Of a stretch of DNA of 64,000 bases, positions 1 through 64,000 are shown one piece after another. The translations under genes were made by a program, and so were the position numbers. Source of the stretch: a plasmid; sequence record NZ_CP035506.1; one strand, given 5' to 3'. Below the pieces are notes generated by a model. That model did no database searches. It saw only the letters and a program-made list of their open reading frames with translations, and was not told the origin of the DNA. How positions within the stretch are numbered: the first letter of the stretch is position 1; each line of letters begins with the position of its first letter.

Positions 1-802
1 GCCACGATCCGAACCACATCGCCCGCGGCGCCGGGCAGGCCGATCTTCACCCCCGCGACCGCCACCAGGATGCCGAGCACGAGGGCCGGAATGCTTACCG
101 ACTGGAACCGGTCCGACAGCGCCGGATAGGCGAAAAGGATCATCCCCGTTATGTAGAAGGGCCAGTAATACATGGTCGTGGGGCCGATCCATGCGAGAGG
201 CGTTGCTTCGAGCAGCGGGTCGAGGGCGACCTGATAGCCGACCCGGAGGGTCAGGCTGGCGGCCGCGATGGCAAGGGCGAGCAGCAGGATGACCGCCGTC
301 GGCGGCAGCGATGCGAGCCGCGCGGCGATCCGTCCCCCCGGCTTCGAAAGACGCTGGCCAAGGGCGATGAGCGTGGGAGCCGTCGCCACGAAGAAGAAGA
401 GGGTGAGCAGGAACCACAGATGCAGGTGCCAGACGCCCGGCCCCTTCAGGCGCGCGCTTTCCGGGTTCAGGATGGCGGACAGCGGGACCGGGCCATTGTG
501 ATAGGTGGCCACGAGCCAGTTGGTGATCGGATTCAGCAAAACGAGGCCCGTTGCCAGAGGAACCAGAAGAGCAACCGACCGCCGCCGCAGGAAATCCCCC
601 GCAGCATATCGCTGCAGCATCATTGCGGCGAAAAATCCTGAAACCAGGAAGAAAAGGCTCATCCGGAAATATCCCGATGTCACCGCGATCCAGCGCAGCC
701 CTTCGGGCCGGTCGAGCGTCGTGACATGGACGAGAATGCCGTAGAGCATCGCGAAGGCACGCAAAGCGTCGAGGTAGTAGAGCCGGCCGGGGGAAGAGCT
801 CA
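1..802 (-). CDS. Acyltransferase family 3 (OpgC/OafA-like) membrane O-acyltransferase. Its C-terminus is cut off by the window edge.
   Basis: Reverse-complement translation from the ATG at 800-802 gives MSSSPGRLYYLDALRAFAMLYGILVHV..., a polytopic membrane protein. The RBS is caGGAGGtcacATG. This ORF is not in the supplied track because it runs off the window. Confidence 0.55.
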
Positions 803-913
803 TGTGACCTCCTGAGGAAATGCGGCGGCCGAAAATGGTTAATAATTTTCAACCACAGGTAGAATTCACTAAATCTCTAATAAGGTAAAGCGTAATCCCG
901 CCCGCCCCCCGGT

Positions 914-2347
914 TCAAGCGGGATTTTGCCTGCGCCCCCTTTGCAGCTGCCATCGGCCGAGGAGCCAGCCCCGGAGGCTGACCATCCCCAGAAGGGAGGC
1001 CGCCACCAGGGCGACGAGCGGGATCTGCACCCAGTTGAAGTTGCCGAATACCACGGGCACCGGCGGCAGCAGCCAGGTGTCGAGCGCCAGCGCCCCGAGG
1101 GCCAGCGCCCACCACAGGAACGGCCCCGTCAGCTTGCGAAGCGGCACCCGCAGCCAGCTGCGCAGGATCCACAGGGAAAGCGCCAGCCCCATCAGTTCGC
1201 CGATCACCGCCGTGACCACCACGAAGACGAGCCCGTAGCCATGGTCGAGCGCATACCACACGAAGGGAAACATCAGCACCCTCGGCAGGTTGCCGAGGAA
1301 CATGTTCTTGGTCTCGCCCCGCGCCAATGCGACGACGGAAACGCCGGTCTTGGCCAGCCGGATGCCCTGAACCAGCGCCAGCCAGACGAGGATGTCCAGC
1401 GCCTCGGCATATTTCGTCCCGAACAGCAGCAGCACCAGATCGTTGCCGAAGAGCGAGAAGCCGAGCACGACCAGCACACCCATCGCCATGCCGAGCTCGG
1501 TCGTGACATGGGCGAGGCGGATGAAGGCCTGTTCCTGATCCTGCACCGCGGAAAGCCGGGGCAGAAGCAGGCGCTGCACGCTCTGCATCAGGACGTTGCT
1601 GGCCGTCAGCGTCAGCATGAAGACGACGGAGAACTGGCCGAGCGCCTCGATGCCGAGCTGGTTGGCGATGATGACCCTGTCGCCCTGGAACACGATGAAC
1701 AGCATCATCGCGGCAAGGAACAGCGGCCAGCCGAAGGACATGGCCCGCCGGAAAATGCCCCAGTCCCAGGCCAGCCGGTAGGGACGGGTCGCCGTCGCAT
1801 GGGAGATGACGCAGCGCAGCACCTGCTGGAACACCAGCGTCCAGAGGGCCATCCGATAATCCCCGAACAGATAGTACATCGGGAAGATGGCCAGCAGCGC
1901 CCCCAGTTCCGACCCAAGCATCACCCAGATGACGGGGCCGAAGCGGTAGGAGCGCTCCGCGCGCGCCATGTCGAGATGCCAGAACCCCTGGATCAGCGGC
2001 ATGACCGCCATCACCTGAAAGCCCCAGCCGACCTCGGGCACGCCCATCAGATCGGCAAGCGGCTGCGCGGTGAGGAACAGCAGCAGCGCCAGCAGGATAC
2101 CGCGGACCACCTGAACGGCCTGGAGGACCGCCTGCATCCGGGGCGTGTCGCCGTTCTTGTCCTGCACGAGCAGCCGGTCGAGACCGAGATAGCCGATCAT
2201 CTCGATCAGCGCGAAGATCACCGCAAAGGTATTCGCCGTCCCGTAATCCGAGACGGTCAGCATCCGCGCAAGGGCGATGTTACGCAGGAACTTGAGCACG
2301 GCGATGCCCATGTTGCTGCCCAGAACGGCAATGGCGGAGCGGATCAT
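914..2347 (-). CDS. Polysaccharide flippase, Wzx/PST (MOP superfamily).
   Basis: 477 aa with about 12-14 predicted TM helices and the typical Wzx organisation. It sits in the EPS gene context and is translationally coupled to the downstream pyruvyl transferase. Confidence 0.65.
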   Translation of the reverse strand: MIRSAIAVLGSNMGIAVLKFLRNIALARMLTVSDYGTANTFAVIFALIEMIGYLGLDRLLVQDKNGDTPRMQAVLQAVQVVRGILLALLLFLTAQPLADLMGVPEVGWGFQVMAVMPLIQGFWHLDMARAERSYRFGPVIWVMLGSELGALLAIFPMYYLFGDYRMALWTLVFQQVLRCVISHATATRPYRLAWDWGIFRRAMSFGWPLFLAAMMLFIVFQGDRVIIANQLGIEALGQFSVVFMLTLTASNVLMQSVQRLLLPRLSAVQDQEQAFIRLAHVTTELGMAMGVLVVLGFSLFGNDLVLLLFGTKYAEALDILVWLALVQGIRLAKTGVSVVALARGETKNMFLGNLPRVLMFPFVWYALDHGYGLVFVVVTAVIGELMGLALSLWILRSWLRVPLRKLTGPFLWWALALGALALDTWLLPPVPVVFGNFNWVQIPLVALVAASLLGMVSLRGWLLGRWQLQRGRRQNPA

Positions 2348-3522
2348 CGACGTTTGGCGCTCGCCTCGGTGAGCAGGTCGCGCAGCGTCGCCTCATAGAC
2401 CTTGAGGCGGGCATCGGCATTGCCGAAGGCCGCGGCCACTTCGCCGGCAAGCGCCTCGCGGCCCTCATATCCCTCGCGGATCCGGGCCAGCACGGTTTCG
2501 TTGTCGAGCGCCTTGAGATCGACCGTCCGGTCGTAGCCCAGCGTGCCGAACAGGCCCGCGAACTTCCGGCTGTAGGCCATGGGGATCACCGGCACGCCGC
2601 TGGAGAAGGCGGCGATGGTGGCATGCATCCGGGCGCCCATGAAGAAATCGAGCCCGGAGATGTAGCTTTTCGCCTCCGAGGGGCTGCGGAATTCCGGGGC
2701 CAGGATGAGCTCTGGAAATTCGGCGGCGATTTCCCGGTTCGTATGGGCGTCATCCTCGGCCGAGCGGTCTCCCGGCAGGACATGGGCCACGAGATGCAAC
2801 TCCACCTCCGGCCGGGCCTGGAAATCGGTGATGATGCTGCGGATGAGCGCGGGATAGTCCACCGTCAGGCCGAACATGTTCTTGCCCGTGTAGCCGCCGC
2901 GCATGAGCAGGCCGGAGACGTTCAACCCGACCTTCACCTTGCCGCCCGGCGCCCGTTCGGGCCGGGTATAGGGCAGGCGCATGGCGACGTCGGTTGCCTC
3001 GCCGATCGTGCCCTTGAACCCCGCCTCGCGCAGGAAGTCGGTCGAGAGCTTGTCGCGGGTGAAGACTGCGCGCGACTGGCGGACCGAGGCCATGGCGAAG
3101 TCGCGCGTGCGCCCCGGTTCGAACGGGCCCATGGTCTGCGGGCTGAGCACGAGGGGCTTGCGCGCCGCATGGATGACGAATTTGGAGGTCAGCATCCGCC
3201 GGATCCGGCCGGGGCCGTAGATGTCGGCGAAGCTGTCGCCCGCCCCGATATCGAGGATGAAGTCGCATTTCATCACGCGTGCGAGCAGGCGGTCCGGCCG
3301 CACGAGATCCACGGTCCGCATCCCGAAGAGCTCGACATTGTCGCCTTGGATGTAATGCGGGAAATTGTCCTTCGCGGTCATGATGATGTAGCGGACCGAC
3401 AGGCCGAGGTCGCGGGCCAGGCTGTCGACGATATGCATCTGCGAGACGGTCAGTGCGCCGACGCCGAGGTTCGGGGAGTTGGACGAATGCCAAATCAGTC
3501 CAACCGTAATGTTCTTCTTCAC
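2344..3522 (-). CDS. Polysaccharide pyruvyl transferase (CsaB/WcaK family).
   Basis: 392 aa. The N-terminus carries ...NLGVGAL..., matching the N-x-G-D/A motif of PS_pyruv_trans, and the C-terminal half looks like a GT-B fold. It lies next to a flippase. Confidence 0.55.
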   Translation of the reverse strand: MKKNITVGLIWHSSNSPNLGVGALTVSQMHIVDSLARDLGLSVRYIIMTAKDNFPHYIQGDNVELFGMRTVDLVRPDRLLARVMKCDFILDIGAGDSFADIYGPGRIRRMLTSKFVIHAARKPLVLSPQTMGPFEPGRTRDFAMASVRQSRAVFTRDKLSTDFLREAGFKGTIGEATDVAMRLPYTRPERAPGGKVKVGLNVSGLLMRGGYTGKNMFGLTVDYPALIRSIITDFQARPEVELHLVAHVLPGDRSAEDDAHTNREIAAEFPELILAPEFRSPSEAKSYISGLDFFMGARMHATIAAFSSGVPVIPMAYSRKFAGLFGTLGYDRTVDLKALDNETVLARIREGYEGREALAGEVAAAFGNADARLKVYEATLRDLLTEASAKRR

Positions 3523-3589
3523 TGTTGTCCTTTCCGCGCCGGGGGGAACGCAGCCTTGTTTTTATGGGGTATGGGGGAAGAGGGACCGG

Positions 3590-4645
3590 TTATTTCAGGG
3601 CACGTGGTTCCCGGCGGACACTTGCCGGGGTGCTGGCAGCCGCCCCGAGGGCGTCCGGCTGCGGTTTCGGCTGTGGAGGCGGGGCCGAACGGCGCAGGTC
3701 GAGCGCAGGTTTCTCGACGAACTTCCATGACAGGACGGCGCAGACCAGCGTGATCGGCAGAGCGATGGCGATGTTGACGAAGGGATCCCGGACCCCCCAG
3801 TGCGCCACCACCTGCTGGATGGGAAAGGCATAGATATATGTGCCGTAGGAATAGTCCCCGAGCAGGTTGTACTCCCGCAGCCGCCCGAGATTCAGGTGGC
3901 CGATATAGAAGGTGCAGTAGACGAGCGCCGGAATGAAGACGACGTTGAACCAGGGGGTGAACCGGGCCAGCACGGAAAGCAGGATAGCCGCCACGCAGAT
4001 CAGCCAGTGCAGCCGCATGAGCCGCGGGTGATACCATTCGGGCGGCGGAAAGGCGTGTATCAGGAAAAGTCCCGTGACCAGCAGGAGCAGAAAGTCGCGC
4101 CGCAAAAGCCCCACGATGCCAAGGGCGAGAACGCCCATGTAGCACAGGAATTCGTAAAACAGCGTCCAGAGGGAGCCGTTGACCGCCGGTCCGAAGGGAT
4201 TGTCCTCGAACACGCCGGGCAGCGGCTGCATCGGCAGGGCGAGGCTCAGGGTGCGCAGCACGTATTTCACCGCCGCGGGCCAGTACTGCGACGCGGGAGC
4301 GGTGGTGAGCGCGACCCCGGCGACAATCACGGTCAAGACCGCCACCACCGCGAGAGCCGGGAACAGCCGCAGAAGCCGGGCCTGAATGAACACCATCCGG
4401 TCGCCCCGGCTGTTCTGAAAGCTCGCCGTGATGAAATAGCCCGACAGGCCGAAGAAGATCGCCACGGCTATGGAGCCGAGCGATATCGTCCCCAGAACAT
4501 GTTCCAGCGGCGCCGCGGCCTGCGGCCCGAGGCTCAGCGGCCAGGCATGCGAGACGAGGACAGCCGTGGCCGCGATCATGCGGATCAGGTTGAAGTTGTT
4601 GTTCCGACCCCTCAGGGCCCCGTCGGCGAGAGTGATGTGCTGCAT
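3590..4645 (-). CDS. Acyltransferase family 3 (O-acetyltransferase, OafA/YrhL-like).
   Basis: Multi-TM protein: MQHITLADGALRGRNNNFNLIRMIAATAVLVSHAW... The probable start is the ATG at 4645 with gggag upstream. The track ORF extends further, to 4735. Confidence 0.65.
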   Translation of the reverse strand: MQHITLADGALRGRNNNFNLIRMIAATAVLVSHAWPLSLGPQAAAPLEHVLGTISLGSIAVAIFFGLSGYFITASFQNSRGDRMVFIQARLLRLFPALAVVAVLTVIVAGVALTTAPASQYWPAAVKYVLRTLSLALPMQPLPGVFEDNPFGPAVNGSLWTLFYEFLCYMGVLALGIVGLLRRDFLLLLVTGLFLIHAFPPPEWYHPRLMRLHWLICVAAILLSVLARFTPWFNVVFIPALVYCTFYIGHLNLGRLREYNLLGDYSYGTYIYAFPIQQVVAHWGVRDPFVNIAIALPITLVCAVLSWKFVEKPALDLRRSAPPPQPKPQPDALGAAASTPASVRREPRALK

Positions 4646-4989
4646 GCTCCCAATGCTCCCGGCTTGGCCCCGAGGGGCGGGCCGCGCTTTCGCGATGCCT
4701 TGAGAGCAGGAGTATCCACGCATCTTGCCGGACACTCAATCCGCAATCACCTTTTCCGCCGCATTGCAGCATCACAATCTTTGCGCAGATAGCAAACGGT
4801 GCAGTGCCGGGCCGGGAGGGCATGCGGGAGTGACCTGCGGGTTGCGGGTAAAGAGGGCGGGTTAATATTCTTTGAGTTGTGCCGTCCAACCGCTCTCAAC
4901 CCTGTTGCATATTCAGAAAGGTGTACTAAGAATAGCAATAATCGCTATAGTTGCAAAACACTCTCTTAAAGCTATCGGAGATTGCACTG

Positions 4990-5514
4990 ATGACCGATAT
5001 TACCCCCAGTATCCTCGATGTGCCCTCCCAACCTGCCAAGGTGCGGCGGCGCGGCCTGAACAAGCTTTCCGGCCTGCGCAATGTTCTCGTGGGCCTGCGT
5101 CGCGCCTGGCTGGCGCGGATGTGGGGCATGGACCTTCACCCGACCGTGCAGATGTCGCTCTCCGCAAAGCTCGACCGGACTTTCCCGATCGGCGTCCATG
5201 TCGGGGAATATTCCTATCTCGCCTTCGAAAGCCGTATCCTGACCCATGACCGGACACGGGGGCTTTACCTGCATACCCGCATCGGGCGGAACTGCTTCAT
5301 CGGCGGGCGGAGCATGATCATGCCGGGGGTGGAGATCGGCGACAACTGCGTGGTGGGCGCCGGATCGGTGGTGACGAAATCGATCCCCGCCAATTCCGTC
5401 GTGGCCGGCAACCCGGCCCGCATTCTCCATTCCAACATCGACGTCGGTCCCTATGGCCGCTTCAGCACGGCGGATGCGATGGAAGATGCGCTTGCCCGGA
5501 GCGGCCAGGCCTGA
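4990..5514 (+). CDS. Hexapeptide-repeat (LbH) acetyltransferase, WcaF/NodL-like.
   Basis: The C-terminus carries hexapeptide repeats [30 protein letters not shown]. Start taken at the ATG at 4990, which has GGAG 11 nt upstream. Confidence 0.7.
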
Positions 5515-5716
5515 TGGGCCAAGCCTGATGGTGAGCAGTCCGGGCCATGGGAAAAGCCTGAACACGCCTGCTGCTGGTCACGCTCTTCGCCCCGGCCTGG
5601 CCCATCTGGGGCAAGGTGCTGGTCGCCGCGGGCTTTGCCGCGGCGGGCACATGGCGCTTCCTCCGGCTGCTCCCCTGGAGGGGCGGGGGGCCCCGGGGGC
5701 TCCCGCCGCCGCGTGA

Positions 5717-6742
5717 TCAGTAGCCGCGCAACCAGTCTCCGCGGCTTTGCCACATCTCGTCCCACATGCTCTTGCGGCTCCGGGATTTCTCGCTGGGGCG
5801 GAGCTTGTTCATGACCGTGGCCGCCAGAAGCCGCTGCGCGGTCGAGAACCAGAAAAGCCCCAGACCAAGCGGAACCTGCCAGCGGGGCCAGTGATCCCGC
5901 ATCAGCGTGACCCGCGCCTTGGTAAGCGGGATGCGCTTCCGCGCGAGGCTGTTGGACGCCGCGCCGACGATATGCATGATCTCCGAATCCGGCGTGACCA
6001 TCGGCTGGTAGCCCATCGCCCGCGCCCGGGCGCAGAGATCGGCCTCCTCGCCATACATGAAATAACGCAGGTCGAAGCCGCCGAGCTTGTTCCAGAGTTC
6101 GCGCCGAATCATCAGCAGGCAGCCGACGACGATGTCCACCTCGCGCACGCTGTCGCGTTTCCAGTCTGGCATGGCCTCGGGATTGAACAGGCTGGATTTC
6201 GGGAAGGCGGCGGTCAGCCCGACCGAGGCGCAGAACAGCGACCAGAGCGTCATGCGCCGCCAGCAGGAGGCGATGTTGAGCCGCCCGTCGGGGAAGACGG
6301 TGCGCCCGCCGGTGATCCCGGCTTCGGGATGCGCGCGGGAGAAATCCATCAGGTTGTCGATCGCCCCCGGATGGCATTCCGTGTCGGGGTTCAGCAGCAG
6401 CAGCCATTCGGTGCCGGCATCAGCCGCCACCACGTTGTTCGCGCGTGCGAAGCCCAGGTTGTCGGTCGACGCGATCAGCTCGACCTGCGGGAATTCGGCC
6501 GCGATCGCCTCGACCGACCCGTCCTTCGAATCGTTGTCGTAGACCACCGTGTGGAAGCGGGTCCGTTTCGTCGTCTCGTAGAGCGTGCGGAGGGCGGCCA
6601 GCGTCAGGTCACGGGTATTGTAGCTGACCATGATGACGGTGAGTTCGGCAGGCAGCGTCCCCGTATCCGGTCCCTCGCCCGCGTTGGACGGCGTGGCGGA
6701 TGTCGCGTTGGAGGCCGCGGGGGTCTGGGTCAGCTGGTTCAA
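5717..6742 (-). CDS. Glycosyltransferase family 2.
   Basis: Contains the core ...LTVIMVSYNTRDLT...YDNDSKDGS...DAD/ED motifs. The track ORF runs to 7057, but that N-terminal 100 aa is low-complexity P/R-rich and overlaps the upstream gene. The best start is the TTG at 6742, with aaggaaaagg 4 nt upstream; the ATG at 6631 is an alternative. Confidence 0.6.
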   Translation of the reverse strand: MNQLTQTPAASNATSATPSNAGEGPDTGTLPAELTVIMVSYNTRDLTLAALRTLYETTKRTRFHTVVYDNDSKDGSVEAIAAEFPQVELIASTDNLGFARANNVVAADAGTEWLLLLNPDTECHPGAIDNLMDFSRAHPEAGITGGRTVFPDGRLNIASCWRRMTLWSLFCASVGLTAAFPKSSLFNPEAMPDWKRDSVREVDIVVGCLLMIRRELWNKLGGFDLRYFMYGEEADLCARARAMGYQPMVTPDSEIMHIVGAASNSLARKRIPLTKARVTLMRDHWPRWQVPLGLGLFWFSTAQRLLAATVMNKLRPSEKSRSRKSMWDEMWQSRGDWLRGY

Positions 6743-6918
6743 CCTGCCTTTTCCTTCTTTCGGAACAGCGACCGGAAGCCGGACCTGTCGCCAGAGATCG
6801 CGCTGCGATGCAGCATCACGAATTCCGGGAGGGATTTCAAGGCCGTCCCGGCGGTGGTCCCGCACATCCTGCCGGAGCGGGCGGGCAAAGGGCAAGTCTC
6901 CGCGTGGCGGAGGGAATG

Positions 6919-8184
6919 TCAGGACGCCCGCTTGCCACGCCCCTTGAGTGTGCGGCGCAGCGTGCCGAGGAAGTTCTTCAGGTTGCGCGAGGCCGGGTTC
7001 TGCCGGGCGGCCTGCCACAGCAGCAGGCCGCGGTAATCGGGAACCGGGCGCAGGCACAGGCGCAGCGCCGCCAGCCGGGCAAGGAGCGCGCGCCGGCGTT
7101 CGCGCTGCCCGGGCTGGATCCCGGCGAGCGTGCTCACGTCGAAGGGCCCCGCCTCGACATGGCCGCTTTTCACCGCCGCCTCGACGATTTCGCGTCCGAA
7201 GGCATTGCGCGCCACGATCAGGCTGGTGCCCGAGCCTTCGGTGAACAGCGGATAGCCGCGCTCGTCGCTTTCCCAGGCATCGGCGCAGACGATGTCGGCG
7301 GCGATCCCGGTGCCGTCGGCGCAGATCTTGCAGCGGTGCTGAACATGCTTGGAAAGCACCTTCCCCCAGCTGTCATGGTAGCTCATCTTGCGTTCGGTTC
7401 CGTCGCGCAGCACCGCCGTCGCAAAGCCCGGCCAGCCGTTGCCGCGGTAGCGGAAACCCACGACCTCCGCGGGGTCGGCATCGAGCGCCTTCAGCACCGC
7501 CCGCCCGCCCGTCTGCGAGGGCACGCCCGCGCAGAAGAAGGACAGGATCACCGGAAAGCTCGCGCGGACGCGGGGATCGGCCTCCTGCCAGGCGCGCATC
7601 GCCACCGCGTCGCAGGGCTTGCCCACGAAGGCGTAGCGCTTGCCGTTCTCCAGGAACCGGTTCAGCCCGGCGAGCGGCGCGGAGGGCGCGTAGCGCGACC
7701 CGGCCGCCGCCTGCACCTCGGCCTCGGTGACGGAGATGGTGGCGATATTGCCGATCGGCTGTTCCGGATCGGCCGTGGTCTGCACCACCGCGTCGATCTG
7801 GCCCGTCTCCAGCAGATGCACGAGCACCGCCGAAAGCACTCCGCCCGAGGAGCCGGAGAAGCGCAGCGCCTCGTCCCGGGCATGACCGATCCGCATGGTG
7901 TCATAGGGGCCCCAGAGCGGATCATCGATGCGGCCTGCCGCCTCCACCCGTTCGCCAAGGCCGGGGCAGACGCGCGCGATCATCGCATCCTGTCCCGCAC
8001 TGACCGGCCCCTGCTGAACCGGGCGCAGCCAGCCGGGGGGGGTCATGCGCATGGTGACGGAGCCGGGCGCGATCGCGGCGCAGGCGCCGCAGCCGGCACA
8101 GAGATCGCCCTTGCGGACGCGGGCAAGGCTCGCGGCTTCCGCGAATGCGGCGGGCGGGGGGGCGCCCACAGGGTCCATCTTCAT
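6919..8184 (-). CDS. Coenzyme F420 hydrogenase/dehydrogenase beta-subunit-like (FrhB family) Fe-S/flavo-protein.
   Basis: The N-terminus has a 4Fe-4S ferredoxin motif CAGCGACAAIAP. The 420-aa FrhB-like architecture is the kind commonly found beside pyruvyl transferases in polysaccharide loci. Start chosen at MKMDPV, with gagga 9 nt upstream. Confidence 0.55.
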   Translation of the reverse strand: MKMDPVGAPPPAAFAEAASLARVRKGDLCAGCGACAAIAPGSVTMRMTPPGWLRPVQQGPVSAGQDAMIARVCPGLGERVEAAGRIDDPLWGPYDTMRIGHARDEALRFSGSSGGVLSAVLVHLLETGQIDAVVQTTADPEQPIGNIATISVTEAEVQAAAGSRYAPSAPLAGLNRFLENGKRYAFVGKPCDAVAMRAWQEADPRVRASFPVILSFFCAGVPSQTGGRAVLKALDADPAEVVGFRYRGNGWPGFATAVLRDGTERKMSYHDSWGKVLSKHVQHRCKICADGTGIAADIVCADAWESDERGYPLFTEGSGTSLIVARNAFGREIVEAAVKSGHVEAGPFDVSTLAGIQPGQRERRRALLARLAALRLCLRPVPDYRGLLLWQAARQNPASRNLKNFLGTLRRTLKGRGKRAS

Positions 8185-8551
8185 GATCCGCATTCCTCAG
8201 CCATGGTGCTGCTACGTCTTGCTTAATACGTGAATCGCCTCAGGGGAAGTCCGTGAGACAGTTTCGTGCTGCATTGCGGCATTACGATCCGGGATCTGTC
8301 TATTCCATGAGCATGTTTCCGCAAAACAGGCAGGCTCGAACGGGAACTGCGATGGCGCGTCCTGTCGAGCATGATAAGGCAGGCAGGACTGCCGTTTCTA
8401 CAATCAGGACGGGATTCATAATACGGTAGGGTTTCGGCAGCAGACTGGCGGCCTGACGGACATCCGGTCCGAAATCGCTCCGGAAATCGTTCCGGCGCGG
8501 CATGACATCCGGAGGCACGGTGACAGCAGACGGGATCAGCGGGACAGCAGA

Positions 8552-10342
8552 ATGAGCGACGGGACTACATCTCCTCAGGCCCCTTCGGGAAGCAACGCCT
8601 ATCGCGCAGCGCTCCGCAGATTGCGGGGCACCTTTCTGATGACGGGCTTCTTCAGCGCGGTGATCAACATCCTGATGCTGACGGGGCCGCTCTACATGCT
8701 TCAGGTCTATGACCGGGTGCTGGGTTCGGGATCGATCGCGACCCTGCAGGGGCTCTTCCTGATCGTGGTGATCCTCTACGCCTTCATGGGGCTTTACGAA
8801 TTCCTCCGTTCGCGGCTGCTCGGCCGGGCGGCGATCCGGCTCGATCAGGAGGTGGGACCGACCGCCTTCCGCGCCTGGCTCCGTTCGGGCGGGCAGCAGG
8901 CCACACGGAAACCGGGCGCATCGCCCCTGCCGCTGGCCGATCTGGGTACGGTTCGCGGGTTTCTCTCCTCACCCGCGATGGGGTCGATCTTCGATGTGCC
9001 GTGGATCCCGCTCTATCTCGGCCTGCTGTTTCTCATCCATCCCTGGCTCGGCTGGCTGACGCTGGCGGGGGCGGCCATCGTGGCGCTGGTGGCGGTGCTG
9101 GGCCGGCGCCTGACCCGCGCCCCGCAGGAGGCTTCTGCCGTGATAGAGGGGGAGGCGCGCGCTTTCTCCGAACAGGGCAGGCGCAATGCCGAGCTGATCG
9201 AGGCGATGGGCATGGAGCGCGGCGTGACGGAGCGCTGGCAGCAGGACCATGCCCGTGCGCTGGCGACGGGCCAGGGGGCGAGCAATGTGTCGGAGGTGAC
9301 GGGCGCCTTCTCCAAATCCTTCCGCATGCTGCTGCAGTCGGCCATGCTGACGGTGGGGGCGCTGCTTGTCCTGCGCCATGAGATGACGGCGGGGATGATC
9401 ATCGCCACCTCCATCCTCTCGGGGCGGGCGCTGGCGCCGGTGGACCAGATCATCGCCCAGTGGCGGATCATCGGGGCGGCGAGCCTTGCCCACAAGCGGC
9501 TCATCGCCTTCTTCGAAAAAGCTCCGCAGGAGCCGCGTCCCATCGGCCTTCCGCAGCCCACCGGCAAGGTGGTGGCGAACCGGCTGACATGCCTCGGCCC
9601 CGTGCCTGGAGCGGGGGGGGAGCGGCCGCGGATGCTGAACCAGGTCAGCTTCGCGCTGGAGCCGGGCGACGGGCTGGGCGTCATCGGCAATTCCGCGGCC
9701 GGCAAATCCACCCTCGCACGGCTGATCGTCGGTGCCTGGAAACCCGATGGCGGCGATATCCGCTTTGACGGTGCGACCCGCGACCAATGGGATCCGGAGG
9801 TTCTGGGACGCGCGGTCGGCTACCTGCCGCAGACGGTGGAACTGCTTCCCGGAACCATCCGCGACAACATCACCCGCTTTGACCCGGCGGCCCGGGACAA
9901 CGACATGATCGCGGCCGCCAGGCTGGCCGGTGTGCATGACATGATCCTCGCGCTGCCCGAAGGATATGGCACGAAGGTGGGCATCCCCGGCCAGCCGCTT
10001 TCCGGCGGCCAGGTACAGCGGCTCGGCCTCGCACGGGCGGTGTTCGGCGGGCCGCGGCTCATCGTTCTGGACGAGCCGAATTCCAACCTCGACGCGGCGG
10101 GAGAGGCGGCGCTTGCCCAGGCGATCCATGCCCTCCGCGCCGGCGGCGCCACGGTGATCCTGATGACCCATCGTACCAGCGCGCTGGCCGAGGTGAACAA
10201 GATCATGCTGCTGTCCGCCGGCAATGTCGTGAAGTTCGGTGACCGGGACGAGGTGCTGCGTGGCCTGTTGCTGCGCCCGGTTCCCGACACCGGGACTGGC
10301 GGTAACCAGATGCCCGGCATCACCGCGGGAGGCCAGCAATGA
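8552..10342 (+). CDS. prtD: Type I secretion system ABC transporter, PrtD/AprD type (an N-terminal TMD plus an NBD, with no C39 peptidase domain).
   Basis: The N-terminus shows 6 TM helices. Walker A is GNSAAGKST, the ABC signature is LSGGQVQRLGLARA, and Walker B is LIVLDEPNSNLD. The stop overlaps the start of the next gene (ATGA). Confidence 0.85.
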   Translation: MSDGTTSPQAPSGSNAYRAALRRLRGTFLMTGFFSAVINILMLTGPLYMLQVYDRVLGSGSIATLQGLFLIVVILYAFMGLYEFLRSRLLGRAAIRLDQEVGPTAFRAWLRSGGQQATRKPGASPLPLADLGTVRGFLSSPAMGSIFDVPWIPLYLGLLFLIHPWLGWLTLAGAAIVALVAVLGRRLTRAPQEASAVIEGEARAFSEQGRRNAELIEAMGMERGVTERWQQDHARALATGQGASNVSEVTGAFSKSFRMLLQSAMLTVGALLVLRHEMTAGMIIATSILSGRALAPVDQIIAQWRIIGAASLAHKRLIAFFEKAPQEPRPIGLPQPTGKVVANRLTCLGPVPGAGGERPRMLNQVSFALEPGDGLGVIGNSAAGKSTLARLIVGAWKPDGGDIRFDGATRDQWDPEVLGRAVGYLPQTVELLPGTIRDNITRFDPAARDNDMIAAARLAGVHDMILALPEGYGTKVGIPGQPLSGGQVQRLGLARAVFGGPRLIVLDEPNSNLDAAGEAALAQAIHALRAGGATVILMTHRTSALAEVNKIMLLSAGNVVKFGDRDEVLRGLLLRPVPDTGTGGNQMPGITAGGQQ

Positions 10343-11700
10343 CCATGACACCGATGCTGCCCGGTTCCGTGCCGGTCCATGCCGCATCCGATCCTGTCCG
10401 GCCCGAAACCGGTCTGCGCCTGACAGGCCGCGTCGGCGTGGTGGCGGCGGTGGCGCTGCTCGCCGTCTTTGGCTTTTGGGCCTATGCGACGGAGATCGAC
10501 AGCGCGGTGGCCACGCAGGGCCAGGTCGTGGTGCGCGGCAAGCCCAAGACGGTGCAGAGCCTCGACGGCGGGGTGGTGGAGGAGATCCTCGTCCACAACG
10601 GCGACCGGGTGGAGGAGGGGCAGCTGCTCATGCGGCTCGATCCGACGCTGATCCGGGTGAATCTCGACATCGCCCGGACCCGGCTCGCCGAGGCCTCCGC
10701 CCGCAAGGCGCGGCTGGAGGCGGAGGATCGGGGCCTTGCCGCGCCGGTCTTCACCTATCCCCCCCTGCCCTTCGAGCGGCCGCCCATGGCGGAGCCGGAG
10801 GCAGGCCAGATGCGGGTCTTCGAGGCCCGCCAGCATCTCAATACCGGTCGGCGGGCGCAGCTTGGCGAGAAGCTCGAACAGTTCCGCCGCCAGATCGACG
10901 GGCTGGAGGCCTCCATTACCGCCAAGGCCGAGCAGCTTGGCTATATCGAGCAGGAACTGGCCAACAGCCGGAAGCTCTTCGATCAGGGCCTGATGCGCGA
11001 GCCGCAGATCCTGCAGCTTCAGCGCGCCCGCGCCGAGATGAAGGGCACGCTGGCCGAGGCGGAGGCCGACCGTGCCCGCGTCGGCAATGCCATGCAGGAT
11101 GCGATCATCGAGGTGGATCAGGCCGAGCGGCAGTTCCGAGAGGACGTGGTGACCGATCTGCGCAGCACCCAGACCGAGATCGAGGAATCCACGATCCAGA
11201 TCGTCACCCTGTCGCGCCAGCTGGAACGGGTCGACATCCGCGCGCCCTCGACCGGCATCGTGCACGAGATGCAGGTGACCACGCTGGGCGGTGTCGTGCC
11301 GCCGAACGGCACGATCCTGCAGGTGATCCCGGTGGATGACGGGGTGGAGCTCGAACTGATGCTGGAGCCGCGCGAGATCGACCGGGTGCATCCCGGCCAG
11401 AAGGCGGAGGTGCTCTTCACCGCCTTCGACCATCGCGCCACACCCCGGCTGGAGGCGCATGTCACCCAGATTTCCCCCACCGTCGTTTCCACCGGGACGC
11501 AGGGCGGAACGGAGCGCAACTTCTATCGCCTGGGGCTGGAACTGGAGCCGGGGCAACTGGAGCGGCTGAACGAGAAAAGCTCGGCCATTGTGCCCGGGAT
11601 GCCGATCGAGGCCTTCCTCGAGACAGGGGAGCATACGGTGATGAGCTATCTCGTCCAGCCGCTGGTCAGCCAGATCATGCACGCCTTCCGGGAACGCTGA
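10339..11700 (+). CDS. hlyD: Type I secretion periplasmic adaptor (HlyD/PrtE membrane fusion protein).
   Basis: Has a single N-terminal TM helix (VGVVAAVALLAVFGFWAY), then a long coiled-coil and a C-terminal beta domain. It is translationally coupled to prtD. Confidence 0.85.
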   Translation: MTMTPMLPGSVPVHAASDPVRPETGLRLTGRVGVVAAVALLAVFGFWAYATEIDSAVATQGQVVVRGKPKTVQSLDGGVVEEILVHNGDRVEEGQLLMRLDPTLIRVNLDIARTRLAEASARKARLEAEDRGLAAPVFTYPPLPFERPPMAEPEAGQMRVFEARQHLNTGRRAQLGEKLEQFRRQIDGLEASITAKAEQLGYIEQELANSRKLFDQGLMREPQILQLQRARAEMKGTLAEAEADRARVGNAMQDAIIEVDQAERQFREDVVTDLRSTQTEIEESTIQIVTLSRQLERVDIRAPSTGIVHEMQVTTLGGVVPPNGTILQVIPVDDGVELELMLEPREIDRVHPGQKAEVLFTAFDHRATPRLEAHVTQISPTVVSTGTQGGTERNFYRLGLELEPGQLERLNEKSSAIVPGMPIEAFLETGEHTVMSYLVQPLVSQIMHAFRER

Positions 11701-11871
11701 AGCTTCCTTGCCCGGGTCCTCGGCGTCGCTCCCCGCCCGCCGCTCGCCCGCCCTGCGTGTCGTATCGTGGAGCGGGAGCGGGCTGCCTGCAGGCGGTGCG
11801 CAGGCCCTGTGAAGCCGGGCGGGGCAGTAGCCGAGGGCTGCAGGGGGCACCCTGCCGCTCCCGCCAGAACC

Positions 11872-13344
11872 TCAGCCCGAGCGCGACAGGGTCGGCTTGT
11901 TTCTCTCCGGTCCCGGCTCCCGTCCCTGTTCTGCAGCAGGCTGGCGGCGAAGGGGCAGGCTTTCCCCGCGTGCATTGGACGCTTCCGCCCGCGCGCTCAC
12001 GACGGGCTGCTCCGGCCGCTGTCGCATCGCGCCGATGGCTTCCGGCCCGAACCGGGAGAAGACCGGCCCGCGCCGCACGGGTTCGGCGGCTTTCTCGGTC
12101 GGGGTTTCTTCCTCCGGCCGGTAGCAATTGGCCAGCGCCGCGCCGAAGCCGATGAAGAAGGAGAAAAGCGGTTGCAGCTTGCCGAAGAAGGCCACCGTTG
12201 CCCCGGTGAGCAGGAGCGCCATGATCGCCATTCCCCAGCCGTTCCGCAGCCGGACGACCAGTTCGTTCTTGTTCCCGAGACGACAGGCGGCCAGCCAGAT
12301 GAGCAGCAGGGCGAGGAACAGGAATACCAGTGCCGGGATCCCTGACCGCATCATGATGAGCAGCCAGTAGTTGTCGACGCTCGCCCCCAGCCAGTTCGGA
12401 CGCGAATAGGTTATGGGATCGAACCCGAAGAACGGGTGGCGCATGACGTCATCGATACCGAATTGCCAGATCGCACGCCGGTTCCAGGCTGTTGCGGGGT
12501 TCAGCGAGATCATGGTGATGATGCCGAGCACGCCGCGCCCGGTAAAGGTATCCAGCATCAGGAGCACGACCCCGATCGAACTGCTGACGACCAGGAGCCG
12601 GTTCTTGACGGTCCGCGTGAACCGCTCGATCATCAGCAGCCAGATCTGCAGCGTAAAGATCATCAGGGGGGCCGAGGAGGCGGAGAAGAAGGTGGCGACG
12701 CCGATGAGCGGCGCTCTCCACGTCCTTTGTTCCGGCGTGCTCGCGAACCAGACCATCGTCAGCGTCGACGCACAGAACACCCCGTAGAGGATTTCGTGTT
12801 CGAAGAAGGACTTGGCCCGGAAGATCCCCATGCGCGTCTCATGGTTCAGCGGGTAGTAGTTCCCCGTCATGGCGCGCGCGATCTCATGGGCGATCGGTTT
12901 GCCCGTCAGCCCTTCCGGGATCGCGAAGGCGGCTGATATGACCACCATGACGAACAGGACGTTGATGGTTGCCTTCAGTTGCCCCGGAGTGCGCAGGTAG
13001 ACGCGCGCGACCAGATAGACCACAAGGAATTCAAGCAGATAGAAGCCGGAAGACTGGATGCCGCTCGCCGTGCCGTAAAGAAGGATAAGCGCGGCCGCTG
13101 TCCAGAAGGCATGGGCGACGATAAGCCAGTCATAGGGCTTCATCTTGAGGGACGGCAGTTTCGGCAGGATGACGAGGGTCATGACGATCATGCAGAGTTT
13201 CGACGTGGTCAGGAACATCCCTGCCATGCGGAAACTGAACTCGATCGGCACCATGATGACGCAGATGAGCATCACGACGATGGGCCAGGGGGCCCGCTCC
13301 TTCGTCGCTCCGATGGCCTGATCGCCCGCCGTCCGCGCCGTCAT
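11872..13344 (-). CDS. O-antigen ligase / Wzy-like polytopic membrane protein (candidate polymerase or exosortase-associated O-glycosylation ligase).
   Basis: About 10-12 TM helices with a large periplasmic loop. It overlaps the downstream GT2 gene by 4 bp. Confidence 0.5.
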   Translation of the reverse strand: MTARTAGDQAIGATKERAPWPIVVMLICVIMVPIEFSFRMAGMFLTTSKLCMIVMTLVILPKLPSLKMKPYDWLIVAHAFWTAAALILLYGTASGIQSSGFYLLEFLVVYLVARVYLRTPGQLKATINVLFVMVVISAAFAIPEGLTGKPIAHEIARAMTGNYYPLNHETRMGIFRAKSFFEHEILYGVFCASTLTMVWFASTPEQRTWRAPLIGVATFFSASSAPLMIFTLQIWLLMIERFTRTVKNRLLVVSSSIGVVLLMLDTFTGRGVLGIITMISLNPATAWNRRAIWQFGIDDVMRHPFFGFDPITYSRPNWLGASVDNYWLLIMMRSGIPALVFLFLALLLIWLAACRLGNKNELVVRLRNGWGMAIMALLLTGATVAFFGKLQPLFSFFIGFGAALANCYRPEEETPTEKAAEPVRRGPVFSRFGPEAIGAMRQRPEQPVVSARAEASNARGESLPLRRQPAAEQGREPGPERNKPTLSRSG

Positions 13345-14273
13345 ATCGTTCCGCCTCCTGCCTGGCGCAGCATCCAGACCATACGTTGCAGCCGCAGGCG
13401 GAACAGCGTGCCCGCGGCCCGGATCCGCTCACCCGGCCCGGTAAGCTGGGTACTGGTCATCACCTTGGGAAGGTGGGCGACAGCACTGGCCGGCATGGCC
13501 AGCGCCTTTACCGCCCATTTGGCGTGTGACCCGGCCCCTTCGAATTCATAGGCCTCGCGCGTCATCCGGTTCCACTTCTTGCGAAGCGCCGCCCAGTCGG
13601 AGCGCGAGGGATGCGACACGCGCAGCTCCGGCGCGGCGCCAAGACGCCAGCCCTTGGATGTCGCCCGACGGCACCATTCGAGATCCTCGGACAGCCCGTT
13701 TCTGAGCGGCCCGGTGTGGAGAAAGACCTCCCGCCGCGTGACGAGATTGGCCGTGACCGAAAAGCCCTTCTTCTCGATATAGCCCTTCCAGTCGAAGGCG
13801 AAGACCGCTTCGAAGGCTTCCGCACCCGTACGGGGAGGCGGGGTTTCGTCGAAAATGTCGATGCGCCCGCCGAAGAGGTCGCCGTCCTGCCGTCCGCCGG
13901 TGGCCCGCGCCTGCGCGATCCAGTCGTCCGCGGGCAGGCAGTCGGCATCGAGAAAGGCCAGCACCGGCGCGGTCGTTTCCTTCACCCCGCGGTTGCGGGC
14001 GGGGCCTGCTCCCTTTTCGGCCTCGGTCACGAAGCGGGCGAAGGGAAAGGCCTCTGCGATGGGGGCCAGCGGCTCGGTGGAACCGTTGTCCACGACCACC
14101 ACCTCCACCCCCCTCAGATCCTGAGAAGCGAGTGCGGACAGGCAGCGCCGCAGGCGGGTGGTGTCGTTGTAATGGGGAATGATGACCGCCAGATCGGGAG
14201 CGGCGGTGCCGGGAGCCATCCCGCCGCCGCCTGCTGCCGGCTCAGTAGCCTGAATAGTCGTAGGAATAGTCAT
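13341..14273 (-). CDS. Glycosyltransferase family 2.
   Basis: Carries ...LAVIIPHYND...VVVDNGST...LDADC... motifs. An alternative start at 14219 (MAPGT) would avoid the overlap with the upstream kinase gene. Confidence 0.7.
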   Translation of the reverse strand: MTIPTTIQATEPAAGGGGMAPGTAAPDLAVIIPHYNDTTRLRRCLSALASQDLRGVEVVVVDNGSTEPLAPIAEAFPFARFVTEAEKGAGPARNRGVKETTAPVLAFLDADCLPADDWIAQARATGGRQDGDLFGGRIDIFDETPPPRTGAEAFEAVFAFDWKGYIEKKGFSVTANLVTRREVFLHTGPLRNGLSEDLEWCRRATSKGWRLGAAPELRVSHPSRSDWAALRKKWNRMTREAYEFEGAGSHAKWAVKALAMPASAVAHLPKVMTSTQLTGPGERIRAAGTLFRLRLQRMVWMLRQAGGGTI

Positions 14274-15096
14274 CGCTCGTGATCCGGCATTTGTTCAGCA
14301 CCACGCCCATGACCTGTGTAAGCTCCGACACCTGGCGTTCGGCGGTGTCGATCTGGGACATCGGGGTTTCCTCGGCTGCGACCACGATCAGCGCACAGTC
14401 GACATTGCGCAGGAAGCCGATGGAATCGTCCCCCGTGAACAAGGGCGGAAGGTCGAAGATGGTGAAGTTCGGCTTGTACTGCGCCTCGATCTCCGCAAGC
14501 GCGGTCTTGGTGCGCTGGCTCTGCAGGAGTTCGGCCGGATGGCGCACCGTCTGGCCGTTCAGCCCGAAGGCCACGTTGTCGCCATAGCGCAGCGCGTGTT
14601 CCGAAAACGGCACCCGCCCTTCGATCACGTCTTCCATCGTGTGGCTGACCTTCTGATCCAGAGCATGGGCCAGGGTCACGCGCCGAAGGTCGAAGTCGAT
14701 GACAAGACTGCGGTAATCGCTCTGCCGGGCAAGGCTGAAGGCGAGATTGGCCACAGTCGTCGTCTTTCCCGCGGCGGCCCCGGCCGAGATGACGGCGATT
14801 CGCCGCCAGCCATGGGTTTCGGCCTGCTGGACGAGCCGCGTGCGCAGGATGTCATAGGCCGCCCCGGGCCCGCCGGGATGCAGGGCGATGAGATCGCCCT
14901 GTTTCGAATAGGCCGGCCGCGACGTGTCGAGCGGCCGCAGGGCGGCCCAGGCCGCATCGACCCCATTGCCCTCCACGGCGCTCCCCACCGCGGAAGCCGT
15001 GCCCTGCTGCTGCATGGGCGGCGGCGGAGTGTACTCCGGCCGTGTATCCTCCCGCTGGGCCCGGGCCTTTTCGATCGCTGCCTGCAAGCGTTCCAT
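14242..15096 (-). CDS. Polysaccharide co-polymerase tyrosine autokinase (BY-kinase cytoplasmic domain, CpsD/Wzc C-terminal-like).
   Basis: Walker A is SAGAAAGKTTT, and the C-terminal tyrosine cluster is SDDYSYDYSGY. Start taken at the ATG at 15096, with ggag 8 nt upstream. The track ORF runs to 15219, which would overlap the upstream gene. Confidence 0.75.
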   Translation of the reverse strand: MERLQAAIEKARAQREDTRPEYTPPPPMQQQGTASAVGSAVEGNGVDAAWAALRPLDTSRPAYSKQGDLIALHPGGPGAAYDILRTRLVQQAETHGWRRIAVISAGAAAGKTTTVANLAFSLARQSDYRSLVIDFDLRRVTLAHALDQKVSHTMEDVIEGRVPFSEHALRYGDNVAFGLNGQTVRHPAELLQSQRTKTALAEIEAQYKPNFTIFDLPPLFTGDDSIGFLRNVDCALIVVAAEETPMSQIDTAERQVSELTQVMGVVLNKCRITSDDYSYDYSGY

Positions 15097-15130
15097 CAGA
15101 ATGTCTCCGTCACGATCGTTTCCCGGCCTG

Positions 15131-16642
15131 TCAGAGGCCGATCTGTTCCTTGACCTGCTCGGCGAGAACGTCGAGCGGCTGATAATAGGTATGGATGCTC
15201 CAGACGATGGCCGGAACACAGATGAGAATGAGCAGGATCAGCGCCGCCTTGAGGCTCCGGTGCACCACGGCCTCCCGCGAGGAGCGGATGTAGGGAATCG
15301 TGGCGATCGGCATGATCCCGAGTTTCTTGACGATATCCTCCGGCCGGCGCGGCGAGCGGTTCAGGAGATCCATCAGCAGCACGAGAGCCAGACCGGCGAG
15401 AATGCCGGCGCCGAGACCCCCGCCCGCGATCAGAATCCGGTTGGGCTTGGCTGCGTTGCTGGGCACCACCGGCTGTTGCAGGATGGTGATGCGCTGCCCG
15501 CGCGCCTGGCGTTCGATCCTTTCGCCCGTGGAGGCGTCGAAAAGACGATTCTGGATCGAGGAATACTGGCTCTGGATATTGTCATAGTCACGCTGCAATG
15601 CAGCGAGAGCGACATTGTTCACCGAAGCGCGGCTGATCGCATCCTGAATGCGGCTGATTTCGCCCTGAAGCTGCTCTTCCTGCGCCTTGAGGGTACCGAT
15701 CCGTCCGTCGATCTCGGCCATCTGGGCCTTGAGCGGGTCGCTCTGGTCCGGCTGGGCCGTGCCGGCGATGGTGGCTTCAAGCTGGGCGATCTGGCTTTTC
15801 AGGATACGGATGCGGGGATTGTCGGGGGCATAGACGGCCAGCGCCTGGTTCAGCTGGTTCCGCATCTGGGCAAGCTGCTGTTGCTGGGGGCTCGCATTCT
15901 GCGAGGTGACCGCCTGGATCTGCCCGGTGGACTGGAAGACCTGAATGACGCGGGCCCGTTGTTCGGTCAGGCTCGAGATGTCCCGCCCAAGCTGGTCGTG
16001 CCGCGCCTGCATGGTGATGAGCTGTTGCTGGCGATAGGACTGATCTTCCGGGAGCGCGTCGGCATTCTCCGCCTTGAAGCGGAGGATCTTGGCGCTCTGC
16101 TCGTTCAGCGCGGTCGAGAGCCGTTCGACTTCCTGCTGGAAGAAGTCGTAGGTCTGGCCTGCCATGCCGGTGCGGGATTCCACGTCGTCCCGCTGGATGA
16201 CGCTCAGATATTCGTTGACCACGGCGGCCGCCAGCTGGGGCGTGGGCGCGTCGAAAGAGATGGTCATCTGCCTTGCGCCTTCGCGCGGGGCGATGATCTT
16301 CGTCGTCGTCCGGCTGTTCATGTAGCTCGCGATGTCGTCGGCGCTCATCTGCGCGATACCGGGAATGTTGACCCGGCGCGCCACGTCGATGACATTGGAG
16401 CGGGAGATCAGCCGCTGTTCGATGATTTGCAACCGTTCGAGCGGCGATGTCGTTACCGTGGGAGCGGCAAGACGCGATGGGATCTGCGGCTCTTCGACCA
16501 CGAAGCGGGTCGCGGAGACATAGGTCGGCGGCAGGGTCATCGCGATGATGATACCGATGGCGGTGATCGCCACGGCCGGGATCAGGAACCAGTGCAGCCG
16601 CCGCAGAAAGACGGAGGTGTAATATTTGAGAGTGGCCTTCAC
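15131..16642 (-). CDS. Polysaccharide chain-length determinant (Wzz/PCP transmembrane-periplasmic module). This is the split partner of the BY-kinase at 14242-15096.
   Basis: An N-terminal TM helix is followed by a long coiled-coil periplasmic domain (Q-rich) and a C-terminal TM helix with a GGGLGAG motif. The PEP-CTERM-locus subfamily shows the same arrangement. Confidence 0.75.
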   Translation of the reverse strand: MKATLKYYTSVFLRRLHWFLIPAVAITAIGIIIAMTLPPTYVSATRFVVEEPQIPSRLAAPTVTTSPLERLQIIEQRLISRSNVIDVARRVNIPGIAQMSADDIASYMNSRTTTKIIAPREGARQMTISFDAPTPQLAAAVVNEYLSVIQRDDVESRTGMAGQTYDFFQQEVERLSTALNEQSAKILRFKAENADALPEDQSYRQQQLITMQARHDQLGRDISSLTEQRARVIQVFQSTGQIQAVTSQNASPQQQQLAQMRNQLNQALAVYAPDNPRIRILKSQIAQLEATIAGTAQPDQSDPLKAQMAEIDGRIGTLKAQEEQLQGEISRIQDAISRASVNNVALAALQRDYDNIQSQYSSIQNRLFDASTGERIERQARGQRITILQQPVVPSNAAKPNRILIAGGGLGAGILAGLALVLLMDLLNRSPRRPEDIVKKLGIMPIATIPYIRSSREAVVHRSLKAALILLILICVPAIVWSIHTYYQPLDVLAEQVKEQIGL

Positions 16643-17502
16643 GCCGTCGTCTCCTCTTCTTCCGGGCCAAGCGCGTTGGCACCGAAGAATACCTGATCTT
16701 CAATAACGTTCTGAACGGTTTCTTCCGTGACCTGTGGGGTTTCGCTGCTCCAGGCGTAAAGCATGCAGAAATCGCACAGTTGGTTGACGAGCCGCGGCAC
16801 GCCGCGCGTGGCGGCATGAATGGCGGTGGCCGCCCCGGGGGTGAATTCCGTCCCCGTGCCCCCGGCCTTCACCAGCCGATGGGCGATGTATCCGGCGACC
16901 GCATCGGCATCCATCGCGTTCAGATGGAAGGAGGCCGCCACCCGCTGCGCGAGCTGGCGCATGTTGGGATGCAGCACCATCGCCTTCAGCTCGGGCTGGC
17001 CGACGAGGATGAGCTGGATCAGCTCGTCCTTGCCGGAGTTGATGTTGGTGAGCAGCCGGAGTTCCTCCAGCCCCTCGATGGAGAGGTTCTGCGCCTCGTC
17101 GAAGATCAGGATCACCCGCCGCCCGGCGGCATATTCGGTGATCAGGAACTCCTGCAGCTTCTGGAACATCTGCACATAGGTCTCGCCCGGCGTGATCGGC
17201 ACGGCGAGCGCGTTCAGCACCCATTGCAGAAGCTCCCCCCGCCCGCCCTGCGCGTTGGAGACGAGACCGATGGTCACGTCCTCCTCCAGCCGGTTCAGCA
17301 GCTCGCGCAGCAGCGTCGTCTTGCCAGAGCCGATCTCGCCGGTGATGAGCGTGATCGGCGCGCGGGACAGGATGCCGAATTCCAGAACCGAGAAGGCGCG
17401 GCGATGCTGGGCCGACCAGTAGAGAAAGGAAGGATCCGGCAGCAGCGTGAAGGGACGCTCCCGAAGGCCGAAGAATTCCGCGTAAAGCTGCTGTGGGGCC
17501 AT
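16639..17502 (-). CDS. ExeA/GspA-like AAA ATPase (the 'secretion ATPase' of PEP-CTERM/exosortase loci).
   Basis: The N-terminus is MAPQQLYAEFFGLRERPFTLLPDPSFLY...LITGEIGSGKTTLLREL, which gives a Walker A, and ILIFDEAQNL gives a Walker B. This pattern is typical of ExeA. The gene is translationally coupled to wzz. Confidence 0.75.
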   Translation of the reverse strand: MAPQQLYAEFFGLRERPFTLLPDPSFLYWSAQHRRAFSVLEFGILSRAPITLITGEIGSGKTTLLRELLNRLEEDVTIGLVSNAQGGRGELLQWVLNALAVPITPGETYVQMFQKLQEFLITEYAAGRRVILIFDEAQNLSIEGLEELRLLTNINSGKDELIQLILVGQPELKAMVLHPNMRQLAQRVAASFHLNAMDADAVAGYIAHRLVKAGGTGTEFTPGAATAIHAATRGVPRLVNQLCDFCMLYAWSSETPQVTEETVQNVIEDQVFFGANALGPEEEETTA

Positions 17503-18071
17503 GAATTGCCTTCAGTTACTCTCGTCCGGACCTGGTCGGTCCCTTGCGGGATGCCTATAGCACTCCGCTCTCAAACAATCACCCTGCAACCGGGGGACGA
17601 AACCCCTCTGTGCAGATCTCTCCAATTTGCGGCAGGATGGGCACAATCCTCCGCCCCGTCGATTATGCCCGCTGCCTGACCGGAGGCCGAGAGTCCAGTT
17701 TCGTCGGTCCGGGGACGACAAGGCAAGAGGCGGTGGGGCATGTTCACGATTATGTTGAAGTCCCTTCGGCGGTTTAGCCGCTTCCGCGGCGACGCTTCAC
17801 CCTGATCTGCGAACAATGTGCGGCAAAGTGAAACAATTCGCAATGCTGCAACTGCACAATCAATGTGCACGTGTGAGAAAAACTGTATTTTCATGTTGTT
17901 GGGGGGTGGACGATTAACATTAATGCCCAAACTCCCTTTGCGGGCGCGAGAAAGAATGGTAAGCATTCTGTTAACGCACCGGCACCGCATATATTGGCAC
18001 GGCAGAATCGTGTTGCTCCACGCTGCAGGCTCTTCCTCCCCCCTGGGAGCCTCGGAAACGGGAACGGACTT
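17503..18071. promoter_or_regulatory. Divergent promoter region between the ExeA-like/wzz/kinase operon and the sugar-transferase/TPR/Wza/OMP/exosortase operon. It is locally AT-rich.
   Basis: A 570-bp non-coding gap between divergently oriented operons. Its GC content is clearly lower than its surroundings, and it contains short palindromes (gtgcac, gttaac). Confidence 0.3.
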
Positions 18072-18758
18072 ATGACTGTACATTTCAATTCCGCTTCGCA
18101 GACAGGCCTTTCTTCCTCCCTCGATCAGGACAATCCCCTCGCCACCCCTTCGGGCATTTACCGGAATGGCGCGAAACGGACGATCGACATCCTCCTCATC
18201 GTCCTGGCGCTTCCCTTCGTCCTTCCCGTGCTTGCCATCATGGCGGGCTTCGTGATGATGGACGGGCATTCCCCCTTCTACCGTCAGGAGCGCGTGGGCC
18301 GCGGCGGGCGTCACTTCAGCCTGCTGAAGATCCGCACCATGGTTCCAAACGCCAAGGAGAAGCTCGAGGAATATCTCGCCTCCGACCCGGCCGCCCGCGC
18401 CGAATGGGACGAGACGCAGAAACTCAAGTCCGACCCCCGCATCACCTTTGCGGGCCGCATCCTGCGCAAGACCTCGCTCGACGAACTGCCGCAGCTCTGG
18501 AACGTGCTCAAGGGCGACATGTCCCTCATCGGGCCGCGCCCCATGATGCCGGAACAGCGCGCGCTCTATCCCGGCCAGGCCTATTATGAGCTGCGTCCCG
18601 GCATTACCGGATCGTGGCAGGTGTCGGACCGCAACGAAGGCTCTTTCGCGGGCCGCGCAAAATTTGATCTCGATTATTACAACTCCCTGTCTTTCGTAAA
18701 GGATTTGTCAATTCTCCTGCGTACAGTGGCTGTTGTTGTGCGGGGGACGGGATACTAA
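18072..18758 (+). CDS. Short 'bacterial sugar transferase' (ExoY/PssA/EpsB-like undecaprenyl-phosphate hexose-1-phosphate transferase). This is the priming enzyme of cluster A.
   Basis: A single N-terminal TM helix plus a PF02397-like catalytic domain (...KIRTM...DELPQLWNVLKGDMSLIGPRP...). The ATG at 18072 is in frame with the track ORF 17994. Confidence 0.75.
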   Translation: MTVHFNSASQTGLSSSLDQDNPLATPSGIYRNGAKRTIDILLIVLALPFVLPVLAIMAGFVMMDGHSPFYRQERVGRGGRHFSLLKIRTMVPNAKEKLEEYLASDPAARAEWDETQKLKSDPRITFAGRILRKTSLDELPQLWNVLKGDMSLIGPRPMMPEQRALYPGQAYYELRPGITGSWQVSDRNEGSFAGRAKFDLDYYNSLSFVKDLSILLRTVAVVVRGTGY

Positions 18759-18800
18759 CCTCGTCTCTGGAAAAATGCGTCCGGGATTGGTCCGGGCGCC

Positions 18801-21296
18801 ATGGACGAAGGTGAGGATGTGACGGGCAAGAAGGTTCTTCGGGGGCGGATCGGCCTCGGTATTGCGCTGGCGGCTGGTATCGGGCTGCTCGCGGGCTGCG
18901 AATCCTCCGAGGAAAAGGCGCAGAAACACTACGAATCCGGGCTTGCCCTGCTGGAGCAGGGCGATGTCAGCCGGGCGATGGTGGAATTCCGCAACGTCTT
19001 CTCTCTCGACGGAAATCACCAGGAGGCAAGGCAGACCTATGCGCGGCTCCTGCGGGAGCAGGGCAGCGTGCGGGAGGCCTACAGCCAGTATCTCCGCCTC
19101 GTCGAACAATATCCTGACAATGCAGAGGGCAACCGGGCGCTGGCGGAGATGGCGCTCGATGCGAGCAACTGGGACGATGCGGACCGTTACGGCCGCGTCG
19201 CGCTGCGTCTGGCGCCCGATGAGCCGGAGGTTCAGGGCATCGGCGCGATGATCGACTACCGGGCCGCGCTGATGAGCCGGGACGAGGCTGCCGGACAGGC
19301 GGCGCTGCAGCGTGCTCAGGCGCTGGTCGGGCAGCATCCCGAGCTTGTCGTCGCGCGGCGGGTGACGCTCGACAGTCTGGTGCGCAAGTCGGACTGGGAG
19401 GCCGTGCTGGCCTCGCTCGACGAAGGGTTGCAGCACGACCCCAACTCCTTCGAGTTTCAGCGGATGCGGGCCGCCGCGCTCTTCCAGCTTGGCCGGACCG
19501 ATGATCTTGAGGCGCAGCTGCGCCAGATGGCCCTTGCCAATCCCGAAGACACAGAGATCGAGAATTCGCTGCTCGGCCTGTTCATCAACCAGAAACGTCC
19601 CGAGGCGGCCGAGGAGTTTCTGCGCAGCCGCGTCGATCCGGCCTCCGCCGATCCGGCGGCGCGCCAGCGGCTGGTGTCCTTCATCGCCCAGACCCGCGGC
19701 ATGCCCGCCGCACGGCAGGAGATCGACCGCATCGTCGCCGGCAATCCGCCGAAGGTCGGTATCTACCGCACCATGCGCGCCGGGATCGATTTCGACGCCG
19801 GAAACCGCGATGGCGCCATGGCTGAAATGCAGTCGATCATCGACAGCAAGCCCGAACCGGATGTGCTGAACCAGGCGCGCGTGACGCTCGCGCGGATGAT
19901 GGCGCAGGTCGGCAACAAGGTTGGCGGCCGGGCTCTGGTGGAGGAGGTGCTCGCCTCCACGCCCAGCGATGTCGATGCGCTTAAACTCAAGGGCAACTGG
20001 CTGATCGACGACGACAGGACCGGCGATGCGCTGGTCGCGCTCCGCTCCGCCCTCGAATATGCCCCCCGCGATCCGCAGATCATGACGCTCATGGCCCGCG
20101 CGCATGAGCGGGACGGCAGCCGAGACCTGATGGGGGAGATGCTTTCCCAGGCGGTGGTCGCCTCCAGCCGGGCGCCGTCCGAATCGCTGCGGTATGCCGC
20201 CTTCCTCGAGCAGGACGGCAAGCACCTTCCGGCGGAGGATGCGCTGGTCAACGCGCTCCGGCTTCAGCCGCGCAACGTCGACCTGCTCTCCGCGCTGGGG
20301 CGCGTCTATGTCGCGATGAAGGACTGGCCGCGCGCCGATCATGTCGTGCGCACCCTGAAGGAGATCGGTACCGATCAGGCGGTCAACTCCGCCAATGAGA
20401 TCACGGCGAACCGGCTCGCCGCGCTGAACCAGGATCAGGAACTCGCCGCCTTCCTGCGCGGTCTGGCCGCGGAGGGGGACAGTGGTCCCGGCGTGGAGCT
20501 TGCCCTGATTCGCACCAGCCTGCTGCGCGGCGACACGCAGGAGGCCCTGCGCCAGGCCGATGCCCTGCTCGCCAAGACGCCCGACAATCCGACGGCCCTT
20601 TACCTCCATGCCGCCGTGCTGCTCTCTGCCGGGCAGAAGGAAGGGCTTGACGAGATGCGCGCCCTTACCCAATCGCATCCCGGTTTCGAGATGGGCTGGG
20701 CCGCGCTGCACAATGCGCTGCTCAGCACCGGCGACACGGAAGGCGCGGGCAAGGTGCTGGAGGCGGGTCTTGCCGCGATTCCGACGGCCCCCACGCTTTC
20801 CTGGATCAAGGCGGGCATTCTGGAGAAATCCGGCGATATCGACGGGGCGATCACTCTTTACGAGGCGATGTACGAGCGCGATTCGAATTCGCCGATCATT
20901 GCCAACAACCTCGCCAGCCTGCTGGCCGGTTACCGGAGTGACGACGCAAGCCTCGACAGGGCCTATACGGTCGCCCGGCGGCTTCGCGGAACGACGGTGC
21001 CTGCCTTCCAGGACACCTATGGCTGGATCGCCTACCGGCGCGGCAACTTTGACGAGGCGCTCAGCAATCTGGAGCCTGCCGCCCAGGGCCTGCCGCAGGA
21101 TGGGACGGTGCAGTATCACCTTGCCATGACCTATTCCGCGCTTGGGCGGAAGGATGAGGCGAAGCAGCTTCTCCTCCGGCTCGATGAGGGGGCCATTCCG
21201 CTTCCTGCCGATTATGCCGACCGGGTAAAGGCGGAGCTTGCCCGCCTTGCCGCGCCGGATGCGCCTGTGGTCTCGACACCCGAGGCGCGCAACTGA
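18801..21296 (+). CDS. TPR-repeat lipoprotein (PEP-CTERM-system TPR-repeat lipoprotein-like, PrsT type).
   Basis: The lipobox is LLAGC|ESS. About 830 aa of repeated TPR-like helices follow. The gene lies between the sugar transferase and the Wza-like gene. The start could instead be the GTG at 18819. Confidence 0.7.
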   Translation: MDEGEDVTGKKVLRGRIGLGIALAAGIGLLAGCESSEEKAQKHYESGLALLEQGDVSRAMVEFRNVFSLDGNHQEARQTYARLLREQGSVREAYSQYLRLVEQYPDNAEGNRALAEMALDASNWDDADRYGRVALRLAPDEPEVQGIGAMIDYRAALMSRDEAAGQAALQRAQALVGQHPELVVARRVTLDSLVRKSDWEAVLASLDEGLQHDPNSFEFQRMRAAALFQLGRTDDLEAQLRQMALANPEDTEIENSLLGLFINQKRPEAAEEFLRSRVDPASADPAARQRLVSFIAQTRGMPAARQEIDRIVAGNPPKVGIYRTMRAGIDFDAGNRDGAMAEMQSIIDSKPEPDVLNQARVTLARMMAQVGNKVGGRALVEEVLASTPSDVDALKLKGNWLIDDDRTGDALVALRSALEYAPRDPQIMTLMARAHERDGSRDLMGEMLSQAVVASSRAPSESLRYAAFLEQDGKHLPAEDALVNALRLQPRNVDLLSALGRVYVAMKDWPRADHVVRTLKEIGTDQAVNSANEITANRLAALNQDQELAAFLRGLAAEGDSGPGVELALIRTSLLRGDTQEALRQADALLAKTPDNPTALYLHAAVLLSAGQKEGLDEMRALTQSHPGFEMGWAALHNALLSTGDTEGAGKVLEAGLAAIPTAPTLSWIKAGILEKSGDIDGAITLYEAMYERDSNSPIIANNLASLLAGYRSDDASLDRAYTVARRLRGTTVPAFQDTYGWIAYRRGNFDEALSNLEPAAQGLPQDGTVQYHLAMTYSALGRKDEAKQLLLRLDEGAIPLPADYADRVKAELARLAAPDAPVVSTPEARN

Positions 21297-21513
21297 GCAG
21301 CCGTTGCCGAAGATGGCCGCCGCAGAGGGCCACCGGAAAGGAATGACGGGCTTGCCCAGCGGAACTTTGCCGGGCAAGCCTTTTATTCCGGCGGATTTTT
21401 CTTCAGAACCGCGGCAGAAGTGTCGCAGTCCTCGCCTTTTGCGGAGCTCGGCTTTCCACCTGCCCGCAAACCTCCTATCCCTGATCGTAACCATTCCCCA
21501 ACGGGTGCGCCTG

Positions 21514-22167
21514 ATGTTCAGAACCTTGCTCGGGATCTTTGTTTCCCCCCTTTCACGTATCGCGGCGGTCGCCCTTGTGGCGGGCGGCGTCGCCGGCGGT
21601 TTCTCCGCGCCTGCCTCGGCCCAGAGCGGCTATCACCTGCGTCCGGGCGATGTGGTGCAGGTCGAGGTGCTCGACGATCCGAGCCTCAACCGTTCCGTGC
21701 TCGTCCTTCCCGATGGCAGCATCAGCTTCCCGCAGGCCGGAACGCTGCGCGCCAGCGGCCGGACGGTGGAGCAGCTGCGCTCCGCCCTGACGCAGGGCCT
21801 CTCGCCGAACTTCGCTGCGACGCCTACCGTCTATGTCACCGTGGGAAGCGTCGCGCCGCCGCAGTCCGCCGCCGCTGCCGCGGAAGGATTTCCCGTATAT
21901 GTGATGGGAGAAGTTAACGAACCCGGCCGCAAGGACATCAAGTCCGGCACCACGCTGCTGCAGTTCCTGGCCGAGGCCGGTCAGCTCAGCCGCTTTGCCG
22001 CGCGGAATCGGATCGAACTCCACCGTCAGGATCCCCGGACCAAGGCTGCGGCCGTCTATCTCTTCGACCTCGACCATGTGGGGGGTGGCCAGAACCGGAT
22101 CAGCGGCATGACCACCATCACCGAAGGCGATGTCATCATCGTCCCGCAGCGCCGGCTGTTCGAGTAA
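21514..22167 (+). CDS. Small Wza-like polysaccharide export protein (PEP-CTERM-locus export type).
   Basis: Signal peptide MFRTLLGIFVSPLSRIAAVALVAGG...ASAQ, followed by a Poly_export-like domain (GYHLRPGDVVQVEV...) and an SLBB-like C-terminus. The ATG at 21514 is in frame with the track ORF 21238. Confidence 0.65.
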   Translation: MFRTLLGIFVSPLSRIAAVALVAGGVAGGFSAPASAQSGYHLRPGDVVQVEVLDDPSLNRSVLVLPDGSISFPQAGTLRASGRTVEQLRSALTQGLSPNFAATPTVYVTVGSVAPPQSAAAAAEGFPVYVMGEVNEPGRKDIKSGTTLLQFLAEAGQLSRFAARNRIELHRQDPRTKAAAVYLFDLDHVGGGQNRISGMTTITEGDVIIVPQRRLFE

Positions 22168-22171
22168 GCAG

Positions 22172-23653
22172 ATGACCCCTGCCCGTTCCGCATGCCTCGC
22201 TTCCCTCAGCCGGGAGACCGGGCGGCCCCGTGCTGCGGCAGGCTTTCGCCGGCTGCCGCTCGCATTTCTTCTTCTCGCCGGAACGGCCCTTGTGCCTGTG
22301 GAGGCGCCGGCACAGGCAGCAGGCGATCTGCCGAACCCGCTGCTGACGTTCAGCTTTTCGTCCTCACTGCATGTGAGCGACAACTATGACCTGTCGGATG
22401 ATCCGTCAGGAACCACCACCTATGTCGATAACACACTCGGCCTCAGCTACCTGAGCGAGACGGATGTCCAGAAGCTCAGCCTCGCGGCGAGCGGGGTGCT
22501 GCGTCTGGCCGATTATCCGAGCGATGCGACGAACAGCGGCTACCAGACCGATTTCGACAACCAGACCCTCCGCTTCGGCTATACGCTGACGGGGGCGGAC
22601 AGCGAATTGACATCGTCGGCCTATTACAACCGCGCCGACATCGCCTTCTTCGATCCGTTCCAGCTCGTGCAGGAAAATATCGATCTCGAAGCGCAGGATC
22701 TTTCAACCAGCGACGGGTATCGGGAGATGATCCGCGCCAGTGTCGGCTTCCGCACCGGCATGTCCGGGCCGCTCAGCTTCAATGCGGGGCTGAGCGCCTA
22801 CAAGCGGAACTTCCTTGAGACGAGCGACACGAGCTTCGAAGACAACGAAACCTATACGGCGACGGCAGGTTTCGGCTTCCTGATCACGCCGACCACCCGG
22901 CTGACGCTGGACGGGTTGTATCGCGACTATTCCGCCGACGATACGGAGCAGACCGACCGGCAGACCCGCTCGCTCTCCACGGGTGCCGTGCATGAGGTCA
23001 GTACCGGGCTCACGCTCAATGGCTCCATAGGCTATCAGGAGATCGAGAGCGAGAAGACCGATCTCTCCGGCTACCGCGGAACAGAGCGGACGACCGGGGT
23101 CATCGGCACTCTCGGCGCCACGCAGGAGCTGACCAACGGCACGGTCGGAATCAGTTTCGACCAGAGCCAGAATACCTCCGGCAGCCGTTCCACCCTCCAG
23201 GTGTCCCGCGCAATGGACCTGCCGAGCGGCAGCCTTGCGCTCAGCCTCGGCGCCTCGCGGGGCGACAGCGGCAAGACGACCGCCATCGGGTCGATCACCT
23301 ACAATCATGACCTGGAGAATGGGAGCCTTTCCGCACGGCTGTCGCAATCGGTCAGCACCAACAGCGACGACGAAGAGGTGGAGGCGCGCAATTTCCTGCT
23401 CCGGCTATCGCATGAGCTGACCCCGGTTTCGGGTGTTTCGCTGAGCGTAAGCTATGCCGATCTCAACAACCTCCAGGATTCCGGGGGCGACCGGACGCGC
23501 AGTCAGATCCGCGCGGCCTATTCCCATGACCTGACCCGGGACTGGGAGCTTTCGGGCGGTTACGAATATACCCAGCTGGAGCGCCCCGCAGGAACGGCCA
23601 AGGAAAACGCCGTCTTCCTGACCATACAGCGCCAGTTCCTTTTCAGGCCCTGA
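22172..23653 (+). CDS. Putative outer-membrane beta-barrel protein associated with the exosortase locus.
   Basis: A signal-peptide-like segment (RRLPLAFLLLAGTALVPVEAPAQA) is followed by 450 aa rich in S/T/G/Y/D with alternating beta-strand-like periodicity. It sits immediately upstream of the exosortase. Confidence 0.45.
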   Translation: MTPARSACLASLSRETGRPRAAAGFRRLPLAFLLLAGTALVPVEAPAQAAGDLPNPLLTFSFSSSLHVSDNYDLSDDPSGTTTYVDNTLGLSYLSETDVQKLSLAASGVLRLADYPSDATNSGYQTDFDNQTLRFGYTLTGADSELTSSAYYNRADIAFFDPFQLVQENIDLEAQDLSTSDGYREMIRASVGFRTGMSGPLSFNAGLSAYKRNFLETSDTSFEDNETYTATAGFGFLITPTTRLTLDGLYRDYSADDTEQTDRQTRSLSTGAVHEVSTGLTLNGSIGYQEIESEKTDLSGYRGTERTTGVIGTLGATQELTNGTVGISFDQSQNTSGSRSTLQVSRAMDLPSGSLALSLGASRGDSGKTTAIGSITYNHDLENGSLSARLSQSVSTNSDDEEVEARNFLLRLSHELTPVSGVSLSVSYADLNNLQDSGGDRTRSQIRAAYSHDLTRDWELSGGYEYTQLERPAGTAKENAVFLTIQRQFLFRP

Positions 23654-23847
23654 GCTCAGGACCTGAAAAGATCCGTGGGGCCGGGTGCGCTCTCACAACC
23701 ATGTGAATTTTCTGTACCATTCGCGGCCGGGTCATGGTTTTGCTTCGGTTTCCGCATGTGCAGCCTTATGTTATACAGGGACATACTTCCGGCGAATATG
23801 CCGGGCGCCCTGGGCTATCCCCGGCCACATTTGACTAGAGGATTTCC

Positions 23848-25452
23848 ATGACGGCCGCGAACGAGAATTCCCGCTCCTCCCTGGCGGCTGCGCTTCCCTC
23901 GGTGAACGCCCCCGGTTTCATGTGGTTCATTCTGCTTCTGGCCGGGTCGATCCCGATCTTCTGGATCGGCTTCGTCTCGTTGGCGAAGGCCTGGTCCACG
24001 CCGGAATACAGCCATGGGCCGCTCATTCCGCTGATCTCGCTCTACCTCTTCCTGCGGGAGCTGCGGCAGATGCCTCCGCCCGCGGCCGAGGTGCGGGACC
24101 GCTGGCCGGGGCTCCTCGTCATTCTGCTGGGCCTCGTGGTTGCGCTGTTCGGCAACCTCACCCGCATTCCCGACATCGTCACCTATGCGATGATCATCTG
24201 GGTGGGCGGTGTGGTCCTCACCGTCTTCGGCTGGGAGCGGGGCAAGCATCATCAGCTTCCTGTCCTGCACCTGATCTTCATGCTGCCGCTGCCGCAGTTC
24301 CTCTACTGGCACCTGACGATCTTCCTGCAGGGGATCTCGTCGGAGATCGGCGTGTGGTTCGTGCGCCTTGCCGGTGTGCCGGTCTATCTCGAAGGCAATG
24401 TGATCGACCTCGGGGTCTACAAGCTGCAGGTGGCGGAAGCCTGTTCGGGCCTGCGCTACCTGTTCCCGATCCTGAGCTTCACCTATCTCTTCGCCATCCT
24501 CTATCGCGGCCCCTTCTGGCACAAGGCTGTGCTGATGCTGTCGGCCGTGCCGCTCACCGTGCTGATGAACTCCTTCCGCATCGGGGTGATCGGGGTGCTG
24601 GTGAACTCCTATGGTATCGAGCATGCCGAAGGGTTCCTGCACTTCTTCGAAGGCTGGGTGATCTTCATCGCCTGTATCGGCATCCTGTTCCTGATGGCGA
24701 TGGGCCTGCAACGGCTGACGCGGAACCCGCTGCCGCTGGCGGAGGCGATCGACCTCGATACCCGCGGCATGGCGCCGCTCATGGGGCGCATCCTGTCGAT
24801 CCGCCCCTCGAAGGCGCTGGCGGCGGGGGCACTGCTGACGCTTGCCCTGTCGGCGGGCTGGGCGCTGCATGGCGGGCCGCAGGCCCAGCAGATGGACCGG
24901 GAGCCTTTCGCGCTCTTCCCCCGGCAGTTCGGGGAATGGTCGGGCGCGGCCTCCGGTCTCGACCCGGAGATCGAGCGGGTGCTGGCCGCGACCGATTACA
25001 TGAACGCCGCCTATACCGCACCGGGCGAGAAGGACTATGTGCATTTCTTCTCGGCCTATTACGAGAAGCAGACGGAAGGCGCCGGCATCCACTCGCCGGA
25101 AGTCTGTCTCCCGGTCGGGGGCTGGGAGATCTTCACCTTCCAGCCGCACGAGGTGAGCTTCCCGGGAACGCCCTACGGTACCTTCACCGTGAACCGGGCG
25201 GTAATCCAGAAAGGGTTGTCCAAACAGCTCGTCTATTACTGGTTCGAGCAGCGCGGCAAGCGGATGACCAACGATTATCTCGCCAAGGCCAGCGTCGTCT
25301 GGGACAGCCTGACCCGCGGCCGTACGGACGGGGCGCTGGTGCGCTATGTCACCCCGATCGGCACGAACGAGAGCGAGGCCGACGCCGATGCCCGCATTCA
25401 GCGGCTGATGGCGAAAAGCCTGAACGTCCTGCCCCGCTACATTCCGTTCTGA
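23848..25452 (+). CDS. Exosortase fused to a C-terminal EpsI-family domain. It is predicted to be VPLPA-CTERM-specific (XrtD-like).
   Basis: The N-terminal 300 aa form a polytopic membrane domain with the conserved exosortase residues: Cys in [12 protein letters not shown], Arg in NSFRIGV, and an HFFEGW region. The C-terminal 230 aa form a soluble EpsI-like domain. RBS is GAGGA. A single VPLPA-CTERM gene lies in the same locus. Confidence 0.8.
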
Positions 25453-25474
25453 CTTGCTGAAGGCAAACTGAACA

Positions 25475-25496
25475 ACCCGGCTCCGGCCGGGTTTTC
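25475..25496 (+). terminator. Rho-independent terminator after the exosortase gene.
   Basis: Stem CCCGGC, loop TCCG, stem GCCGGG, followed by TTTT. Confidence 0.5.
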
Positions 25497-25784
25497 TGCG
25501 TTGCAGCATGTCGGGCGCAGCGAATCCCCCTTGTTCGGACACAACTTTCCAAAACGAAAGTATTCAACAGTTCACCTGCAAGCAGGTGGATGAAAGAGAA
25601 TTTTCAATCCTAAGACGAAGATGATTGCCTCTCCCATTTCGCGCCTCACGATAAAAGTTATTAAAAATAACACCTTTACGGCGAGCGCATCGGGCTATTC
25701 CAGCGAACAAGTTCAAGAAATTCCGATCTTTTGTGCCATATCGGGGACAAAGGCGCTCTCTTAGGGTCAGGACTCTTTCTCGGG

Positions 25785-26000
25785 TCATAGCCAGAACATG
25801 ACGGTTGCTGCGAGAGCGATGGCGGAAAGGAAGACCTTGGGGCACCTGTCGTAGCGGGTTGCGACGCGGCGCCAGTCCTTCAATCGCCCGAACATGATCT
25901 CAATCCTGTTGCGGCGTCTGTAGCGGCGCTTGTCATACTTGATGGGTATGCCGCGCGATTTCCGGCCGGGGATGCAGGGTTTTATCCCCTTGTCCTTCAA
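25785..26000 (-). pseudogene. C-terminal fragment of the IS5-family transposase orfB, displaced by the Tn3 insertion.
   Basis: The 71-aa sequence is identical to the C-terminus of the intact transposase at 55106-55738. Confidence 0.8.
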
Positions 26001-26081
26001 CGCTTCTCTGAACCAGTCGGCATCATAGCCGCGGTCCGCCAGCAGCCAGGGGGCTGATGCCGGAGGGGGCAGGATCCTACG

Positions 26082-28967
26082 TTAAGCCCTTTTCGGCCAC
26101 TTGTATTCGCCAGTGAGCAGGACATGGGCCCAACCGAGGGGCGAGATGTGCGCCAGAAGGTTCGGCGAACAGTCCAGGCCTTCGCGGCGGCGGCTGGCGA
26201 CGGCCTGGCCGAGATGCTTGGTGTTCCAGTAGATGACGATCGCGGCAAGAAGGTTCAGCCCGGCCATGCGGAAGTGCTGGGCTTCGGAGGTGCGGTCCCT
26301 GATCTCGCCCTGGCGGCCGATGCGGAGAGCGTTCTTCAGCGCGTGGTGGGCTTCGCCCTTGTTCAGGCCGATCTGGGCGCGGCGCTGCATGCCGGCATCA
26401 AGCAGCCAGTCGATGATGAAGAGCGTCCGTTCGACCCGTCCGATTTCCCGCAAGGCGACCGCCAGTTCATGTTGCCTCGGGTAGGACGCGAACTTCCGCA
26501 GGAGTTGGCTCGGCGGGATGGCTCCTGACGCCATGGTCGCCACGCTGCGCAGGATATCGGGCCAGTTCGCGGCGATGAGGGACTGCCTGATCTTGCCGCC
26601 GATCAGCCCTTTCAGCTCTTTCGGGCAGGCGGCCGGATCGAAGAGGTAGAGGCGCTTGGATGGCAGGTCGCGGATGCGGGGGATGAACTGGAAGCCCAGC
26701 AGGGCGGTGACGGCGAAGACGTGGTCGGTGAAGCCGCCAGTATCGGCATATTGCTCCCGGATCTTCTGCCCGGCGCTGGTCATCAGCAGGCCATCGAGGA
26801 TGTAGGGCGCTTCGTTCACGGTAGCCGGGATGGTCTGTGTGGCGAAGGGACCGAACTGGTCGGAGACATGGGTGTAGGCTTTCAGCCCGGGCTCATGGCC
26901 GTACTTGGCGTTGATCAGATTCATCGCCTCGCCCTGGCGTGTCGTCGGGAAGAACTGCCCGTCGCTCGATGCGGTCTGTCCGGCGCCCCAGAACTGCGCC
27001 ATCGGCAGTGCCGACTGCCCGTCGATCACCATGGCCAGGGCGCGGGCCATCGCCTCGCTTTCGACATGCCAGCGCGACAGGCGGGAAAGCTGGAAGAAGT
27101 CGTGCGTGTTCGTGGCCCCGGCCATCTTGCTGAGGCCGAGATTCAGCCCCTCGGCAAGCAACACGTTCAGCAGGCCGATCCGGTCCCTGCACGGCGCGCC
27201 GGTGCGCAGATGCGTAAAGGCCTCGGTGAAGCCAACCTCCGCATCCACTTCGAGCAGGAGATCGGTGACCCTGACTTCCGGCAGGCGGCCATAGAGGTCG
27301 AGCACCAAGGCGTCGGCTTCCTCGGGAACCGCCGCAGCCAGCCGGTCGATTTTCAAGGTGCCGTCCTCGATGGAGCCTCCCGGCATGGTCCCGGCCCTAG
27401 CCGCACGCGCCAGGCGATGCAGGGCGTCAGCCATTCGGGCTTTGCGGTCGGCCAGCCAGGTTTCCGGCTCGAACGGCATGGCCAGCCTCGGCGTGGCGCG
27501 GGCGACGTCGACCGGGACCAGCGCTTCCTTCAGGTCGCCATACCTGCGCGAATGCGCCAGCCAGATATCACCGGAACGGAAGGCTTCGCGCAGATGGAAC
27601 AGGACCGCGACCTCCCATATCCGGTGCTCATCTTCGCCATCCAGGTGGCGGTGCCACTTCGAGGCGCGGCGCAGAAAGGTCAGCGGCCGGACGTCTGGTG
27701 TCGCCGTGCCCGCGATGACCGCGCTTGCCGCCAGCAGCGGCTCCGCCACGGGCGCGGCACAGATGTCGAGTACCCGCAGCATGCGCGGCGCATAACGCCG
27801 GAAGCGATGATATCCGTGACCGACATGCGCCAGCGGATCAGCGGCAAACGTGTCGGTCAGTTGAGCGGCCGTGGCGACAAGCCCCTTGAGGGATATCCAG
27901 CCGCCGGCATTGCCGACGGCCTCTTCGAGAGAGGCCCGATCCTCATGCGCTTCCAGGAGCGCCGCTCCCAATGTCCTGAAGGATTGCAGGGTGTCCTTCA
28001 GCGCCGATCTGGCATCGTCCATCCGGGCGTCACATCGTGACTTCGCCTCGCGCCAGGTCTTGCCCACGATGCGGTCATGGGTCTCGACGACAGCGTCAGC
28101 AATGGCGCAGCGCCATTCCAGCGCGCAGACCGCAAGGATGGCGAGGCGGCGGTCACCCGAGATATCCCTCAGATCGCCTGCGAAGTATCGCTCTCCCTGC
28201 CGACGAAGGCGGGCAACGCGGTGTGGCGGCACATCCGCCAGAATGCCCCGGTCCAGCGCCAGCGCGCGCAGGTATTCCAGCCGGTCCAGAAGGCGGTTCA
28301 TGTCGGCCGAATTCTGCCCGGTTTCGAACTGGCGCAGCCAGACGAACCGCGTGACCGAGCCGCCCGCATCTTCGGTCAGGAGGGCATCGAGACGTGCTCG
28401 CATGGCATCGTCCAGCCGGCCACCGATCCGGGCGTCGATCCGGCGCTCGGCCGCGACAAGCGCCTCCGCGCAAAGCCGCTCGATGACCGTGATCCCCGGG
28501 AAGATGGTCTGGGTTGCCCGGCACTGCTCGACGAAGCGCCGTGCCAGATCCTCGTTCGACCGGGCGGCTTCGGCGGCATCCTCAAGCCATATTTTCAGGT
28601 CACGTGCCCCACGGCCCGCGAACATCTTGTAGCCATAGATCTCGCGCAAGGCGGCCAGGTGCTCATGCCGGGTCTCTTCCCGGGTCGCATACCCGGCCAG
28701 ATCGTCAGGCCTCATCCCGAGCTGCGCTGCCAGAAAGCGCGTGACCGCCAGCGGAATGACCTCGCCCGGCGCCAGCAGCCGCCCCGGATACCGAAGCGCG
28801 CAGAGCTGCAGGGCGAAACCGAAGCGGTTGTGCGGACGACGACGGGCGCGGACGATCTCCAGATCGTCGTCTGCCAGCGTGTAGTGGCGCAGCATCGACG
28901 CGTCATCGGTCGGCAGGTCGAACAATGCCGCCCTTTGCCGGGCGGTCAGGATGCTGCGTCTTGGCAT
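26082..28967 (-). CDS. tnpA: Tn3-family transposase TnpA (961 aa).
   Basis: Its size and N-terminus (MPRRSILTARQRAALFDLPTDDASMLRHYTLADDDLEIV...) are typical of Tn3 TnpA. The gene sits inside the GGGG-type IRs. Confidence 0.9.
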   Translation of the reverse strand: MPRRSILTARQRAALFDLPTDDASMLRHYTLADDDLEIVRARRRPHNRFGFALQLCALRYPGRLLAPGEVIPLAVTRFLAAQLGMRPDDLAGYATREETRHEHLAALREIYGYKMFAGRGARDLKIWLEDAAEAARSNEDLARRFVEQCRATQTIFPGITVIERLCAEALVAAERRIDARIGGRLDDAMRARLDALLTEDAGGSVTRFVWLRQFETGQNSADMNRLLDRLEYLRALALDRGILADVPPHRVARLRRQGERYFAGDLRDISGDRRLAILAVCALEWRCAIADAVVETHDRIVGKTWREAKSRCDARMDDARSALKDTLQSFRTLGAALLEAHEDRASLEEAVGNAGGWISLKGLVATAAQLTDTFAADPLAHVGHGYHRFRRYAPRMLRVLDICAAPVAEPLLAASAVIAGTATPDVRPLTFLRRASKWHRHLDGEDEHRIWEVAVLFHLREAFRSGDIWLAHSRRYGDLKEALVPVDVARATPRLAMPFEPETWLADRKARMADALHRLARAARAGTMPGGSIEDGTLKIDRLAAAVPEEADALVLDLYGRLPEVRVTDLLLEVDAEVGFTEAFTHLRTGAPCRDRIGLLNVLLAEGLNLGLSKMAGATNTHDFFQLSRLSRWHVESEAMARALAMVIDGQSALPMAQFWGAGQTASSDGQFFPTTRQGEAMNLINAKYGHEPGLKAYTHVSDQFGPFATQTIPATVNEAPYILDGLLMTSAGQKIREQYADTGGFTDHVFAVTALLGFQFIPRIRDLPSKRLYLFDPAACPKELKGLIGGKIRQSLIAANWPDILRSVATMASGAIPPSQLLRKFASYPRQHELAVALREIGRVERTLFIIDWLLDAGMQRRAQIGLNKGEAHHALKNALRIGRQGEIRDRTSEAQHFRMAGLNLLAAIVIYWNTKHLGQAVASRRREGLDCSPNLLAHISPLGWAHVLLTGEYKWPKRA

Positions 28968-29132
28968 GGCGATCTTTCAGGAAATCGTGATGGACGACCG
29001 TCCGTAAGGGGATCGGTGAGCGGACATGTGTCGAGAGGGTTGGGAGCGGTAAGGAAACCGCACTCCATCCTATCTCGTATAGATGGTACGATTTGATTCG
29101 CACATGCCGCCCCTTATCCGTACACTCGCTAC
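28968..29132. promoter_or_regulatory. Putative res site and divergent promoters between tnpA and tnpR.
   Basis: The position between the divergent tnpA and tnpR genes is the standard Tn3 organisation. Individual subsites were not resolved. Confidence 0.35.
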
Positions 29133-29720
29133 ATGACCGTGACCAAAATTGGCTATGCCCGCTGCTCCACCGACCGTCAGGACCTGACAGCGCAACGTGC
29201 TGCCCTTGCAGAGCTTGGGGTCACCGTAGACCGCATCTACACGGACCATGGCCTGACCGGCACGAACCGCGCCCGCCCCGGTCTCGACCAAGCGCTTGCT
29301 GCTGTGCGAGAAGGCGACGTGCTGGTCGTGCCGAAACTCGATCGCCTTGCGCGCTCGGTCCCGGACGCACGGGCCATCGCGGATCAGTTGGAAAAGAAGG
29401 GCGTCAAGCTTGCCCTCGGCGCATCGGTCTACGATCCGACCGACCCGATGGGAAAGATGTTCTTCAACATCCTCGCCACCTTCGCCGAGTTCGAGGCCGA
29501 CCTCATCCGCATGCGTACCCGCGAAGGTATGGCCATCGCCCGAGCCAGGGGCAAGCTTCGGGGAAAGCAGCCGAAACTCTCGGAAAAACAACAAAAAGAA
29601 CTGAGCCGGATGCACGCCTCCGGCGAATATTCCATCAGCGATCTCGCTGAGCTCTTTGCCGTCTCAAGACCGACCGTCTACAGGACGCTGCAGCGAAATC
29701 CGGCCAAAACTCAGCCTTAG
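29133..29720 (+). CDS. tnpR: Serine recombinase/resolvase TnpR.
   Basis: The N-terminal catalytic motif is GYARCSTDRQD (with the catalytic Ser). A C-terminal HTH is also present. Confidence 0.9.
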   Translation: MTVTKIGYARCSTDRQDLTAQRAALAELGVTVDRIYTDHGLTGTNRARPGLDQALAAVREGDVLVVPKLDRLARSVPDARAIADQLEKKGVKLALGASVYDPTDPMGKMFFNILATFAEFEADLIRMRTREGMAIARARGKLRGKQPKLSEKQQKELSRMHASGEYSISDLAELFAVSRPTVYRTLQRNPAKTQP

Positions 29721-29752
29721 CGTAGGATTCTGCCCCCTCCGGCATCAGACCC

Positions 29753-30264
29753 CAGCCAGTCCGCCTTTGGCAAGCTGCCCAGAAGTGCTGCGGCACCCGT
29801 GTAGTCACTGACCTGACCTGCGGTCACGAAGAAGCGGATTGGCCGGCCATCAGCATCGGTGACGGCGTGCAACTTGGTGTTCATGCCGCCCTTGGTTCGG
29901 CCGATCAATCGGCCCCTCTGATCGTTGGCTCCCCCTTTTTCGCTCGCAGGCTGGTCGCCGTGCGATGCGCCTTGAGATAGGTCGCGTCGATCATCACCGT
30001 CTCCGGAACTGCCGACTCTGCCGCCAGGCCGAGCATCATCCGGGCGAAGACACCCCTGTCGCTCCACCGCTTCCAACGGTTGTAGAGCGTCTTCGACGGG
30101 CCATACTCCTTGGGAGCGTCGCGCCATCGCAAACCATTGCGATTAATGAAGATAATGCCGCTGAGAACGCGCCGGTCATCAACACGCGGCTTGCCATGGC
30201 TCTTGGGAAAGAAGGGCTCCAGGCGCGACATCTGCGCCTCCGTCAGCCAAAAGAGGTTGCTCAT
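29753..30264 (-). pseudogene. IS5-family transposase: orfA is intact, and the N-terminal part of orfB is truncated at the Tn3 junction.
   Basis: orfA (29905-30264) is identical to the orfA of copy 2. orfB matches copy 2 up to ...LPKADWL and then reads into the Tn3 IR. Confidence 0.8.
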
Positions 30265-30474
30265 TCATCGGTCTCCTTGCGGAGCCTGAATCATGCTGAA
30301 AGCGCAAGATCAATGGGTCCTGACCCTAAGCGCAAGCAGCTGAGTTTTATTAATAAACTAGGAAATATTAAAAAAACCACTGTCACGCCGCATCGCAACA
30401 TGTTAATAATTGACATAAGCGTGATGAACTCGGCTCCGGCCCCTGAGCCGATTGGCAGAATTATGGAGAGAAAC

Positions 30475-31026
30475 ATGTTGAAGAAGGTTGTTACGGCTGC
30501 CCTCATCGCCGCGGCCTCCGCTGCCTCGGCAAATGCTGCTGTCATTTATGCAAGCAGCGTGGTTTCGGCTAAACAGAAGGGCTATGTTGCGCCGGTGCGC
30601 AGCAACCCGATCGCAGCAACGGGTGCCGAGGATGGGAGCTTCTACTCCCTCGGCTTCGGTGGCAGCATCGTGCTCGGCTTCTCGAGCCTGGTGAGCGGCG
30701 CTGGGAAGGTGTTCGAAGTCACCAACCTCCCGCGGGAAACCTATATCGAGAGCGCGATCTTCTCGGTCAGCCTCGACGGAAAATCCTGGACCACTCTGGG
30801 AGAATACTCCAACCAGGTCAGCTCGCTCTATTCGGCGACGCCGTTCCTCTTCCTCAAGGTGGAGGATACCAGCCCGGTGATCGCCGGCCATGGCCGTGAC
30901 GGCTATGACATCGACGCCATCGGCTTCGAAGAATATGTCGCCGCGGTTCCGCTTCCGGCGGCGGGCCTGCTGCTGATCGGTGGTCTGGCCGGCCTGGGTG
31001 CCATGAAGCGCCGCAAAGCGGCCTGA
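30475..31026 (+). CDS. VPLPA-CTERM sorting-domain protein, the predicted exosortase substrate. It is a small secreted protein with an unknown N-terminal domain.
   Basis: Signal peptide MLKKVVTAALIAAASAASANA. The C-terminus is ...EEYVAAVPLPAAGLLLIGGLAGLGAMKRRKAA: a VPLPA motif, a hydrophobic helix and a basic cluster. RBS GGAGAG is 5 nt upstream. An alternative ATG is at 30463. Confidence 0.75.
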   Translation: MLKKVVTAALIAAASAASANAAVIYASSVVSAKQKGYVAPVRSNPIAATGAEDGSFYSLGFGGSIVLGFSSLVSGAGKVFEVTNLPRETYIESAIFSVSLDGKSWTTLGEYSNQVSSLYSATPFLFLKVEDTSPVIAGHGRDGYDIDAIGFEEYVAAVPLPAAGLLLIGGLAGLGAMKRRKAA

Positions 31027-31057
31027 GCCTCAAGAAACGATTTTCGGAACGCCGGTG

Positions 31058-31090
31058 CGATTGCGCCGGCGTTTTGCTTTCCGGGTTGCT
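31058..31090 (+). terminator. Probable terminator after the VPLPA-CTERM gene.
   Basis: Stem GCCGG, 9-nt loop, stem CCGGC, then gttttgcttt. Confidence 0.4.
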
Positions 31091-31216
31091 TCCAAGGTTT
31101 CCCTTGCATCCTGGGCGTTGCTGGATCACCTCTCAGGCATCATGCGGCCCGACAAACCCCTTCCCGCCCGTCAGCGTCCCCGCTTCCCGCGGCGGGAGGG
31201 CATTCTGACAGACCGA

Positions 31217-31828
31217 ATGCGCGCCATGCCGGTGGTGCTCGTGCTGTTCGTGGCCTGCCTGATCCCGGAACTCATTCTTTCCGGAGCTGATTACGGGCTT
31301 TGGGGCGATCCCGGCTGGCGGCTCTGGGCCTGGCAGCATGGCGGCTTCTGGACGGGGCTTCTGGGCAACTGGCGGCCCAACTATGCCGCGCAACCCTGGC
31401 TCATGTTCCTGACCTACGGCTTCCTGCACGGGGGGGTGATCCATTTCGGGGTGAACATGCTCACCCTGTTCTCTCTTGCGCCACCGCTGGTGGAGCGGAT
31501 GGGACAGGGACGGTTCCTGCTGCTCTACATGGCATCCATGATCGGTGGCGGTCTGGGCTTTGCGCTGCTGTCCCAGTCTCCGCAGCCGATGGTGGGGGCG
31601 TCGGGGGCGCTGTTCGGGCTGGCGGGCGCGGTCATGGCGCTGAGCTGGCAATATCTGCGGGCACGGGGGGAGAGCCTCAGGCCGGTGATCCGGTCCCTTC
31701 TGTGGCTTGCCGGGCTGAACCTGGTCCTCTGGTGGGCGATGAGCGGGATGTTGGCCTGGGAAACCCATCTGGGTGGTTTCGTCGTCGGCTGGCTCATGGG
31801 CCTGTGGCTGGTGAGGGATGGGCGATAG
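31217..31828 (+). CDS. Rhomboid-family intramembrane serine protease.
   Basis: About 6 TM helices. The GxSG motif is MVGASGALFGLAG, and the conserved His is in a later TM (AWETHLGGFVVGW). The first ATG in frame with the track ORF 31055 is used as start. Confidence 0.7.
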   Translation: MRAMPVVLVLFVACLIPELILSGADYGLWGDPGWRLWAWQHGGFWTGLLGNWRPNYAAQPWLMFLTYGFLHGGVIHFGVNMLTLFSLAPPLVERMGQGRFLLLYMASMIGGGLGFALLSQSPQPMVGASGALFGLAGAVMALSWQYLRARGESLRPVIRSLLWLAGLNLVLWWAMSGMLAWETHLGGFVVGWLMGLWLVRDGR

Positions 31829-31900
31829 CTGCATTGCAGCGACTTGTCATGCTCCGGCTCTGCTGGCAGGCTGCCATGACGACTTCGGAGAGATATCTTT

Positions 31901-32930
31901 GACGAAACATGTATTGGTCACTGGCGGAGCAGGGTATATCGGCTCCCATGCCTGCAAGGCATTACAGCGCGCCGGCTATGTGCCCGTCACCTACGATAGC
32001 CTGATTACCGGCTGGCAGCAGGCGGTGCGCTTTGGCCCGTTCGAGCAGGGCGACCTCGCCGACAGGGCGCGGCTGGATGAGGTCTTTGCCAGGTGGAGGC
32101 CGGTCGCGGTGATGCATTTCGCTGCCCTCTCCCAGGTGGGAGAGGCGATGCGGGAGCCGGGGAAATACTGGCGCGGCAATGTCGCTGCCTCCCTCACCCT
32201 GCTGGAGGCGGCAGTGGCGGCGGGCTGCCTCGACGTGGTGTTCTCCTCCACCTGCGCGACCTATGGCGATCAGGACGGCGTGGTACTGACGGAGGAGACC
32301 CCGCAGGCGCCGATCAACGCCTATGGCGCCTCCAAGCGCGCGATCGAGGACATGTTGCGCGACTTCGGCGCGGCCTACGGACTGCGCTCAGTGATCTTCC
32401 GCTACTTCAACGTGGCGGGAGCCGATCCGGAGGCGGAGGTGGGCGAGTTCCACGACCCCGAGACGCATCTGATCCCGCTGATCCTTGAGGCGATCTCCGG
32501 CAGGCGCCCGGCGCTCACCGTCTTCGGCACCGATTACCCGACGCGGGACGGCACCTGCATCCGCGACTATGTGCATGTCTCGGACCTGGTGGATGCCCAT
32601 GTGCTCGGCGTGAAGGCGCTGGAAGCGGGACGGGTGGCGGATGGCGGGGTGGAGGTCTTCTGCCTCGGCTCCGGCAGCGGTTTCTCCGTCCGCGAGGTGA
32701 TAGAGGAGGCCCGCCGCATCACCAATCGCGAGGTGCCGGTGGTCTTGGGGGAGCGGCGCGCGGGCGATGCCGTGGCGCTGGTCTGCGGCAGCGAGAAGGC
32801 GGGGCGCGAACTGGGCTGGACCCCGGCCCGCTCCGACCTCGGCACCATGATCGAGGATGCCTGGCGGTCCTATCGCACCGTGGGCTGGGACAGGACGGTG
32901 GCGGGTGGCCCGGCGCTGGAGAATGCCTGA
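31901..32930 (+). CDS. galE: UDP-glucose 4-epimerase.
   Basis: Start codon TTG at 31901, with GGAGAG 8 nt upstream. The N-terminus is KHVLVTGGAGYIGSH (Rossmann fold) and YGASK forms the catalytic YxxxK. About 340 aa. Confidence 0.85.
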
Positions 32931-33216
32931 GCCGGGCGCGTGATGCTGCTGCGCCCCTCCGGCACGACCCTGCCCGGAGACGGCGAAAGAGCGACGGGCC
33001 CCGCCACGGGGCATGGCCCCTCCCGTCCGGTCGGTGCACCCGGTTCCATGCCGCCAAGCAGCCTCTCCTGCCAGCAGAGCTCCGCCGAAGTGCGGGCAGG
33101 GGATGTCACAATCGCGATTGGCTGTGCCGGCGCGGGTTTTCTTGGCGGGATGACGTGTATATTCACCTCCCGAGGGGCGGGACACCCGCGGGATTCGGAA
33201 CAATAAAAGGAACGAC

Positions 33217-34293
33217 ATGCGCCAGCATGCCATCTTCTTCTGCCTCCCGCTGATCCTGACTGCCTGCACGGATGGTTTCGTCTATTTCCCCGTCGATGAA
33301 AGCGGCCAGGAGCGTGCGGCGCAGGAGGAGAATGTCGATATCATCCGTCTGACCCCGGATAATATCGCAAGCTTCGCTCAGCCCACCAAGGGCCATGTCG
33401 CCACCAGCATGCCGCGGGGCGGGCGCTGGAACTATCTTGTCGGGCCGGGCGACATTCTTGACATCATCGTCTTTGATCATCCGGAGCTGACGCTCCCTGC
33501 CGGGCCGCAGCGGGCGGCGGAGGATTCCGGTTTTCGCGTGCAGGCGGACGGCAGTTTCTTCTACCCCTTCATCGGCCAGGTCCGGGCCGAGGGCCGCCCG
33601 CTCGAGCAGATCCGCGAGGAGGTGACGCGGCGGCTGGCCGAATACGTCCCGGAGCCGCAGCTCGAGGTGCGTGTCGCCGCCTTCAACTCCCAGAGCGTCG
33701 TCGTCTCGGGCGAGGTGAAGATGCCGCAGCGGCTGGAGATGACGACCAGTCCCCGCACGCTGCTGGAAGCGATCAGCGAGGCGGGCGGTTTCACCGAGAA
33801 TGCCGACATGCGCCGTGTCCGCGTCCAGCGTGGCAGCCAGTTCTATGACGTGGATGTGGAGGGCTATCTCTCCGCCGGAATGGCCGCCAACAACCCGATG
33901 CTCCGGTCGGGGGATGTGGTCTCCGTGCTGCGCAAACGCGCGCAGGAGGCCTATCTGATGGGCGAGATATCGGAGGCGGGGCCGGTCGACCTGTCGCTCG
34001 ACACCGTCTCTCTCACCCAGGCGCTGGCGCTGCAGAAGGGTGTGCGCTCCACCCGGTCCGATGCGCGCGGCGTCTTTGTCTTCCGCAACGTGCGGGGGCG
34101 CATGACCGTCTTCCAACTCGAGACGAGTTCCCCCACCGGGCTGCTGCTCGGCACGCGCTTCGTGCTGGAGCCGGGCGATGTCGTCTATGTCACGCGCAAC
34201 CCGCTGCAACGCTGGAACGACACGATCTCCAAACTGCTGCCGACGGTGCAGGCGACGAATGTGGTCGCGGCGACCGACAATGCGCTGAACTGA
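33217..34293 (+). CDS. wza: Wza-family polysaccharide export outer-membrane lipoprotein.
   Basis: Lipobox LILTAC|TDG. The Poly_export domain (GPGDILDIIVFDHPEL) is followed by SLBB repeats. Confidence 0.8.
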   Translation: MRQHAIFFCLPLILTACTDGFVYFPVDESGQERAAQEENVDIIRLTPDNIASFAQPTKGHVATSMPRGGRWNYLVGPGDILDIIVFDHPELTLPAGPQRAAEDSGFRVQADGSFFYPFIGQVRAEGRPLEQIREEVTRRLAEYVPEPQLEVRVAAFNSQSVVVSGEVKMPQRLEMTTSPRTLLEAISEAGGFTENADMRRVRVQRGSQFYDVDVEGYLSAGMAANNPMLRSGDVVSVLRKRAQEAYLMGEISEAGPVDLSLDTVSLTQALALQKGVRSTRSDARGVFVFRNVRGRMTVFQLETSSPTGLLLGTRFVLEPGDVVYVTRNPLQRWNDTISKLLPTVQATNVVAATDNALN

Positions 34294-34307
34294 TCCTGGA
34301 AGAGCCC

Positions 34308-34784
34308 ATGATTTCGAATGTGATGGTCGTCTGCGTCGGCAATATCTGCCGTTCCCCGCTGGGAGAGCGCGTGCTGCAGGCGGGTCTGCCGGGGGTCAGA
34401 GTGACTTCGGCGGGGATCGGGGCGCTGGTCGGCCATGCCGCGGATCCGCTGGCCGCGGAGGTGGCAGCGGAGCATGGCATCTCGCTCGAAGGCCATGTGG
34501 CGCGGCAGTTCACCGCCGAACTGGGCGGCACGCAGGATCTGATCCTGGTCATGGAGCCGGGGCACAAGGCGGAAATCACCCGCCTGGCCCCCGCGCTGTC
34601 GGGCCGCGTGATGCTGTTCGATCAATGGACCGGCGCCAAGGGGATCGCCGACCCTTATCAGCGGTCGCGGGAATTCCACGAGGCCGTGCATGGGGAAATC
34701 GCGACGGCGGCGCAGGGCTGGATCGCCCGGCTCGGCCCCCGGCCTAGTTCCCGCCCAGGTTCAGGTTCCGGAGCCGGGGCATGA
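34308..34784 (+). CDS. wzb: Low-molecular-weight protein-tyrosine phosphatase.
   Basis: P-loop CVGNICRSP (C-X5-R), plus a downstream DP motif. Confidence 0.85.
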   Translation: MISNVMVVCVGNICRSPLGERVLQAGLPGVRVTSAGIGALVGHAADPLAAEVAAEHGISLEGHVARQFTAELGGTQDLILVMEPGHKAEITRLAPALSGRVMLFDQWTGAKGIADPYQRSREFHEAVHGEIATAAQGWIARLGPRPSSRPGSGSGAGA

Positions 34785-36957
34785 GCCCGAAGCCCCCGCG
34801 CGAGGCGGAAGCGAAGGAAGTCGATCTCGCCGCGCTGGCCGAGGAGCTCTGGGCCGCCAAGGGCAAGGTCGCTGGATTTACCGCGGCCGGGCTGCTCGCG
34901 GGGGTTCTCTACATCTTCCTCACCGCCCCCACCTATGAGGCGGATGCGCTGATCCAGCTGGAACCGAAGACCGGCAACCTCGCCGTGCCCTCGGGGCTTT
35001 CCGATCTGATGGGCGGTGGTCAGACCCAGGCCACGACCGAACGGGAACTGATTATGTCGCGCCTGGTGCTGAACCAGGCGGTGGCGGATGTGCATCTGGA
35101 ATGGACAGCCCGGCCCCGGCAGTTCCCGGTGATCGGCTATGCGCTGCGGTCCCGCGCGCTGCCCTTCAAGGGAATGAGCTTTCTGCGGCCCTATGCCCAG
35201 GGGGGGAGCGGATCCGCCTCGATCTGCTTGCCGTGCCGCCGCACTGGACGGGAGAAACCTTCACCCTCACCAAGGGCGACGGGGATACCTTCCGCGTGAC
35301 CACCCCCGACGGCCGCCTGTTCGAGGGCCGCGTGGGGGAAGTCCTGCAGGATACCGATATCGGCTTCGCCCTCCGTGTGGGGGAATTGGAAGGCCAGCCG
35401 GGACGGCAGTTCGAGATCGCCCACCGCGAGACGCAGGATGTCATCGAAGGGCTTCGCCGGTCCCTGTCGGTTGCCGAAAAGACCCGCGATTCCGGCATCC
35501 TGGAGTTGTCCTTCACCTCCCGCGACCGGGTGGAGGCGCAGCGCACGCTGGCCGCCATCGCGCAGGCCTATGTCCGCCAGAACGTGGAGCGCTCTGCCGC
35601 GCAGGCAGAAAACAGCCTTGGCTTCATCCAGCAGCAGATCCCCAAGGCCCGGCAGGACATGCTGGATGCACAGGACCGGCTGAACACCTATCGCGAGTCG
35701 CAGCGTTCCGTCGATATCCAGTTCGAGACACAGAACCTGCTGACCCAGATCGGCACGCTGGAGACCGAACTTCGTGAACTCCGCTCGCAGGAGGACGAGG
35801 TCGCCGATCTCTATACCAAGAACCACCCGCGCTACCGCCAGCTTCTGGCGCAGCGGGAGCGGCTGGAGGATCAGCTCAACAAGCTGCGGGGGAGATCGGC
35901 ACCCTGCCCGACACGCAGCGGGAGATCCTGAACTACACCCATGACGTGGAAATGGCGCAGGAGATCTATACCGAGCTTCTGACCCGCGCGCAGGAAGTGG
36001 ATGTCATGCGCGCCTCCACCGTCGGCAATGTGCGGATCGTCGATCCGGCAGAGACCCAGATCCGTCCCGTGGCGCCCCGCAAGGCGCGCGTTCTCGCTCT
36101 TGCCCTGTTGCTGGGCGGTATGCTGGGGGCGGGCTATGTGCTGCTGCGGAACTGGCTGCGGAAGGGTATCCAGAGCGCTTCCGACCTGGAGGACATGGGT
36201 CTCACGGTCTTTGCCACCATCAACAAGAGCCCGGATGCCGAAAGGCCGGAAGGCGGGCGCGGCGGGCGCGTTCCGCTGCTGGCGGCAACTAAGCCCACCG
36301 ACCTTGCCGTGGAGGGGCTGCGTTCGCTCCGCACGGGGCTGCATTTCGGGATGCTGGACGCCCCCTCCCGCACGCTGGCCATCACTTCCACCGCGCCGGG
36401 TGCGGGCAAGAGCTTCCTGTCGGCCAACTTCGCCGTCGTCTCCGCCCAGGCGGGACAGTCGGTCTGCCTGATCGACGCGGACATGCGGCGCGGGCGCCTG
36501 CGGCGGATGTTCGACGTGCCCCGCGATGCACCGGGCTTTGCCGATATCCTGACCGGACAGGCGCGGCTTGAGGATGTGCTGGTGCCAACCGGGGTGCAGG
36601 GGCTGGTTTTCCTGCCTGCAGGCAAGTTCCCCCCGAACCCGGCGGAATTGCTGCTCCGCCCGACGCTCCCGGCGCTCATCCGCGAGCTGGACCAGCGGTT
36701 CGATCTGTCGATCTTCGACTGCCCCCGGTTCTGGCGGTCACCGATCCGGTCATCATCGCCAAGGCAGCGGGGGCGAGCCTGCTCGTCGCCCGCTTCGACG
36801 AGACGCCGGAGGGCGAGATCCGTGCGGCTCAGGCCGCGATGGAGGCGGCAGGCACCGGCTTCAAGGGCGCGGTTTTCAATGCCTATGACCACCGCAAGGC
36901 CAAATCGGCGCAGAGCTATTCCTATCGCTATGAATACAAGGCGAAGGAGGAGTAACC
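34781..36957 (+). pseudogene. wzc: Wzc-type chain-length determinant/tyrosine autokinase, broken by three frameshifts. Each one is at a G- or C-homopolymer run.
   Basis: Three overlapping track ORFs (34781-35299, 35101-35931, 35946-37091) together reconstruct an N-terminal Wzz domain, a coiled-coil, a Walker A (TAPGAGKSF) and a terminal Tyr cluster SYSYRYEY, ending at the TAA at 36955-36957. The frame changes fall at GGGGGGG (about 35200), GGGGG (about 35890) and CCCCC (about 36725). Confidence 0.75.
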
Positions 36958-37383
36958 TCCCTTTCGCCCGGAAAATGAAAGGCAAAAGATCGCCGATGGC
37001 GGCACAGGAGCAACATGGTCTGATGTGCCTGGGCCGCAAAACGATAAACATGGGTCGGCGACCGTTGCCGTTTGCCAATCATGAGCGATAATGATGGGCG
37101 TAGTTCGTGAGCCGTGCAGGACAATCGAATGAGACTTTACACCGGCAGGGCCTCCATGAATGCCTCCGGGTAGACGGTCCGGAGGGATGAGCCGGCGCCG
37201 GATGAAAAGGGCGGTCGTTCCTCCCCTTCCTTCAGGGCACCTGTCAGACTTGGGACAGCCCTGGAGGCAGTCCTCCACGATCCAGCCTCCTCGGAGGCCT
37301 TCTTTCCGGGCTGTCGCGGCCCGGTGCAGCGGGCAGTATTTCCAATGTGGCGGGATATCACCCGCCCACCTCAAGGTTCCGGC

Positions 37384-38508
37384 ATGATCTTCGTCAACGC
37401 ATTCGCCTTCGCGATCCTGGCAAGTTGCCTGTTCGCCACCGTTCTCGTCCTGACGCGCCATTTGCATGGGCATCTGACCCTCGACAGTCAGGTGGGCGTG
37501 CAGAAGCTCCATGCCGTGCCGACCCCGCGGGTTGGCGGGCTTGCCCTCATGGTCGGTGCGCTGGCGGGTGGTTTCGCCCTGCCGGATGGCGGGCGGGAGC
37601 TGTGGTGGATGATCTGTCTTGCTGCGATCCCCGCCTTCGCCTCCGGGCTGATCGAGGACGTGACCAAGCGGGTGGGCGTGCGCACCCGCCTGCTGGCCAC
37701 CATCCTGTCGGGGCTGATCTTCTGCCTGCTCTCGGGCTACGCCATCCGGGGGGTGGACCTGCCGGGGGTGGACATGCTGCTGGCCATCGGCCCGATTGCC
37801 GTGCTCTTCACCGCCTTCGCCATTGGCGGCATCGCCAATGCGCTGAACATCATCGACGGGGTGAACGGGCTGGCTTCGGGGACGGCGATCATCATCCTCG
37901 CCGGCTTCGGGCTCATCGCCTGGCAGACGGGGGATACGGCGATCATGGGTGTCTGCCTTGTCGCCATCGGGGCCATCGCCGGGTTCTTCCTGCTGAACTA
38001 TCCGCTCGGGCTGATCTTCTTCGGCGATGCCGGCGCCTATGGGACGGGCTATCTGCTGGCGGTTCTCGCCGTCGCGCTCCCTGCCCGCAACCCGGAGATC
38101 TCGCCGATCATCGGCATCCTGCTCCTGGCCTATCCGATGATCGAGACCTTCGTGTCGATCCACCGCCGCACCGTGCGGACCGGCAGCCATCCCGGCCAGC
38201 CCGACCGGTTGCATCTGCACAGCCTCGTCTATCGCAGCCTCGCCCGCCGTATCGCACGGGGGCTGGGCAGGCCCCAGCTGCGCAACCCCGTGGCCAGCAC
38301 GATCCTCTGGGCCTTCCCGCTGCTGTCCACCGTATTGGCGGTGTTCTGTGCCAAAAGCTCGCTCGCCATCTGGGGGGCGCTGCTCGTGGTGGCCTGCTGC
38401 TACCTGCTGCTCTACCGCCGCGTGGCGCTGCTGCGCGGCCGGGGCGGGAATGGCCCTTCCGGGCGGAACATCCGTCCGCATCATCCTGCGGCCCATCCGG
38501 CCGAATAG
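37384..38508 (+). CDS. Glycosyltransferase family 4 (MraY/WecA-like) polyprenyl-phosphate HexNAc-1-phosphate transferase. This is the priming enzyme of cluster B.
   Basis: A polytopic protein with the conserved NALNIIDGVNGL and FFGDAGAYG motifs of the MraY/WecA superfamily. The start is uncertain; the track ORF begins at 37324. Confidence 0.7.
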   Translation: MIFVNAFAFAILASCLFATVLVLTRHLHGHLTLDSQVGVQKLHAVPTPRVGGLALMVGALAGGFALPDGGRELWWMICLAAIPAFASGLIEDVTKRVGVRTRLLATILSGLIFCLLSGYAIRGVDLPGVDMLLAIGPIAVLFTAFAIGGIANALNIIDGVNGLASGTAIIILAGFGLIAWQTGDTAIMGVCLVAIGAIAGFFLLNYPLGLIFFGDAGAYGTGYLLAVLAVALPARNPEISPIIGILLLAYPMIETFVSIHRRTVRTGSHPGQPDRLHLHSLVYRSLARRIARGLGRPQLRNPVASTILWAFPLLSTVLAVFCAKSSLAIWGALLVVACCYLLLYRRVALLRGRGGNGPSGRNIRPHHPAAHPAE

Positions 38509-38526
38509 GCCGCAAGGAGCGGCGTA

Positions 38527-39690
38527 TCATCCCCTGAGCGGGATGCGTGCTCCGGCCGGGACAGCGCCACCCTTTTCCGCGACGACCCGGCGGACGATCT
38601 CCAGATAGCTTTTCGCGCGTTCGGTGGGGCTCATGCCTGCAAAACCCTGCGCGCGGATCATCTCCCGCTCCTCATCCGACGGGGGGGTGGCCAGTCCTTC
38701 GGCGATACAGGCGGCCGCTGCCTCGGGTGCATGGGGGTCGAAATAGCGCGCGAAGGGTCCGCAGATGTCCCTTACGAAGGGCCGGTCGGAAGCGAACACC
38801 CGCAGCCCCATCGCCATCGCCTCCAGCGGCATGACGGAGAAGCATTCAAGCAGGCTCGGGAAGATCGCGGCGTCCAGCCCCGCGTAGAAGGAGGGGCACT
38901 GGGCGAGGTCGAGCGGCCCGACATTGGTGACCGCGCTTCGGAACTCCGGGCTGCGTGCCTGCCATTCTGCTTCCGTCAAGGTGACGAGGAACTCCACCGC
39001 AATCCCATGCCGTTCACGGAGCGCGCGCGCCACCTCCGGCAGGATGGACAGGTTCTTGTGCGGGTAATCCCGGCCAAGAAAGCCGATGCGCAGCCCCTTC
39101 CGCTCCGGCAGCGCCACCGGCCGCCACAGCTCCGGCTGACGGAAGATGTCGCTCACGCAGTTCGAGACCACGCTCACCTGTCCTTCGCGGAACAGCCCGC
39201 GGGCGACGAGCCGCTCCTTCACATGCCCGGCCTCCACGATGGCATGGTCGGCATTCCGCCGCAGGATCGCCGCCTGCAGGCCGTATTTCAGCCGCGATTT
39301 CGCTTTGGCGAGCGGGGAAAGGCCTTTGTAGATGTCATTGTCGGGATAGATGATCCACGGCTGGGCAAAGCCCATCACGCTCACTTTCGGGCGGCGGCGG
39401 GCATAGAGCGGGCCGAATATGGTAAAGACCGCATCAGCCCGCGCGATCTCCTCATCCAGCACGGGGTCGAAGGGCGAGAGACCGGGAACAGAGCGCACCC
39501 GGTAGCGCGCAAAGGCGCCCGTGTCGCAGCCGATCTGGGCAAGGTTGCGGTCCACCCCCTCGCAGGCGAGCACGCTGATCTCCATTCCCTCCGGGCCGAG
39601 GCGCGCGATTTCGTCGATGGCGGAGATGCCGACCTGCACCACCCCGCCGACACGGAGGTTGGAGGCATTGATCAGAAGGCGAAAGGTCAT
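38527..39690 (-). CDS. GT-B glycosyltransferase (GT4 family).
   Basis: 387 aa, opening MTFRLLINASNLRVGGVVQVG..., with a C-terminal E-x7-E-like region (PLEAMAMGLRVFAS). Confidence 0.65.
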   Translation of the reverse strand: MTFRLLINASNLRVGGVVQVGISAIDEIARLGPEGMEISVLACEGVDRNLAQIGCDTGAFARYRVRSVPGLSPFDPVLDEEIARADAVFTIFGPLYARRRPKVSVMGFAQPWIIYPDNDIYKGLSPLAKAKSRLKYGLQAAILRRNADHAIVEAGHVKERLVARGLFREGQVSVVSNCVSDIFRQPELWRPVALPERKGLRIGFLGRDYPHKNLSILPEVARALRERHGIAVEFLVTLTEAEWQARSPEFRSAVTNVGPLDLAQCPSFYAGLDAAIFPSLLECFSVMPLEAMAMGLRVFASDRPFVRDICGPFARYFDPHAPEAAAACIAEGLATPPSDEEREMIRAQGFAGMSPTERAKSYLEIVRRVVAEKGGAVPAGARIPLRG

Positions 39691-39708
39691 GGGATATCCG
39701 GGCTGGGA

Positions 39709-40713
39709 TCAGGGGATGTAATAGCCATCGCCCCAGGCATAGATGTTCTCGACGAAGGGGATGGTCTTCAGGCTGAAATAGACCAGAAGCGCCAGCATCA
39801 GCGGATGACTGGCCCGCCGCTCCGTCACGGCAAGGTAGAGCAGGAATGTGACTGCCATGACGTTGATGCGGGAGGCCCCGAAGACCGCCGCCGCCATCGC
39901 GATCGGAATGAGGCCCACCAGGAATGCCTGCTTCCGGCGGAGCACGACCACTCCCACGATGATGAGCAGCCCCATGCTGGCCAGTTCGGCCACCCCGCCC
40001 CCCTGATACGCGGCCATCTTGCCCTGAATGGCGGGCAGGAAGCGCAGCACAAAGAGCAGAAATCCGATGATGGCGACCGGAATCCCCATGAGGATGAGAA
40101 GCAGCTGTAACGGGGTGACGTAGCGGCGCAGGAAATCGGCAGACCCCACACGCAGACCCGCCCCCGCCGCGATCAGCAGGAAGGACTGGAAATGCGCCGT
40201 CATGGATATGAACAGGATCAGCGCCCTTTTCCATCCCGACACCAGCATGGCGAGCGTCAGCAGGATATAGGCGAGCTTCAGGCGTTCGAGCGACGTGAAC
40301 AGCGTGATGAGGTAGAAGTTCGTAAAGATGAGAGCGGTCGGCAGCACACCAGCCCGATAGCGACGCAGGAACAGGAAAAGGACCAGCGCCAGTATTCCGT
40401 TCATCACGGAAATCACGACATCCTTGTCCAGCCCCGCGCTGGAGGTGACCCACATCAGATAGCCATAGAGCGGTTCGGCCGAGCCGGTGGTCATCGCCTG
40501 AACGATCGGCACGGCATCGGCCCGCACACCCCGTACCTCGTCATAGAAGGCGCGGTAGTTGAGCTGGTCTCCCCCTGTATAGGCTCCCAGCAGCGAGAGG
40601 GAGATGCCGAAGGCCACCAGGAAGACGAGCATCCCCGCCAGCAGATCGGCCCCCCTGAGGCCTGCCCGGAAAGGCTGTGCGACCGGACTGGCGTCAATGG
40701 CGCGGCTCGTCAT
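39709..40713 (-). CDS. EpsG-family polytopic membrane protein (putative repeat-unit polymerase, Wzy-like).
   Basis: 334 aa with about 9-10 TM helices. Its composition and length are typical of EpsG/Wzy proteins. Confidence 0.5.
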   Translation of the reverse strand: MTSRAIDASPVAQPFRAGLRGADLLAGMLVFLVAFGISLSLLGAYTGGDQLNYRAFYDEVRGVRADAVPIVQAMTTGSAEPLYGYLMWVTSSAGLDKDVVISVMNGILALVLFLFLRRYRAGVLPTALIFTNFYLITLFTSLERLKLAYILLTLAMLVSGWKRALILFISMTAHFQSFLLIAAGAGLRVGSADFLRRYVTPLQLLLILMGIPVAIIGFLLFVLRFLPAIQGKMAAYQGGGVAELASMGLLIIVGVVVLRRKQAFLVGLIPIAMAAAVFGASRINVMAVTFLLYLAVTERRASHPLMLALLVYFSLKTIPFVENIYAWGDGYYIP

Positions 40714-40947
40714 CGCTTTCCCATGCTTGGCCTCCGGGGCGGGGTGCCGCCGGTGGCGGTACTATATGCAGCCCCGCTGCCGAGGTCGAGCCGACAGGGC
40801 GTCACGACCGGATGAGGACCTGCGCGCCGGAGCGGGCGGTCACGGTGCATCTGCGCCTGACGATTTTGAGGCACCGGAGCGGCGCGCCCCCGAAGCAGGA
40901 GGAAGGAGGCCGATGCGACTGGCCGTGTGCATCCCTGCTTCAGGAAA

Positions 40948-41040
40948 TGCCGGGCTCAAAATACCAGACTCAAAATACCGGGCTCCCACGAATACTGGGC
41001 TCCCACGAAATACCGGCCTCCGCGAAATACCGGGCTCACA
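40948..41040. repeat. Tandem array of about five imperfect 17-19-bp direct repeats (consensus gggctcccacgaaatacc).
   Basis: The run reads tgccgggctcaaaatacc / agactcaaaatacc / gggctcccacgaatact / gggctcccacgaaatacc / ggcctccgcgaaatacc / gggctcac. It lies inside a 900-bp divergent intergenic region. Confidence 0.6.
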
Positions 41041-41089
41041 GGCGGGCCGTGGCCATGCGGGCCTCCGGGATATTCTGTCGGGGGAGACC

Positions 41090-41400
41090 GGGGGGAGAGA
41101 TCCGTGAGGGGAGATCGGGGAGAGAGGCCATCGGTTTCGCCCTCCCGGTCGGGTCGGTATGGGGATCCGGGAGGGAGAGGCAAGGAAGGCCCGTGGTCAG
41201 GCCCCTGCCTGCCCCTGCCCGGGTACCCCCTGCCTGCTGCTTCTCCCTACCCCCCGTTTCGCTTCCTGCCCAGCCTGCCCCCGCCCACTCTCCACCTGCC
41301 CACTCTCCTCCCTCCGGCCTCCTCCCGCCCGGCCTCCTCCTGCACCGCCTCGTCCTCCCCGGTGCAATCGACACCAGGCCACCCGCCATGGCAAAGCCGG
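41090..41400. repeat. Strand-asymmetric purine tract (GGGGAGAGA-like, 41090-41160) followed by a long polypyrimidine (C/T-rich) tract (41200-41400).
   Basis: Visible in the sequence. The track ORF 40677-41561 translates this tract as a Pro-rich pseudo-protein. Confidence 0.4.
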
Positions 41401-41620
41401 TCACCGGTATCGTGAGGGCGCCGCACTCCATCCCCTTCCGTGACATGAGGCCATTGGCGATTGAGGGTCGGGAGCCGGTCGAGGCGAAGCGGCCCCTGCC
41501 GCCTGCTTCCGCGCCAGGCGCAGCAATCCGCCTGCCCGCCCCTTCCCTTCCCTTTCCATGACGGCCCGCCCGTGCTAGGCGGCAGAACCAACCGAAGGCC
41601 CAGGATACCCGAGCCACCGC

Positions 41621-42370
41621 ATGAAGATTTCCGCCGTCATGGCCTGCTACAATTCCGGGGCGACGGTCGCGCGGGCGGTTGAGAGTTTTCTCCTTCAGGA
41701 CCATGCGGAGCGGGAGCTTGTCGTGGTGGACGGTGCGTCGAAGGACGAGACCTGTACCGTGGTGGAGGGGTTCGCCAGCCCGCTCATCAGTCTCGCCTCC
41801 GGGCCGGACCGCGGCATCTACGACGCGATCAACAAGGGTATCGCCCGGGCGGAGGGAGAGGTGATCGGCATCCTGCACTCCAATGACCGTTACGCCCATC
41901 CGCATGTCCTCTCCCGCGTGGCGGAAGCCTTTGCGGGGGGTGATCTCGATGCGGTCTTTGCCGATGTGACCTTTCATCCGCCCGGCCAGCCGGACCGGGT
42001 GATCCGGCGCTATGACAGTTCCCACTTCCGGCCCGAGCGGATCGCGGCGGGGGCGATGCCCGCCCATACCGCGCTGTTCCTTCATCGCCGTGTGTTCGAG
42101 GCACATGGTCTTTACCGGACAGATTACCGCATCGCCGGGGATTTCGAATTCGTGGCCCGCGTGTTCCGGAAGGGCGACATCCGCTGGCGGCATGTCCCGG
42201 AGGTCTGGGTCAGGATGGAGGCGGGCGGCGCCAGCACCTCGGGGCTGAGGAGCAAGATCCTCGGCACGCAGGAAGTGCGCCGCGCCTGCCGGGAGAACGG
42301 CATTGCCACCAGCTATCCGCGCATCCTGTCGAAATATCCCCGCAAGCTTCTGGAACTGGTCCGGCACTGA
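41621..42370 (+). CDS. Glycosyltransferase family 2.
   Basis: MKISAVMACYNSGATVARAVES...VVVDGASKD...DAD-like motifs. Confidence 0.75.
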   Translation: MKISAVMACYNSGATVARAVESFLLQDHAERELVVVDGASKDETCTVVEGFASPLISLASGPDRGIYDAINKGIARAEGEVIGILHSNDRYAHPHVLSRVAEAFAGGDLDAVFADVTFHPPGQPDRVIRRYDSSHFRPERIAAGAMPAHTALFLHRRVFEAHGLYRTDYRIAGDFEFVARVFRKGDIRWRHVPEVWVRMEAGGASTSGLRSKILGTQEVRRACRENGIATSYPRILSKYPRKLLELVRH

Positions 42371-42607
42371 CATGACCTGTCTCCCGGACAATTGCCCTTG
42401 CGGCATTCGCCATTCCCGTAGAGCCGGCCTGCCCGGCCGCGCTTCTGCAGCCCGCCCTGCCCGCCCGCAGGAGGCGCGGCTCTTCGTCCGTCGGCGTCCC
42501 GCGGGTATTTCCGCTCTTGTCCGCGCCCGGCGGATTTTCACGATAACCGCCTGCAGTCCGCGGGCGCCTTCCAGCCATCCCCGCCCGCTTTCAGCCAGGA
42601 GACCCCG

Positions 42608-43726
42608 ATGAAAAAGGCCCTTATCACAGGTATCACCGGCCAGGACGGCTCCTATCTGGCGGAATTCCTGCTCGCCAAGGGCTATGAAGTCCATGGGATC
42701 AAGCGCCGCGCCTCGCTGTTCAACACCCAGCGGATCGACCACATCTATGAGGACCCGCACAACCCGGACCCGCGGCTGAAGCTGCATTACGGCGACCTCA
42801 CCGACACGTCGAACCTGACGCGCATCCTGCGCGAGGTGGAGCCTGACGAGGTCTACAACCTCGGCGCGCAATCCCATGTCGCGGTGAGCTTCGAGGCGCC
42901 GGAATACACCGCCGATGTGGATGCGATCGGCACGCTGCGGCTTCTGGAGGCGATCCGCTTCCTCGGGCTGGAGCAGAAGACCCGCTTCTACCAGGCCTCC
43001 ACCTCCGAACTCTACGGGCTGGTGCAGGAGATCCCGCAGAAGGAGACGACCCCCTTCCATCCGCGCAGCCCTTACGCGGTGGCCAAGATGTATGCCTACT
43101 GGATCGCGGTGAACTACCGCGAGGCCTATGGGATTTATGCCTGCAACGGCATCCTCTTCAATCATGAGAGCCCCCGCCGCGGCGAGACCTTCGTGACGCG
43201 CAAGATCACCCGGGGCCTGGCCAACATCGCGCAGGGGCTGGAGCAGTGCCTCTACATGGGCAATATCGACAGCCTGCGCGACTGGGGCCATGCCAAGGAC
43301 TATGTCCGCATGCAGTGGATGATGCTCCAGCAGGAGGCGGCGGAGGATTTCGTCATCGCCACCGGCAAGCAGTATTCGGTGCGCGAATTCATCCGCTGGT
43401 CGGCGGCAGAGCTGGGGCTGACGCTGGAGTTCACCGGGACCGGCGTGGAGGAGGTGGCGACCGTCACCGCCATCACGGGGGACAAGGCGCCCGACGTGAA
43501 GGCGGGCCAGGTCATCATGCGCATCGACCCGCGCTATTTCCGCCCGGCCGAGGTGGAGACGCTGCTCGGCGATCCGACCAAGGCCAAGGAGAAGCTCGGC
43601 TGGGTGCCGGAGATCACCGCGCAGGAGATGTGCGCCGAGATGGTGGCCGAGGATCTGCAATCCGCCCGCCGTCACCGGCTGCTGCGGGAGCATGGCTTCC
43701 ACGCGCCGGTCTCGGTCGAAGCGTAA
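42608..43726 (+). CDS. gmd: GDP-mannose 4,6-dehydratase.
   Basis: The highly conserved N-terminus [34 protein letters not shown]..., and the overall sequence is diagnostic of Gmd. Confidence 0.95.
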
Positions 43727-43737
43727 GGGGCGGGACA

Positions 43738-44693
43738 TGAAATACTACGTCGCCGGACATCGCGGCATGGTGGGGGGGGCGATCCTGCGCCGCCTGCAGG
43801 CCCGGGGGGCGGATGTCGTCACCCGCACCCATGCCGAACTCGACCTGACCGACCAGGCCGCAGTGCGGGCCTTCATGGCGGAGGAAAAGCCCGATGCCGT
43901 GATCCTCGCCGCGGCCAAGGTGGGCGGCATCCATGCCAACAACACCTACCCGGCCGAGTTCATCTATGAAAACCTGATGATGGAGGCGAATGTCATCCAT
44001 CAGGCCCACAAGGCGGGCGTGCAGCATCTGCTGTTCCTGGGCTCCTCCTGCATCTATCCCCGCGCCGTCGCTCAGCCGATGGCGGAGGATGCGCTGCTGA
44101 CCGGGGTGCTGGAGCCCACGAACGAACCCTATGCGGTTGCCAAGATCGCGGGGATCAAGCTCTGCGAGAGCTACAACCGGCAATACGGCACCGACTACCG
44201 CTCGGTGATGCCCACGAACCTCTATGGTCCGGGCGACAACTTCCACCCCGAGAACAGCCATGTCATGCCCGCCCTCATCCGCCGCTTCCATGAGGCCGCG
44301 CGCGAGGGCCGCGACGAGGTGGTGATCTGGGGCACCGGCACGCCCATGCGCGAATTCCTGCATGTGGATGACATGGCGGAGGCCTCGCTCTTTGTCCTGG
44401 GCCTGCCCCGCGCGGTCTATGAGGCGAATACCGAGCCGATGCTGTCCCATATCAACGTAGGGACAGGTCAGGACGTGACCATCGCGGAGCTGGCCGCGAT
44501 GATCGCGAAGGTCACCGGCTTCGAGGGCCGTATTTCCTTCGACACGACGAAACCCGACGGGACGGCGCGGAAGCTCATGGATGTCTCCCGCCTCGCCGCG
44601 ATGGGCTGGCAGGCCCAGACCGGGCTGGAGGATGGCCTGCGCGATACCTACGGCTGGTTCAAGGACCATACCGCCGCGCTGCGGGAGGCCTGA
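43738..44693 (+). CDS. fcl: GDP-L-fucose synthase (GDP-4-keto-6-deoxymannose 3,5-epimerase/4-reductase).
   Basis: [20 protein letters not shown]..., 318 aa, immediately downstream of gmd. The track ORF starts 46 nt earlier, at 43692. Confidence 0.9.
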
Positions 44694-44699
44694 TCCCCG

Positions 44700-45908
44700 A
44701 TGAGCCATCCCGTATCTCCGCCCGAGGCCGCACTCCCGGATACCCGCAACCCCGCAGGGGAAGCTCCGCGGGGTGTGGAGCCGGGTGTAAAGCCGGCCGG
44801 TTCCCTGCCGCGGCTCGTCTTCCTGTGGGAGAATTTCGGCCCCATGCATGCCGACCGCTGCGACGCCGTGGCGGCGGAGGTCCGCGGAGAGGCGGAGGTG
44901 GTGGGCCTCGAACTCTATGGGCAGAGCGACACCTATGACTGGGTGCCGGAGACGGGCGAGGGGTTCCGCAAGGTGACGCTCCATCCCGCGTCCCGCCCGA
45001 CGGGGCTGGCGCTCCTGCGCTCTCTCGCGGCTTTCCGGCGGCGGGAGGGGCGGGCCATCTGGTTCATGTGCCACTACAGCTGGATGCCGGTCTTTGCCTT
45101 TGCCTGCCTTCTGCGGCTGCGGGGCGACCGGGTCTATACCATGGGCTGCTCGAAGTTTGACGACATGCCGCGCAGGCCCTTCCGCGAATGGGTGAAATCG
45201 TGGTTCTTGAAACCCTATCAGGGGGCGATCGGATCGGGTTTCAGGACGCGGGACTATTTCCGGTTTCTCGGAATCCCGGAGAAGCGGATCACGGGGGTAT
45301 ATAATACCGTCTCTCTGGACCGCATCCGCCGGATGTCGGAGGGCCAGCCAGCCCCGGAAGGTATCCCGTTCGGGGAACGGCATTTCACCATCGTGGCCCG
45401 GCTCGTGCCGAAGAAGAACCTCTTCGTGGCGCTGGAGGCCTATGCGCTCTATGCCGCTGCCGATCCCGCGCCGCGCCCGCTCCATCTCTGCGGCTCCGGC
45501 CCGCTGGAGGCAGAACTGCGCGCCCGGGCCGAGGCGCTCGGCATTGCGGAGCGCGTGGTATTCCACGGCTTCTTGCAGACCGATGCCATCGCGCGATTGC
45601 TCACCTCCACCCTGGCCCTCGTGCTGACAAGTACCGAGGAGCAGTTCGGAAACGTGGTGATCGAGGCGCAGGCGATGGGTGTGCCCTCCATCCTCTCCGA
45701 TATCTGCGGCGCGCGGGACAGCCTGGTGCGCACCGGCGTGAACGGCTTCGTGGTCGAGCCGGACAATCCGGAGGGCTTCGCCTTCTTCATGCGTCTCCTG
45801 GCCACGGACCGCGATCTGTGGGAACGCCAGTGTCGCGGCGCCGCCGACTACGCCCCCCGCGGCGACGTGCCCGCCTTCGCCGCCGGCGTGCGGGAACTGA
45901 TGAAGTGA
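44700..45908 (+). CDS. GT-B glycosyltransferase (GT4 family).
   Basis: The C-terminus carries EQFGNVVIEAQAMGVP (an E-x7-E motif). Confidence 0.75.
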   Translation: MSHPVSPPEAALPDTRNPAGEAPRGVEPGVKPAGSLPRLVFLWENFGPMHADRCDAVAAEVRGEAEVVGLELYGQSDTYDWVPETGEGFRKVTLHPASRPTGLALLRSLAAFRRREGRAIWFMCHYSWMPVFAFACLLRLRGDRVYTMGCSKFDDMPRRPFREWVKSWFLKPYQGAIGSGFRTRDYFRFLGIPEKRITGVYNTVSLDRIRRMSEGQPAPEGIPFGERHFTIVARLVPKKNLFVALEAYALYAAADPAPRPLHLCGSGPLEAELRARAEALGIAERVVFHGFLQTDAIARLLTSTLALVLTSTEEQFGNVVIEAQAMGVPSILSDICGARDSLVRTGVNGFVVEPDNPEGFAFFMRLLATDRDLWERQCRGAADYAPRGDVPAFAAGVRELMK

Positions 45909-45954
45909 GCTGACGGCTTCGCCCCGCGGGGGAGCCGGGCAGACGCCGTGAAGA

Positions 45955-46785
45955 TCATCCCAGAAGCGCGCGTTTCACCCGGGCGGCAAGGCCGAGCGTC
46001 ATGACGGCCGGCCAGAGCGCGGACCCGGTGTTTCGCCGGTAGAAGGCCGCATGTTGCCGCCAGCTGTCCGGCCCCCCGAAATGTTTCTTCCAGCGTTTCG
46101 AAAGGGTCGAAAGATCCGCCGGGGGATTGCGGCTCGCATATCCGACCGGATTGCCGATCACGATACGGCGCACTCCGTTCCGGCCAAGCCCGTAACCCAG
46201 GTCGATATCGCCATAGGTGTGGTTGTAGCTTGGGCTGAGCCCCCCGAGCGCCTCGAACGCGACCCCGGGCACCATGACGAAGTTGCCGTTGAACGTGTCG
46301 CAGGCGATGTCCTGGCCCTTGGGAAAGACCGGCGCGACAGTCAGGGGGAAATGCCGCGATTTCCGGGCGTAGCCGCTGTATGTCGGCTCCCGGCTGTCGG
46401 GGTCGAGGAAGGAGCCGACACAGGCCGTCGGAGCTTCGCGATTGTAAGCGTCATACCGGGAAATGAAATCGACCACCGCCTCCCGGATCAGTACGGAATC
46501 GTCATTGTAGAGCAGATAGGCATCCCACGGCCCCTCTTCCCGGGCGGCGGCCTGGGCGCGGCGCATCCCCTGGTTCCAGAAGAGGTTTCCCGTTCCCTCT
46601 ATGACCCGCACATCCGGAAAGCGGGTGCGAACCGCTTCCGCCGTTCCGTCGGGAGAGGCATCGTCGAGCAGGTATATCTTCCACTCCAGCCCCGGTGCGG
46701 AGGCGAGCGCGTTCCGCAGGCTTTCAAGGCCCTGGAGCGTGACGGCAACACGATTGAAGCTGGCGCACAGGATGGCAAGTCTCAT
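45955..46785 (-). CDS. Glycosyltransferase family 2.
   Basis: MRLAILCASFNR...YLLDDASPDGT..., a GT2 N-terminal fold. Confidence 0.65.
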   Translation of the reverse strand: MRLAILCASFNRVAVTLQGLESLRNALASAPGLEWKIYLLDDASPDGTAEAVRTRFPDVRVIEGTGNLFWNQGMRRAQAAAREEGPWDAYLLYNDDSVLIREAVVDFISRYDAYNREAPTACVGSFLDPDSREPTYSGYARKSRHFPLTVAPVFPKGQDIACDTFNGNFVMVPGVAFEALGGLSPSYNHTYGDIDLGYGLGRNGVRRIVIGNPVGYASRNPPADLSTLSKRWKKHFGGPDSWRQHAAFYRRNTGSALWPAVMTLGLAARVKRALLG

Positions 46786-46839
46786 GAGGGATTACCTACA
46801 GGCCGGAGATCGAAACGGAAAGGGAGCAGAGGCGGAGGA

Positions 46840-48126
46840 TCACGTTGGTGCCTGCTGGTGCAGGAAGCGCTCGTTCATCCGTCTGAGGATGATACTGCCC
46901 AGGCCCGTTCCTGCGGAAATGGCCGCCACCGTGCCGTAGGGCCCGAAGATTTGCCCGATCACGAACCCCAGCGCGAAAGTCAGGGCAAGGGTGGCAAGGG
47001 CCGTCCAGATATTGTGGCGGAGATTTCCCGTCACGAAGCCTATCGATGCACCCGGCGCATTGAGGAGGGCTGTGAGAATCCCCAGGGTCAGGATCACCGT
47101 GAACGCCCAGTAGCGCAGATCCACGTGCCCGAGCCAGAGCCAGGAGGCAACCGGTGCACCGAGGCAGATCGCCACGCCGACCGCGACTGTCACCTGCGCG
47201 GTGCGGCGCAGGATACGGCGATAGAGGGCACGGCTTGCTTCCGGATCGGTCTTGGTCTGATAGCTGAACGCGGGCATGGAGGCCTGAATGCTGGCCATCA
47301 CGACGGAGCGGGGCAGCATGACCGTCTTGTAGGCCAGTTCGTAGATCCCCTGAAGCGCGGCATCGCCGAACAGGCTGACGAGCAGTTTCGTGGCAGGCTC
47401 GAAGAAGTTGGACAGCGTGCTCGCCACCTGAGCGCGCAGGCTGTAGCCGAGCATCTCGCGGAACCGCTCGCGGTTGAAGTGATACGGCACCCACCCGGCG
47501 GAAGGCACCCAGTGATGCAGCAGAAGCCACCCGACAATCGCCAGGGCGAGGTGCATCGCGATCTGGGCCCAGGCCAGTCCCAGCAGGCTGAAGGCCGGAA
47601 TGAGCAGGAGCGCCAACAGAAGCTGCAGGATGTTTCCCGCCACGGAAAGCCGGGCCGCCACATAGCCGGCATGAAGGCCCTGAAGACTGCCCAGAACGAT
47701 CCAGGACAGGTTGCTCAGAAAAGACAGAAGAAACAGCCAGGGAAGCAGCGCTTCCCCCTCCGCCAGATGATCGGCCGAGACAAGATAAGGCAGGGCCCAT
47801 GTCAGGATGAGCCAGCCAAGAAGATTCAGCAGTCCGAAGATGGCGCTGTTGGAAAGTATCCCCGTTTCGATCGTATCCCGGATGACTTCCTGCTCATGAT
47901 CCAGATCATGCCGTGCCACGAACCTCAACGTGGCCGTGGCAAGGCCCAGATCGCCAAGCCGGATCAGCGAGGTCCAGGCAAGCAGGAGAGACCATGTTCC
48001 GACAGCCTCGATCCCGCTGCGCTCGATCAGGATGCGGTAGGTCAGGAAGGTGAGAGCCAGGCTGACGGCGAAGGAGAACGCCTGATGGAGGACATTCTTC
48101 CTCAGGTTGAAGCGGGCTTCCGTCAT
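46840..48126 (-). CDS. Polysaccharide flippase, Wzx/PST (MOP superfamily). This is the second flippase.
   Basis: 428 aa with about 12 TM helices. Confidence 0.6.
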   Translation of the reverse strand: MTEARFNLRKNVLHQAFSFAVSLALTFLTYRILIERSGIEAVGTWSLLLAWTSLIRLGDLGLATATLRFVARHDLDHEQEVIRDTIETGILSNSAIFGLLNLLGWLILTWALPYLVSADHLAEGEALLPWLFLLSFLSNLSWIVLGSLQGLHAGYVAARLSVAGNILQLLLALLLIPAFSLLGLAWAQIAMHLALAIVGWLLLHHWVPSAGWVPYHFNRERFREMLGYSLRAQVASTLSNFFEPATKLLVSLFGDAALQGIYELAYKTVMLPRSVVMASIQASMPAFSYQTKTDPEASRALYRRILRRTAQVTVAVGVAICLGAPVASWLWLGHVDLRYWAFTVILTLGILTALLNAPGASIGFVTGNLRHNIWTALATLALTFALGFVIGQIFGPYGTVAAISAGTGLGSIILRRMNERFLHQQAPT

Positions 48127-48458
48127 GACAGATGCTGGTTCCCGGGGCGCAGATCGGCAGGGATCCCGTCAGGGCGGGACAGGGTCGCGGAGCCGCTCAG
48201 GGGGCCTCTTTCCGTACTGCAGTCCCGCGCATGGGGCGTGTCATGGACTGTCCCCTTGCCGGCAAGCACGGGGGGGATTGCGGAACCGAGGCTGCTTGCA
48301 CCCTCCCGGTCGGAGAAAAGGGGTCGCGGTTGGGGATGATGCAGGTCCATAAGCTCTCCGGTCGGGAGATGGGCGGCTCGGAGGGCCACCGTCTCGCGCA
48401 CCGGGACGGGAATAAAATCTGGCGGAGGGATAGGCAATGCCCGCCTGTGCTCTCAAGG

Positions 48459-49238
48459 CTAGAGCGGCAGGATTCCCGCGCGAAAGGCAAGATTGCGCAA
48501 GTCATTCCTCATCCGCCTGCCGACCCCCTGGGGCGGCAGGCCCTGCCCTGAGGAACCCGACACGCCTTGCAGGCGCGGGGCGGGGCACATCACATAGCTG
48601 CGGGGAGGAAGGCCCTCCAACCCGTCGCGATAGCTGTGCTCAAGGTAATATCCCGCCGGATCGTCGACATCGCGGTAGCGATCGCGAAGATGGCGGTCGA
48701 AGAAATCGCGCGCGACAAGATAGAAGCGCGTATCGATGCTGTCGATCCGGGTGCGGCCCCAGAGATTGAAGCCAGCCTGCCCATTCCACCCCCGAAGACA
48801 GGCGGAAAAGTTACTGAGCCACAGCTTCCCCGTGCATTTGGCGAAAGCGGGGCTGTTTTGCAGGATCCTGCTGTGGCCGAGGGCATGAAGGACGATCTCG
48901 CCCTCGCCATAGCCCTTCCCTCGCCGGGCAACCATTTCCTGATCGTTGCGAAAGGAAAGGGCTTCATACCGCATATGGGGATGGGCCTGGCGCAGGGGAG
49001 CGAGATGCGGCTCCAGATCGTAACCCGAACCGTCGCAGATCACGATTTCCTCTACACCCGGCGTCCTGCTCCATTCCGCCAGACTGTCGAGATGAGCATC
49101 AAGGCGCTGTTTCGCATCGGTCAGGTTGGTCAGGGGCGCAGAGACATGGATGGCCGATGTCAGCAGGAGGGGAGGAGAAGGCGTCACAGGGTCGGCTCCG
49201 GTTGCGCTGCCGGGCAGAACCTGCCCCGGACCCTCCAT
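48459..49238 (-). CDS. Hypothetical protein in the EPS cluster.
   Basis: The track ORF runs to 49415 but would overlap the upstream gene. The start is placed at the ATG at 49238 (MEGPGQ...). No family was recognised. Confidence 0.35.
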   Translation of the reverse strand: MEGPGQVLPGSATGADPVTPSPPLLLTSAIHVSAPLTNLTDAKQRLDAHLDSLAEWSRTPGVEEIVICDGSGYDLEPHLAPLRQAHPHMRYEALSFRNDQEMVARRGKGYGEGEIVLHALGHSRILQNSPAFAKCTGKLWLSNFSACLRGWNGQAGFNLWGRTRIDSIDTRFYLVARDFFDRHLRDRYRDVDDPAGYYLEHSYRDGLEGLPPRSYVMCPAPRLQGVSGSSGQGLPPQGVGRRMRNDLRNLAFRAGILPL

Positions 49239-49293
49239 AATGCCGCTCTCGCCGCCTTCGCAACCGCTTCGCTTCGGGCGCAACCGCTTCGCT

Positions 49294-51692
49294 TCAGGCG
49301 AAGAAGGGATAGTTGCAGACCGCATCGCCGACCAGAAGATGCATGCCTTCCAGAAGAAACTCCTCATCGCGGGACGTTTCGAACACGAGGCCGATGTGGA
49401 AGGAGGACACCTCATGCGGAACGAAGCATGTCAGCCGGGTGATCCCGAGACCGGTGTCGCTCCGGGTAATGCCCTGCTCGGGAGCGGCGGTCGCCGCCGC
49501 CTGGGCAGAGGCGGGATCCGCATTCGCCCAGTAGGCGGCGCGCACCAGCCGTCCCTGTCCTGAACCATTCCACGCGCCGATGGCGGCCATCGTCACATAG
49601 CCTGCGTCCAGGGGCGCAAGGATCTGGAGCGGCACTTCCAGCGTCACCGCCTGACTGGCCGAACCACCGGCGAGATGCAGAAGGCTTGTCTGCTCGCCGG
49701 TCAGGCCGGATACCCGGGGGGAAAGGCGCAGGGTTCTGGAAAGGGATGTGAGACGCTCGGGCGGGATGCCGTTTCGCCAGGGGGACAGCCTGCCGGTGCG
49801 AAGCTGGCCCTGCTCCACGAGAGCTGTATCGAAAGCGGGATTTCGCCCGATGTAGTTGCCGCGAAAGAGCGCGACCTGCCAGGGGTTCGTCACGGCACGG
49901 AACCCGGCCGCCTGGCCCAGGATATTCAGGTTGCGCAGGGTAACCAGGCCGTTCCTGTTATCCACCAGATGACGGCAGGTTTCATTGCCGATGAAGAACT
50001 TTGTCCCCTCGACGGCAAGCGGGGTGCCGTTCAGGACATAGGGGGCGCCTTTGTCTATCGTTGCGCGAAAGACCACGGGATAGTCGATATGTTCGATCCA
50101 TCCTCCCAGCCACTGGACGGTGGAGAAGCTCCTCGCCTCCACGACCGCGCAGCTGAACTGTTCGGCCGAACAGTTCTCGAATGTCCAGCTCGCCCCGCAG
50201 CGCAATATATAGGCCGCCGGGAAATCCTTATCCGCGGCGCAGTGGTAGTGAGTGGTGTTCGTGACCTTGTTCAGGTTGACGGGGCAGCCGGTCGAGTCGG
50301 ACCATGCCTCGAAAACCCTGAACGCCTGCCCGCCTCCCTGCCTTCCCCCGAAGAAGCCGAAGCGGCAGTCGTCGATCGACCAGTAGATCGGCACGCAGCG
50401 GAAGAGGAGCTGGAATTCGTTCGATATCTCCAGACGACGGATGCGGAAGCCGCCGGTGTATTTCTTCTGCGCGGGGCTGTCGTAGAAGATCACGCCGGGG
50501 GCGGCTGCCTGTGCGAAGAAGCCCTCCAGAACCGCCGCATAGATCGGTTTTTCATCCCGGTCACGGAAGATGGCCCCCCCTTTTACCGTGCAGACGAGGC
50601 CGTAGCGCCCCGCCTGAAGCTCTCCCCCGGGCCTTCGATGCGCATGCCGGTGACGGGCTGGATCTCGTTGACCGCATAGGTATGCGGCCCGAGGCGCACC
50701 TTGCCGCGGGCGATGGCGCGTGTCAGGGCCGCGCTGTCATCCGTCCGCCCGTCGCCCGCTGCCCCGAAGGCGTCGAGATCCACGTAGCCATCCCGGTCCG
50801 CCTCCACCGCCAGCGCCGTTCCCCCCGCTGTGACCAGGTCGGGGGCGGCCGTCCGGTCTGCGGCCAAGGTGACATAGCCGAAGCTCCCGGCCCGCAGCCT
50901 GTCGCCCGGATCGAACGGATGCCGCGCCGCGCGGAGGCTGGCCACATCGGGGTAATGCGCCCCCGAGAGGAGCCGCCAGCGGCTGCCATCCTCATGGCGC
51001 GTGGCGCCCGCCGGGTCGCGCCGGTAAACCAGTTCCAGCCCGTCCCCCATGACCCGGGCGAGGCGGGTTGCGGGATTGAGGGGCGCGGAGAGGAACTCCG
51101 CCTTGCCGGGCCAGGGCATGGGCGTGGCGATCAGGCCCGCCTGCTCCAGCATCGCGGCAGCGGTCTCCGCCGTCTCCACCGTGGTCCGGCCCCAGTCGAG
51201 CCCGCCCGTCTCCGTCCCCACCAGCGGGCGCCCCGGCTGCGGATGGAGCGGCGCCACCGGCATGTCGAGCCTGAGCGCCGCATCCAGCCTCCGCGTCTGG
51301 TCCTGCAAGGCCCGCACGATGAGGTCGAGCTGTGCCTCCAGCCCGTGCCGCCCCCCGCTCCGCCCCCAGCCCTGCGCAAGCTGGCTCTGCCGGAAGGGCA
51401 GAAGCAGACCCCCTGCCAGCCGCTCCGCCGTTTCGGGCGCGAGCAAAAGCTCCCCCGTCGTAGAGGAAGCGGGCGGGATCAGCCGGAACTCCGCCTCCGA
51501 CAGTTCGATCCGTGTATCGTGATGCAGGACCAGCACCCCGATATCCCCCGCCTCATAGGGATGCGGGATGGCATAGGGGCCGGGACCGGAGATGCCCTGC
51601 ACCGGCGAGGGGACGAAGTTCGGAACGGCCACGACGCGCCTCCTGGGGGCAGACCCTGGCTGGAGCCTTCCAGTCTTGGTGGTTTGGGTCAA
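49294..51692 (-). pseudogene. Pectate-lyase-superfamily (right-handed beta-helix) protein of about 800 aa, split by a single frameshift in a G5/C5 run. It is a candidate EPS glycanase or depolymerase.
   Basis: The upstream ORF (50583-51692) ends in ...DLDAFGAAGDGRTDDSAALTRAIARG..., which is the canonical start of a Pectate_lyase_3 domain. The downstream ORF (49294-50493) stays open in frame upstream as ...LQAGRYGLVCTVKGGAIFRDRDEKPIYAAV.... The two frames join near 50625 at ctcccccggg. There is no N-terminal signal peptide. Confidence 0.55.
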
Positions 51693-51794
51693 GCGCGGGA
51701 ATGTCGGGGCGGATCATGGCGGCTGGTTTCTGCTCCTGCCGCCATCCGATATTTCCGGTGACCCGTCGCCCGCCGGAGGGGCGCTCAAGGCAAT

Positions 51795-52889
51795 TCAGGA
51801 GGTGGAAGTGGCCTGTGGCCCGGAGCTTTCCCGCACGGGGCTCCGCAAGCAAAACTCCTTCACGCGGGCATAGGTTGCGGCCAGTTCGTGCCGCGGTGCG
51901 TTGAAGAGTTTCTGCTGGTCGGCGGAGGCGAGTTCCGCACCGCGCAGGCGATCCCGCGCGAAGGTGGATTTCGCCCGCAGCCGGTAGAGCAGGGTCTTGT
52001 AGCCGGCAAAGCGCCGGGCTTCCGATTGTATCCGTGCCCATTCCCGCGGATTGTCGGACCTGTCCTTCGCCAGCACATAGGCGCGGTTGAGGATATGCAT
52101 GACCCCCATCGCCCGCCCCGCGTCCCGCCGTTCGGGGGCCTTGTGGTGATAGATGAACGCCTGCGTCGCAGCCACGACGCAAAAATTGTCGAGCGTCCGC
52201 AGGGAGGCGTCGATATCCTCGAACAGCGCGTAACGGCCCAGTCCTTCATCGAACTGCAGGGCACGGATCACCTCTGTCCGGAAGGACATGCGGAAGCCGG
52301 TCATGTAGGGAACATGGATCGCCTGCACCTCTTCCAGCCAGTCCGGCTGCCGCAGGCGCGCAAGTTTCTGCGCGGCAAGGGTCAGGAAAGGGTCGGGGAT
52401 CAGCCGGTCCTCCATCCGCCGCCGGAGGGGCAGAAGGGCAAGGGACATCGCATCGCTCCGCCGGCGGCGGTAGCCGGGGCGGTCGCTGGCCCCGGCGATG
52501 CCGGCGCTTTCATGAGGGGCATGGGCTTCCGCCGCGCAGACCCCCCCGATCAAACCCTCGGTATCCCGCTCATAGACCCGCATGATGTGATCCATCGCAT
52601 CGGGATAGAGAAGGGAATCGTCATCGGGAAACAGCACGACTTCGCCGGTGACATGGCGCAGGCCGAGGTTGCGCTGCGCCGCCGCGCCCGGTCCGCTGCG
52701 GATGTAGCGCACAGGCAAGGGAGCCGCGGCCGCGAACTCTTCGACAAGGCTGCGGACGGCCGCTTCATCATCACTTGAATCAACGACAATGATGTCCTGA
52801 GGCGGACGGGTCTGGCCGAGCAGCATCGGTATGCTGAGCTTCAACGCTTCCAGCCGGTTCCGGGTCGCAATCACGCAGGAGTAGTTCAT
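51795..52889 (-). CDS. Glycosyltransferase family 2.
   Basis: MNYSCVIATRNRLEAL...IIVVDSSDDE...FPDDDS.... Confidence 0.7.
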   Translation of the reverse strand: MNYSCVIATRNRLEALKLSIPMLLGQTRPPQDIIVVDSSDDEAAVRSLVEEFAAAAPLPVRYIRSGPGAAAQRNLGLRHVTGEVVLFPDDDSLLYPDAMDHIMRVYERDTEGLIGGVCAAEAHAPHESAGIAGASDRPGYRRRRSDAMSLALLPLRRRMEDRLIPDPFLTLAAQKLARLRQPDWLEEVQAIHVPYMTGFRMSFRTEVIRALQFDEGLGRYALFEDIDASLRTLDNFCVVAATQAFIYHHKAPERRDAGRAMGVMHILNRAYVLAKDRSDNPREWARIQSEARRFAGYKTLLYRLRAKSTFARDRLRGAELASADQQKLFNAPRHELAATYARVKEFCLRSPVRESSGPQATSTS

Positions 52890-53039
52890 GGTGAGATCCT
52901 CGTACTCGTACTACGGCAAGGGAGTCACCACCAATGATCTTCAACATGATAATGTTTTACAAGATAAGACGTGACCGGGAGGCCAAGCTCGTAGCAAAAA
53001 ATTTCCGGTCTGCATGCCTCTTGTGCGAAAGGCGTGCGG

Positions 53040-53891
53040 TCAGTCCAGAAATTCGATGTTCGGAACATGGGTGAGGCTGGTCCGATAGATCGCGCGAATC
53101 TTGTAATCGTTGCCGCTGTACAGTTTCACTTTGCGTCCAACGATCGCCGCACCGATGCCGATATGTAACCGGTCGGTCACGATTGTTTCATACCGGGCGA
53201 TCTCGCGCAGGAAGTCGTCGCCGTTGGACATGTGATTGCCAAGCGCGCTGATGTCAATGTTGCCCGCGGCCTTCTCGAACCGATGAGAGGATTCCCGATC
53301 GCGCCGGTAGGCGTAGCCTACAGGGGTTTCCGGGGGGCCGAAATCGTACTTCAGTCCCTTGGCCATCAGGTAGAGCGCCATATCATGACAGAAAAGCGAC
53401 CGCGGGCAGGCTTCCTTGCTCTCATATTCATCTCGGCGAAACAGGGTTCCCCGCACTTTTGGTGCCTGATGGTATAAAGTGGAGGGTAAAACGATAAGAT
53501 TGTCTGTGAAATAGGAAATAAAGGCACAGATATCGCCAGCGTGACGATAGTTGTGCCCCCAGGCGGACCCGCCCGAGTAGATGAAGAGATACCGGTTCCT
53601 GCGGGCGAGATAGGGCGCCAGGAAATAGCGGGCCGATCCCTTGCCGAGATGAATTTCGGTATGGGGAATCCGGTAGTCATACAAGAACCGCTTCGCCCCG
53701 TGACGGATCAGCCCATCCCCGAAGTTGCCGGGATTGGGCAGGAAAATGACCTGCCGCCCCGCCGATTTCTCCTGGATGACACGGGCCAGCGTATCGAAGG
53801 CAGGCAGGAGATGGCTGCTGGAAACTTCTGCAGGCGCTTTGGCCAGGGGGGTGACGCGCTCCGAGGAGGTGGGAAAAGGCAAGAGATTCAT
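53040..53891 (-). CDS. Polysaccharide pyruvyl transferase (second copy). Its GC content is noticeably lower.
   Basis: ...FLPNPGNFGDGLI... (the N-x-G-D motif) and a C-terminal TDRLHIGIGAAIVGRKV typical of PS_pyruv_trans. Confidence 0.55.
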   Translation of the reverse strand: MNLLPFPTSSERVTPLAKAPAEVSSSHLLPAFDTLARVIQEKSAGRQVIFLPNPGNFGDGLIRHGAKRFLYDYRIPHTEIHLGKGSARYFLAPYLARRNRYLFIYSGGSAWGHNYRHAGDICAFISYFTDNLIVLPSTLYHQAPKVRGTLFRRDEYESKEACPRSLFCHDMALYLMAKGLKYDFGPPETPVGYAYRRDRESSHRFEKAAGNIDISALGNHMSNGDDFLREIARYETIVTDRLHIGIGAAIVGRKVKLYSGNDYKIRAIYRTSLTHVPNIEFLD

Positions 53892-54046
53892 TTCAGGCTC
53901 CGGGAAGAGGCTCTGTTACAATGTCGATTGATTGCCACAAAAGGCAATGCAATACATTTTATTTTTTAAAAATAAAAGAATAACTCTGTTTCCTGGTCGG
54001 CGGCCGGGGCGATGTGAATCGGCAGGGAGACCGTCGGACCGCGTGA

Positions 54047-54080
54047 AACAGAAACAGCCCTGGCCCGGAGGCAGGGCTGT
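54047..54080 (-). terminator. Terminator downstream of aqpZ.
   Basis: Stem AACAGCCCTG, loop gcccggagg, stem CAGGGCTGTT. Confidence 0.45.
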
Positions 54081-54122
54081 TTCCTCCGGAGAGTCCCGGA
54101 GATCCGTTTTCCGTGTCGCCCG

Positions 54123-54836
54123 TCAGGCGGCGGGCTGACCGGTCGCCACATGGCCGTCATGGGCAAGCATCCGCCAGATCATGCCCCCGATCACCGCGCC
54201 GAGCAGAGGCGCCAGCCAGAAGAGCCACAGCTGACCAAGCGCCCACCCCCCGGCAAAGAGCGCCTGGCTGGTTGAGCGCGCCGGGTTGACCGATGTGTTG
54301 GTCACCGGAATGGCGATCAGGTGGATCAGCGTCAGGGCCAGCCCGATCGCGATTCCGGCGAAGCCCGCGGGGGCACGCGGATGGGTCGCACCAAGGATGA
54401 TGATGACAAAGAAGGCGGTCAGGATCGTTTCGATCAGGAACGCCGACATCATCGAGTAGCCCCCGGGCGAATGGTCGCCATAGCCGTTTGCGGCAAAGCC
54501 GCCGATCTCGAAGCCCGGCTTGCCCGTTGCAATCAGATAGAGTGCGGCGGCGGCGAGAATGGCCCCTGCAAGCTGCGCCACGACATAGGGCACGACATGG
54601 GCGGAGGGAAATCGCCCCGCGACCGCCAGCCCGACAGAAACCGCGGGGTTGAAATGCCCGCCCGAGATCCAGCCGACAGCATAGACCATGGTCAGCACGG
54701 TCAGCCCGAAAGCGAGAGCCACGCCCGCGAACCCGATCCCGAGTCCGGGAAACGCCGCGGCAAAGATGGCACTGCCACAACCGCCAAAAACCAGCCAGAA
54801 GGTTCCAAGCCCTTCGGCAACCAGCTGCTTCTGCAT
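54123..54836 (-). CDS. aqpZ: Aquaporin Z.
   Basis: [23 protein letters not shown]... with two NPA boxes (HFNPAVS and NPARS). The track ORF 54123-55268 reads through into the adjacent IS. The true start is the ATG at 54836. Confidence 0.9.
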
Positions 54837-54904
54837 GATGGAGAACTCCCGAAATTGGGTAGACGTACTGAAAACCTCGTTAAGTTTGCACCCGCTTATC
54901 CCTT

Positions 54905-55761
54905 TAGGGTCAGGACCCATTGATCTTGCGCTTTCAGCATGATTCAGGCTCCGCAAGGAGACCGATGAATGAGCAACCTCTTTTGGCTGACGGAGGCGCA
55001 GATGTCGCGCCTGGAGCCCTTCTTTCCCAAGAGCCATGGCAAGCCGCGTGTTGATGACCGGCGCGTTCTCAGCGGCATTATCTTCATTAATCGCAATGGT
55101 TTGCGATGGCGCGACGCTCCCAAGGAGTATGGCCCGTCGAAGACGCTCTACAACCGTTGGAAGCGGTGGAGCGACAGGGGTGTCTTCGCCCGGATGATGC
55201 TCGGCCTGGCGGCAGAGTCGGCAGTTCCGGAGACGGTGATGATCGACGCGACCTATCTCAAGGCGCATCGCACGGCGACCAGCCTGCGAGCGAAAAAGGG
55301 GGAGCCAACGATCAGAGGGGCCGATTGATCGGCCGAACCAAGGGCGGCATGAACACCAAGTTGCACGCCGTCACCGATGCTGATGGCCGGCCAATCCGCT
55401 TCTTCGTGACCGCAGGTCAGGTCAGTGACTACACGGGTGCCGCAGCACTTCTGGGCAGCTTGCCAAAGGCGGACTGGCTGCTGGCGGACCGCGGCTATGA
55501 TGCCGACTGGTTCAGAGAAGCGTTGAAGGACAAGGGGATAAAACCCTGCATCCCCGGCCGGAAATCGCGCGGCATACCCATCAAGTATGACAAGCGCCGC
55601 TACAGACGCCGCAACAGGATTGAGATCATGTTCGGGCGATTGAAGGACTGGCGCCGCGTCGCAACCCGCTACGACAGGTGCCCCAAGGTCTTCCTTTCCG
55701 CCATCGCTCTCGCAGCAACCGTCATGTTCTGGCTATGACCCGAGAAAGAGTCCTGACCCTA
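54905..55761 (+). mobile_element. IS5-family (IS427-like) insertion sequence, intact copy 2, 857 bp.
   Basis: 12-bp perfect terminal IRs TAGGGTCAGGAC / GTCCTGACCCTA. orfA and orfB overlap by programmed frameshift. It lies 69 bp upstream of the aqpZ start codon. Confidence 0.85.
54969..55738 (+). CDS. IS5-family transposase (orfA 54969-55328 and orfB 55106-55738, presumably expressed as an OrfAB frameshift fusion).
   Basis: Two overlapping ORFs in different frames. orfB carries the DDE region (...[12 protein letters not shown]...). Confidence 0.85.
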
Positions 55762-56218
55762 GACAAGATGCTGCGATCATCGCTCCGATATCCGGCCGGA
55801 TCTGCGGTCAGCTTGTACCCGGGGCGAGGGCCGAGTGTCTCCGTTGTGACATGACGTTTGTTCAGGCCCGCACGTCGCACGAGCGGGTATTTTATGCCGC
55901 CTGTGTCCAGGGACCATGCCGTTTGCGCGGCATATAACGCCTTAAATGAACTCTGGCATTGACCGCCCCGGAGCGCCGACGCCTCCGCAGAGCAATATCA
56001 ATTGGCTATACGGGGACGTTACATCTTGACCGGGGCATGTCTTGTTGAAGGAGAAAGTCGTCATCCCGTTCTGATGATTCATTATGATGATACCATAAGC
56101 AATACTATTGATTTTGGCGTAAATAATCGCAATTCATTGAAATCGACCCTGCAGACCCATTTCCAATACAAAAGATTTCGTAAACTTCATAATATGTTAT
56201 AGAGATCGGAGTTGCTCA

Positions 56219-56365
56219 ATGCTTCCAGAGATAAAAATCGCCTGCGCCATCGCGATTATCGTCGTCACTGTAATATATTTTGCGCTTTCTGTTTCCACGC
56301 GCGAGGATCAGGAATGTCAGGATGAGGGCGGCGAGGATCCCGATTACATAGATACTTTCTGGTGA
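56219..56365 (+). CDS. Possible small (48-aa) single-TM protein in an AT-rich island.
   Basis: ATG preceded by gagatcGGAGttgctcaATG. The product is MLPEIKIACAIAIIVVTVIYFALSVSTREDQECQDEGGEDPDYIDTFW. It is followed by a strong hairpin. There is no homology support. Confidence 0.25.
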   Translation: MLPEIKIACAIAIIVVTVIYFALSVSTREDQECQDEGGEDPDYIDTFW

Positions 56366-56369
56366 GACA

Positions 56370-56402
56370 GGCCCTCTGATCACCCGCGCTCAGAGGGGGG
56401 CC
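56370..56402. terminator. Bidirectional hairpin terminator, shared by the small ORF and the convergent ClC gene.
   Basis: Stem GGCCCTCTGA, loop tcacccgcgc, stem TCAGAGGGGGGCC. Confidence 0.5.
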
Positions 56403-57978
56403 TATTGTCCTGCTCTCTGCTGCGCATCAGGCGGAGCGCATCGGCGAGCCACAGGCGGGCGAGACCGTGATAGAGCGGCTCCGGCGTCAGGATCCGGGCC
56501 ACCCCGTAGCCGATGAGCGCCGTGGCCATGACGGGCAGGATGTCGTCATGATTGCCGGTCATCTCGAAGACGATGACGAAGGCGGTCATCGGCGCCTGAA
56601 CCACTCCGGCGAAATAGCCCGCCATGCCAAGCACCGCCGCCATGCCGCCCGGCGTGCCGATCAAGGCCCCGATCACGCTGCCCAGCCCTGCGCCAACGGA
56701 AAGGGAGGGCGCGAAGAGGCCGCCGGGAATCCCCGAGACGGTGGAGGCCAGCGTGGCTGCGAACTTTGCCAGAAAAAACTCCGGTCCCAGCGTCTCGCCC
56801 CCGATCGCCGCGCGGGCGTGGTCATAGCTTGTGCCGAAGGCCGCCCCGTGCGTGGCGATGCCCGCCACCGCCACGACCAGCCCGGCGATCCCTGCGACCG
56901 CCACGATCCGCCGCGCAGGTGATCCGGGATTCCAGCGCCGGATCCGCCGCGTGAGCCAGAGTGCTCCGGCAGAGAACCCGGCCCCCAGAACGCCGCCCGC
57001 CACGCCCGTGGCAAGGATCAGCGGCAATCCCTCCGCCAGCGCCAGCGTGCCCTGCGAGGCCCCAAAATAGGTGTAATGCCCCTCTATCGCCAGGGAGGCC
57101 AGGCCGGCGATCACGACGGTGGACAGCACAAGGCCATTCGTGCGGGCATGATAGCTCCGCCCCATTTCCTCGATGGCGAAGACGATCCCGGCAAGGGGGG
57201 TGTTGAAGGCCGCGGCGATCCCCGCCGCCGATCCGGCCAGGATCAGCCCCCGCGCCTGAGTCATGCCACCGAGCCGGGCGGAAAGCAGCATGATCGCCGC
57301 GCCGATCTGCACCGTCGGCCCCTCCCTCCCGATGGAGGCGCCGCAAAGCAGGCCGGCCACGGTCAGCAGGATTTTCCCCACCGCCGTTCGGATCGAGAGA
57401 TAGATGAGCCGCCCCCGCCCTTTCAGCTCTCGCGCCGCGATGGTCTGTGGGATGCCGCTGCCCTGCGAGCCGGGGAAATAGCGCCAGGCGATGAGGGCGC
57501 AGGCGATGAACCCCGCAGGGGTCAGCAGGAGCGTGGCCCAGAGCCGCCACGGCGGGCCGGAGATCATCCTGCCGAACAGATGTTGCGCGGTATCGGCGGC
57601 ATGGGCAAAGGCCACGCTGACCAGCCCCGTGACAAGCGCGCCGATCCAGAAGACGAGCCTTGCCCGCCAGCGGGCCGGGGAAACGAGCAGCGCCTGCGAC
57701 CGGCGGAGAGCCCCCCGGCGCAGCCGCGCCCGGACCGGGCGGGAGGGAGCACCGCCCTCCTCCGGCCTTCCTGCAGGGCCCGACCGCAGATCCTGCCCCG
57801 AATCCTGCTTAGGCTCCTGCTCAGGCTCCTGCCGCGCATCCGGCTCCCCATCCGCCCGGAACATGGCAGAGGGGGGAGAGGTGCCGCTTTCCCCGCCTCC
57901 GGCATTTGCGGTGGAGGCGGGTCCGGCTTCGGCCGGTTCCTGAAGCGGGTGCGTGGCGGGGGGCCTCTTGTAGGGCAT
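56380..57978 (-). CDS. ClC-family chloride channel / H+-Cl- antiporter.
   Basis: Carries the GSGIP, GREGP and GxFxP selectivity motifs. The start is the ATG at 57978, with GGAGG 5 nt upstream. The track ORF extends to 58104 across a P/E-rich low-complexity N-terminus. Confidence 0.85.
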   Translation of the reverse strand: MPYKRPPATHPLQEPAEAGPASTANAGGGESGTSPPSAMFRADGEPDARQEPEQEPKQDSGQDLRSGPAGRPEEGGAPSRPVRARLRRGALRRSQALLVSPARWRARLVFWIGALVTGLVSVAFAHAADTAQHLFGRMISGPPWRLWATLLLTPAGFIACALIAWRYFPGSQGSGIPQTIAARELKGRGRLIYLSIRTAVGKILLTVAGLLCGASIGREGPTVQIGAAIMLLSARLGGMTQARGLILAGSAAGIAAAFNTPLAGIVFAIEEMGRSYHARTNGLVLSTVVIAGLASLAIEGHYTYFGASQGTLALAEGLPLILATGVAGGVLGAGFSAGALWLTRRIRRWNPGSPARRIVAVAGIAGLVVAVAGIATHGAAFGTSYDHARAAIGGETLGPEFFLAKFAATLASTVSGIPGGLFAPSLSVGAGLGSVIGALIGTPGGMAAVLGMAGYFAGVVQAPMTAFVIVFEMTGNHDDILPVMATALIGYGVARILTPEPLYHGLARLWLADALRLMRSREQDNRPPSERG

Positions 57979-58250
57979 GACACCTCCGGGATTTCCTTTC
58001 CCGCCTGCACCCGTTCGGCGCTGGACGCAAGCTTCCTGCCCGTCCTGCGGCTGTCCAGCCAGCCCCTCCGGCCGATCTTTACTGACAGCCCATCGTTCTC
58101 CCAAAGGGAAGGATGGCCATTTCCCGCTTTTTCGCCGTTTTTAGGGGTGGCTTTTGCACCCATTGCGATATGTCTACAAGTTCGGGGCATTCCGTGCCGG
58201 GACGGATACGGAAAGGACCCCTGCAGGAACGGCTTTCCAGAGGGAGGTTC

Positions 58251-59490
58251 CATGTCACTCGTTCAGACGCTTTTAACCACGGTATTGTCCGGTCCTGTCG
58301 TGGACCGCATCGCCGGGTTGATCGGGGTCGATCCTGCCAAGGCGCGGCAGGCGATCACGGCGGCAGCCCCTGCCTTGCTGGCGGGTCTCGTCAGCGCAGC
58401 CACCAATCCGCAGGGCAGCAAGGCGCTTGTCTCTGCGCTTACCGGGCTCGGCAAGCAGGAGGGGGATCCGCTGGCTGACGACCTGACCGCCACCGGGGCG
58501 GGCGTGACCGGCGTAGGGGGGATACTCTCCTCCCTCTTCGGAGAGGGGACGCTCAAGACGCTGTCCTCCAAGGTAGGGGATTACGCCGGTCTTTCGCAGG
58601 AGAAGTCGGCCCCGCTGATGGGGGCCGTAGGCAGCCTCCTGCTCGGCTCGCTCGGCAAGGCCGTGGCGGCGCCGGGGGCTACGCCCGCGGGTATCCTCGA
58701 TCAGCTCATCGCCGGAAAGGATGAGATCGCCAAGGCCCTGCCTTCCGGCCTGGCCCAGAGCCTCGGCGCGGCGGGCGGGTTGCTCGGCGGGCTGGGGGGG
58801 GCTGCCGCCTCTGCGGCGACCACGGCTTCGACTGCCGCGGCGAGCGGCGTGGAATCCGTGACGGCCAAGGCCGCAGCCGCCAAGACGGCCGTGGAAACAC
58901 CGCCTGCCGCCACAGCGAAACCCGCGGCCACTCCCAAGAAAGAGACACCGCCGGCCCAGAAAAGCCCTTCGAAACTGCCGTTGATACTGGGGGTCGTGGT
59001 ACTGGCCCTGCTGGCCGCATGGGCACTCGGCGCCTTCCGCTCGCCGCCCCCGGCTCCGCCCGCTCCTCCGCCCGCGGCAGCCCCGGCGCCGACATCTACG
59101 CCGCCGGCGACCTCAACGACCCCCGAACCAACGACTCCCGCACCAACCCCGGCACCGACCACCACCCCGGCTCCGTCCGGCGGGCCGACGGATGTGATCA
59201 CAGGGGCTATCGACCGGCTGCGCAGCACGCTTGACACCGTGACGGACCGCGCCAGTGCCGAAGCGGCGCTTCCCGCCCTACAAGGGGTGAGCGACAGTCT
59301 CGGTTCCGTTGCCTCGATGGTGAGCGCCCTGCCAGATACCGCGAGGACTGCGATCAACGGGGTCATCAACAGTGCCCTGCCTGCCCTGCAATCCACACAG
59401 GAACGGCTCTTCGGCAATAGCGAGATCGCCGAGGTGATCCGCCCGGTGCTCACCGATGTGATGAGCCGCCTGCGCGGGCTGGTCGAGTAA
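58251..59490 (+). CDS. Hypothetical membrane-anchored protein. It has a DUF937-like N-terminal region, a central TM helix, a Pro/Thr-rich linker and a C-terminal helical domain.
   Basis: RBS agagGGAGGttccATG. A TM helix ([21 protein letters not shown]) is followed by [44 protein letters not shown] strong terminator follows the gene. Confidence 0.5.
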
Positions 59491-59503
59491 CAGGTCGACT
59501 GAT

Positions 59504-59539
59504 CTTGCGGGAGGCACCACGAGCCTCCCGCAATTTGGC
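59504..59539 (+). terminator. Rho-independent terminator.
   Basis: Perfect 11-12-bp stem CTTGCGGGAGGC / GCCTCCCGCAA with loop accacga, followed by tttggc. Confidence 0.55.
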
Positions 59540-60405
59540 AATCCGGGTCACACCTGTCCGGGGAGCGGCTTCTTCCTGCATGGGTCGGAAAATCCCCGTA
59601 GAGGTCGCCAGCCTGCTCCTGTTGCGGGCCAAGGGACAGGGAACAGGGGACGATCCCACCCTTCCCCTTCGGCGCCAGCCCACCCGCCGTTTGCCGAGCC
59701 GATCCACACCTTCAGCCCGCTTCCGATGAACATGGCGTCGTCGCCAGCGCCGCTGGTTCGCTCAGAGCCGTGGCGGCGCCCTGAAACGCCGCCCCTTCGG
59801 CAGAGCGCCTCCACCCCGGCAGCGGCGGCGGCCCCATTGCCAATGCATTGCGATGCGGTGCGGCATGTGGAACCGCTGCGCCAGCGGACAGAAGGGCCCA
59901 TGCCGGCGCCTTTCCGCCCCGCGGAAAGGCTGGCATTTCGGGCGACAGGCCGGAATGGGGCGATCACGCTCCGCCCGATCAGCGGCGCCGGGCCACGCAT
60001 CGCAGCCCTTCTGGCGGATGACATCGACCTGACCGAAGCCCCGCCGGTGCAGGAAGGCGACCTTGGGCAGCCAGCGCAGGGGCTGTGGCAAAGGGGCCGC
60101 GCGGCAGCTCGCTATCCGCATGGCCTCCGGCGGACGACCGGGACTCATGCTGCGGGAGGAGCAGGCCCTTGGCGTCTCGGTGAGTAAGTTTATCGGTAGA
60201 AATGGTAGAAATGATGGCGATGACGGGGATCGACCCGCTCCCGCGACAGCCTTGCATGCTCATCGGATAGGGCAGCTTGCTGGCGAAAGGCCGTGAAAGG
60301 CAGAAAGCAAGACTGCAGGTCAGGGAAACATCATGACTCGCAGGATCCGCAACAGGACGGGGTTCAAACGTGGATTCCCCTGCCGCCCACCCCTTCTGAG
60401 GCCAT

Positions 60406-60612
60406 TCAGGCCCTGCCCTGTTCCCCCTTCTGGAGACCTGCTGCCGGCCGTGACCGGGCGAGAAGGCTTCTCAGAACTCCCGGCAGCCGTTCCTGCAACT
60501 CGCCGAAACTATGGGCGGAGAGCCTGAGACCGGCGATATCGCCGGAGGTGGCCGTCCAGACTCCGGCGGCATCGTTCCAGCGGGTACTGACGGTAATCTT
60601 CGGCTGTGGCAT
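60406..60612 (-). CDS. DUF1902-like small protein (HicB-antitoxin N-terminal-like domain). It is an orphan.
   Basis: MPQPKITVSTRWNDAAGVWTATSGDIAGLRLSAHSFGELQERLPGVLRSLL resembles the DUF1902 consensus (...WDEEAGVWVATSDDIPGL...TLEEL..). No HicA-like partner was found in any adjacent frame. Confidence 0.35.
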   Translation of the reverse strand: MPQPKITVSTRWNDAAGVWTATSGDIAGLRLSAHSFGELQERLPGVLRSLLARSRPAAGLQKGEQGRA

Positions 60613-61072
60613 TCCAGTCCTCTCGATCATCTTCTGTTCCTCAATCTCCGCACCCCCTGCCGGGTTCCCGCGTCTTTTGCGTCTGCGGCGATGGGGCGCG
60701 GCGCCTGATTGCTGTGATGTGGTTGCTGGGGTGGCCCGTCTGCGACCGGCCTGCAGTACTCAGGCCCGCAGTAATCGGCCCGCAGTACTCAGGCCCGGAG
60801 CAATCGGCGCTGGACACCCGGCCTGAGCATCCGGCCTAAACACCTGACCCCGAACACCTTGGACACTTGGCCCGGATTTGGTCGCCTTCGTGCCCATTTA
60901 GCGCGCACCGCCCGCCAAAGAGGCACAGGAAGAAGACAAATATCTCACCTTGTGTGACAAAGCGACACATGACACTCCCTTCGTTATGTGCCGAAGGCCC
61001 TTTGGCGGGCGCATCGGTTGCCTAGGGCAGGTGCGCCGATTATGGGGGCCTCATTGTAACAAGGGAGTGAGG

Positions 61073-62329
61073 ATGACCCAGCAATCCCAACAGGCCGCCG
61101 AGCCGAAGTGGAGCATCGTCGGGCCTGGGCTCGTCGTGGCCGCGACCGGCGTCGGGGCGGCCGACCTTATCGCCACCACTGTCGCAGGCAGCAAATACGG
61201 CTATGCCCTGCTGTGGTCGGTGATCGCAGGCTGCATCATGAAGGTGATCCTGGTGGAGGGCGCTGGTCGCTATACTCTCGCCACGGGCAACACGATCTTC
61301 GAAGGCTGGTCGAGCCTTGGCAAATGGACCAGCTGGTATTTCGGTCCCTATATCGTCATCTGGGGCTTCGTCTATGGCGCCGCCGCCATGGCGGGCACGG
61401 GACTTGCGCTCTATTCGCTGTTCCCCTTCTTCAGCGTCGCCGTCTGGGGCATCATCTCGGGGCTGCTGGGCATGGCGCTCGTCTGGTCGGGCAAATACGA
61501 CCTGTTCGAGAAGGTGCTGACCGTGATGGTCATCCTGATGTTCATCTCGATGGTCGCCGCCGCCGCCTTTACCGTACCGAACCTCGGAGAGATCGTGCGG
61601 GGGCTCGTCCCCCATATCCCCGAAGGCGCGATGATCAACGTGCTCTCCGTCGCGGGCGGCGTGGGCGGCACGATCACGCTTGCCGCCTATGGCTACTGGT
61701 TGCGGGAAAAGGGCTGGGACACGCCGCGCTACATGAAGGTCATGCAGATCGACAACGGCGTCGCCTATCTGGTGACCGGCATCTTCGTCGTGGCGACACT
61801 GATCGTGGGCGCGGAGCTGCTTTACTCGGCCAATATCGCCATCGGTGGCGGCGATCAGGGGATGGTGGACCTCGCCACCGTGCTGGGCGAACGCTATGGC
61901 ACCTGGATGAGCAAGCTGTTCCTGATCGGCTTCTGGTCGGCGGCCATGTCCTCTCTCGTCGGGGTGTGGAACGGGGTGAGCCTGATGTTCGCGGACTTCC
62001 TCGGCCATGTGCAGGGCAAGCCGCATAACGACCCCGACCGGCTCGCGGGCGGGCGGTATTACAAGTTCTACATCGTCTGGCTGACGATCCCGCCCATGGT
62101 GATGCTGTTCCTGGGCCAGCCGGTCTATCTGATCCTGGCCTATGGGGTGCTCGGCGCGCTGTTCATGCCCTTCATGTCGGTGACGCTGCTGTGGATCCTG
62201 AATACCGACCGCGTGCCGAAGCAATGGCGCAACGGGCTGTTCACCAACATCATGCTGCTGCTCTGCACGCTGGCCTTCGCCGCTCTCGCGGTGGATCAGC
62301 TCCGCGGCGCGATCATGCGGGTGTTCTGA
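61073..62329 (+). CDS. Nramp-family membrane transporter homolog with a divergent metal-binding motif.
   Basis: RBS aaGGGAGtgaggATG. GPGLVVAATGVGAADLIATTVAGSKYGYALLW aligns to the Nramp TM1 region, but the canonical DPGN is replaced by GVGAAD. About 11 TM helices. Confidence 0.65.
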   Translation: MTQQSQQAAEPKWSIVGPGLVVAATGVGAADLIATTVAGSKYGYALLWSVIAGCIMKVILVEGAGRYTLATGNTIFEGWSSLGKWTSWYFGPYIVIWGFVYGAAAMAGTGLALYSLFPFFSVAVWGIISGLLGMALVWSGKYDLFEKVLTVMVILMFISMVAAAAFTVPNLGEIVRGLVPHIPEGAMINVLSVAGGVGGTITLAAYGYWLREKGWDTPRYMKVMQIDNGVAYLVTGIFVVATLIVGAELLYSANIAIGGGDQGMVDLATVLGERYGTWMSKLFLIGFWSAAMSSLVGVWNGVSLMFADFLGHVQGKPHNDPDRLAGGRYYKFYIVWLTIPPMVMLFLGQPVYLILAYGVLGALFMPFMSVTLLWILNTDRVPKQWRNGLFTNIMLLLCTLAFAALAVDQLRGAIMRVF

Positions 62330-62346
62330 GCTGCCCTGAAAACCGG

Positions 62347-62378
62347 AAAAGCCCCGCCTTTGCGCGGGGCTTTTTCAT
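62347..62378 (+). terminator. Rho-independent terminator after the Nramp-like gene.
   Basis: Stem GCCCCGC, loop ctttgc, stem GCGGGGC, followed by TTTTT. Confidence 0.6.
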
Positions 62379-62438
62379 TTGGGGCTTCTCCTTTCAGGCA
62401 GAGGTCGGGCATGGTCAGCCCCCGGCATGAGGGAAACC

Positions 62439-63170
62439 ATGGCCCAGAACATCTACGACACCCCCGATTTCTTTGCCGGCTACAGCCAGCTTCCGCGCCA
62501 GGTTCTGGGGCTGGCAGGCGCGCCGGAATGGGACGCCATCCGCGCCCTGCTGCCGGATGTGAGGGGCGCGCGCGTGGCTGATCTGGGCTGTGGCTTCGGC
62601 TGGGCCTCCCGCTGGTTCCGGGCCGGGGGCGCCGCCTCGGTTCTGGGGTATGATCTGTCGGAGAACATGATTGCACAGGCGCGGGCCAGGACCGATGATC
62701 CGGCCATAGAGTACCGCATCGCTGATCTGGAAGGGCTCACCCTGCCCGCGAGTGCCTTCGATCTGGTCTACAGCGCGCTCACCTTCCATTACATCGTCGA
62801 CTTCTCCCGGCTGGCCGACATGATCCATCGGGCGCTGGTGCCGGGGGGCAGCCTGGTCTTCACCATCGAACATCCGGTCTACATGGCCGCGGCGCATCCC
62901 GGCTGGACGGAGGATGAGGACGGCCGCCCGACCTGGCCCGTCAACGGCTATGCCGATGAGGGGGAGCGGCGCACCGACTGGTTCGCACCCGGAGTGGTCA
63001 AGCAGCACCGTAAGCTCGCCACGACGCTCAACACGCTGATCGCGGGCGGTTTCGATCTGCTGCGGCTGGACGAATTCGCCCCGACCAGGGCACAGGTCGC
63101 CGCCATGCCGGAACTTGCGGTGGAGCGGGAGCGGCCGATGATCCTGCTCGTCGCCGCCCGGAAGCGCTGA
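62439..63170 (+). CDS. Class I SAM-dependent methyltransferase (Methyltransf_11/25-like).
   Basis: SAM-binding motif VADLGCGFGWASRWF (motif I) and later LVPGGSLVF. Start taken at the ATG at 62439, with GAGGGAAA 5 nt upstream. An alternative ATG is at 62427. Confidence 0.7.
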   Translation: MAQNIYDTPDFFAGYSQLPRQVLGLAGAPEWDAIRALLPDVRGARVADLGCGFGWASRWFRAGGAASVLGYDLSENMIAQARARTDDPAIEYRIADLEGLTLPASAFDLVYSALTFHYIVDFSRLADMIHRALVPGGSLVFTIEHPVYMAAAHPGWTEDEDGRPTWPVNGYADEGERRTDWFAPGVVKQHRKLATTLNTLIAGGFDLLRLDEFAPTRAQVAAMPELAVERERPMILLVAARKR

Positions 63171-63452
63171 GATATCGGGATCGGCACTGTAGGGGCCATC
63201 AGGCGCCGTCAGGGCGCGGGCATGGACCATTGACGGATTTCCGTTTTCTTCCAGCCATACTTTCTGTGATCACAGTAAGGGAGATGCGGCAAAGTCAATC
63301 GTGACTATCGGAAAATGTATGTGCGTTGGTGCACATATCATGTGTAATTACGGCACTTATCTACTTTTATGTTTGAGCCTATATCAGTGCCGTAGCCGAT
63401 GGAAAGATCGGTGGACCGCAAGAGTGAAACTGCAAGACGGTCCAAACGAAGG

Positions 63453-63731
63453 ATGAAAGAGATGTTTGCCAAATCCATGCTCGCCGTTGCTCTTCTGGGT
63501 CTTGCCGCTCCCGTCATGGCGCAGGGCGTCAATCCCGGCAAAGCCCAGCTTGCCCAGCAACTCGGTGTGAACCCCACGGAATTCAGCCTGAACGAGCTGG
63601 TCCAGCTCGACAATGCGAAACGCAACAATGACCATGAGCGGATCAACCTGATCCTCAGCCATGATGCGATGGTCACCCGCGGTGCCAACACCCCTACCGC
63701 GCTGATCGTACCGGATTACGTTGACGACTGA
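63453..63731 (+). CDS. Small secreted hypothetical protein.
   Basis: Signal peptide MKEMFAKSMLAVALLGLAAPVMA|QG. The mature part is about 65 aa with no recognisable domain. The second ATG at 63462 has a better SD spacing. Confidence 0.4.
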   Translation: MKEMFAKSMLAVALLGLAAPVMAQGVNPGKAQLAQQLGVNPTEFSLNELVQLDNAKRNNDHERINLILSHDAMVTRGANTPTALIVPDYVDD

Positions 63732-64000
63732 TCCCCCGGATCACTGCACCACTCGCACAGGGCACGCCATTCGCGTGCCCTTTTGCTTTGCCGCCTGTGT
63801 GCCGATCCCGGGCAAGCAGGCACGCGACGGGGGCTTTTCCGCCATCGCCGCCCGGTGCGGCTTTCCGGGATATTTCCGGCGTTCCGCTCACCTTTCGGTG
63901 CTGCGGAACGCCGCAAGCCCGCCCCCAGCCTCATCAAAGAGAATAAGGGCCTGACCGGTGGGATCTATCTGCCAGCGCCGCGCCGCTTCGAGCGCCTGGA

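Follow-up and report, generated by a model that had tools for sequence, protein, structure and literature searches.

An XrtD/VPLPA-CTERM sorting module with a linked rhomboid protease gene in an exopolysaccharide locus of Haematobacter

The DNA analysed here (the window, 64,000 nucleotides of sequence record NZ_CP035506.1) contains an exopolysaccharide locus; its probable carrier is a plasmid or chromid of Haematobacter massiliensis strain OT1 with a size of about 119 kb. The XrtD locus is absent from PLSDB; one source nevertheless labels it as plasmid-borne. Two divergent gene sets can be distinguished, the minus-strand set having the order ATPase, Wzz, kinase, GT and Wzy-like gene. The plus-strand set consists of the genes for a priming transferase, a PrsT lipoprotein, a short OPX, a beta-barrel and XrtD; a small cargo gene comes next, and then a gene for a rhomboid protease. 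This gene order is kept in most of 80 genome loci, and the accessory genes (kinase, Wzz, ATPase, sugar transferase, lipoprotein, exporter and barrel) are syntenic across the Rhodobacterales. An additional ORF in the divergent promoter region (17571–18314, minus strand) was treated as spurious because it has no family match and a low GC3.

On the minus strand, a BY-kinase (P-loop tyrosine autokinase; 14242–15219, likely true start at an ATG near 15096) is matched by TIGR03018 with 93 bits (cutoff 230.65) and by TIGR01007 with 83 bits, and it is syntenic in most of the 80 loci. Separate from the kinase is a Wzz-like polysaccharide co-polymerase or chain-length determinant (15131–16642), which shows hydrophobic segments near both ends and is matched by TIGR03007 over residues 5–480 (181 bits, cutoff 278.85). 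The third member is an ExeA-like AAA ATPase of the PEP-CTERM-locus type (16639–17502; TIGR03015, 277 bits, cutoff 324.5), called 'ExeA family protein' at NCBI.

The plus-strand set begins with a short priming phosphoglycosyl transferase (17994–18758, probable start 18072) that comprises the Bac_transf domain only; TIGR03022 and TIGR03025 are matched solely through their C-terminal domain, and the counterpart in another locus (L168) has been called as 228 aa with PF02397. It is followed by a PrsT-like TPR lipoprotein (18801–21296) with many TPR Pfam matches, a TIGR02917 score of 229.5 bits (cutoff 312.2) and a lipobox LLAGC at residues ~29–33. The next ORF (21238–22167) encodes a short periplasmic OPX protein composed of Poly_export and SLBB (PF02563 and PF10531) and lacking an outer-membrane-spanning domain; it scores 92 bits with TIGR03027 (cutoff 180) and 62.5 bits with the EpsY NCBIfam model. 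Its probable start is at 21514, giving a protein of 217 aa with a signal peptide, which is also the form listed at NCBI. The adjoining ORF (22130–23653, probable start 22172, 493 aa) encodes a predicted outer-membrane beta-barrel without a plug. Its AF2 model (pLDDT 82.6) has 22 strands, and Foldseek matched it to TonB-receptor barrels, OprD and AlgE at E ~1e-8. Homologues carry the UniRef name 'TIGR03016 family PEP-CTERM system-associated outer membrane protein'; a search of the barrel against NCBIfam gave no match at E<=0.01, TIGR03016 included.

The family matches and the synteny agree with the accessory set that had been proposed in an earlier, sequence-only reading of this DNA (a split Wzz and BY-kinase, an ExeA-like ATPase, a sugar transferase, a TPR lipoprotein, an exporter and a barrel), and all ORFs named there are present and belong to the expected families. 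The PEP-CTERM accessory models (TIGR03018, TIGR03007, TIGR03015, TIGR02917 and TIGR03027) all scored the ORFs below cutoff; these proteins are paralogous or homologous counterparts rather than proven equivalogs of the XrtA system.

The gene at 23848–25452 (plus strand) encodes the exosortase XrtD with a C-terminally fused EpsI domain (TIGR04152, PF09721, PF11984). TIGR04152 matches residues 45–533 over its entire length (positions 1–486 of 486; 710 bits, cutoff 400), and the EpsI domain at residues ~327–531 is matched by TIGR02914 (135.8 bits, cutoff 42.8) and PF11984 (190 bits), bearing out the original assignment. The proposed catalytic residues were found as well: at least 98% of 80 aligned orthologues share C199 in AEACSGLRY, R244 in NSFRI and H265 in GFLHFFEGW, and a Cys/Arg/His triad has been stated for exosortases and archaeosortases in a preprint by Haft. 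Just after the xrtD stop lies a GC-rich, terminator-like hairpin with a weak T tract (25474–25493, plus strand; AACCCGGC-TCCG-GCCGGGTT, then TTCTGCGT). In a scan of the sister strain L002 this hairpin was flagged solely on the minus strand, and an Rfam search of the uninterrupted L002 spacer yielded only a weak partial match to RsmY, covering the terminator part of that RNA.

The cargo gene (30475–31026, plus strand) is preceded by the SD sequence GGAGAG and encodes a 183-aa protein consisting of a signal peptide (MLKKVVTAALIAAASAASANA, ending in ANA and followed by AV), a beta-sandwich domain (residues 22–152) and a VPLPA-CTERM tail. The tail is tripartite, with VPLPA followed by the hydrophobic helix AGLLLIGGLAGLGAM and the basic stretch KRRKAA; TIGR03370 matches residues 158–181 of 183 with 39.7 bits (cutoff 25.35), so that the C-terminus is indeed a VPLPA-CTERM signal. 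It is also, as had been claimed, the only such signal in the window: a regex scan found no second VPLPA-type tail, and among all 830 six-frame ORFs a tail HMM ranked the cargo first with 38.7 bits, the runner-up scoring 6 bits.

The statement that the N-terminal domain of the cargo resembles nothing recognisable has to be revised, as structure prediction yields a confident CBM32/discoidin-like (galactose-binding-like) beta-sandwich. At the sequence level, a Pfam search of the cargo gave no family match, PF00754 included, a PDB sequence search retrieved no relative, and the sole homologue with PF00754 (F5_F8_type_C) is a fringe one (P0059). Compared with CBM32 or F5/8 type C modules (YeCBM32, 2jd9; AlyQ CBM32, 7d2a), the sequence identity is 12–16%, and the domain of the cargo stands by itself, linked to a sorting tail, and is not appended to a glycoside hydrolase or lyase. 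The similarity of the predicted fold suggests that the domain is a putative carbohydrate binder.

The enzyme and cargo ORFs are both intact; they are separated by 4563 bp of nested mobile DNA (25764–30326). The outer element belongs to the IS5 family and lies on the minus strand. Its left part (25764–26048), the 3' part of the transposase frame, is 100% identical to part of an intact copy at 54904–55761, and its right part (29754–30326), the 5' part with orfA at 29905–30264 (NF033580, 109.6 bits), belongs to a 577-nt arm that is 100% identical to 54904–55480. The inverted repeat is GGGTCAGGAC, and the TA target duplication lies at 25762–25763 and 30327–30328. Nested in this element is a minimal Tn3-family transposon (26049–29753) with tnpA at 26082–28967 (minus strand) and a resolvase at 29133–29720 (plus strand), identified by NF033527 (1062.7 bits), serine recombinase matches and 38-bp inverted repeats beginning with GGGG. 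A 5-bp duplication, AGCCA, is found at 26044–26048 and 29754–29758, and 100% identical copies of the transposon occur on three H. massiliensis OT1 plasmids. In the sister strain L002 the site is empty and the xrtD-cargo gap measures ~460 bp. The IS5-family element with its nested transposon is a recent arrival in an intergenic region that once spanned ~460 bp. The distance from xrtD to the insertion is 311 bp, and that from the insertion to the start codon of the cargo is 147 bp. No gene is broken by it; an effect on cargo expression may exist. The same insertion is present in several independent samples, suggesting that it is stably carried, and independent assemblies break in or at the IS.

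With respect to control elements, c-di-GMP riboswitches have been reported to precede VPLPA/PEP-CTERM genes. An Rfam scan of positions 13000–35000 gave no match at the gathering threshold, and hence neither a riboswitch nor an sRNA was found upstream of the cargo. A promoter scan of the intact spacer upstream of the cargo showed no convincing sigma-70 promoter, and no sigma-54-like motif was seen by eye.

Directly 3' of the cargo gene lies a conserved member of the cluster, a gene for a rhomboid-family intramembrane serine protease (31055–31828, plus strand, probable start 31142 or 31217; PF01694, 99.8 bits). The residues H125, H130 and N134, the motif G181-x-S183-G184 and H238 are invariant among 48 sequences.

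Taken together, the locus is best explained, with a probability of about 0.8, as a Rhodobacterales-type XrtD/VPLPA-CTERM sorting module of the standard kind, placed within a Wzx/Wzy-type exopolysaccharide locus of Haematobacter. We see no essential difference from the XrtD/VPLPA-CTERM system as defined by TIGR04152 and TIGR03370 and by the exosortase subfamilies of Haft, as the host is alphaproteobacterial (Rhodobacterales), the enzyme match is full-length and the tail scores above cutoff; the only local oddities are the probable plasmid site and the mobile DNA that separates enzyme and cargo. The system is not new. Both components are curated families, the EpsI fusion is a trait of the whole family and part of the TIGR04152 model, and the exact Haematobacter proteins had already been named at NCBI, the enzyme as 'VPLPA-CTERM-specific exosortase XrtD' (WP_088215538.1) and the other as a VPLPA-CTERM protein, with one entry labelled 'plasmid'. 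The novelty implied for the locus therefore does not hold, and the finding as it was noted adds little.

The closest relatives in gene content are the XrtA/PEP-CTERM EPS loci (the Methylobacillus EpsH locus and the Zoogloea PepA floc system), which share the separate PCP and BY-kinase, the ExeA-like ATPase, PrsT, the short OPX, a barrel of putative TIGR03016 type and the priming transferase. In contrast to these, the exosortase here is XrtD (160 bits with the XrtA model, cutoff 208), the motif is VPLPA instead of PEP, no PrsK/PrsR regulators are seen in the window and a rhomboid gene is present. The adjacency of a 217-aa OPX gene and a plug-less barrel gene recalls the composite D1D2-OPX/beta-barrel translocon EpsY/EpsX of Myxococcus xanthus (PMC9601211), although the barrel here is predicted to have ~22 strands and not 18. 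As modelled, the two proteins match the concept of a composite translocon.

The view that comparative genomics is the sole source of knowledge on exosortase/PEP-CTERM systems no longer holds for the superfamily, for which experiments on XrtA/PEP-CTERM (Zoogloea PepA), ArtA and CrtB are on record; in Zoogloea, PEP-CTERM proteins have been tied to floc formation. For the VPLPA variant itself the view still appears to hold, as our literature search found no experimental paper on XrtD or VPLPA-CTERM proteins, and for this reason cleavage, acceptor and final location are inferred here by analogy. The cargo would be exported by Sec and held by its C-terminal helix in the inner membrane with KRRKAA in the cytoplasm. 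XrtD, with Cys199 as nucleophile together with Arg244 and His265, would cleave on the periplasmic side of the membrane, at the VPLPA motif, and the cargo might then be set free or moved to an acceptor. A freed CBM32-like lectin domain could bind the polysaccharide made by its own locus, and may leave the cell with this polysaccharide, or decorate it, via the short-OPX/beta-barrel translocon.

How many substrates XrtD has is a matter on which the comparison with other genomes bears. A dedicated system, in which the 183-aa protein is the sole XrtD substrate genome-wide, would agree with the single tail in 64 kb, with the ancestral position of the cargo right after xrtD, ~460 bp away, and with the observation of Haft and Varghese that the targets of single-target sorting systems tend to sit beside their enzyme. 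We nevertheless consider it unlikely, as Haematobacter genomosp. 1, whose locus is 99.3% identical, has a second gene of the VPLPA-CTERM kind, belonging to the choice-of-anchor A family, in the same intergenic spot, which also speaks against the earlier notion of one enzyme with one substrate. Among the 80 XrtD loci, VPLPA tails occur within 10 kb in 41, with up to three in some, and none is found in the other 39; the linked tails belong to about 40 unrelated families, and a single Tropicimonas genome encodes two different VPLPA proteins. That all small cluster-linked VPLPA proteins form one family was likewise rejected, as the cargo-domain HMM matches 8 of the 51 genome-locus tails. Searches beyond the window were negative within their scope: a tail-only profile retrieved from a set of 5.8 billion proteins only short fragments of other genera and none of Haematobacter, tblastn of the tail against plasmids gave no matches (low-complexity masking being the probable cause), no PLSDB plasmid carries a close match to the second VPLPA protein of Haematobacter, and the annotated features in the first 50 kb of plasmid pOT1-7 comprise heavy-metal and conjugation genes and no VPLPA product. 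H. massiliensis OT1 has at least seven plasmids. The expected preferential linkage of the cargo family was borne out, with five of the six members examined elsewhere lying inside the same cluster type, and the cargo is probably one of several substrates, linked to the cluster. In our view it is even less probable that this strain has a decaying or decoupled module, in which the insertion has cut the cargo from its upstream control and left it silent or misregulated on a plasmid rich in mobile elements. The insertion does split the AT-rich spacer close to the cargo start, at least three further plasmids of this strain bear the identical transposon, and the neighbouring Wzc gene has three frameshifts. 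Against this, the ORFs of the module are all intact and 99–100% identical to those of empty-site strains, upstream of the cargo 147 bp of AT-rich DNA are still present together with a good SD sequence, and the insertion recurs in independent samples.

The earlier reading had passed over the rhomboid gene, as it had the mobile elements between xrtD and the cargo gene. The link of the rhomboid to the cluster is the sole lead that we consider worth pursuing. Linkage was assessed in 69 genome loci, starting from xrtD, and in 45 rhomboid-selected metagenome loci. In 40 of the former a rhomboid gene lies within 5 kb downstream of xrtD, in 27 of them at most 76 nt from the end of the xrtD ORF on the same strand; where it is farther away, cargo genes tend to intervene. 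Cluster genes accompany the rhomboid in 40 of the 45 metagenome loci, and in 17 it is the gene right after the barrel, while no xrtD occurs within 6 kb; four of these 17 have VPLPA tails nearby. Together with the invariant catalytic residues, this suggests, tentatively, that XrtD-type EPS clusters of the Rhodobacterales hold a dedicated rhomboid subfamily without a curated model of its own, which may act with XrtD on VPLPA-CTERM proteins. It might clear the cleaved helix, provide an alternative release or stand in for XrtD where xrtD is not adjacent. The nearest curated family points in the same direction: rhombosortase (TIGR03902), a proven C-terminal sorting protease whose gene is likewise linked to tripartite C-terminal signals, is the best NCBIfam match for 20 of 20 subfamily members. 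However, all of these score far below the cutoff of 84 (30–32 bits, 31.6 for the protein in the window), the linked tails are VPLPA and not GlyGly, and an exosortase is present as well. Moreover, the argument is one from linkage, 29 of the 69 xrtD loci have no rhomboid within 5 kb downstream, and the target of the protease could be another membrane component of the export machinery. We therefore regard a two-protease pathway as possible, with the odds against it.

As a model, the locus has some value, since Haematobacter is culturable and the cargo is small, well folded and lectin-like, and the natural pair of strains, one of the OT1 type with the insertion and one of the CCUG 47968 type with the empty site, would lend itself to studies of exosortase cleavage and of the coupling of sorting to polysaccharide export. 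If the suggestion about the rhomboid were true, the pathway would combine an exosortase of the cysteine type with a serine rhomboid, both of them intramembrane proteases, some cluster variants would have the rhomboid in the place of the exosortase, and the CBM32-like cargo would be a handy single reporter substrate for both steps. The picture of exosortase systems as one-protease systems would then change.

Probable genes of the window (G+C about 65%) were chosen by third-position GC and scanned against NCBIfam and Pfam. The protein encoded at 23848-25452(+) matched TIGR04152, the exosortase XrtD, with 710 bits (cutoff 400) over model positions 1-486, and its EpsI domain was recognized by TIGR02914 (135.8 bits) and PF11984. 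As the TIGR04152 match extends from end to end, the EpsI fusion belongs to the family as such and is not peculiar to this locus. Residues C199 (AEACSGLRY), R244 (NSFRI) and H265 (GFLHFFEGW) were kept in at least 98% of an alignment of 80 orthologues and represent the Cys/Arg/His triad described by Haft for exosortases and archaeosortases. The protein is 100% identical in Haematobacter genomosp. 1 H2240 and H. massiliensis CCUG 47968, and the DNA around xrtD is approximately 99.3% identical to both. Among the plasmids of PLSDB, the XrtD cluster had no near match, and the replicon is apparently absent from that database.

The putative substrate is the 183-aa protein encoded at 30475-31026(+), the gene of which is preceded by the SD sequence GGAGAG and the signal peptide of which ends at ANA|AV. 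Its residues 158-181 scored 39.7 bits with the VPLPA-CTERM model TIGR03370 (cutoff 25.35). A regular-expression scan and a tail HMM run on all 830 six-frame ORFs, in which this cargo protein scored 38.7 bits and the runner-up 6 bits, agreed that no other VPLPA tail exists in the window. Some 69 clusters make up the cargo family, whose proteins are 180-200 aa long and have no Pfam match. In the domain (residues 22-152), E81, E92, D131 and D145 are invariant. The structure prediction was confident (pLDDT 86.5), and going by the fold only, the most economical reading would be that of a small lectin which binds the polysaccharide made by the same locus.

All accessory genes upstream of xrtD proved to be real and homologous to the set known from XrtA loci, the PEP-CTERM EPS accessory families (TIGR03018, TIGR03007, TIGR03015, PrsT TIGR02917 and TIGR03027), and the PrsT-like lipoprotein contains the lipobox LLAGC. 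Every accessory protein in the window missed the XrtA-specific cutoffs, and by their sequences these proteins can be regarded as the XrtD-cluster counterparts of the XrtA-locus families and not as XrtA-system equivalogs. The gene probably starting at 21514(+) encodes a short OPX protein of 217 aa with a signal peptide, which consists of Poly_export and SLBB only and lacks the outer-membrane domain. It adjoins a 507-aa ORF ending at 23653(+), the product of which is probably 493 aa long, has homologues named TIGR03016 family in UniRef and is predicted to form a plug-less beta-barrel of about 22 strands (pLDDT 82.6). The pair at 21514-23653 resembles the composite D1D2-OPX/beta-barrel translocon formed by EpsY and EpsX of Myxococcus xanthus (PMC9601211), although the predicted barrel is larger than the 18-strand EpsX type.

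The sequence-only reading had proposed an XrtD/VPLPA sorting module within an EPS locus, and the exosortase with its conserved triad, the sole VPLPA tail of the window and the accessory set are thus all borne out. Its implied novelty is not, since the names already exist in public annotation: the exact XrtD sequence is NCBI WP_088215538.1, [quoted passage not shown]. Likewise, the view that the cargo domain is unrecognizable fails in the light of the predicted fold, and the statement that knowledge of such systems comes from comparative genomics alone is out of date, as experiments exist on floc formation and the PEP-CTERM protein PepA of Zoogloea, on ArtA in Haloferax, on rhombosortase in Vibrio and on CrtB in Nostoc. 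For XrtD or VPLPA-CTERM themselves, the literature searched contained one incidental mention and no study.

Two sets of polysaccharide genes flank the module. Locus A (914-25452) contains Wzx, pyruvyl-, acyl- and acetyltransferases, an ABC/HlyD pair, a Wzy-like protein, a GT2 and the XrtD-type cluster, and locus B (31818-48126) contains GalE, full-length Wza, Wzb, Wzc, a WecA-like transferase, glycosyltransferases, Gmd/Fcl and Wzx. The ABC transporter and HlyD-family pair at the cluster edge, 8552-11700(+), is type I secretion-like, and in three unrelated metagenome contigs (L164-L166) it is conserved beside the same cluster type, adjoining a cargo gene. The Wzc tyrosine kinase/co-polymerase of locus B (about 34781-36960(+)) shows three frameshifts and is a single intact 725-aa ORF in H. 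massiliensis CCUG 47968 (L002) and in another fetched locus (L174); the broken gene is either a pseudogene or the result of long-read indel errors of the assembly.

Repeat analysis and reading of the sequence showed that the 5 kb which separate xrtD from the cargo gene contain mobile DNA, overlooked before. An IS5-family element (25764-30326) with a TA target duplication and terminal repeats GGGTCAGGAC/GTCCTGACCC is split by a minimal Tn3-family transposon (26049-29753), which consists of tnpA and a resolvase without passenger genes and has 38-bp inverted repeats and a 5-bp AGCCA duplication. Three H. massiliensis OT1 plasmids carry this transposon with 100% identity, Salipiger profundus plasmids have it at 99.9%, and many Pseudosulfitobacter plasmids at about 89%. 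The nested structure is real, since assemblies made independently, from metagenomes and from runs, break within the IS5-family element or exactly at the transposon junction. The empty site is found in H. massiliensis CCUG 47968, where window position 25763 is joined to 30327 with a 2-bp overlap, and therefore about 460 bp separated xrtD from the start of the ancestral cargo gene. With the xrtD stop 311 bp away on one side and the cargo ATG 147 bp away on the other, the insertion leaves all module ORFs unbroken. A hairpin follows the xrtD stop (25474-25493); neither an Rfam family nor a clear promoter was found in the spacer. The original spacer (25500-25763 and 30327-30474) is markedly AT-rich compared to the 65% G+C replicon. 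An intact second IS5-family copy, inverted and 100% identical to the two halves 25764-26048 and 29754-30326, is located at 54904-55761, and both copies could recombine, thereby inverting the intervening 24.6 kb.

In most of 80 Rhodobacterales XrtD loci, the order kinase(-), Wzz(-), ATPase(-), transferase(+), PrsT(+), OPX(+), barrel(+), XrtD(+) recurs. Forty-one of them encode VPLPA tails within 10 kb (51 tails, at most three per locus), and only eight of these tails belong to proteins matched by the cargo-domain HMM. The 74 tail-bearing ORFs from all fetched loci encode small proteins with signal peptides that represent about 40 unrelated families, and the family of the window's cargo has 15 members. 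When six cargo-family members from elsewhere were looked up, five lay inside the same cluster type, beside either XrtD or the GT-kinase-Wzz-ATPase arm, and the sixth was distant and unlinked. Linkage of this family to the cluster type is thus strong, and the module stands as to its parts and their association. For the window's strain, the notion of one enzyme serving one substrate lacks proof, as Haematobacter genomosp. 1 (L001, 11917-15167) carries at the same intergenic point a different insert of 3.25 kb, flanked by an 89-bp duplication, with an IS1380-family transposase and a choice-of-anchor A protein (TIGR04215, 138.5 bits) that has its own VPLPA-CTERM tail (26.9 bits, cutoff 25.35). Consequently, at least two putative XrtD substrates exist in one strain of the genus. 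The point between xrtD and cargo seems to be a hot spot of insertion, and the IS may have introduced the cargo gene of this insert.

Directly 3' of the window's cargo gene lies a rhomboid protease gene (31055-31828(+); PF01694, 99.8 bits), in which the TM2 H..N, the GxSG serine and the TM6 histidine are invariant. Its product, QBJ22866.1, is labelled "(plasmid) [Haematobacter massiliensis]" and named by NCBI only "rhomboid family intramembrane serine protease". Of the XrtD loci, 69 extend for at least 3 kb beyond xrtD. This rhomboid gene lies within 5 kb downstream in 40 of them, and in 27 at most 76 nt separate the end of the xrtD ORF from the start of the rhomboid ORF on the same strand; where the rhomboid is more distant, VPLPA cargo genes tend to intervene, as in the window. 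In the reverse direction, metagenomes were searched with a rhomboid profile, and cluster genes were present in 40 of the 45 loci with at least 2 kb of upstream sequence. The gene immediately upstream was xrtD in 10, the barrel gene in 17 (without xrtD within 6 kb) and PrsT or the transferase in seven. The rhomboid is therefore a constituent of the cluster type whose linkage to xrtD is not strict, and some cluster variants have it exactly at the position of the window's xrtD. Contigs WLWD01000005.1 and Ga0310345_10000439 are examples of clusters in which the rhomboid gene follows the barrel gene and xrtD is not adjacent. Rhombosortase (TIGR03902) was the best curated family for all 20 aligned rhomboid members, far below cutoff, and is the nearest curated relative of a subfamily that has no curated model of its own.

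Judged from sequence and gene neighborhood, the rhomboid with its intact catalytic residues is a conserved and often operonic member of XrtD-type EPS clusters; a report linking rhomboids to exosortase loci was not found in the literature searched. Rhomboid substrates have a small residue at P1 and hydrophobic residues at P4 and P2', and, speculatively, a cut L-P-A-A/G-L between A and G within VPLPAAGL would fit these rules. The association with the rhomboid is the only lead that merits a follow-up.

Follow-up and report, generated by a model that had tools for sequence, protein, structure and literature searches.

The closest described relatives of the transposon analysed here are Tn3434/Tn3434a (3,695 bp) and Tn6122, cryptic transposons of the Tn3 family from Paracoccaceae and roseobacters (Dziewit et al. 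2012, PMC3281130). They are about 3.7 kb long, carry only tnpA and tnpR, are bounded by 38-bp inverted repeats of the GGGG type and produce a short target duplication, which in that work is 6 bp long and AT-rich. For the insertion sequence involved, the nearest described systems are the IS5-family two-ORF elements (NCBIfam transpos_IS5_3), with orfA (DUF4096) and orfB (DDE) in frames joined by a -1 overlap and with a TA duplication. Disruption of the transposase of one mobile element by another, and inversion between inverted IS copies, are general phenomena.

We analysed a window, that is the whole stretch of 64,000 nucleotides taken from plasmid record NZ_CP035506.1, in which an 853-bp IS5-family element (25764-30326) is interrupted by a 3,705-bp Tn3-family transposon (26049-29753). 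The transposon has the size, gene content, inverted repeats and short duplication of Tn3434 and Tn6122 and comes from the same host group, Tn3434 being compared by description only; a Tn6122-like element on a Ruegeria PR1b plasmid is 72% identical to it over 78% of its length. In contrast to those transposons, its duplication is 5 bp (or 6 bp with a trailing G) and is not AT-rich. The IS has the same two ORFs, overlap and TA duplication as its family. As in nested elements in general, one mobile element disrupts the transposase of another, and two identical inverted IS copies bracket 24.6 kb; no unusual mechanism was found, and an inversion is suggested by short-read contigs only.

A recent nested insertion between xrtD and a VPLPA-CTERM gene

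The composite is an ordinary nested mobile element, real and recent. The features considered are the following, with positions in the window.

23848-25452, plus strand: xrtD, VPLPA-CTERM-specific exosortase with a fused EpsI domain (TIGR04152, 710 bits against a cut-off of 400 bits; Pfam Exosortase_EpsH and DUF3485)
25453-25763, plus strand: distal part of the native spacer, 311 bp, separated by 4.56 kb from the VPLPA-CTERM gene (alignment and identity counts)
25474-25493, no strand: GC-rich hairpin with a T-run behind it, the likely terminator of xrtD (terminator scan; conserved in H. missouriensis)
25762-25763, no strand: left copy of the TA duplicated by the IS (in the L005 empty site the two flanks share 2 bp, L005 9915-9916)
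25764-26048, minus strand: right-hand part of the interrupted IS, with IRR, the 3' part of orfB and AGCCA at 26044-26048 (100% identity to 55474-55761)
26049-26086, plus strand: terminal inverted repeat at the tnpA end of the transposon, GGGGGCTGATGCC... (repeat pair; same end in four further insertion contexts)
26082-28967, minus strand: tnpA, intact Tn3-family transposase, 961 aa (NF033527, full length, 1062.7 bits against a cut-off of 500 bits; Pfam DUF4158, PF13700, and DDE_Tnp_Tn3, PF01526)
29000-29126, no strand: candidate res region within the 165-bp tnpA-tnpR spacer (aligned with 89%- and 77%-identical relatives)
29133-29720, plus strand: tnpR, intact serine resolvase, 195 aa (Pfam Resolvase, 143 bits, and HTH_7)
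29716-29753, minus strand: terminal inverted repeat at the tnpR end (repeat pair; 35/38 against the other end)
29754-30326, minus strand: left-hand part of the interrupted IS, with AGCCA at 29754-29758, the 5' part of orfB, orfA and IRL (100% identity to 54904-55480)
30327-30328, no strand: right copy of the TA duplicated by the IS (empty-site comparison)
30329-30474, plus strand: retained proximal 146 bp of the native spacer (92% identity between H. massiliensis and H. missouriensis)
30475-31026, plus strand: intact VPLPA-CTERM protein gene, 183 aa, putative XrtD substrate (TIGR03370, 39.7 bits against a cut-off of 25.35 bits)
54907-55759, plus strand: intact IS copy, 853 bp (TA duplications at 54905-54906 and 55760-55761; site empty in the type strain, L094)

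The composite thus lies, as had been described, between the xrtD terminator hairpin and the VPLPA-CTERM gene (hereafter the cargo gene) in an AT-rich intergenic region, the two spacer parts having 48% and 43% GC versus 64.7% for the window. The XrtD protein is 100% identical in two Haematobacter records (L004 and L005), and the cargo protein, whose C-terminal tail (VPLPAAGLLLIGGLAGLGAMKRRKAA) comprises the VPLPA motif, a transmembrane helix and a basic tail, is identical in contigs with the insertion and with the empty allele. The pairing of the two proteins is putative and follows from NCBIfam naming and from their conserved adjacency in Haematobacter and Falsirhodobacter; a literature search on XrtD and VPLPA-CTERM found nothing relevant.

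A repeat search within the window found 29753-30329 to be 100% complementary to 54904-55480, and 25762-26049 to 55474-55761. When the transposon and one AGCCA were excised, the joined segments (25762-26048 and 29759-30329) aligned end to end with the reverse complement of 54904-55761 at 858/858 positions. This reconstruction, together with the inverted repeats of the transposon and the AGCCA on both sides of it, bears out the preliminary description, which had read the locus as a Tn3-family element inside an IS5-family element that could be rebuilt from the intact copy, with orfB broken at KADWL/LADRGY. The AGCCA duplication that it reported is likewise present, at 26044-26048 and 29754-29758, and only its coordinates (26045-26049 and 29755-29759) were one base too far right. 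The duplication can also be read as 6 bp (AGCCAG): the two models predict the same sequences and are indistinguishable because all four target sites of the transposon have a G at position 6.

In the intact IS copy, orfA (54969-55328) and an orfB frame reaching 55738 overlap at an A5G run (55293-55298), which is likely a -1 slip site. In-silico fusion of the frames restores a full-length match of the 256-aa IS5 transposase to its model (NF033580, 279.9 bits, cut-off 110 bits, model positions 3-258 of 258); in the interrupted copy orfA, at 29905-30264, encodes a 119-aa DUF4096 protein. The terminal inverted repeats match at 11/12 positions (GGGTCAGGAC(C/T)C), and the composite retains intact IS termini on both sides. 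The target duplication of 2 bp, TA, was established from the empty site in the type strain and is seen at the empty sites of both IS copies and also in a further contig (L134). Since the nearest plasmid-borne relatives (Thioclava, Paracoccus yeei) are only 84-87% identical, the element ranks as a distinct isoform or deserves a new IS name; we take it to belong to the IS427 group of the IS5 family.

The transposon carries no cargo, its content being tnpA, the candidate res and tnpR only. Its 38-nt arms start with GGGG and are 92% complementary, its ends recur unchanged in four other insertion contexts, and tnpR is oriented toward the cargo gene. Three conserved blocks 5' of tnpR, at 29000-29026 (GTCCG-N16-CGGAC), 29073-29090 and 29110-29126, are candidate res subsites with a putative role in resolution. 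In this genome the transposon is active and present in several copies: copies 100% identical over 3,705 bp are found on the H. massiliensis plasmids pOT1-7, pOT1-8 and pOT1-9, with one copy per OT1 plasmid record, which is compatible with target immunity. Copies elsewhere are flanked by other duplications (ACGCT and GGGGT on OT1 plasmids, TTCAT in L089), the pOT1-8 copy having a 19-bp flanking repeat in place of a short duplication. Salipiger plasmids carry copies at 99.9% identity, and the exact TnpA protein is present in 44 collection blocks.

Alleles in other assemblies and the order of events

The empty site is carried by the H. massiliensis type strain, H. missouriensis and three metagenome contigs (empty-site contigs L005 and L006; L102, L103 and L106). 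The IS-bearing allele is real and widespread, in many independent assemblies: the IS is entered from the VPLPA side in four contigs of independent runs (L104, L105, L107, L108) and from the xrtD side in seven (L117-119, L121, L122, L124, L125). The IS::Tn junction had no exact match in the first-collected loci or in the JGI metagenome contigs; it was found in ENA assemblies through exact junction ORFs, and one contig (L113) spans it at 100% identity. A PLSDB search with the xrtD region and with flank X of L112 returned no match for either.

In another strain, Haematobacter H2240, the same xrtD-VPLPA spacer holds ISPme1 and 1.56 kb of adjacent foreign DNA. This insert is of the type of the ISPme1 transposable modules of Paracoccus (PMC3281130), and is flanked by a 112-bp duplication, not a short one.

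As to the sequence of events, we infer that the 853-bp IS, with its orfA/orfB frameshift arrangement and TA duplication, would have entered the AT-rich spacer 148 nt upstream of the cargo gene, and that the cargo-less 3.7-kb transposon would then have inserted into orfB of the same IS. Its position after residue 171 of 256, directly before the DRGY motif, kills the transposase of this IS copy and leaves both IS ends intact. The broken IS could still be mobilised in trans by the intact inverted copy 24.6 kb away, or recombine with it. An intact IS beside the xrtD flank in one contig (L137) fits this IS-first order in situ.

Two successive events had been proposed at this site. That there were two is certain; that both took place here is not proven, as in three contigs (L114, L115, L116) the junction of the transposon with the right arm of the IS runs on into sequence that in the window flanks the other IS copy (from 55762), and in a fourth (L112) the junction ORF has a third flank attached to it. 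These linkages suggest that exchange or inversion has taken place between the inverted copies of the IS, or else that the contigs are chimeric. The IS::Tn unit may accordingly have formed elsewhere, in another copy of the IS, and have come to the xrtD spacer later, either by transposition of the 4.56-kb composite with transposase from the intact copy, or by inversion or gene conversion between the inverted copies at 25.8 and 54.9 kb. The two intact IS ends of the composite and the availability of an intact copy are in keeping with such a history, as are the independence of the three assemblies and the presence of the IS right arm in all four linkages. We nevertheless hold it to be rather unlikely. 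Chimeric joins are expected because the IS arms, at 287 and 576 bp, are longer than short-read k-mers, and phasing by short-read contigs is unreliable: in L135 the aqpZ-side flank is connected through the IS with an unrelated one, the join in L112 is odd too, and L114 looks chimeric at the other transposon end as well. In addition, the intact IS at the xrtD flank is the expected precursor of an insertion in situ, and the junction is missing from the JGI contigs.

The inverted IS copies may also serve as arms for natural inversion or exchange of a block of about 25-29 kb of polysaccharide genes starting with the cargo gene, by which xrtD would sometimes be parted from its cargo; we regard this as doubtful.

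The native spacer and expression of the cargo gene

The preliminary description supposed that the insertion had removed most of the native promoter region, and proposed a comparison of spacer length at orthologous loci. That comparison gave a much shorter native spacer: 457 bp at the empty site of H. massiliensis CCUG 47968 and of three metagenome contigs, and about 460-480 bp in H. missouriensis and Falsirhodobacter. The supposition in the form given was not supported. Although the displaced part makes up 311 of the 457 bp, the 146 bp left beside the gene are the best conserved (92% identity between H. massiliensis and H. missouriensis, versus 71% for the displaced part), and they include a 76-nt core (30339-30414) at 98.7%. 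A promoter was located in neither part: scanning both alleles, with and without the insertion, for sigma-70 promoters predicted none in the spacer, retained or displaced. The retained-spacer core shows a TTGACA at 30410-30415. In the displaced part conserved blocks lie at about 25650-25689 and 25725-25760, one block reaching 87.5%, and one (ACAC..TTA.GGCGAGCG) is partly common to Falsirhodobacter.

Searched against Rfam, the native spacer showed nothing but a match below threshold, on the terminator hairpin. The distal spacer also contains an ORF of 47 codons whose end coincides exactly with the TAA of the IS target; it was rejected after inspection of the alignment by eye, H. missouriensis having no start codon and an early stop.

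Since the coding sequence, identical in both alleles, and the most conserved 146 bp are kept, the cargo gene is most likely still expressed from its own promoter, with only distal upstream sequence lost, and the effect of the insertion on its expression is probably modest. We think it unlikely that the insertion severs the gene from promoter or activator sites and silences it, or that it is transcribed outward from the mobile elements, for example by read-through from tnpR. The displaced 311 bp with their conserved blocks, now 4.56 kb away, would speak for the former; for the latter, tnpR points at the gene with no terminator-like site predicted on the plus strand between 29720 and 30475, and some transposable elements of Paracoccus drive downstream genes (PMC3281130). 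Those outward-promoter elements, however, belong to the IS903 group of IS5, to IS3, IS21 and IS256, or are Tn5393, none of the present type (PMC3281130), and when the IS end was inspected by hand neither an outward nor a hybrid promoter consensus emerged, with no acceptable -10 at the right spacing. The persistence of the IS-bearing allele in many samples, with the coding sequence unchanged and the most conserved stretch still beside it, also argues against a regulatory effect.

Significance of the insertion

A mis-joining of repeats during assembly, conceivable in that both elements are multicopy, is extremely improbable: both target duplications are exact, the IS-flank and IS::Tn junctions recur in independent contigs, and the OT1 chromosome was built from PacBio reads size-selected above 20 kb (PMC6498234), which is relevant only if the window is OT1. 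We are fairly confident in reading the locus as two ordinary mobile elements, one nested in the other, that were inserted recently and at strain level, downstream of which the cargo gene keeps its coding sequence, its conserved upstream 146 bp and most likely its own promoter.

Beyond annotation the finding has little import. It fixes the exact ends of two elements, an IS5-family one that has no name yet and a cryptic transposon of the Tn3434/Tn6122 type, the latter spreading among replicons of Haematobacter and of related marine genera. It also draws attention to an insertion polymorphism upstream of the sole VPLPA-CTERM gene adjoining xrtD. If inversion between the IS copies did occur, strains would differ in which flank adjoins the transposon-marked arm; taken with the ISPme1 module of H2240, which brings a second VPLPA-CTERM protein into the same spacer, the site would then be one of recurrent reshaping of the cargo set by mobile elements. 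If the insertion altered expression, the natural allele pair (OT1-like versus CCUG 47968) would be a handy entry to the so far unstudied XrtD/VPLPA-CTERM system.

Structure of the nested insertion

The insertion lies in a typical polysaccharide/exosortase cluster, between a gene (23848-25452, plus strand) identified as the exosortase gene xrtD (TIGR04152, 710 bits, cut-off 400) and a downstream gene (30475-31026, plus strand) whose product, a putative XrtD substrate, has a VPLPA-CTERM tail (TIGR03370, 39.7 bits, cut-off 25.35). In a repeat search, the regions 29753-30329 and 25762-26049 each matched, at 100%, the complementary strand of part of one unbroken sequence, 54904-55761; between them lay a pair of 38-nt arms, 26049-26086 and 29716-29753, with 92% complementarity. 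When 25762-26048 was spliced by script to 29759-30329, the product was identical at 858 of 858 positions to 54904-55761 in reverse complement, the stretch that holds the intact copy of the IS5-family element (IS, 54907-55759). Hence, the two IS copies align end to end once the transposon (Tn) and one AGCCA are removed, and they differ only by the 3,705-bp insert and a 5-bp duplication. The preliminary description had correctly placed AGCCA at both junctions, with coordinates one base too far right; the repeats are at 26044-26048 and 29754-29758. Its reading of a Tn3-family element within an IS5-family element was borne out by the exact reconstruction of the IS and by profile matches for both families. 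The genes of Tn are the following:

26082-28967, minus strand: full-length Tn3-family transposase, 961 aa (NF033527, 1062.7 bits, cut-off 500)
29133-29720: serine resolvase, 195 aa, divergent from the transposase ORF

No cargo gene was found within Tn. Its inverted repeats are in register; position 5 has a G/T mismatch, and a Pseudosulfitobacter relative has GGGGTCTG at both ends. Relatives with 89% and 77% identity share three blocks of the 165-bp tnpA-tnpR spacer, which are candidate res subsites. In the IS, orfA (DUF4096) and orfB (DDE) overlap in the -1 frame at an A5G run, and their 256-aa fusion product matches NCBIfam transpos_IS5_3 over its full length (279.9 bits, cut-off 110). The break made by Tn follows residue 171 of this product; it immediately precedes LADRGY, where the preliminary description had placed it, so that the interrupted copy is unable to make transposase.

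Empty sites and the region upstream of the VPLPA-CTERM gene

A scan of species-representative genomes with XrtD led to the three species of Haematobacter. In one of these, represented by H. massiliensis CCUG 47968, the insertion flanks meet directly and share 2 bp, TA, from which the IS is 853 bp long (25764-30326) with a TA duplication, and the native spacer is 457 bp; hence orthologous loci do not have an equally long native spacer, and the insertion is real. The site is likewise empty in H. missouriensis and in three metagenome contigs encoding an identical VPLPA-CTERM protein, which is the same in the insertion and empty alleles. In Falsirhodobacter flavus the order is xrtD, a 481-bp spacer, the VPLPA gene and a rhomboid gene. 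The insertion allele is genuine: four contigs from several independent runs begin about 29-54 nt within the IS end and continue into the VPLPA-CTERM gene, seven pass from xrtD into the opposite IS end, one of these ending exactly at the Tn/IS branch point, and a further one (L113) contains the IS::Tn junction at 100% identity.

The preliminary description had also inferred that most of the native promoter region was gone. In length, 311 of the 457 bp were indeed displaced, but conservation between H. massiliensis and H. missouriensis points the other way:

Displaced spacer, 311 bp: 71% identity
30329-30474, retained spacer, 146 bp: 92% identity
30339-30414, 76-nt core inside the retained spacer: 98.7% identity (75/76)

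The core, which is AT-rich, contains a near-palindrome, GTTAATAATTGAC (30401-30413), and is probably a regulatory site; flanking DNA of the two species is only about 90% identical. Some blocks of the displaced distal part are conserved too (about 25650-25689 and 25725-25760), and Falsirhodobacter partly shares one. A promoter scan found no sigma-70 consensus promoter in the retained or displaced spacer, the native spacer had no Rfam family, and the IS end had no outward promoter consensus. Since tnpR is oriented toward the VPLPA-CTERM gene with no predicted terminator between, read-through is possible. The core promoter is probably retained, and any effect on the gene would come from lost upstream sites. 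The earlier finding is right as anatomy and over-read as regulation.

In Haematobacter genomosp. 1 H2240 the same spacer holds a different, 3,228-bp insert (L004 9940-13167; site at window ~25675-25763 and 30329-30351) bounded by a 112-bp direct duplication of the spacer. ISPme1 (IS1380 family) makes up the right half and shares 99.8-100% identity with many copies on plasmids; the left half has an isochorismatase-family fragment and codes for a choice-of-anchor A protein whose tail is of the VPLPA-CTERM type. The insert resembles an ISPme1 transposable module that brings in a second XrtD substrate. Directly after the VPLPA-CTERM gene, Haematobacter and Falsirhodobacter have a rhomboid-family gene (window 31055-31828; L007 10811-11452) with weak rhombosortase similarity (31.6 bits, cut-off 84); with xrtD and the VPLPA-CTERM gene it forms a conserved trio whose members might be functionally linked.

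Recency, order of events and target duplication

Plasmids pOT1-7, pOT1-8 and pOT1-9 of H. massiliensis OT1 carry Tn copies 100% identical over the full length. Both IS copies are mutually identical and so are all Tn copies; all the insertion events are recent. Copies on Salipiger profundus plasmids are 99.9% identical and those on 144 Pseudosulfitobacter plasmids about 89%; the xrtD region had no match among PLSDB plasmids. The window thus most likely belongs to the chromosome of an OT1-like strain; the OT1 assembly itself was built from long PacBio reads (PMC6498234). The type strain lacks the second IS copy, which is located upstream of aqpZ, 70 nt from the start codon (54836, minus strand). 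In a metagenome contig (L095) this aqpZ-side copy is interrupted at 55424/55425 by a 1,386-bp IS110-family element, about 50 bp from the position of Tn in the other copy.

Two insertions are certain; the proposal that both occurred at this site need not hold, given other IS::Tn linkages in other assemblies. By exact-protein look-ups of junction ORFs, the Tn-IS right arm continues, in three assemblies (L114-116), into the sequence that flanks the other IS copy (window 55762 onward). L112 links the left arm of the IS, with its Tn junction, to a third flank and has a diverged tnpR end, and in L137 the xrtD flank adjoins an intact IS, so that for the IS right arm all four linkages exist. They fit homologous exchange (inversion or conversion) between the inverted IS copies, which bracket 30330-54903, following one Tn insertion; a precursor such as L137 is what the in-situ order would lead one to expect. 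Chimeric short-read contigs are a live explanation of the mixed linkages, as the IS arms (287 and 576 bp) exceed short-read k-mers and L135 and L114 contain clearly odd joins. The contigs L112, L114-116, L135 and L137 were compared with window 25762-26049 and 55474-55926.

At four independent insertion sites (window 26044-26049 and 29754-29759, L001, L003 and L089) the duplications were AGCCA-G, ACGCT-G, GGGGT-G and TTCAT-G. The G directly following in 4/4 could reflect target preference, or the duplication could be 6 bp long, as described for Tn3434a and Tn6122 in Paracoccus (PMC3281130). Tn3434a targets are reported as AT-rich, whereas those of our Tn are not. The pOT1-8 copy has a 19-bp direct repeat, TTTTCAACGTGTGCTGAAA, on both sides (L002 1482-1500 and 5206-5224) and no 5-bp duplication.

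Relatives and significance

Nearest in design to Tn, a cargo-less Tn3-family element, are Tn3434/Tn3434a and Tn6122 of Paracoccus and roseobacters; the Tn6122-like element of the Ruegeria PR1b plasmid matches at 72%. A relative at 77% identity on Cereibacter sphaeroides plasmid p.D (L127) contains, between tnpA and res/tnpR (3066-4014), a gene for a MarR regulator and another that is hypothetical, and the Tn backbone is therefore able to acquire cargo. The nearest plasmid-borne relatives of the IS, a two-ORF IS5-family element, are 84-87% identical. Elsewhere in the window, the repeat search found a tandem pair of 29-nt units, 90% identical (60747-60804): CGGCCTGCAGTACTCAGGCCCGCAGTAAT.

Nested insertions and inverted IS pairs are commonplace, as are IS hits in the AT-rich spacers of a GC-rich genome, and the finding is of low general interest.

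Follow-up and report, generated by a model that had tools for sequence, protein, structure and literature searches.

Organization of the rhomboid locus

The rhomboid protease gene described here lies within a 64-kb stretch of plasmid DNA (NZ_CP035506.1), which was analysed as a whole and is referred to below as the window. The DNA of the window is high-GC, and the features surrounding the gene are collected in Table 1. The rhomboid open reading frame begins with an ATG at 31217 and ends with a TAG at 31826–31828; an alternative ATG at 31142 gives the 228-aa form found in some NCBI records. The identical protein at NCBI is a plasmid protein of Haematobacter massiliensis. Directly upstream, on the same strand, lies a gene for a VPLPA-CTERM protein (hereafter the cargo), whose product passes the NCBIfam model TIGR03370 (39.7 bits, cutoff 25.35) and carries the sole C-terminal sorting signal type found within the window. 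Exactly 190 bp separate the end of the cargo gene at 31026 from the rhomboid start at 31217. Our check of the open reading frames and motifs bore out the initial annotation on the reading frame itself, the GxSG and transmembrane histidine motifs, the 190-bp spacing and the shared orientation.

Table 1. Positions of the rhomboid gene and of associated features in the window.
Feature	Position	Strand	Remarks
Wzz/GNVR chain-length protein	15131-16642	-	Divergent pair with the AAA ATPase; conserved in the module
AAA ATPase	16639-17502	-	Divergent pair with Wzz/GNVR; conserved in the module
Bac_transf sugar transferase	17994-18758	+	First gene of the plus-strand operon
PrsT-like TPR-repeat protein	18801-21296	+	TIGR02917 229.5 bits, under the cutoff of 312
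Polysaccharide export protein (Poly_export/SLBB type)	21238-22167	+	Module gene
Conserved barrel-type protein	22130-23653	+	~460-507 aa; annotated as outer-membrane beta-barrel in Jannaschia
xrtD, VPLPA-CTERM-specific exosortase with fused EpsI domain	23848-25452	+	534 aa; TIGR04152 710 bits, cutoff 400; EpsI 135.8 bits
Nested mobile-element insertion	25762-30329		Parts xrtD from cargo and rhomboid
Tn3-family tnpA	26082-28967	-	Inside the nested insertion
Tn3-unit resolvase	29133-29720	+	Inside the nested insertion
VPLPA-CTERM cargo	30475-31026	+	183 aa: signal peptide, passenger of ~135 aa, tail VPLPAAGLLLIGGLAGLGAMKRRKAA
Terminator-like hairpin	31049-31080	+	GC-rich 10-bp stem AACGCCGGTGCG-ATTG-CGCCGGCGTT, then TTTGCTTT; between cargo and rhomboid
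Rhomboid intramembrane serine protease	31217-31828	+	203 aa, minimal 6-TM form
Downstream same-strand genes	31818-37091	+	galE, wza-like, wzb, wzc
galE	from 31818, real start probably near 31902	+	Downstream of rhomboid
wza-like export gene	33217-34293	+	Downstream of rhomboid
wzb phosphatase	34308-34784	+	Downstream of rhomboid
wzc	34781-37091	+	Broken into three frames in the window

The product of xrtD is, judging by its profile matches, the cognate sortase of the window's cargo, a connection that the initial annotation did not make. In H. massiliensis CCUG 47968 (L002) and H. missouriensis (L003), xrtD, cargo and rhomboid follow one another with nothing between them. The nested insertion is present in the window's strain only, being absent from both of these genomes, and consists of an 858-bp IS5-type element split by a 3.7-kb Tn3-family unit; an intact twin of the split element is located at 54904–55761. 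In Haematobacter genomosp. 1 (L001) this site is occupied by another insert, which carries a second VPLPA-CTERM gene and a transposase. These three Haematobacter loci were retrieved by a genome-contig scan with a single protein as the query, and in this genus the cargo occupies a variable slot between xrtD and the rhomboid gene. Since the cargo already has an adjacent cognate sortase, the question becomes why a rhomboid is found there too.

The gap between cargo and rhomboid contains a hairpin followed by a T-tract that looks like an intrinsic terminator. Folding of this region (74 nt) gave −30.8 kcal/mol with a z-score of −2.74, and H. missouriensis carries an identical hairpin. It was judged by folding and conservation, and a scan for consensus terminators did not call it. 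Conservation of such a terminator-like element in Haematobacter suggests that cargo and rhomboid need not be co-transcribed and may be transcribed separately.

Sequence features and classification of the rhomboid protein

The protein matched the Pfam family PF01694 (Rhomboid, MEROPS family S54) with 101.5 bits, above the gathering threshold of 22.6. It carries MVGASGALFGLAG, with the catalytic Ser129 placed within G-A-S-G of TM4, and the TM6 histidine is H184, in THLGGFVVG. The HxxxN motif of TM2 corresponds to H76 and N80, the WR motif of loop 1 to W34-R35, and E18 is located in TM1. TM1 starts at approximately residue 4 of 203, and the N-terminal cytoplasmic domain is absent. Alignments of 18, 32 and 92 sequences showed the Ser-His dyad, HxxxN and WR to be invariant or conserved to at least 90%; across 92 full-length family representatives, clustered at 50% identity, E18, R35, H71, H76, N80, G-A-S-G, H184 and GG..G were kept near-universally. 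Between H. massiliensis and H. missouriensis, dN/dS was lowest for xrtD (0.09), followed by the rhomboid (0.12) and the cargo (0.14). The rhomboid is a catalytically intact enzyme under purifying selection.

An AlphaFold2 model of the protein (pLDDT 90.4, pTM 0.88) was compared with the PDB using Foldseek, and the top 32 matches were all E. coli GlpG, with TM-scores of 0.68 and 0.76 at 20–22% identity. A sequence-only search of the PDB did not retrieve GlpG and returned iRhom proteins alone (E ~1e-3 to 1e-6).

The initial annotation had left the choice between a rhombosortase and a housekeeping GlpG-type rhomboid to further analysis. The latter is excluded: the GlpG models TIGR04239 and NF008155 yielded 15.7 and 19 bits against cutoffs of 250 and 335, and the N-terminal cytoplasmic domain is missing. 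The best NCBIfam match of the protein was the rhombosortase equivalog model TIGR03902, at 30.4 bits against a cutoff of 84, and on this curated definition an assignment as rhombosortase was rejected. TIGR03902 was likewise the best NCBIfam match for 90 of the 92 representatives, the strongest of them at E = 1.7e-15, which should fall below the cutoff, as far as E-values allow this to be read. The separation from rhombosortases is one drawn by curated HMM cutoffs; among 167 weak plasmid matches examined for rhombosortase sequences to compare, none carried such an annotation. By profile score, then, the protein is classified as an active minimal rhomboid that is neither GlpG nor a curated rhombosortase. 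We found no dedicated NCBIfam model for the rhomboid-XrtD family, and PGAP gives every member the generic name "rhomboid family intramembrane serine protease".

Clustered at 50% identity, the matches of an exhaustive search formed 78 clusters with E ≤ 1e-30, a number that rose to 848 when the threshold was relaxed to 1e-10, and the family was confined to Rhodobacterales among everything retrieved. A related Paracoccus clade with ~35% identity occupies housekeeping chromosomal contexts and served as a negative control: no XrtD or polysaccharide genes were present within 10 kb, and thioredoxin-TPR, LON-substrate-binding and Trm112p genes were found adjoining in one case and nearby in the other. 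The one member of this clade included in the motif table is without E18/R35. A bootstrapped distance tree grouped 54 of 58 XrtD-linked sequences in one clade that excluded the Paracoccus sequences, with a bootstrap value of 23; the deep branches of the tree are poorly supported, and with this value we make no claim of monophyly or of a single origin for the XrtD-linked clade. A search among the rhomboid proteins for a rhomboid-XrtD fusion of the Rosetta-stone kind found none. Two proteins of 746 and 698 aa (P0129 and P0161) are extended at the C-terminus by ~500 aa of unrelated sequence that matched nothing in Pfam, and a third (P0139) combines a truncated rhomboid with an FGE-sulfatase domain, which may be a gene-call artefact.

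Conserved association with the XrtD-polysaccharide module

The genes around the rhomboid form a recurrent module, in which the Wzz-like protein and the AAA ATPase are encoded on one strand, while the sugar transferase, TPR protein, export protein, barrel protein, XrtD (where present) and the rhomboid are encoded on the other. Of 12 named genera inspected, at least 8 have the rhomboid gene as the last of the module operon, and spacings of −13 to 30 bp are frequent. XrtD directly precedes it, at distances of 6–111 bp, in Defluviimonas/Albidovulum, Actibacterium, Pseudorhodobacter and one further contig (L005); the spacing is 15 bp in Defluviimonas aquaemixtae, 28 bp in L005 and 6 bp in Albidovulum inexpectatum. 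Pseudorhodobacter turbinis, whose rhomboid is 33% identical to that of the window, has the order cargo, xrtD, rhomboid. The barrel protein gene is the direct upstream neighbour in many genera: Roseobacter denitrificans, Thioclava, Rhodovulum sp. P5 (where the two genes overlap by 13 bp), Jannaschia CCS1 and W003, and Stagnihabitans all have it in this position, at spacings between −13 and 155 bp. The rhomboid is located elsewhere within the same polysaccharide region in Aliiroseovarius and Palleronia, and in Rhodobacter sp. CZR27 and the locus L048 it lies amid polysaccharide genes with no xrtD nearby. The rhomboid gene is co-located with the XrtD-polysaccharide module and is probably co-transcribed with it.

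Two tblastn queries of a plasmid database identified 16 Rhodobacterales plasmids bearing the rhomboid family. Fifteen of these also carry xrtD, and in the strain of the sixteenth xrtD is found on a sister replicon. Conversely, 24 plasmid records were xrtD-positive, one of which, labelled Bacillus velezensis, is probably mislabelled; the remaining 23 comprise 15 with the rhomboid, the one sister replicon and 7 without a rhomboid on the same plasmid. About one-third of xrtD plasmids (7 of 23, or 8 of 24 with the probably mislabelled record) thus have no same-replicon rhomboid. Among them, the modules of Loktanella salsilacus and Alloyangia pacifica are otherwise complete, and a Paracoccus yeei plasmid carries a lone xrtD. 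Since in the plasmid set the rhomboid implies XrtD and the reverse is untrue, the distribution fits an accessory component, not an independent sortase, and absence of the rhomboid from about one-third of xrtD plasmids indicates that it is dispensable or substitutable.

A metagenome scan with an 18-sequence alignment as the query yielded 80 loci with 49–95% identity, in which module proteins were mapped by tblastn and VPLPA-type tails by pattern search. Fifty-four loci had at least 1 kb of upstream sequence and could be assessed for the upstream neighbour. The immediate same-strand upstream gene was one of four system genes in 43 of them: XrtD (16 loci), the barrel protein (16), a VPLPA-CTERM cargo (7) or the TPR protein (4). 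Eleven loci had none of these four in that position, and in 8 of the 11 system genes were present elsewhere in the locus. Of 51 loci flanked by 3 kb or more, 48 contained at least one system gene. One locus (L045) reproduces the Haematobacter layout of xrtD, cargo and rhomboid; its cargo is 330 aa long and has a passenger that is not similar to that of the window. In L067, a close relative of L045, the cargo slot is taken by an acyltransferase. Overall, the passenger domains of rhomboid-adjacent cargos are unrelated to one another. The slot before the rhomboid is variable, and adjacency to a cargo is recurrent, not invariant.

These data refine the proposal that the rhomboid is kept beside VPLPA-CTERM genes across genomes: this holds in Haematobacter and in 7 of 54 metagenome loci and fails in the majority of loci. 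The conserved linkage is that of the rhomboid with the XrtD/exopolysaccharide-export module and not with the cargo gene as such. Coincidence, which the initial annotation had listed among its options, is not what we observe, as the rhomboid recurs in the XrtD module across genera; once the XrtD system is taken as the unit, a functional and non-coincidental juxtaposition is strongly supported.

Proposed role and alternative explanations

The reading we prefer, with a probability of about 0.55, is that an active rhomboid of the minimal six-helix form is encoded here and serves as a conserved, non-universal accessory component of the Rhodobacterales XrtD/VPLPA-CTERM-exopolysaccharide system. Its two parts differ in strength. 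That the rhomboid is a true component of the XrtD system is very probable, whereas its action on VPLPA-CTERM anchors, a substrate suggested by genomic context, is a possibility that we place somewhat below even odds.

The putative substrate is the C-terminal anchor helix of VPLPA-CTERM proteins, proposed because, in a crude hydropathy scan, these proteins after signal-peptide removal were the only single-pass N-out/C-in proteins found in the loci. Rhomboids usually favour single-pass substrates, with N-out/C-in as the preferred topology, and bacterial members prefer sites with a hydrophobic P4, a small P1 and a hydrophobic P2' residue. The window's cargo is a single-pass protein with a Gly-rich helix, and 30 distinct tails from the loci gave the consensus V-P-[LV]-P-A-A-G-L-L-L, in which a candidate cut at LPAA|GL would suit this preference. 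We tentatively suggest, as a rather doubtful specific model, two-protease XrtD sorting, in which a dedicated rhombosortase-like rhomboid would cleave the VPLPA-CTERM anchor helix, as a stub or intact, within the membrane. The rhomboid could clear the transmembrane stub left by XrtD or, in a second version, could cleave unsorted cargo and so release it. Stub clearance would have a precedent by analogy in XrtE, which on the same plasmids is an Exosortase_EpsH domain fused to an Rce1-like CPBP intramembrane protease.

The strongest competing explanation, which we regard as unlikely, is that the rhomboid regulates the polysaccharide assembly machinery by cleaving, for example, the Wzx flippase, the chain-length (PCP) protein or a glycosyltransferase. 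The rhomboid is always embedded amid polysaccharide genes, and in Palleronia, Aliiroseovarius, Rhodobacter CZR27 and L048 its immediate neighbours are of the glycosyltransferase, acyltransferase or flippase type and not XrtD. Such a role would resemble those of Haloferax volcanii RhoII and human RHBDL4, both of which affect glycosylation machinery: according to a review, loss of RhoII truncates an S-layer glycan, with the flippase Agl15 as the proposed substrate, and RHBDL4 processes oligosaccharyltransferase subunits (PMC9263693). However, the tightest and commonest neighbours of the rhomboid are XrtD and the export and barrel genes, not flippases or transferases, and XrtD is present in 16 of 16 rhomboid-bearing strains of the plasmid set. 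The usual preference for single-pass substrates also argues against this explanation, with the cargos alone fitting it in the loci according to the hydropathy scan.

It is quite improbable that the rhomboid is instead a rhombosortase-type sorting enzyme for VPLPA-CTERM proteins, providing a route alternative or parallel to XrtD for the same anchor. Its best NCBIfam match (TIGR03902, as for nearly all representatives) and its minimal 6-TM size of ~200 aa point this way, as do the cargo genes that immediately precede the rhomboid in Haematobacter and in 7 metagenome loci and encode unrelated passengers, the same pattern that Haft and Varghese described for rhombosortases with single adjacent targets (PMC3237569). 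Against it stand the scores, with the window's protein below the 84-bit cutoff and the best family E-value presumably so as well, and the plasmid set, which contains XrtD without the rhomboid and never the rhomboid without XrtD. The "alternative sortase" of the initial annotation, understood as a replacement for XrtD, is unlikely because every rhomboid-bearing strain of the plasmid set has XrtD.

Finally, a general membrane quality-control rhomboid (GlpG- or YqgP-like) hitch-hiking in a mobile polysaccharide island might be suspected from the housekeeping contexts of the related Paracoccus clade, the plasmid-borne and insertion-sequence-rich nature of the locus and the XrtD loci that have no rhomboid, but it is very improbable, because an operon-end position kept in at least 8 of 12 named genera and in 43 of 54 assessable metagenome loci at 31–60% protein identity, with genes overlapping or merely 6–30 bp apart, is not expected for a passenger gene.

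Implications

What appears to be new here is a rhomboid subfamily tied, by gene context, to an exosortase system. We found a rhomboid link to XrtD or VPLPA-CTERM described nowhere in the literature searched, an earlier mention in the 2012 exosortase/archaeosortase paper being possible; the rhombosortase paper (PMC3237569) and the myxosortase preprint make no mention of it. Very few bacterial rhomboids have been assigned a natural substrate or role, and the events that follow exosortase cleavage are essentially unstudied. The link to the XrtD system points towards a physiological function of a bacterial rhomboid, and Roseobacter denitrificans, Jannaschia, Rhodovulum and Haematobacter offer culturable carriers for both fields. 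If the two-protease model is true, an exosortase and a rhomboid would for the first time be seen to share substrates, and an alphaproteobacterial rhomboid would have a natural substrate class. The synteny also supports replacing the generic rhomboid name with a family-specific annotation.

Comparison with known systems

The rhomboid resembles E. coli GlpG in fold (TM-scores as above) and in the WR, HxxxN, GxSG and TM6 histidine motifs, and differs from it in the missing N-terminal cytoplasmic domain and in genomic context. With the rhombosortase RrtA (TIGR03902) of the GlyGly-CTERM system it shares the architecture of a ~200-aa six-helix rhomboid, a genomic tie to proteins with a tripartite C-terminal signal (motif, TM helix and basic tail) and a target gene that is sometimes adjacent (PMC3237569). 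In contrast to RrtA, the signal here is VPLPA-CTERM, which is already served by its own sortase XrtD, and in the plasmid set the rhomboid accompanies an exosortase instead of standing alone.

At the level of the whole locus, the window's module is a Rhodobacterales counterpart of the XrtA/PEP-CTERM exopolysaccharide locus (EpsH, EpsI, PrsT, export, chain-length protein and ATPase). Common to both are the PrsT-like TPR protein, a pepcterm_export-like protein, the AAA ATPase, a Wzz-like protein, a sugar transferase and an exosortase with EpsI; the differences are that matches to XrtA-system models fall under their cutoffs and that the exosortase is XrtD. We know of no rhomboid listed among the components of the XrtA locus.

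The closest parallel for the pairing itself is XrtE (VPEID-CTERM), in which an exosortase is likewise partnered with an unrelated second intramembrane protease, at polysaccharide loci of the same bacteria. In Rhodovulum sp. P5 the distance between XrtE and the rhomboid is a few kb; in Alloyangia XrtE lies beside XrtD, and the rhomboid is absent there. The partner of XrtE is a glutamic CPBP protease within a single polypeptide, whereas the rhomboid is a serine protease with a gene of its own, present at about two-thirds of XrtD loci, the roles of both partners being putative. Together, the rhomboid and XrtE hint that partnership with a further intramembrane protease may be frequent among exosortases.

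Mobile DNA between xrtD and the cargo gene

The spacer separating the exosortase gene xrtD from the VPLPA-CTERM cargo gene is occupied by nested mobile elements: an IS5-type element of 858 bp is interrupted by a Tn3-family unit, and a second, intact and identical copy of the IS5-type element lies elsewhere in the window. The two sister genomes, H. massiliensis CCUG 47968 and H. missouriensis, are devoid of this insertion. In Haematobacter genomosp. 1 the same site holds an insert with different content, in which a second VPLPA-CTERM gene, in opposite orientation, is accompanied by a DDE transposase. The spacer 5' of the rhomboid gene behaves as a hotspot for the gain of cargo genes.

Coordinates of the features discussed, in the window or in the locus named
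Feature	Location	Position	Length	Remark
Nested mobile elements	Window	25762-30329		xrtD-cargo spacer
Tn3-family unit	Window	26050-29752	3.7 kb	Encodes transposase and resolvase
Second IS5-type copy	Window	54904-55761	858 bp	
Insert	L001, H. genomosp. 1	5773-9023	3.25 kb	
Hairpin	Window	31049-31080		
wzc	Window	34781-37091		
Paracoccus-clade rhomboid	L097	10001-10684		Chromosomal housekeeping context
Paracoccus-clade rhomboid	L098	10001-10618		Chromosomal housekeeping context
Other-type rhomboid	L100	1363-2073		
Other-type rhomboid	L102	5863-6570		
XrtE	L009, Rhodovulum sp. P5	12349-13923		Few kb from rhomboid
XrtE	L012, Alloyangia pacifica	14991-16580		Few kb from XrtD

Features flanking the rhomboid gene

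A 10-bp GC-rich hairpin followed by a T-tract, located 3' of the cargo stop codon, is the same in H. missouriensis despite differing flanks and is likely a terminator or attenuator between the cargo and rhomboid genes; a consensus terminator scan made no call at this hairpin. The rhomboid start is ambiguous, with NCBI records using both 31217 (203 aa) and 31142 (228 aa), and the N-terminal extensions of its homologues (~10–30 residues) are weakly conserved. The tyrosine kinase gene wzc, a single intact ORF of 736 aa in H. genomosp. 1 and H. massiliensis CCUG 47968, is split over three reading frames in the window, reflecting either a pseudogene in this strain or an assembly error.

Rhomboid relatives in other contexts

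Members of the related Paracoccus clade (~35% identity) had neither XrtD nor polysaccharide genes within 10 kb of the rhomboid at either locus. The L097 rhomboid lies directly 3' of thioredoxin-TPR, LON-substrate-binding and Trm112p genes, which at L098 are found ~5 kb from the rhomboid. Rhomboids of another type were observed on Agrobacterium and Paracoccus yeei plasmids (L100 and L102), situated between a complex-I subunit gene and, on the opposite side, ClpP, TrxC and a cation:proton antiporter; these surroundings look like a stress-resistance island. Among long family members, P0129 and P0161 bear a ~500-aa C-terminal extension with no Pfam match, and P0139 joins an FGE-sulfatase domain to a truncated rhomboid, possibly a gene-call artefact.

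Exosortases in other records

The 24-kb record NZ_CP061940.1, whose label names a Bacillus velezensis plasmid, also contains an xrtD resembling those of Rhodobacterales, in three pieces and with 59.6% identity; the record is probably mislabelled or a contaminant contig. XrtE is the exosortase of the VPEID-CTERM system and is fused to an Rce1-like CPBP protease. In Rhodovulum sp. P5 it is encoded near the rhomboid, and in Alloyangia pacifica its neighbour is XrtD; two exosortase systems thus coexist on some plasmids.

Follow-up and report, generated by a model that had tools for sequence, protein, structure and literature searches.

Three frameshifts at G/C runs in a plasmid-borne wzc of Haematobacter massiliensis OT1 are probably errors in the consensus of a PacBio-only assembly

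The stretch of DNA analysed here, referred to as the window (64,000 nucleotides), is part of plasmid pOT1-6 (CP035506) of Haematobacter massiliensis strain OT1, a plasmid of 118,868 bp (PMC6498234). Its central feature is a wza-wzb-wzc module within an exopolysaccharide (EPS) cluster that is flanked by insertion sequences (30.3-54.9 kb) and is the second EPS cluster of the window; the positions of all features are compiled in Table 1. The first two genes of the module are intact, as had been stated in an earlier note on this DNA that was made from the sequence alone, with Wza recurring unchanged on other contigs and Wzb being recognised by Pfam. The best NCBIfam match of Wza is PRK15078, a polysaccharide export protein, at 290 bits and under the curated cut-off of 333, and gene calls on the reference contigs give the same 158-aa wzb. 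The third gene, wzc, starts with an ATG that overlaps the stop codon of wzb, and as recorded it cannot be read in one frame.

Table 1. Features of the window, in window coordinates
Feature	Position	Strand	Description
wza	33217-34293	+	Outer-membrane polysaccharide export protein, 358 aa, intact; exact protein on 21 other contigs
wzb	34308-34784	+	Low-molecular-weight phosphotyrosine phosphatase, 158 aa, intact; Pfam LMWPc, E = 5e-34
wzc	34781-36955 (including stop)	+	PCP-2a / BY-kinase; as recorded, split into four in-frame pieces
wzc pieces	34781-35206, 35207-35892, 35893-36726, 36727-36955	+	Three-frame translation
Lesion 1	35200-35206	+	wzc; G7 in the window, whereas all other assemblies have G8 (or A+G7); codons Q-G-G-E
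Lesion 2	35888-35892	+	wzc; G5 in the window, G6 elsewhere; codons R-G-E; periplasmic coiled-coil region
Lesion 3	36722-36726	+	wzc; C5 in the window, C6 elsewhere; codons C-P-P of Walker B FDCPPV
Lesion 4	50624-50628	-	779-aa gene; plus strand C5 in the window, C6 in 10/10 references; coding strand CGG GGG GAG
779-aa gene ('beta-helix' gene of the earlier note)	49294-51632	-	Split in the window; intact 779 aa in 10 reference contigs
PCP, 503 aa	15131-16642	-	Intact; exosortase/PEP-CTERM EPS locus
BY-kinase, about 284 aa	14242-15099	-	Intact; partner of the 503-aa PCP
IS5-family element, 858 bp	54904-55761		Right boundary of the second EPS cluster; Pfam DDE_Tnp_1
Inverted IS copy, 100% identical	25762-26049 and 29753-30329		Split by the Tn3-family transposon
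Tn3-family transposon	26049-29753		Inside the inverted IS copy; 961-aa transposase, 195-aa resolvase

The reading frame of wzc, given as window position modulo 3, passes from 2 to 1 to 0 and back to 2 across three sites, each of which amounts to a deficit of one base. These changes had been placed at about 35200, 35890 and 36725 by the earlier note, and lesions 1 to 3 of Table 1 bear this out; of the span given there for the gene, 34781-36957, the start holds while the end lies at 36955, the stop codon included. The net change of -3 returns the C-terminal piece to the starting frame, the two middle pieces reach stops, and the original frame itself stops at 35297, so that there is no read-through. 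Addition of one base at each site yields a single open reading frame of 725 aa.

All domains of the protein can be recovered in this way, as the earlier note had maintained. The restored Wzc matches the Pfam families Wzz, WZC_N, GNVR and AAA_31, the first three above their cut-offs, and contains a Walker A motif (GAGKS), a Walker A' motif (VCLIDADMRRG), a Walker B motif (LSIFDCPPV) and the C-terminal tyrosine cluster SYSYRYEY. Two hydrophobic segments, GFTAAGLLAGVLYIFLTAP and ARVLALALLLGGMLGAGYVLL, can be read from the sequence and agree with the two transmembrane segments of a PCP protein. Residues 11-724 align with the cryo-EM structures 7NHR and 7NI2 of E. coli Wzc at an E value of about 1e-139, and the structures 3LA6 and 3CIO of the kinase domain could be aligned as well. 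The restored protein is thereby predicted to join an N-terminal Wzz/PCP part to a cytoplasmic BY-kinase domain. A scan of a genome collection revealed that H. massiliensis CCUG 47968 and Haematobacter genomosp. 1 H2240 encode a protein 100% identical to it in one uninterrupted frame.

The restored protein shares with Wzc of E. coli K30 and K-12 the Wzz, WZC_N and GNVR domains, the Walker A, A' and B motifs and the tyrosine cluster at the C-terminus, and the gene order wza-wzb-wzc is that of the group 1 capsule or colanic-acid-type export module. With 146.8 bits it scores above the cut-off of 108 of TIGR01007 and is, therefore, a member of this family. However, it does not qualify as an equivalog of E. 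coli Wzc, since its top NCBIfam match, the Wzc equivalog PRK11519, was reached with 570 bits only against a cut-off of 1068. In contrast to E. coli wzc, the gene resides on a plasmid, in a genome of the Paracoccaceae.

A lesion of the same type occurs in the 779-aa gene of the same cluster, where a run of six C on the plus strand is shortened to five. The earlier note had already pointed to this similarity; its end coordinate for the gene, 51692, has to be moved to 51632, and the one Pfam match that could back its designation as a beta-helix gene is sub-threshold (Pect-lyase_RHGA_epim, E = 0.003), no Pfam family being found at threshold. The other PCP/BY-kinase pair of the window (14242-16642), which had been described as intact, showed no gap in comparison with a short-read contig (L080). 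In NCBIfam its best scores were obtained with the XrtA-system chain length determinant and with the XrtA-associated tyrosine autokinase, in each case under the cut-off, and EpsH/EpsI are encoded in its neighbourhood. With respect to the mobile elements, the IS5-family element at the right boundary of the second EPS cluster is absent from CCUG 47968, and the OT1 plasmids pOT1-7, -8 and -9 carry copies of the Tn3-family transposon with 100% identity.

The OT1 genome was obtained from one PacBio RSII SMRT cell, assembled by means of HGAP 2.3 and Quiver (stated coverage, 233x), and is based on long reads only, without short-read polishing (PMC6498234). Among the proteins of the window, exact GenBank matches include QBJ22828.1 and QBJ22831.1. 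For comparison, contigs bearing exact copies of window proteins were taken from draft genomes at NCBI and from metagenome assemblies of JGI, ENA and Logan. The short-read contigs derive from at least six independent samples, several of them representing essentially the same plasmid, and cover positions 1-23344, 30211-55006 and 55732-64000 of the window (56.4 kb), the uncovered rest consisting of IS and Tn3 sequence, at which every short-read contig breaks off. For every covered segment some reference is identical to the window save for four single-base gaps, with no substitution in the 56.4 kb. All four gaps are bases absent from the window, located in G/C runs with a reference length of at least six, and no insertions were found. 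Around wzc, the alignment of the JGI contig L063 with window positions 30211-44290 spans 14,083 positions, of which 14,080 match; the wzc gaps account for the other three, and no substitution relative to this contig was found in these 14 kb. A search of PLSDB with the wzc region gave no match, and when JGI metagenome contigs were searched with the restored Wzc, only H. missouriensis-like sequences and distant relatives came up, i.e. no further contigs of the H. massiliensis type.

In all 12 other assemblies that carry this wzc, which are of the H. massiliensis type, the tracts are in frame, as is the tract of the 779-aa gene in 10 of 10. At site 1 the lineages have either G8 or A+G7, both of which keep the frame. 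A polymorphism in tract length between assemblies was not seen among the 12 available for wzc and the 10 for the 779-aa gene, and none of the compared assemblies shares a lesion allele with OT1. Similarly, the 172-aa product of the first wzc fragment has no record elsewhere, which is a weak negative and concerns the G7 allele only. In H. missouriensis (L003) the corresponding runs are interrupted, reading CAGGGCGGTGAA, CGGGGCGAG and TGTCCCCCG, indicating that the runs in wzc are incidental runs of glycine and proline codons.

The same type of lesion was sought elsewhere in the OT1 assembly with a de novo detector, which looks for G/C runs where the gain or loss of a single base would join two open stretches that have a high GC content at the third codon position. 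On the window the detector recovered exactly the four lesions with no false positives. It was also applied to a further 400 kb of the OT1 assembly, comprising 200 kb of plasmid pOT1-1 and 100 kb each of plasmids pOT1-7 and pOT1-4. Comparison with the annotation led us to discard most candidates found there as natural gene junctions, antisense frames or programmed frameshifts of IS5 elements. One clear lesion was left, a run of five C at about position 160805 of pOT1-1, located in an annotation gap with a missing locus tag. One additional base at this site restores a 259-aa ABC ATPase of sugar transport, the break lying within the LSGGE signature, and five short-read contigs have C6 at this position, so that OT1 shows the same deficit from six to five. 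Thus, this type of lesion is specific neither to EPS genes nor to pOT1-6. Four of these five lesions reside in runs of at least six G followed by AG, a context in which 4 of 21 tracts are affected compared to 1 of 140 other tracts (Fisher p = 0.001). This preference is consistent with a context-dependent systematic bias of the base caller; we know of no earlier description of such errors favouring runs of at least six G followed by AG.

Three of the four lesions of the window fall into one gene of 2.2 kb, within 1.5 kb of each other (permutation p of about 0.013, based on 54 G/C runs of at least six bases), and within the EPS cluster the concentration of three of four in wzc has a p of about 0.05 among 29 tracts. 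All four are located inside the IS-flanked second EPS cluster, with none in the 24 long tracts elsewhere in the covered window. Per tract, the rate is 4/54 in the window versus 1 in about 149 in the 400 kb of other OT1 plasmids; for this comparison, Fisher's test gave p = 0.044 at 300 kb sampled. Part of the clustering is attributable to the higher density of long G/C runs in the window, about three times that found elsewhere (0.96 versus 0.36 per kb), and to the two tracts of at least six G followed by AG that are situated in wzc, out of nine in the window. In addition, the window was picked on account of the wzc lesions, which inflates the apparent clustering. The clustering of the lesions is, nevertheless, real and explained only in part.

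Since a single base is missing at each lesion, always from a G/C run of a PacBio-only assembly, and since the gene is intact in every short-read assembly, an artefact is the most likely explanation: the frameshifts, three in wzc and a further one in the 779-aa gene, are probably consensus errors. The record is long-read only, for each covered segment it differs from some reference in homopolymer length and in nothing else, and all of these differences are deletions. Furthermore, the first break already destroys wzc, so that biology provides no reason for three of them. Homopolymer sequencing error, which the earlier note had named as the competing explanation, is thus the one favoured by the evidence. 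The caller would have undercounted G/C homopolymers of at least six bases by one, i.e. the missing bases were probably dropped by the caller and not by the cell. Published assemblies contain residual errors of this kind. A PacBio/Quiver assembly at 262x with a QV above 50 retained 205 indels after polishing, nearly all of them in G or C homopolymers (PMC4832174), and false frameshifts at G runs were described for another high-GC PacBio/Quiver assembly (PMC4853030). The OT1 lesions resemble the known residual deletions of PacBio RSII HGAP/Quiver assemblies in being confined to a long-read-only record, in consisting of single-base deficits in G/C runs, in being in frame in short reads, and in that a second replicon shows the same type of lesion in a gene unrelated to these. 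They are unlike these artefacts in that three lesions lie in one 2.2-kb gene, at a density above that of 400 kb of sister plasmids, and in the marked preference for AG after the run. Four errors in 56 kb at the stated 233x is a high number for Quiver, and consensus error needs the extra assumption of a locally poor consensus. Such a local excess might be due, for example, to a low coverage of pOT1-6, as general experience with HGAP assemblies would suggest; alternatively, a former contig end or overlap may have been left unpolished after circularisation and rotation. On the real plasmid, wzc probably encodes an intact predicted Wzc of 725 aa that belongs to an ordinary wza-wzb-wzc module.

The clustering is what gives weight to the view that OT1 has recently switched off its second EPS pathway by genuine -1 slippage in wzc and in the 779-aa gene after its lineage had split off. 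All four lesions reside in one IS-flanked EPS cluster as opposed to a single one across the 400 kb taken from further OT1 plasmids, a distribution that is unexpected under uniformly random error (p of about 0.013); G/C runs are the sites most prone to slippage, and loss of EPS or capsule is common in culture. Recent pseudogenisation, which the earlier note had brought forward, nevertheless fits poorly and we regard it as unlikely. It would require four private frameshifts, yet each segment has a reference with zero substitutions. As an approximation, such a ratio needs a homopolymer indel rate thousands of times the substitution rate per site, well in excess of that of wild-type or mismatch-repair-deficient bacteria. 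A mismatch-repair mutator lineage is likewise disfavoured, as many transitions would be expected, and for every segment there is a reference free of them. The second and third lesions in wzc bring no benefit, so that selection cannot account for three, and the bias towards wzc among the 29 tracts of the cluster is left equally unexplained. Moreover, the unrelated sugar-transport ATPase on pOT1-1 is broken in the same manner, the alleles occur in no other assembly, and other signs of decay are missing, the restored protein being 100% identical to that of CCUG 47968. Should the lesions be real and have arisen together, a single episode of error-prone repair or replication, for instance of a Pol IV/DinB type that characteristically yields -1 changes in G runs, might have scattered -1 deletions over the IS-flanked EPS cluster; alternatively, several sub-lineages with wzc off might have been selected in parallel in the sequenced culture. 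We consider this reading quite improbable. A related scenario combines biology and caller: a mixed culture, or plasmid copies with different real slippages in wzc, read by a deletion-biased caller, could have produced a chimeric gene whose triple lesion exists on no single molecule. This would cover both the signature of homopolymer deletions and their concentration in one gene on which selection for loss of function frequently acts, and heteroplasmy is possible given that wzc is plasmid-borne. However, the scenario is built by inference throughout, it requires large minority fractions at three sites together, and it is superfluous where the 779-aa gene and the pOT1-1 ATPase are concerned; we hold it to be very unlikely.

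Slipped-strand phase variation, also proposed in the earlier note, would make the tracts contingency repeats that switch Wzc, and hence EPS, on and off. It draws on a likeness to the contingency loci of Neisseria, Haemophilus and Campylobacter, namely frameshifts at G/C runs in a gene for surface polysaccharide, and on site 1, which as an intact G8 is long enough to slip appreciably and occurs as G8 or A+G7 between lineages. In contrast to those loci, wzc displays three lesions and not one switch, its tracts are short and without polymorphism in 12 assemblies, and they are not conserved in the sister species H. missouriensis, where they are interrupted. The on state would need three independent +1 events, with no single tract in control; two of the tracts have only six bases when intact, and the residual G7, G5 and C5 are short. 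G/C runs of at least six bases occur about once per kb throughout the window, so that those in wzc are not special. The comparison of tract lengths among isolates, which the earlier note had recommended, returned the same in-frame lengths in all 12 assemblies and speaks against such switching, which is accordingly extremely improbable. Rescue of the recorded gene by programmed ribosomal frameshifting or transcriptional slippage was rejected in view of the three sites, the lack of slippery heptamers and runs of only five to seven bases. A functional split into separate PCP and kinase proteins was also rejected, as lesion 2 lies in the periplasmic domain and lesion 3 inside Walker B.

If the lesions are consensus errors, the pOT1-6 record probably misreports an intact Wzc and an intact 779-aa protein of the EPS cluster as broken, as does the pOT1-1 record for an intact sugar-transport ATPase, and it would be wrong to conclude that OT1 lacks a second EPS pathway. 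The AG that is preferred after the G runs could be of use in flagging false frameshifts of this kind in other high-GC assemblies of the Quiver era. If, on the other hand, the lesions are real, they form an unusual cluster of frameshifts of the same type without substitutions, a mutational phenomenon that would merit attention; having arisen together, they would represent a natural case of clustered, context-specific (at least six G, then AG) frameshift mutagenesis on a plasmid.

Two further frame differences in the window were evaluated as lesions and rejected. The frame change at about 55280 is due to two overlapping ORFs of the IS5 family with their usual programmed frameshift. At the C-terminus of a chloride channel, the window has G6 at 56395-56400 where CCUG 47968 has G7; this G6 is real lineage variation, as the exact 532-aa product of the window is found in four short-read assemblies. 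The protein cluster of this chloride channel includes QBJ22867.1.

Four of the five one-base lesions reside in a common sequence context, a run of at least six G residues followed by AG, when the window is considered together with six loci on other OT1 plasmids (L096-L098 and L150-L152). In this set, 4 of the 21 tracts of that type carry a lesion versus only 1 of the 140 other tracts (p = 0.001). The context encodes Gly-Glu codon pairs (GGG GAG), and it is shared by several tracts that are unaffected, such as the G8-AG at window position 9613. G/C runs of six or more bases occur at 0.96 per kb in the window (1-64000) compared to 0.36 per kb in 300 kb of the other OT1 plasmids, an approximately threefold higher density at a similar overall GC content.

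The lesion on pOT1-1 is of the same type as those in wzc. Here, OT1 has C5 where five short-read contigs have C6, and the one-base deficit breaks a 259-aa sugar ABC-transporter ATPase within its LSGGE signature. The split gene is adjoined by iol (inositol) genes, and in this region the locus tag HmaOT1_RS14580 is absent from the gene table.

The chloride channel protein ends in ...NRPPSERG* in the window (G6) and in ...NRPPL* in strain CCUG 47968 (G7), and the window version is matched exactly in four short-read assemblies; this difference is a natural, tolerated length variation at the extreme C-terminus. At the intergenic position 3569, the G4 of the window, shared by the JGI contig L080, is a G3 in the Logan contig L161, showing that short-read metagenome contigs are likewise neither error-free nor invariant at short runs. 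Other length differences were observed in repeats and in frame: the intergenic region 40900-41400 contains short C/T-rich repeats (CTCCTCCC...) with indels of 1-15 bp between strains, and an in-frame 15-bp difference at 44743 coincides with the site of length variation in the neighbouring glycosyltransferase, which has 402 aa in the window and 407 aa in other NCBI assemblies of H. massiliensis and genomosp. 1.

Positions of the features discussed (window coordinates unless another sequence is named)
Feature	Position	Strand
First EPS locus, exosortase/PEP-CTERM (XrtA-type)	~13300-25500	
IS5-family element, left copy with Tn3-family insertion	25762-30329	
779-aa protein gene	49294-51632	-
IS5-family element, 858 bp, right flank of second EPS cluster	54904-55761	
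Chloride channel gene C-terminus, G6 (strand given for the run)	56395-56400	+
One-base deficit in sugar ABC-transporter ATPase	L152 10805-10809 (NZ_CP035511.1, pOT1-1, ~160805)	

The first EPS locus is intact, with zero gaps relative to a short-read contig. It encodes EpsH/EpsI, a TPR lipoprotein, a Poly_export protein, a Bac_transf priming transferase and an AAA ATPase, with chain-length determinant and tyrosine kinase as separate genes. For the 779-aa protein of the second cluster, no family in Pfam or NCBIfam reached threshold, and its sole match was weak and pectate-lyase-like (E = 0.003). In every Haematobacter contig seen, its gene has conserved neighbours, namely a GT2 gene and a pyruvyl transferase gene; the product may act as a glycanase or in modifying the polymer.

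The second EPS cluster (~30.3-54.9 kb) is flanked by two inverted, 100% identical copies of the 858-bp IS5-family element, neither of which is present at these sites in CCUG 47968 or H2240. This layout is similar to that of a composite transposon or of an invertible segment. A Tn3-family transposon of 3.7 kb splits the left copy, and pOT1-7, -8 and -9 carry identical copies of this transposon.
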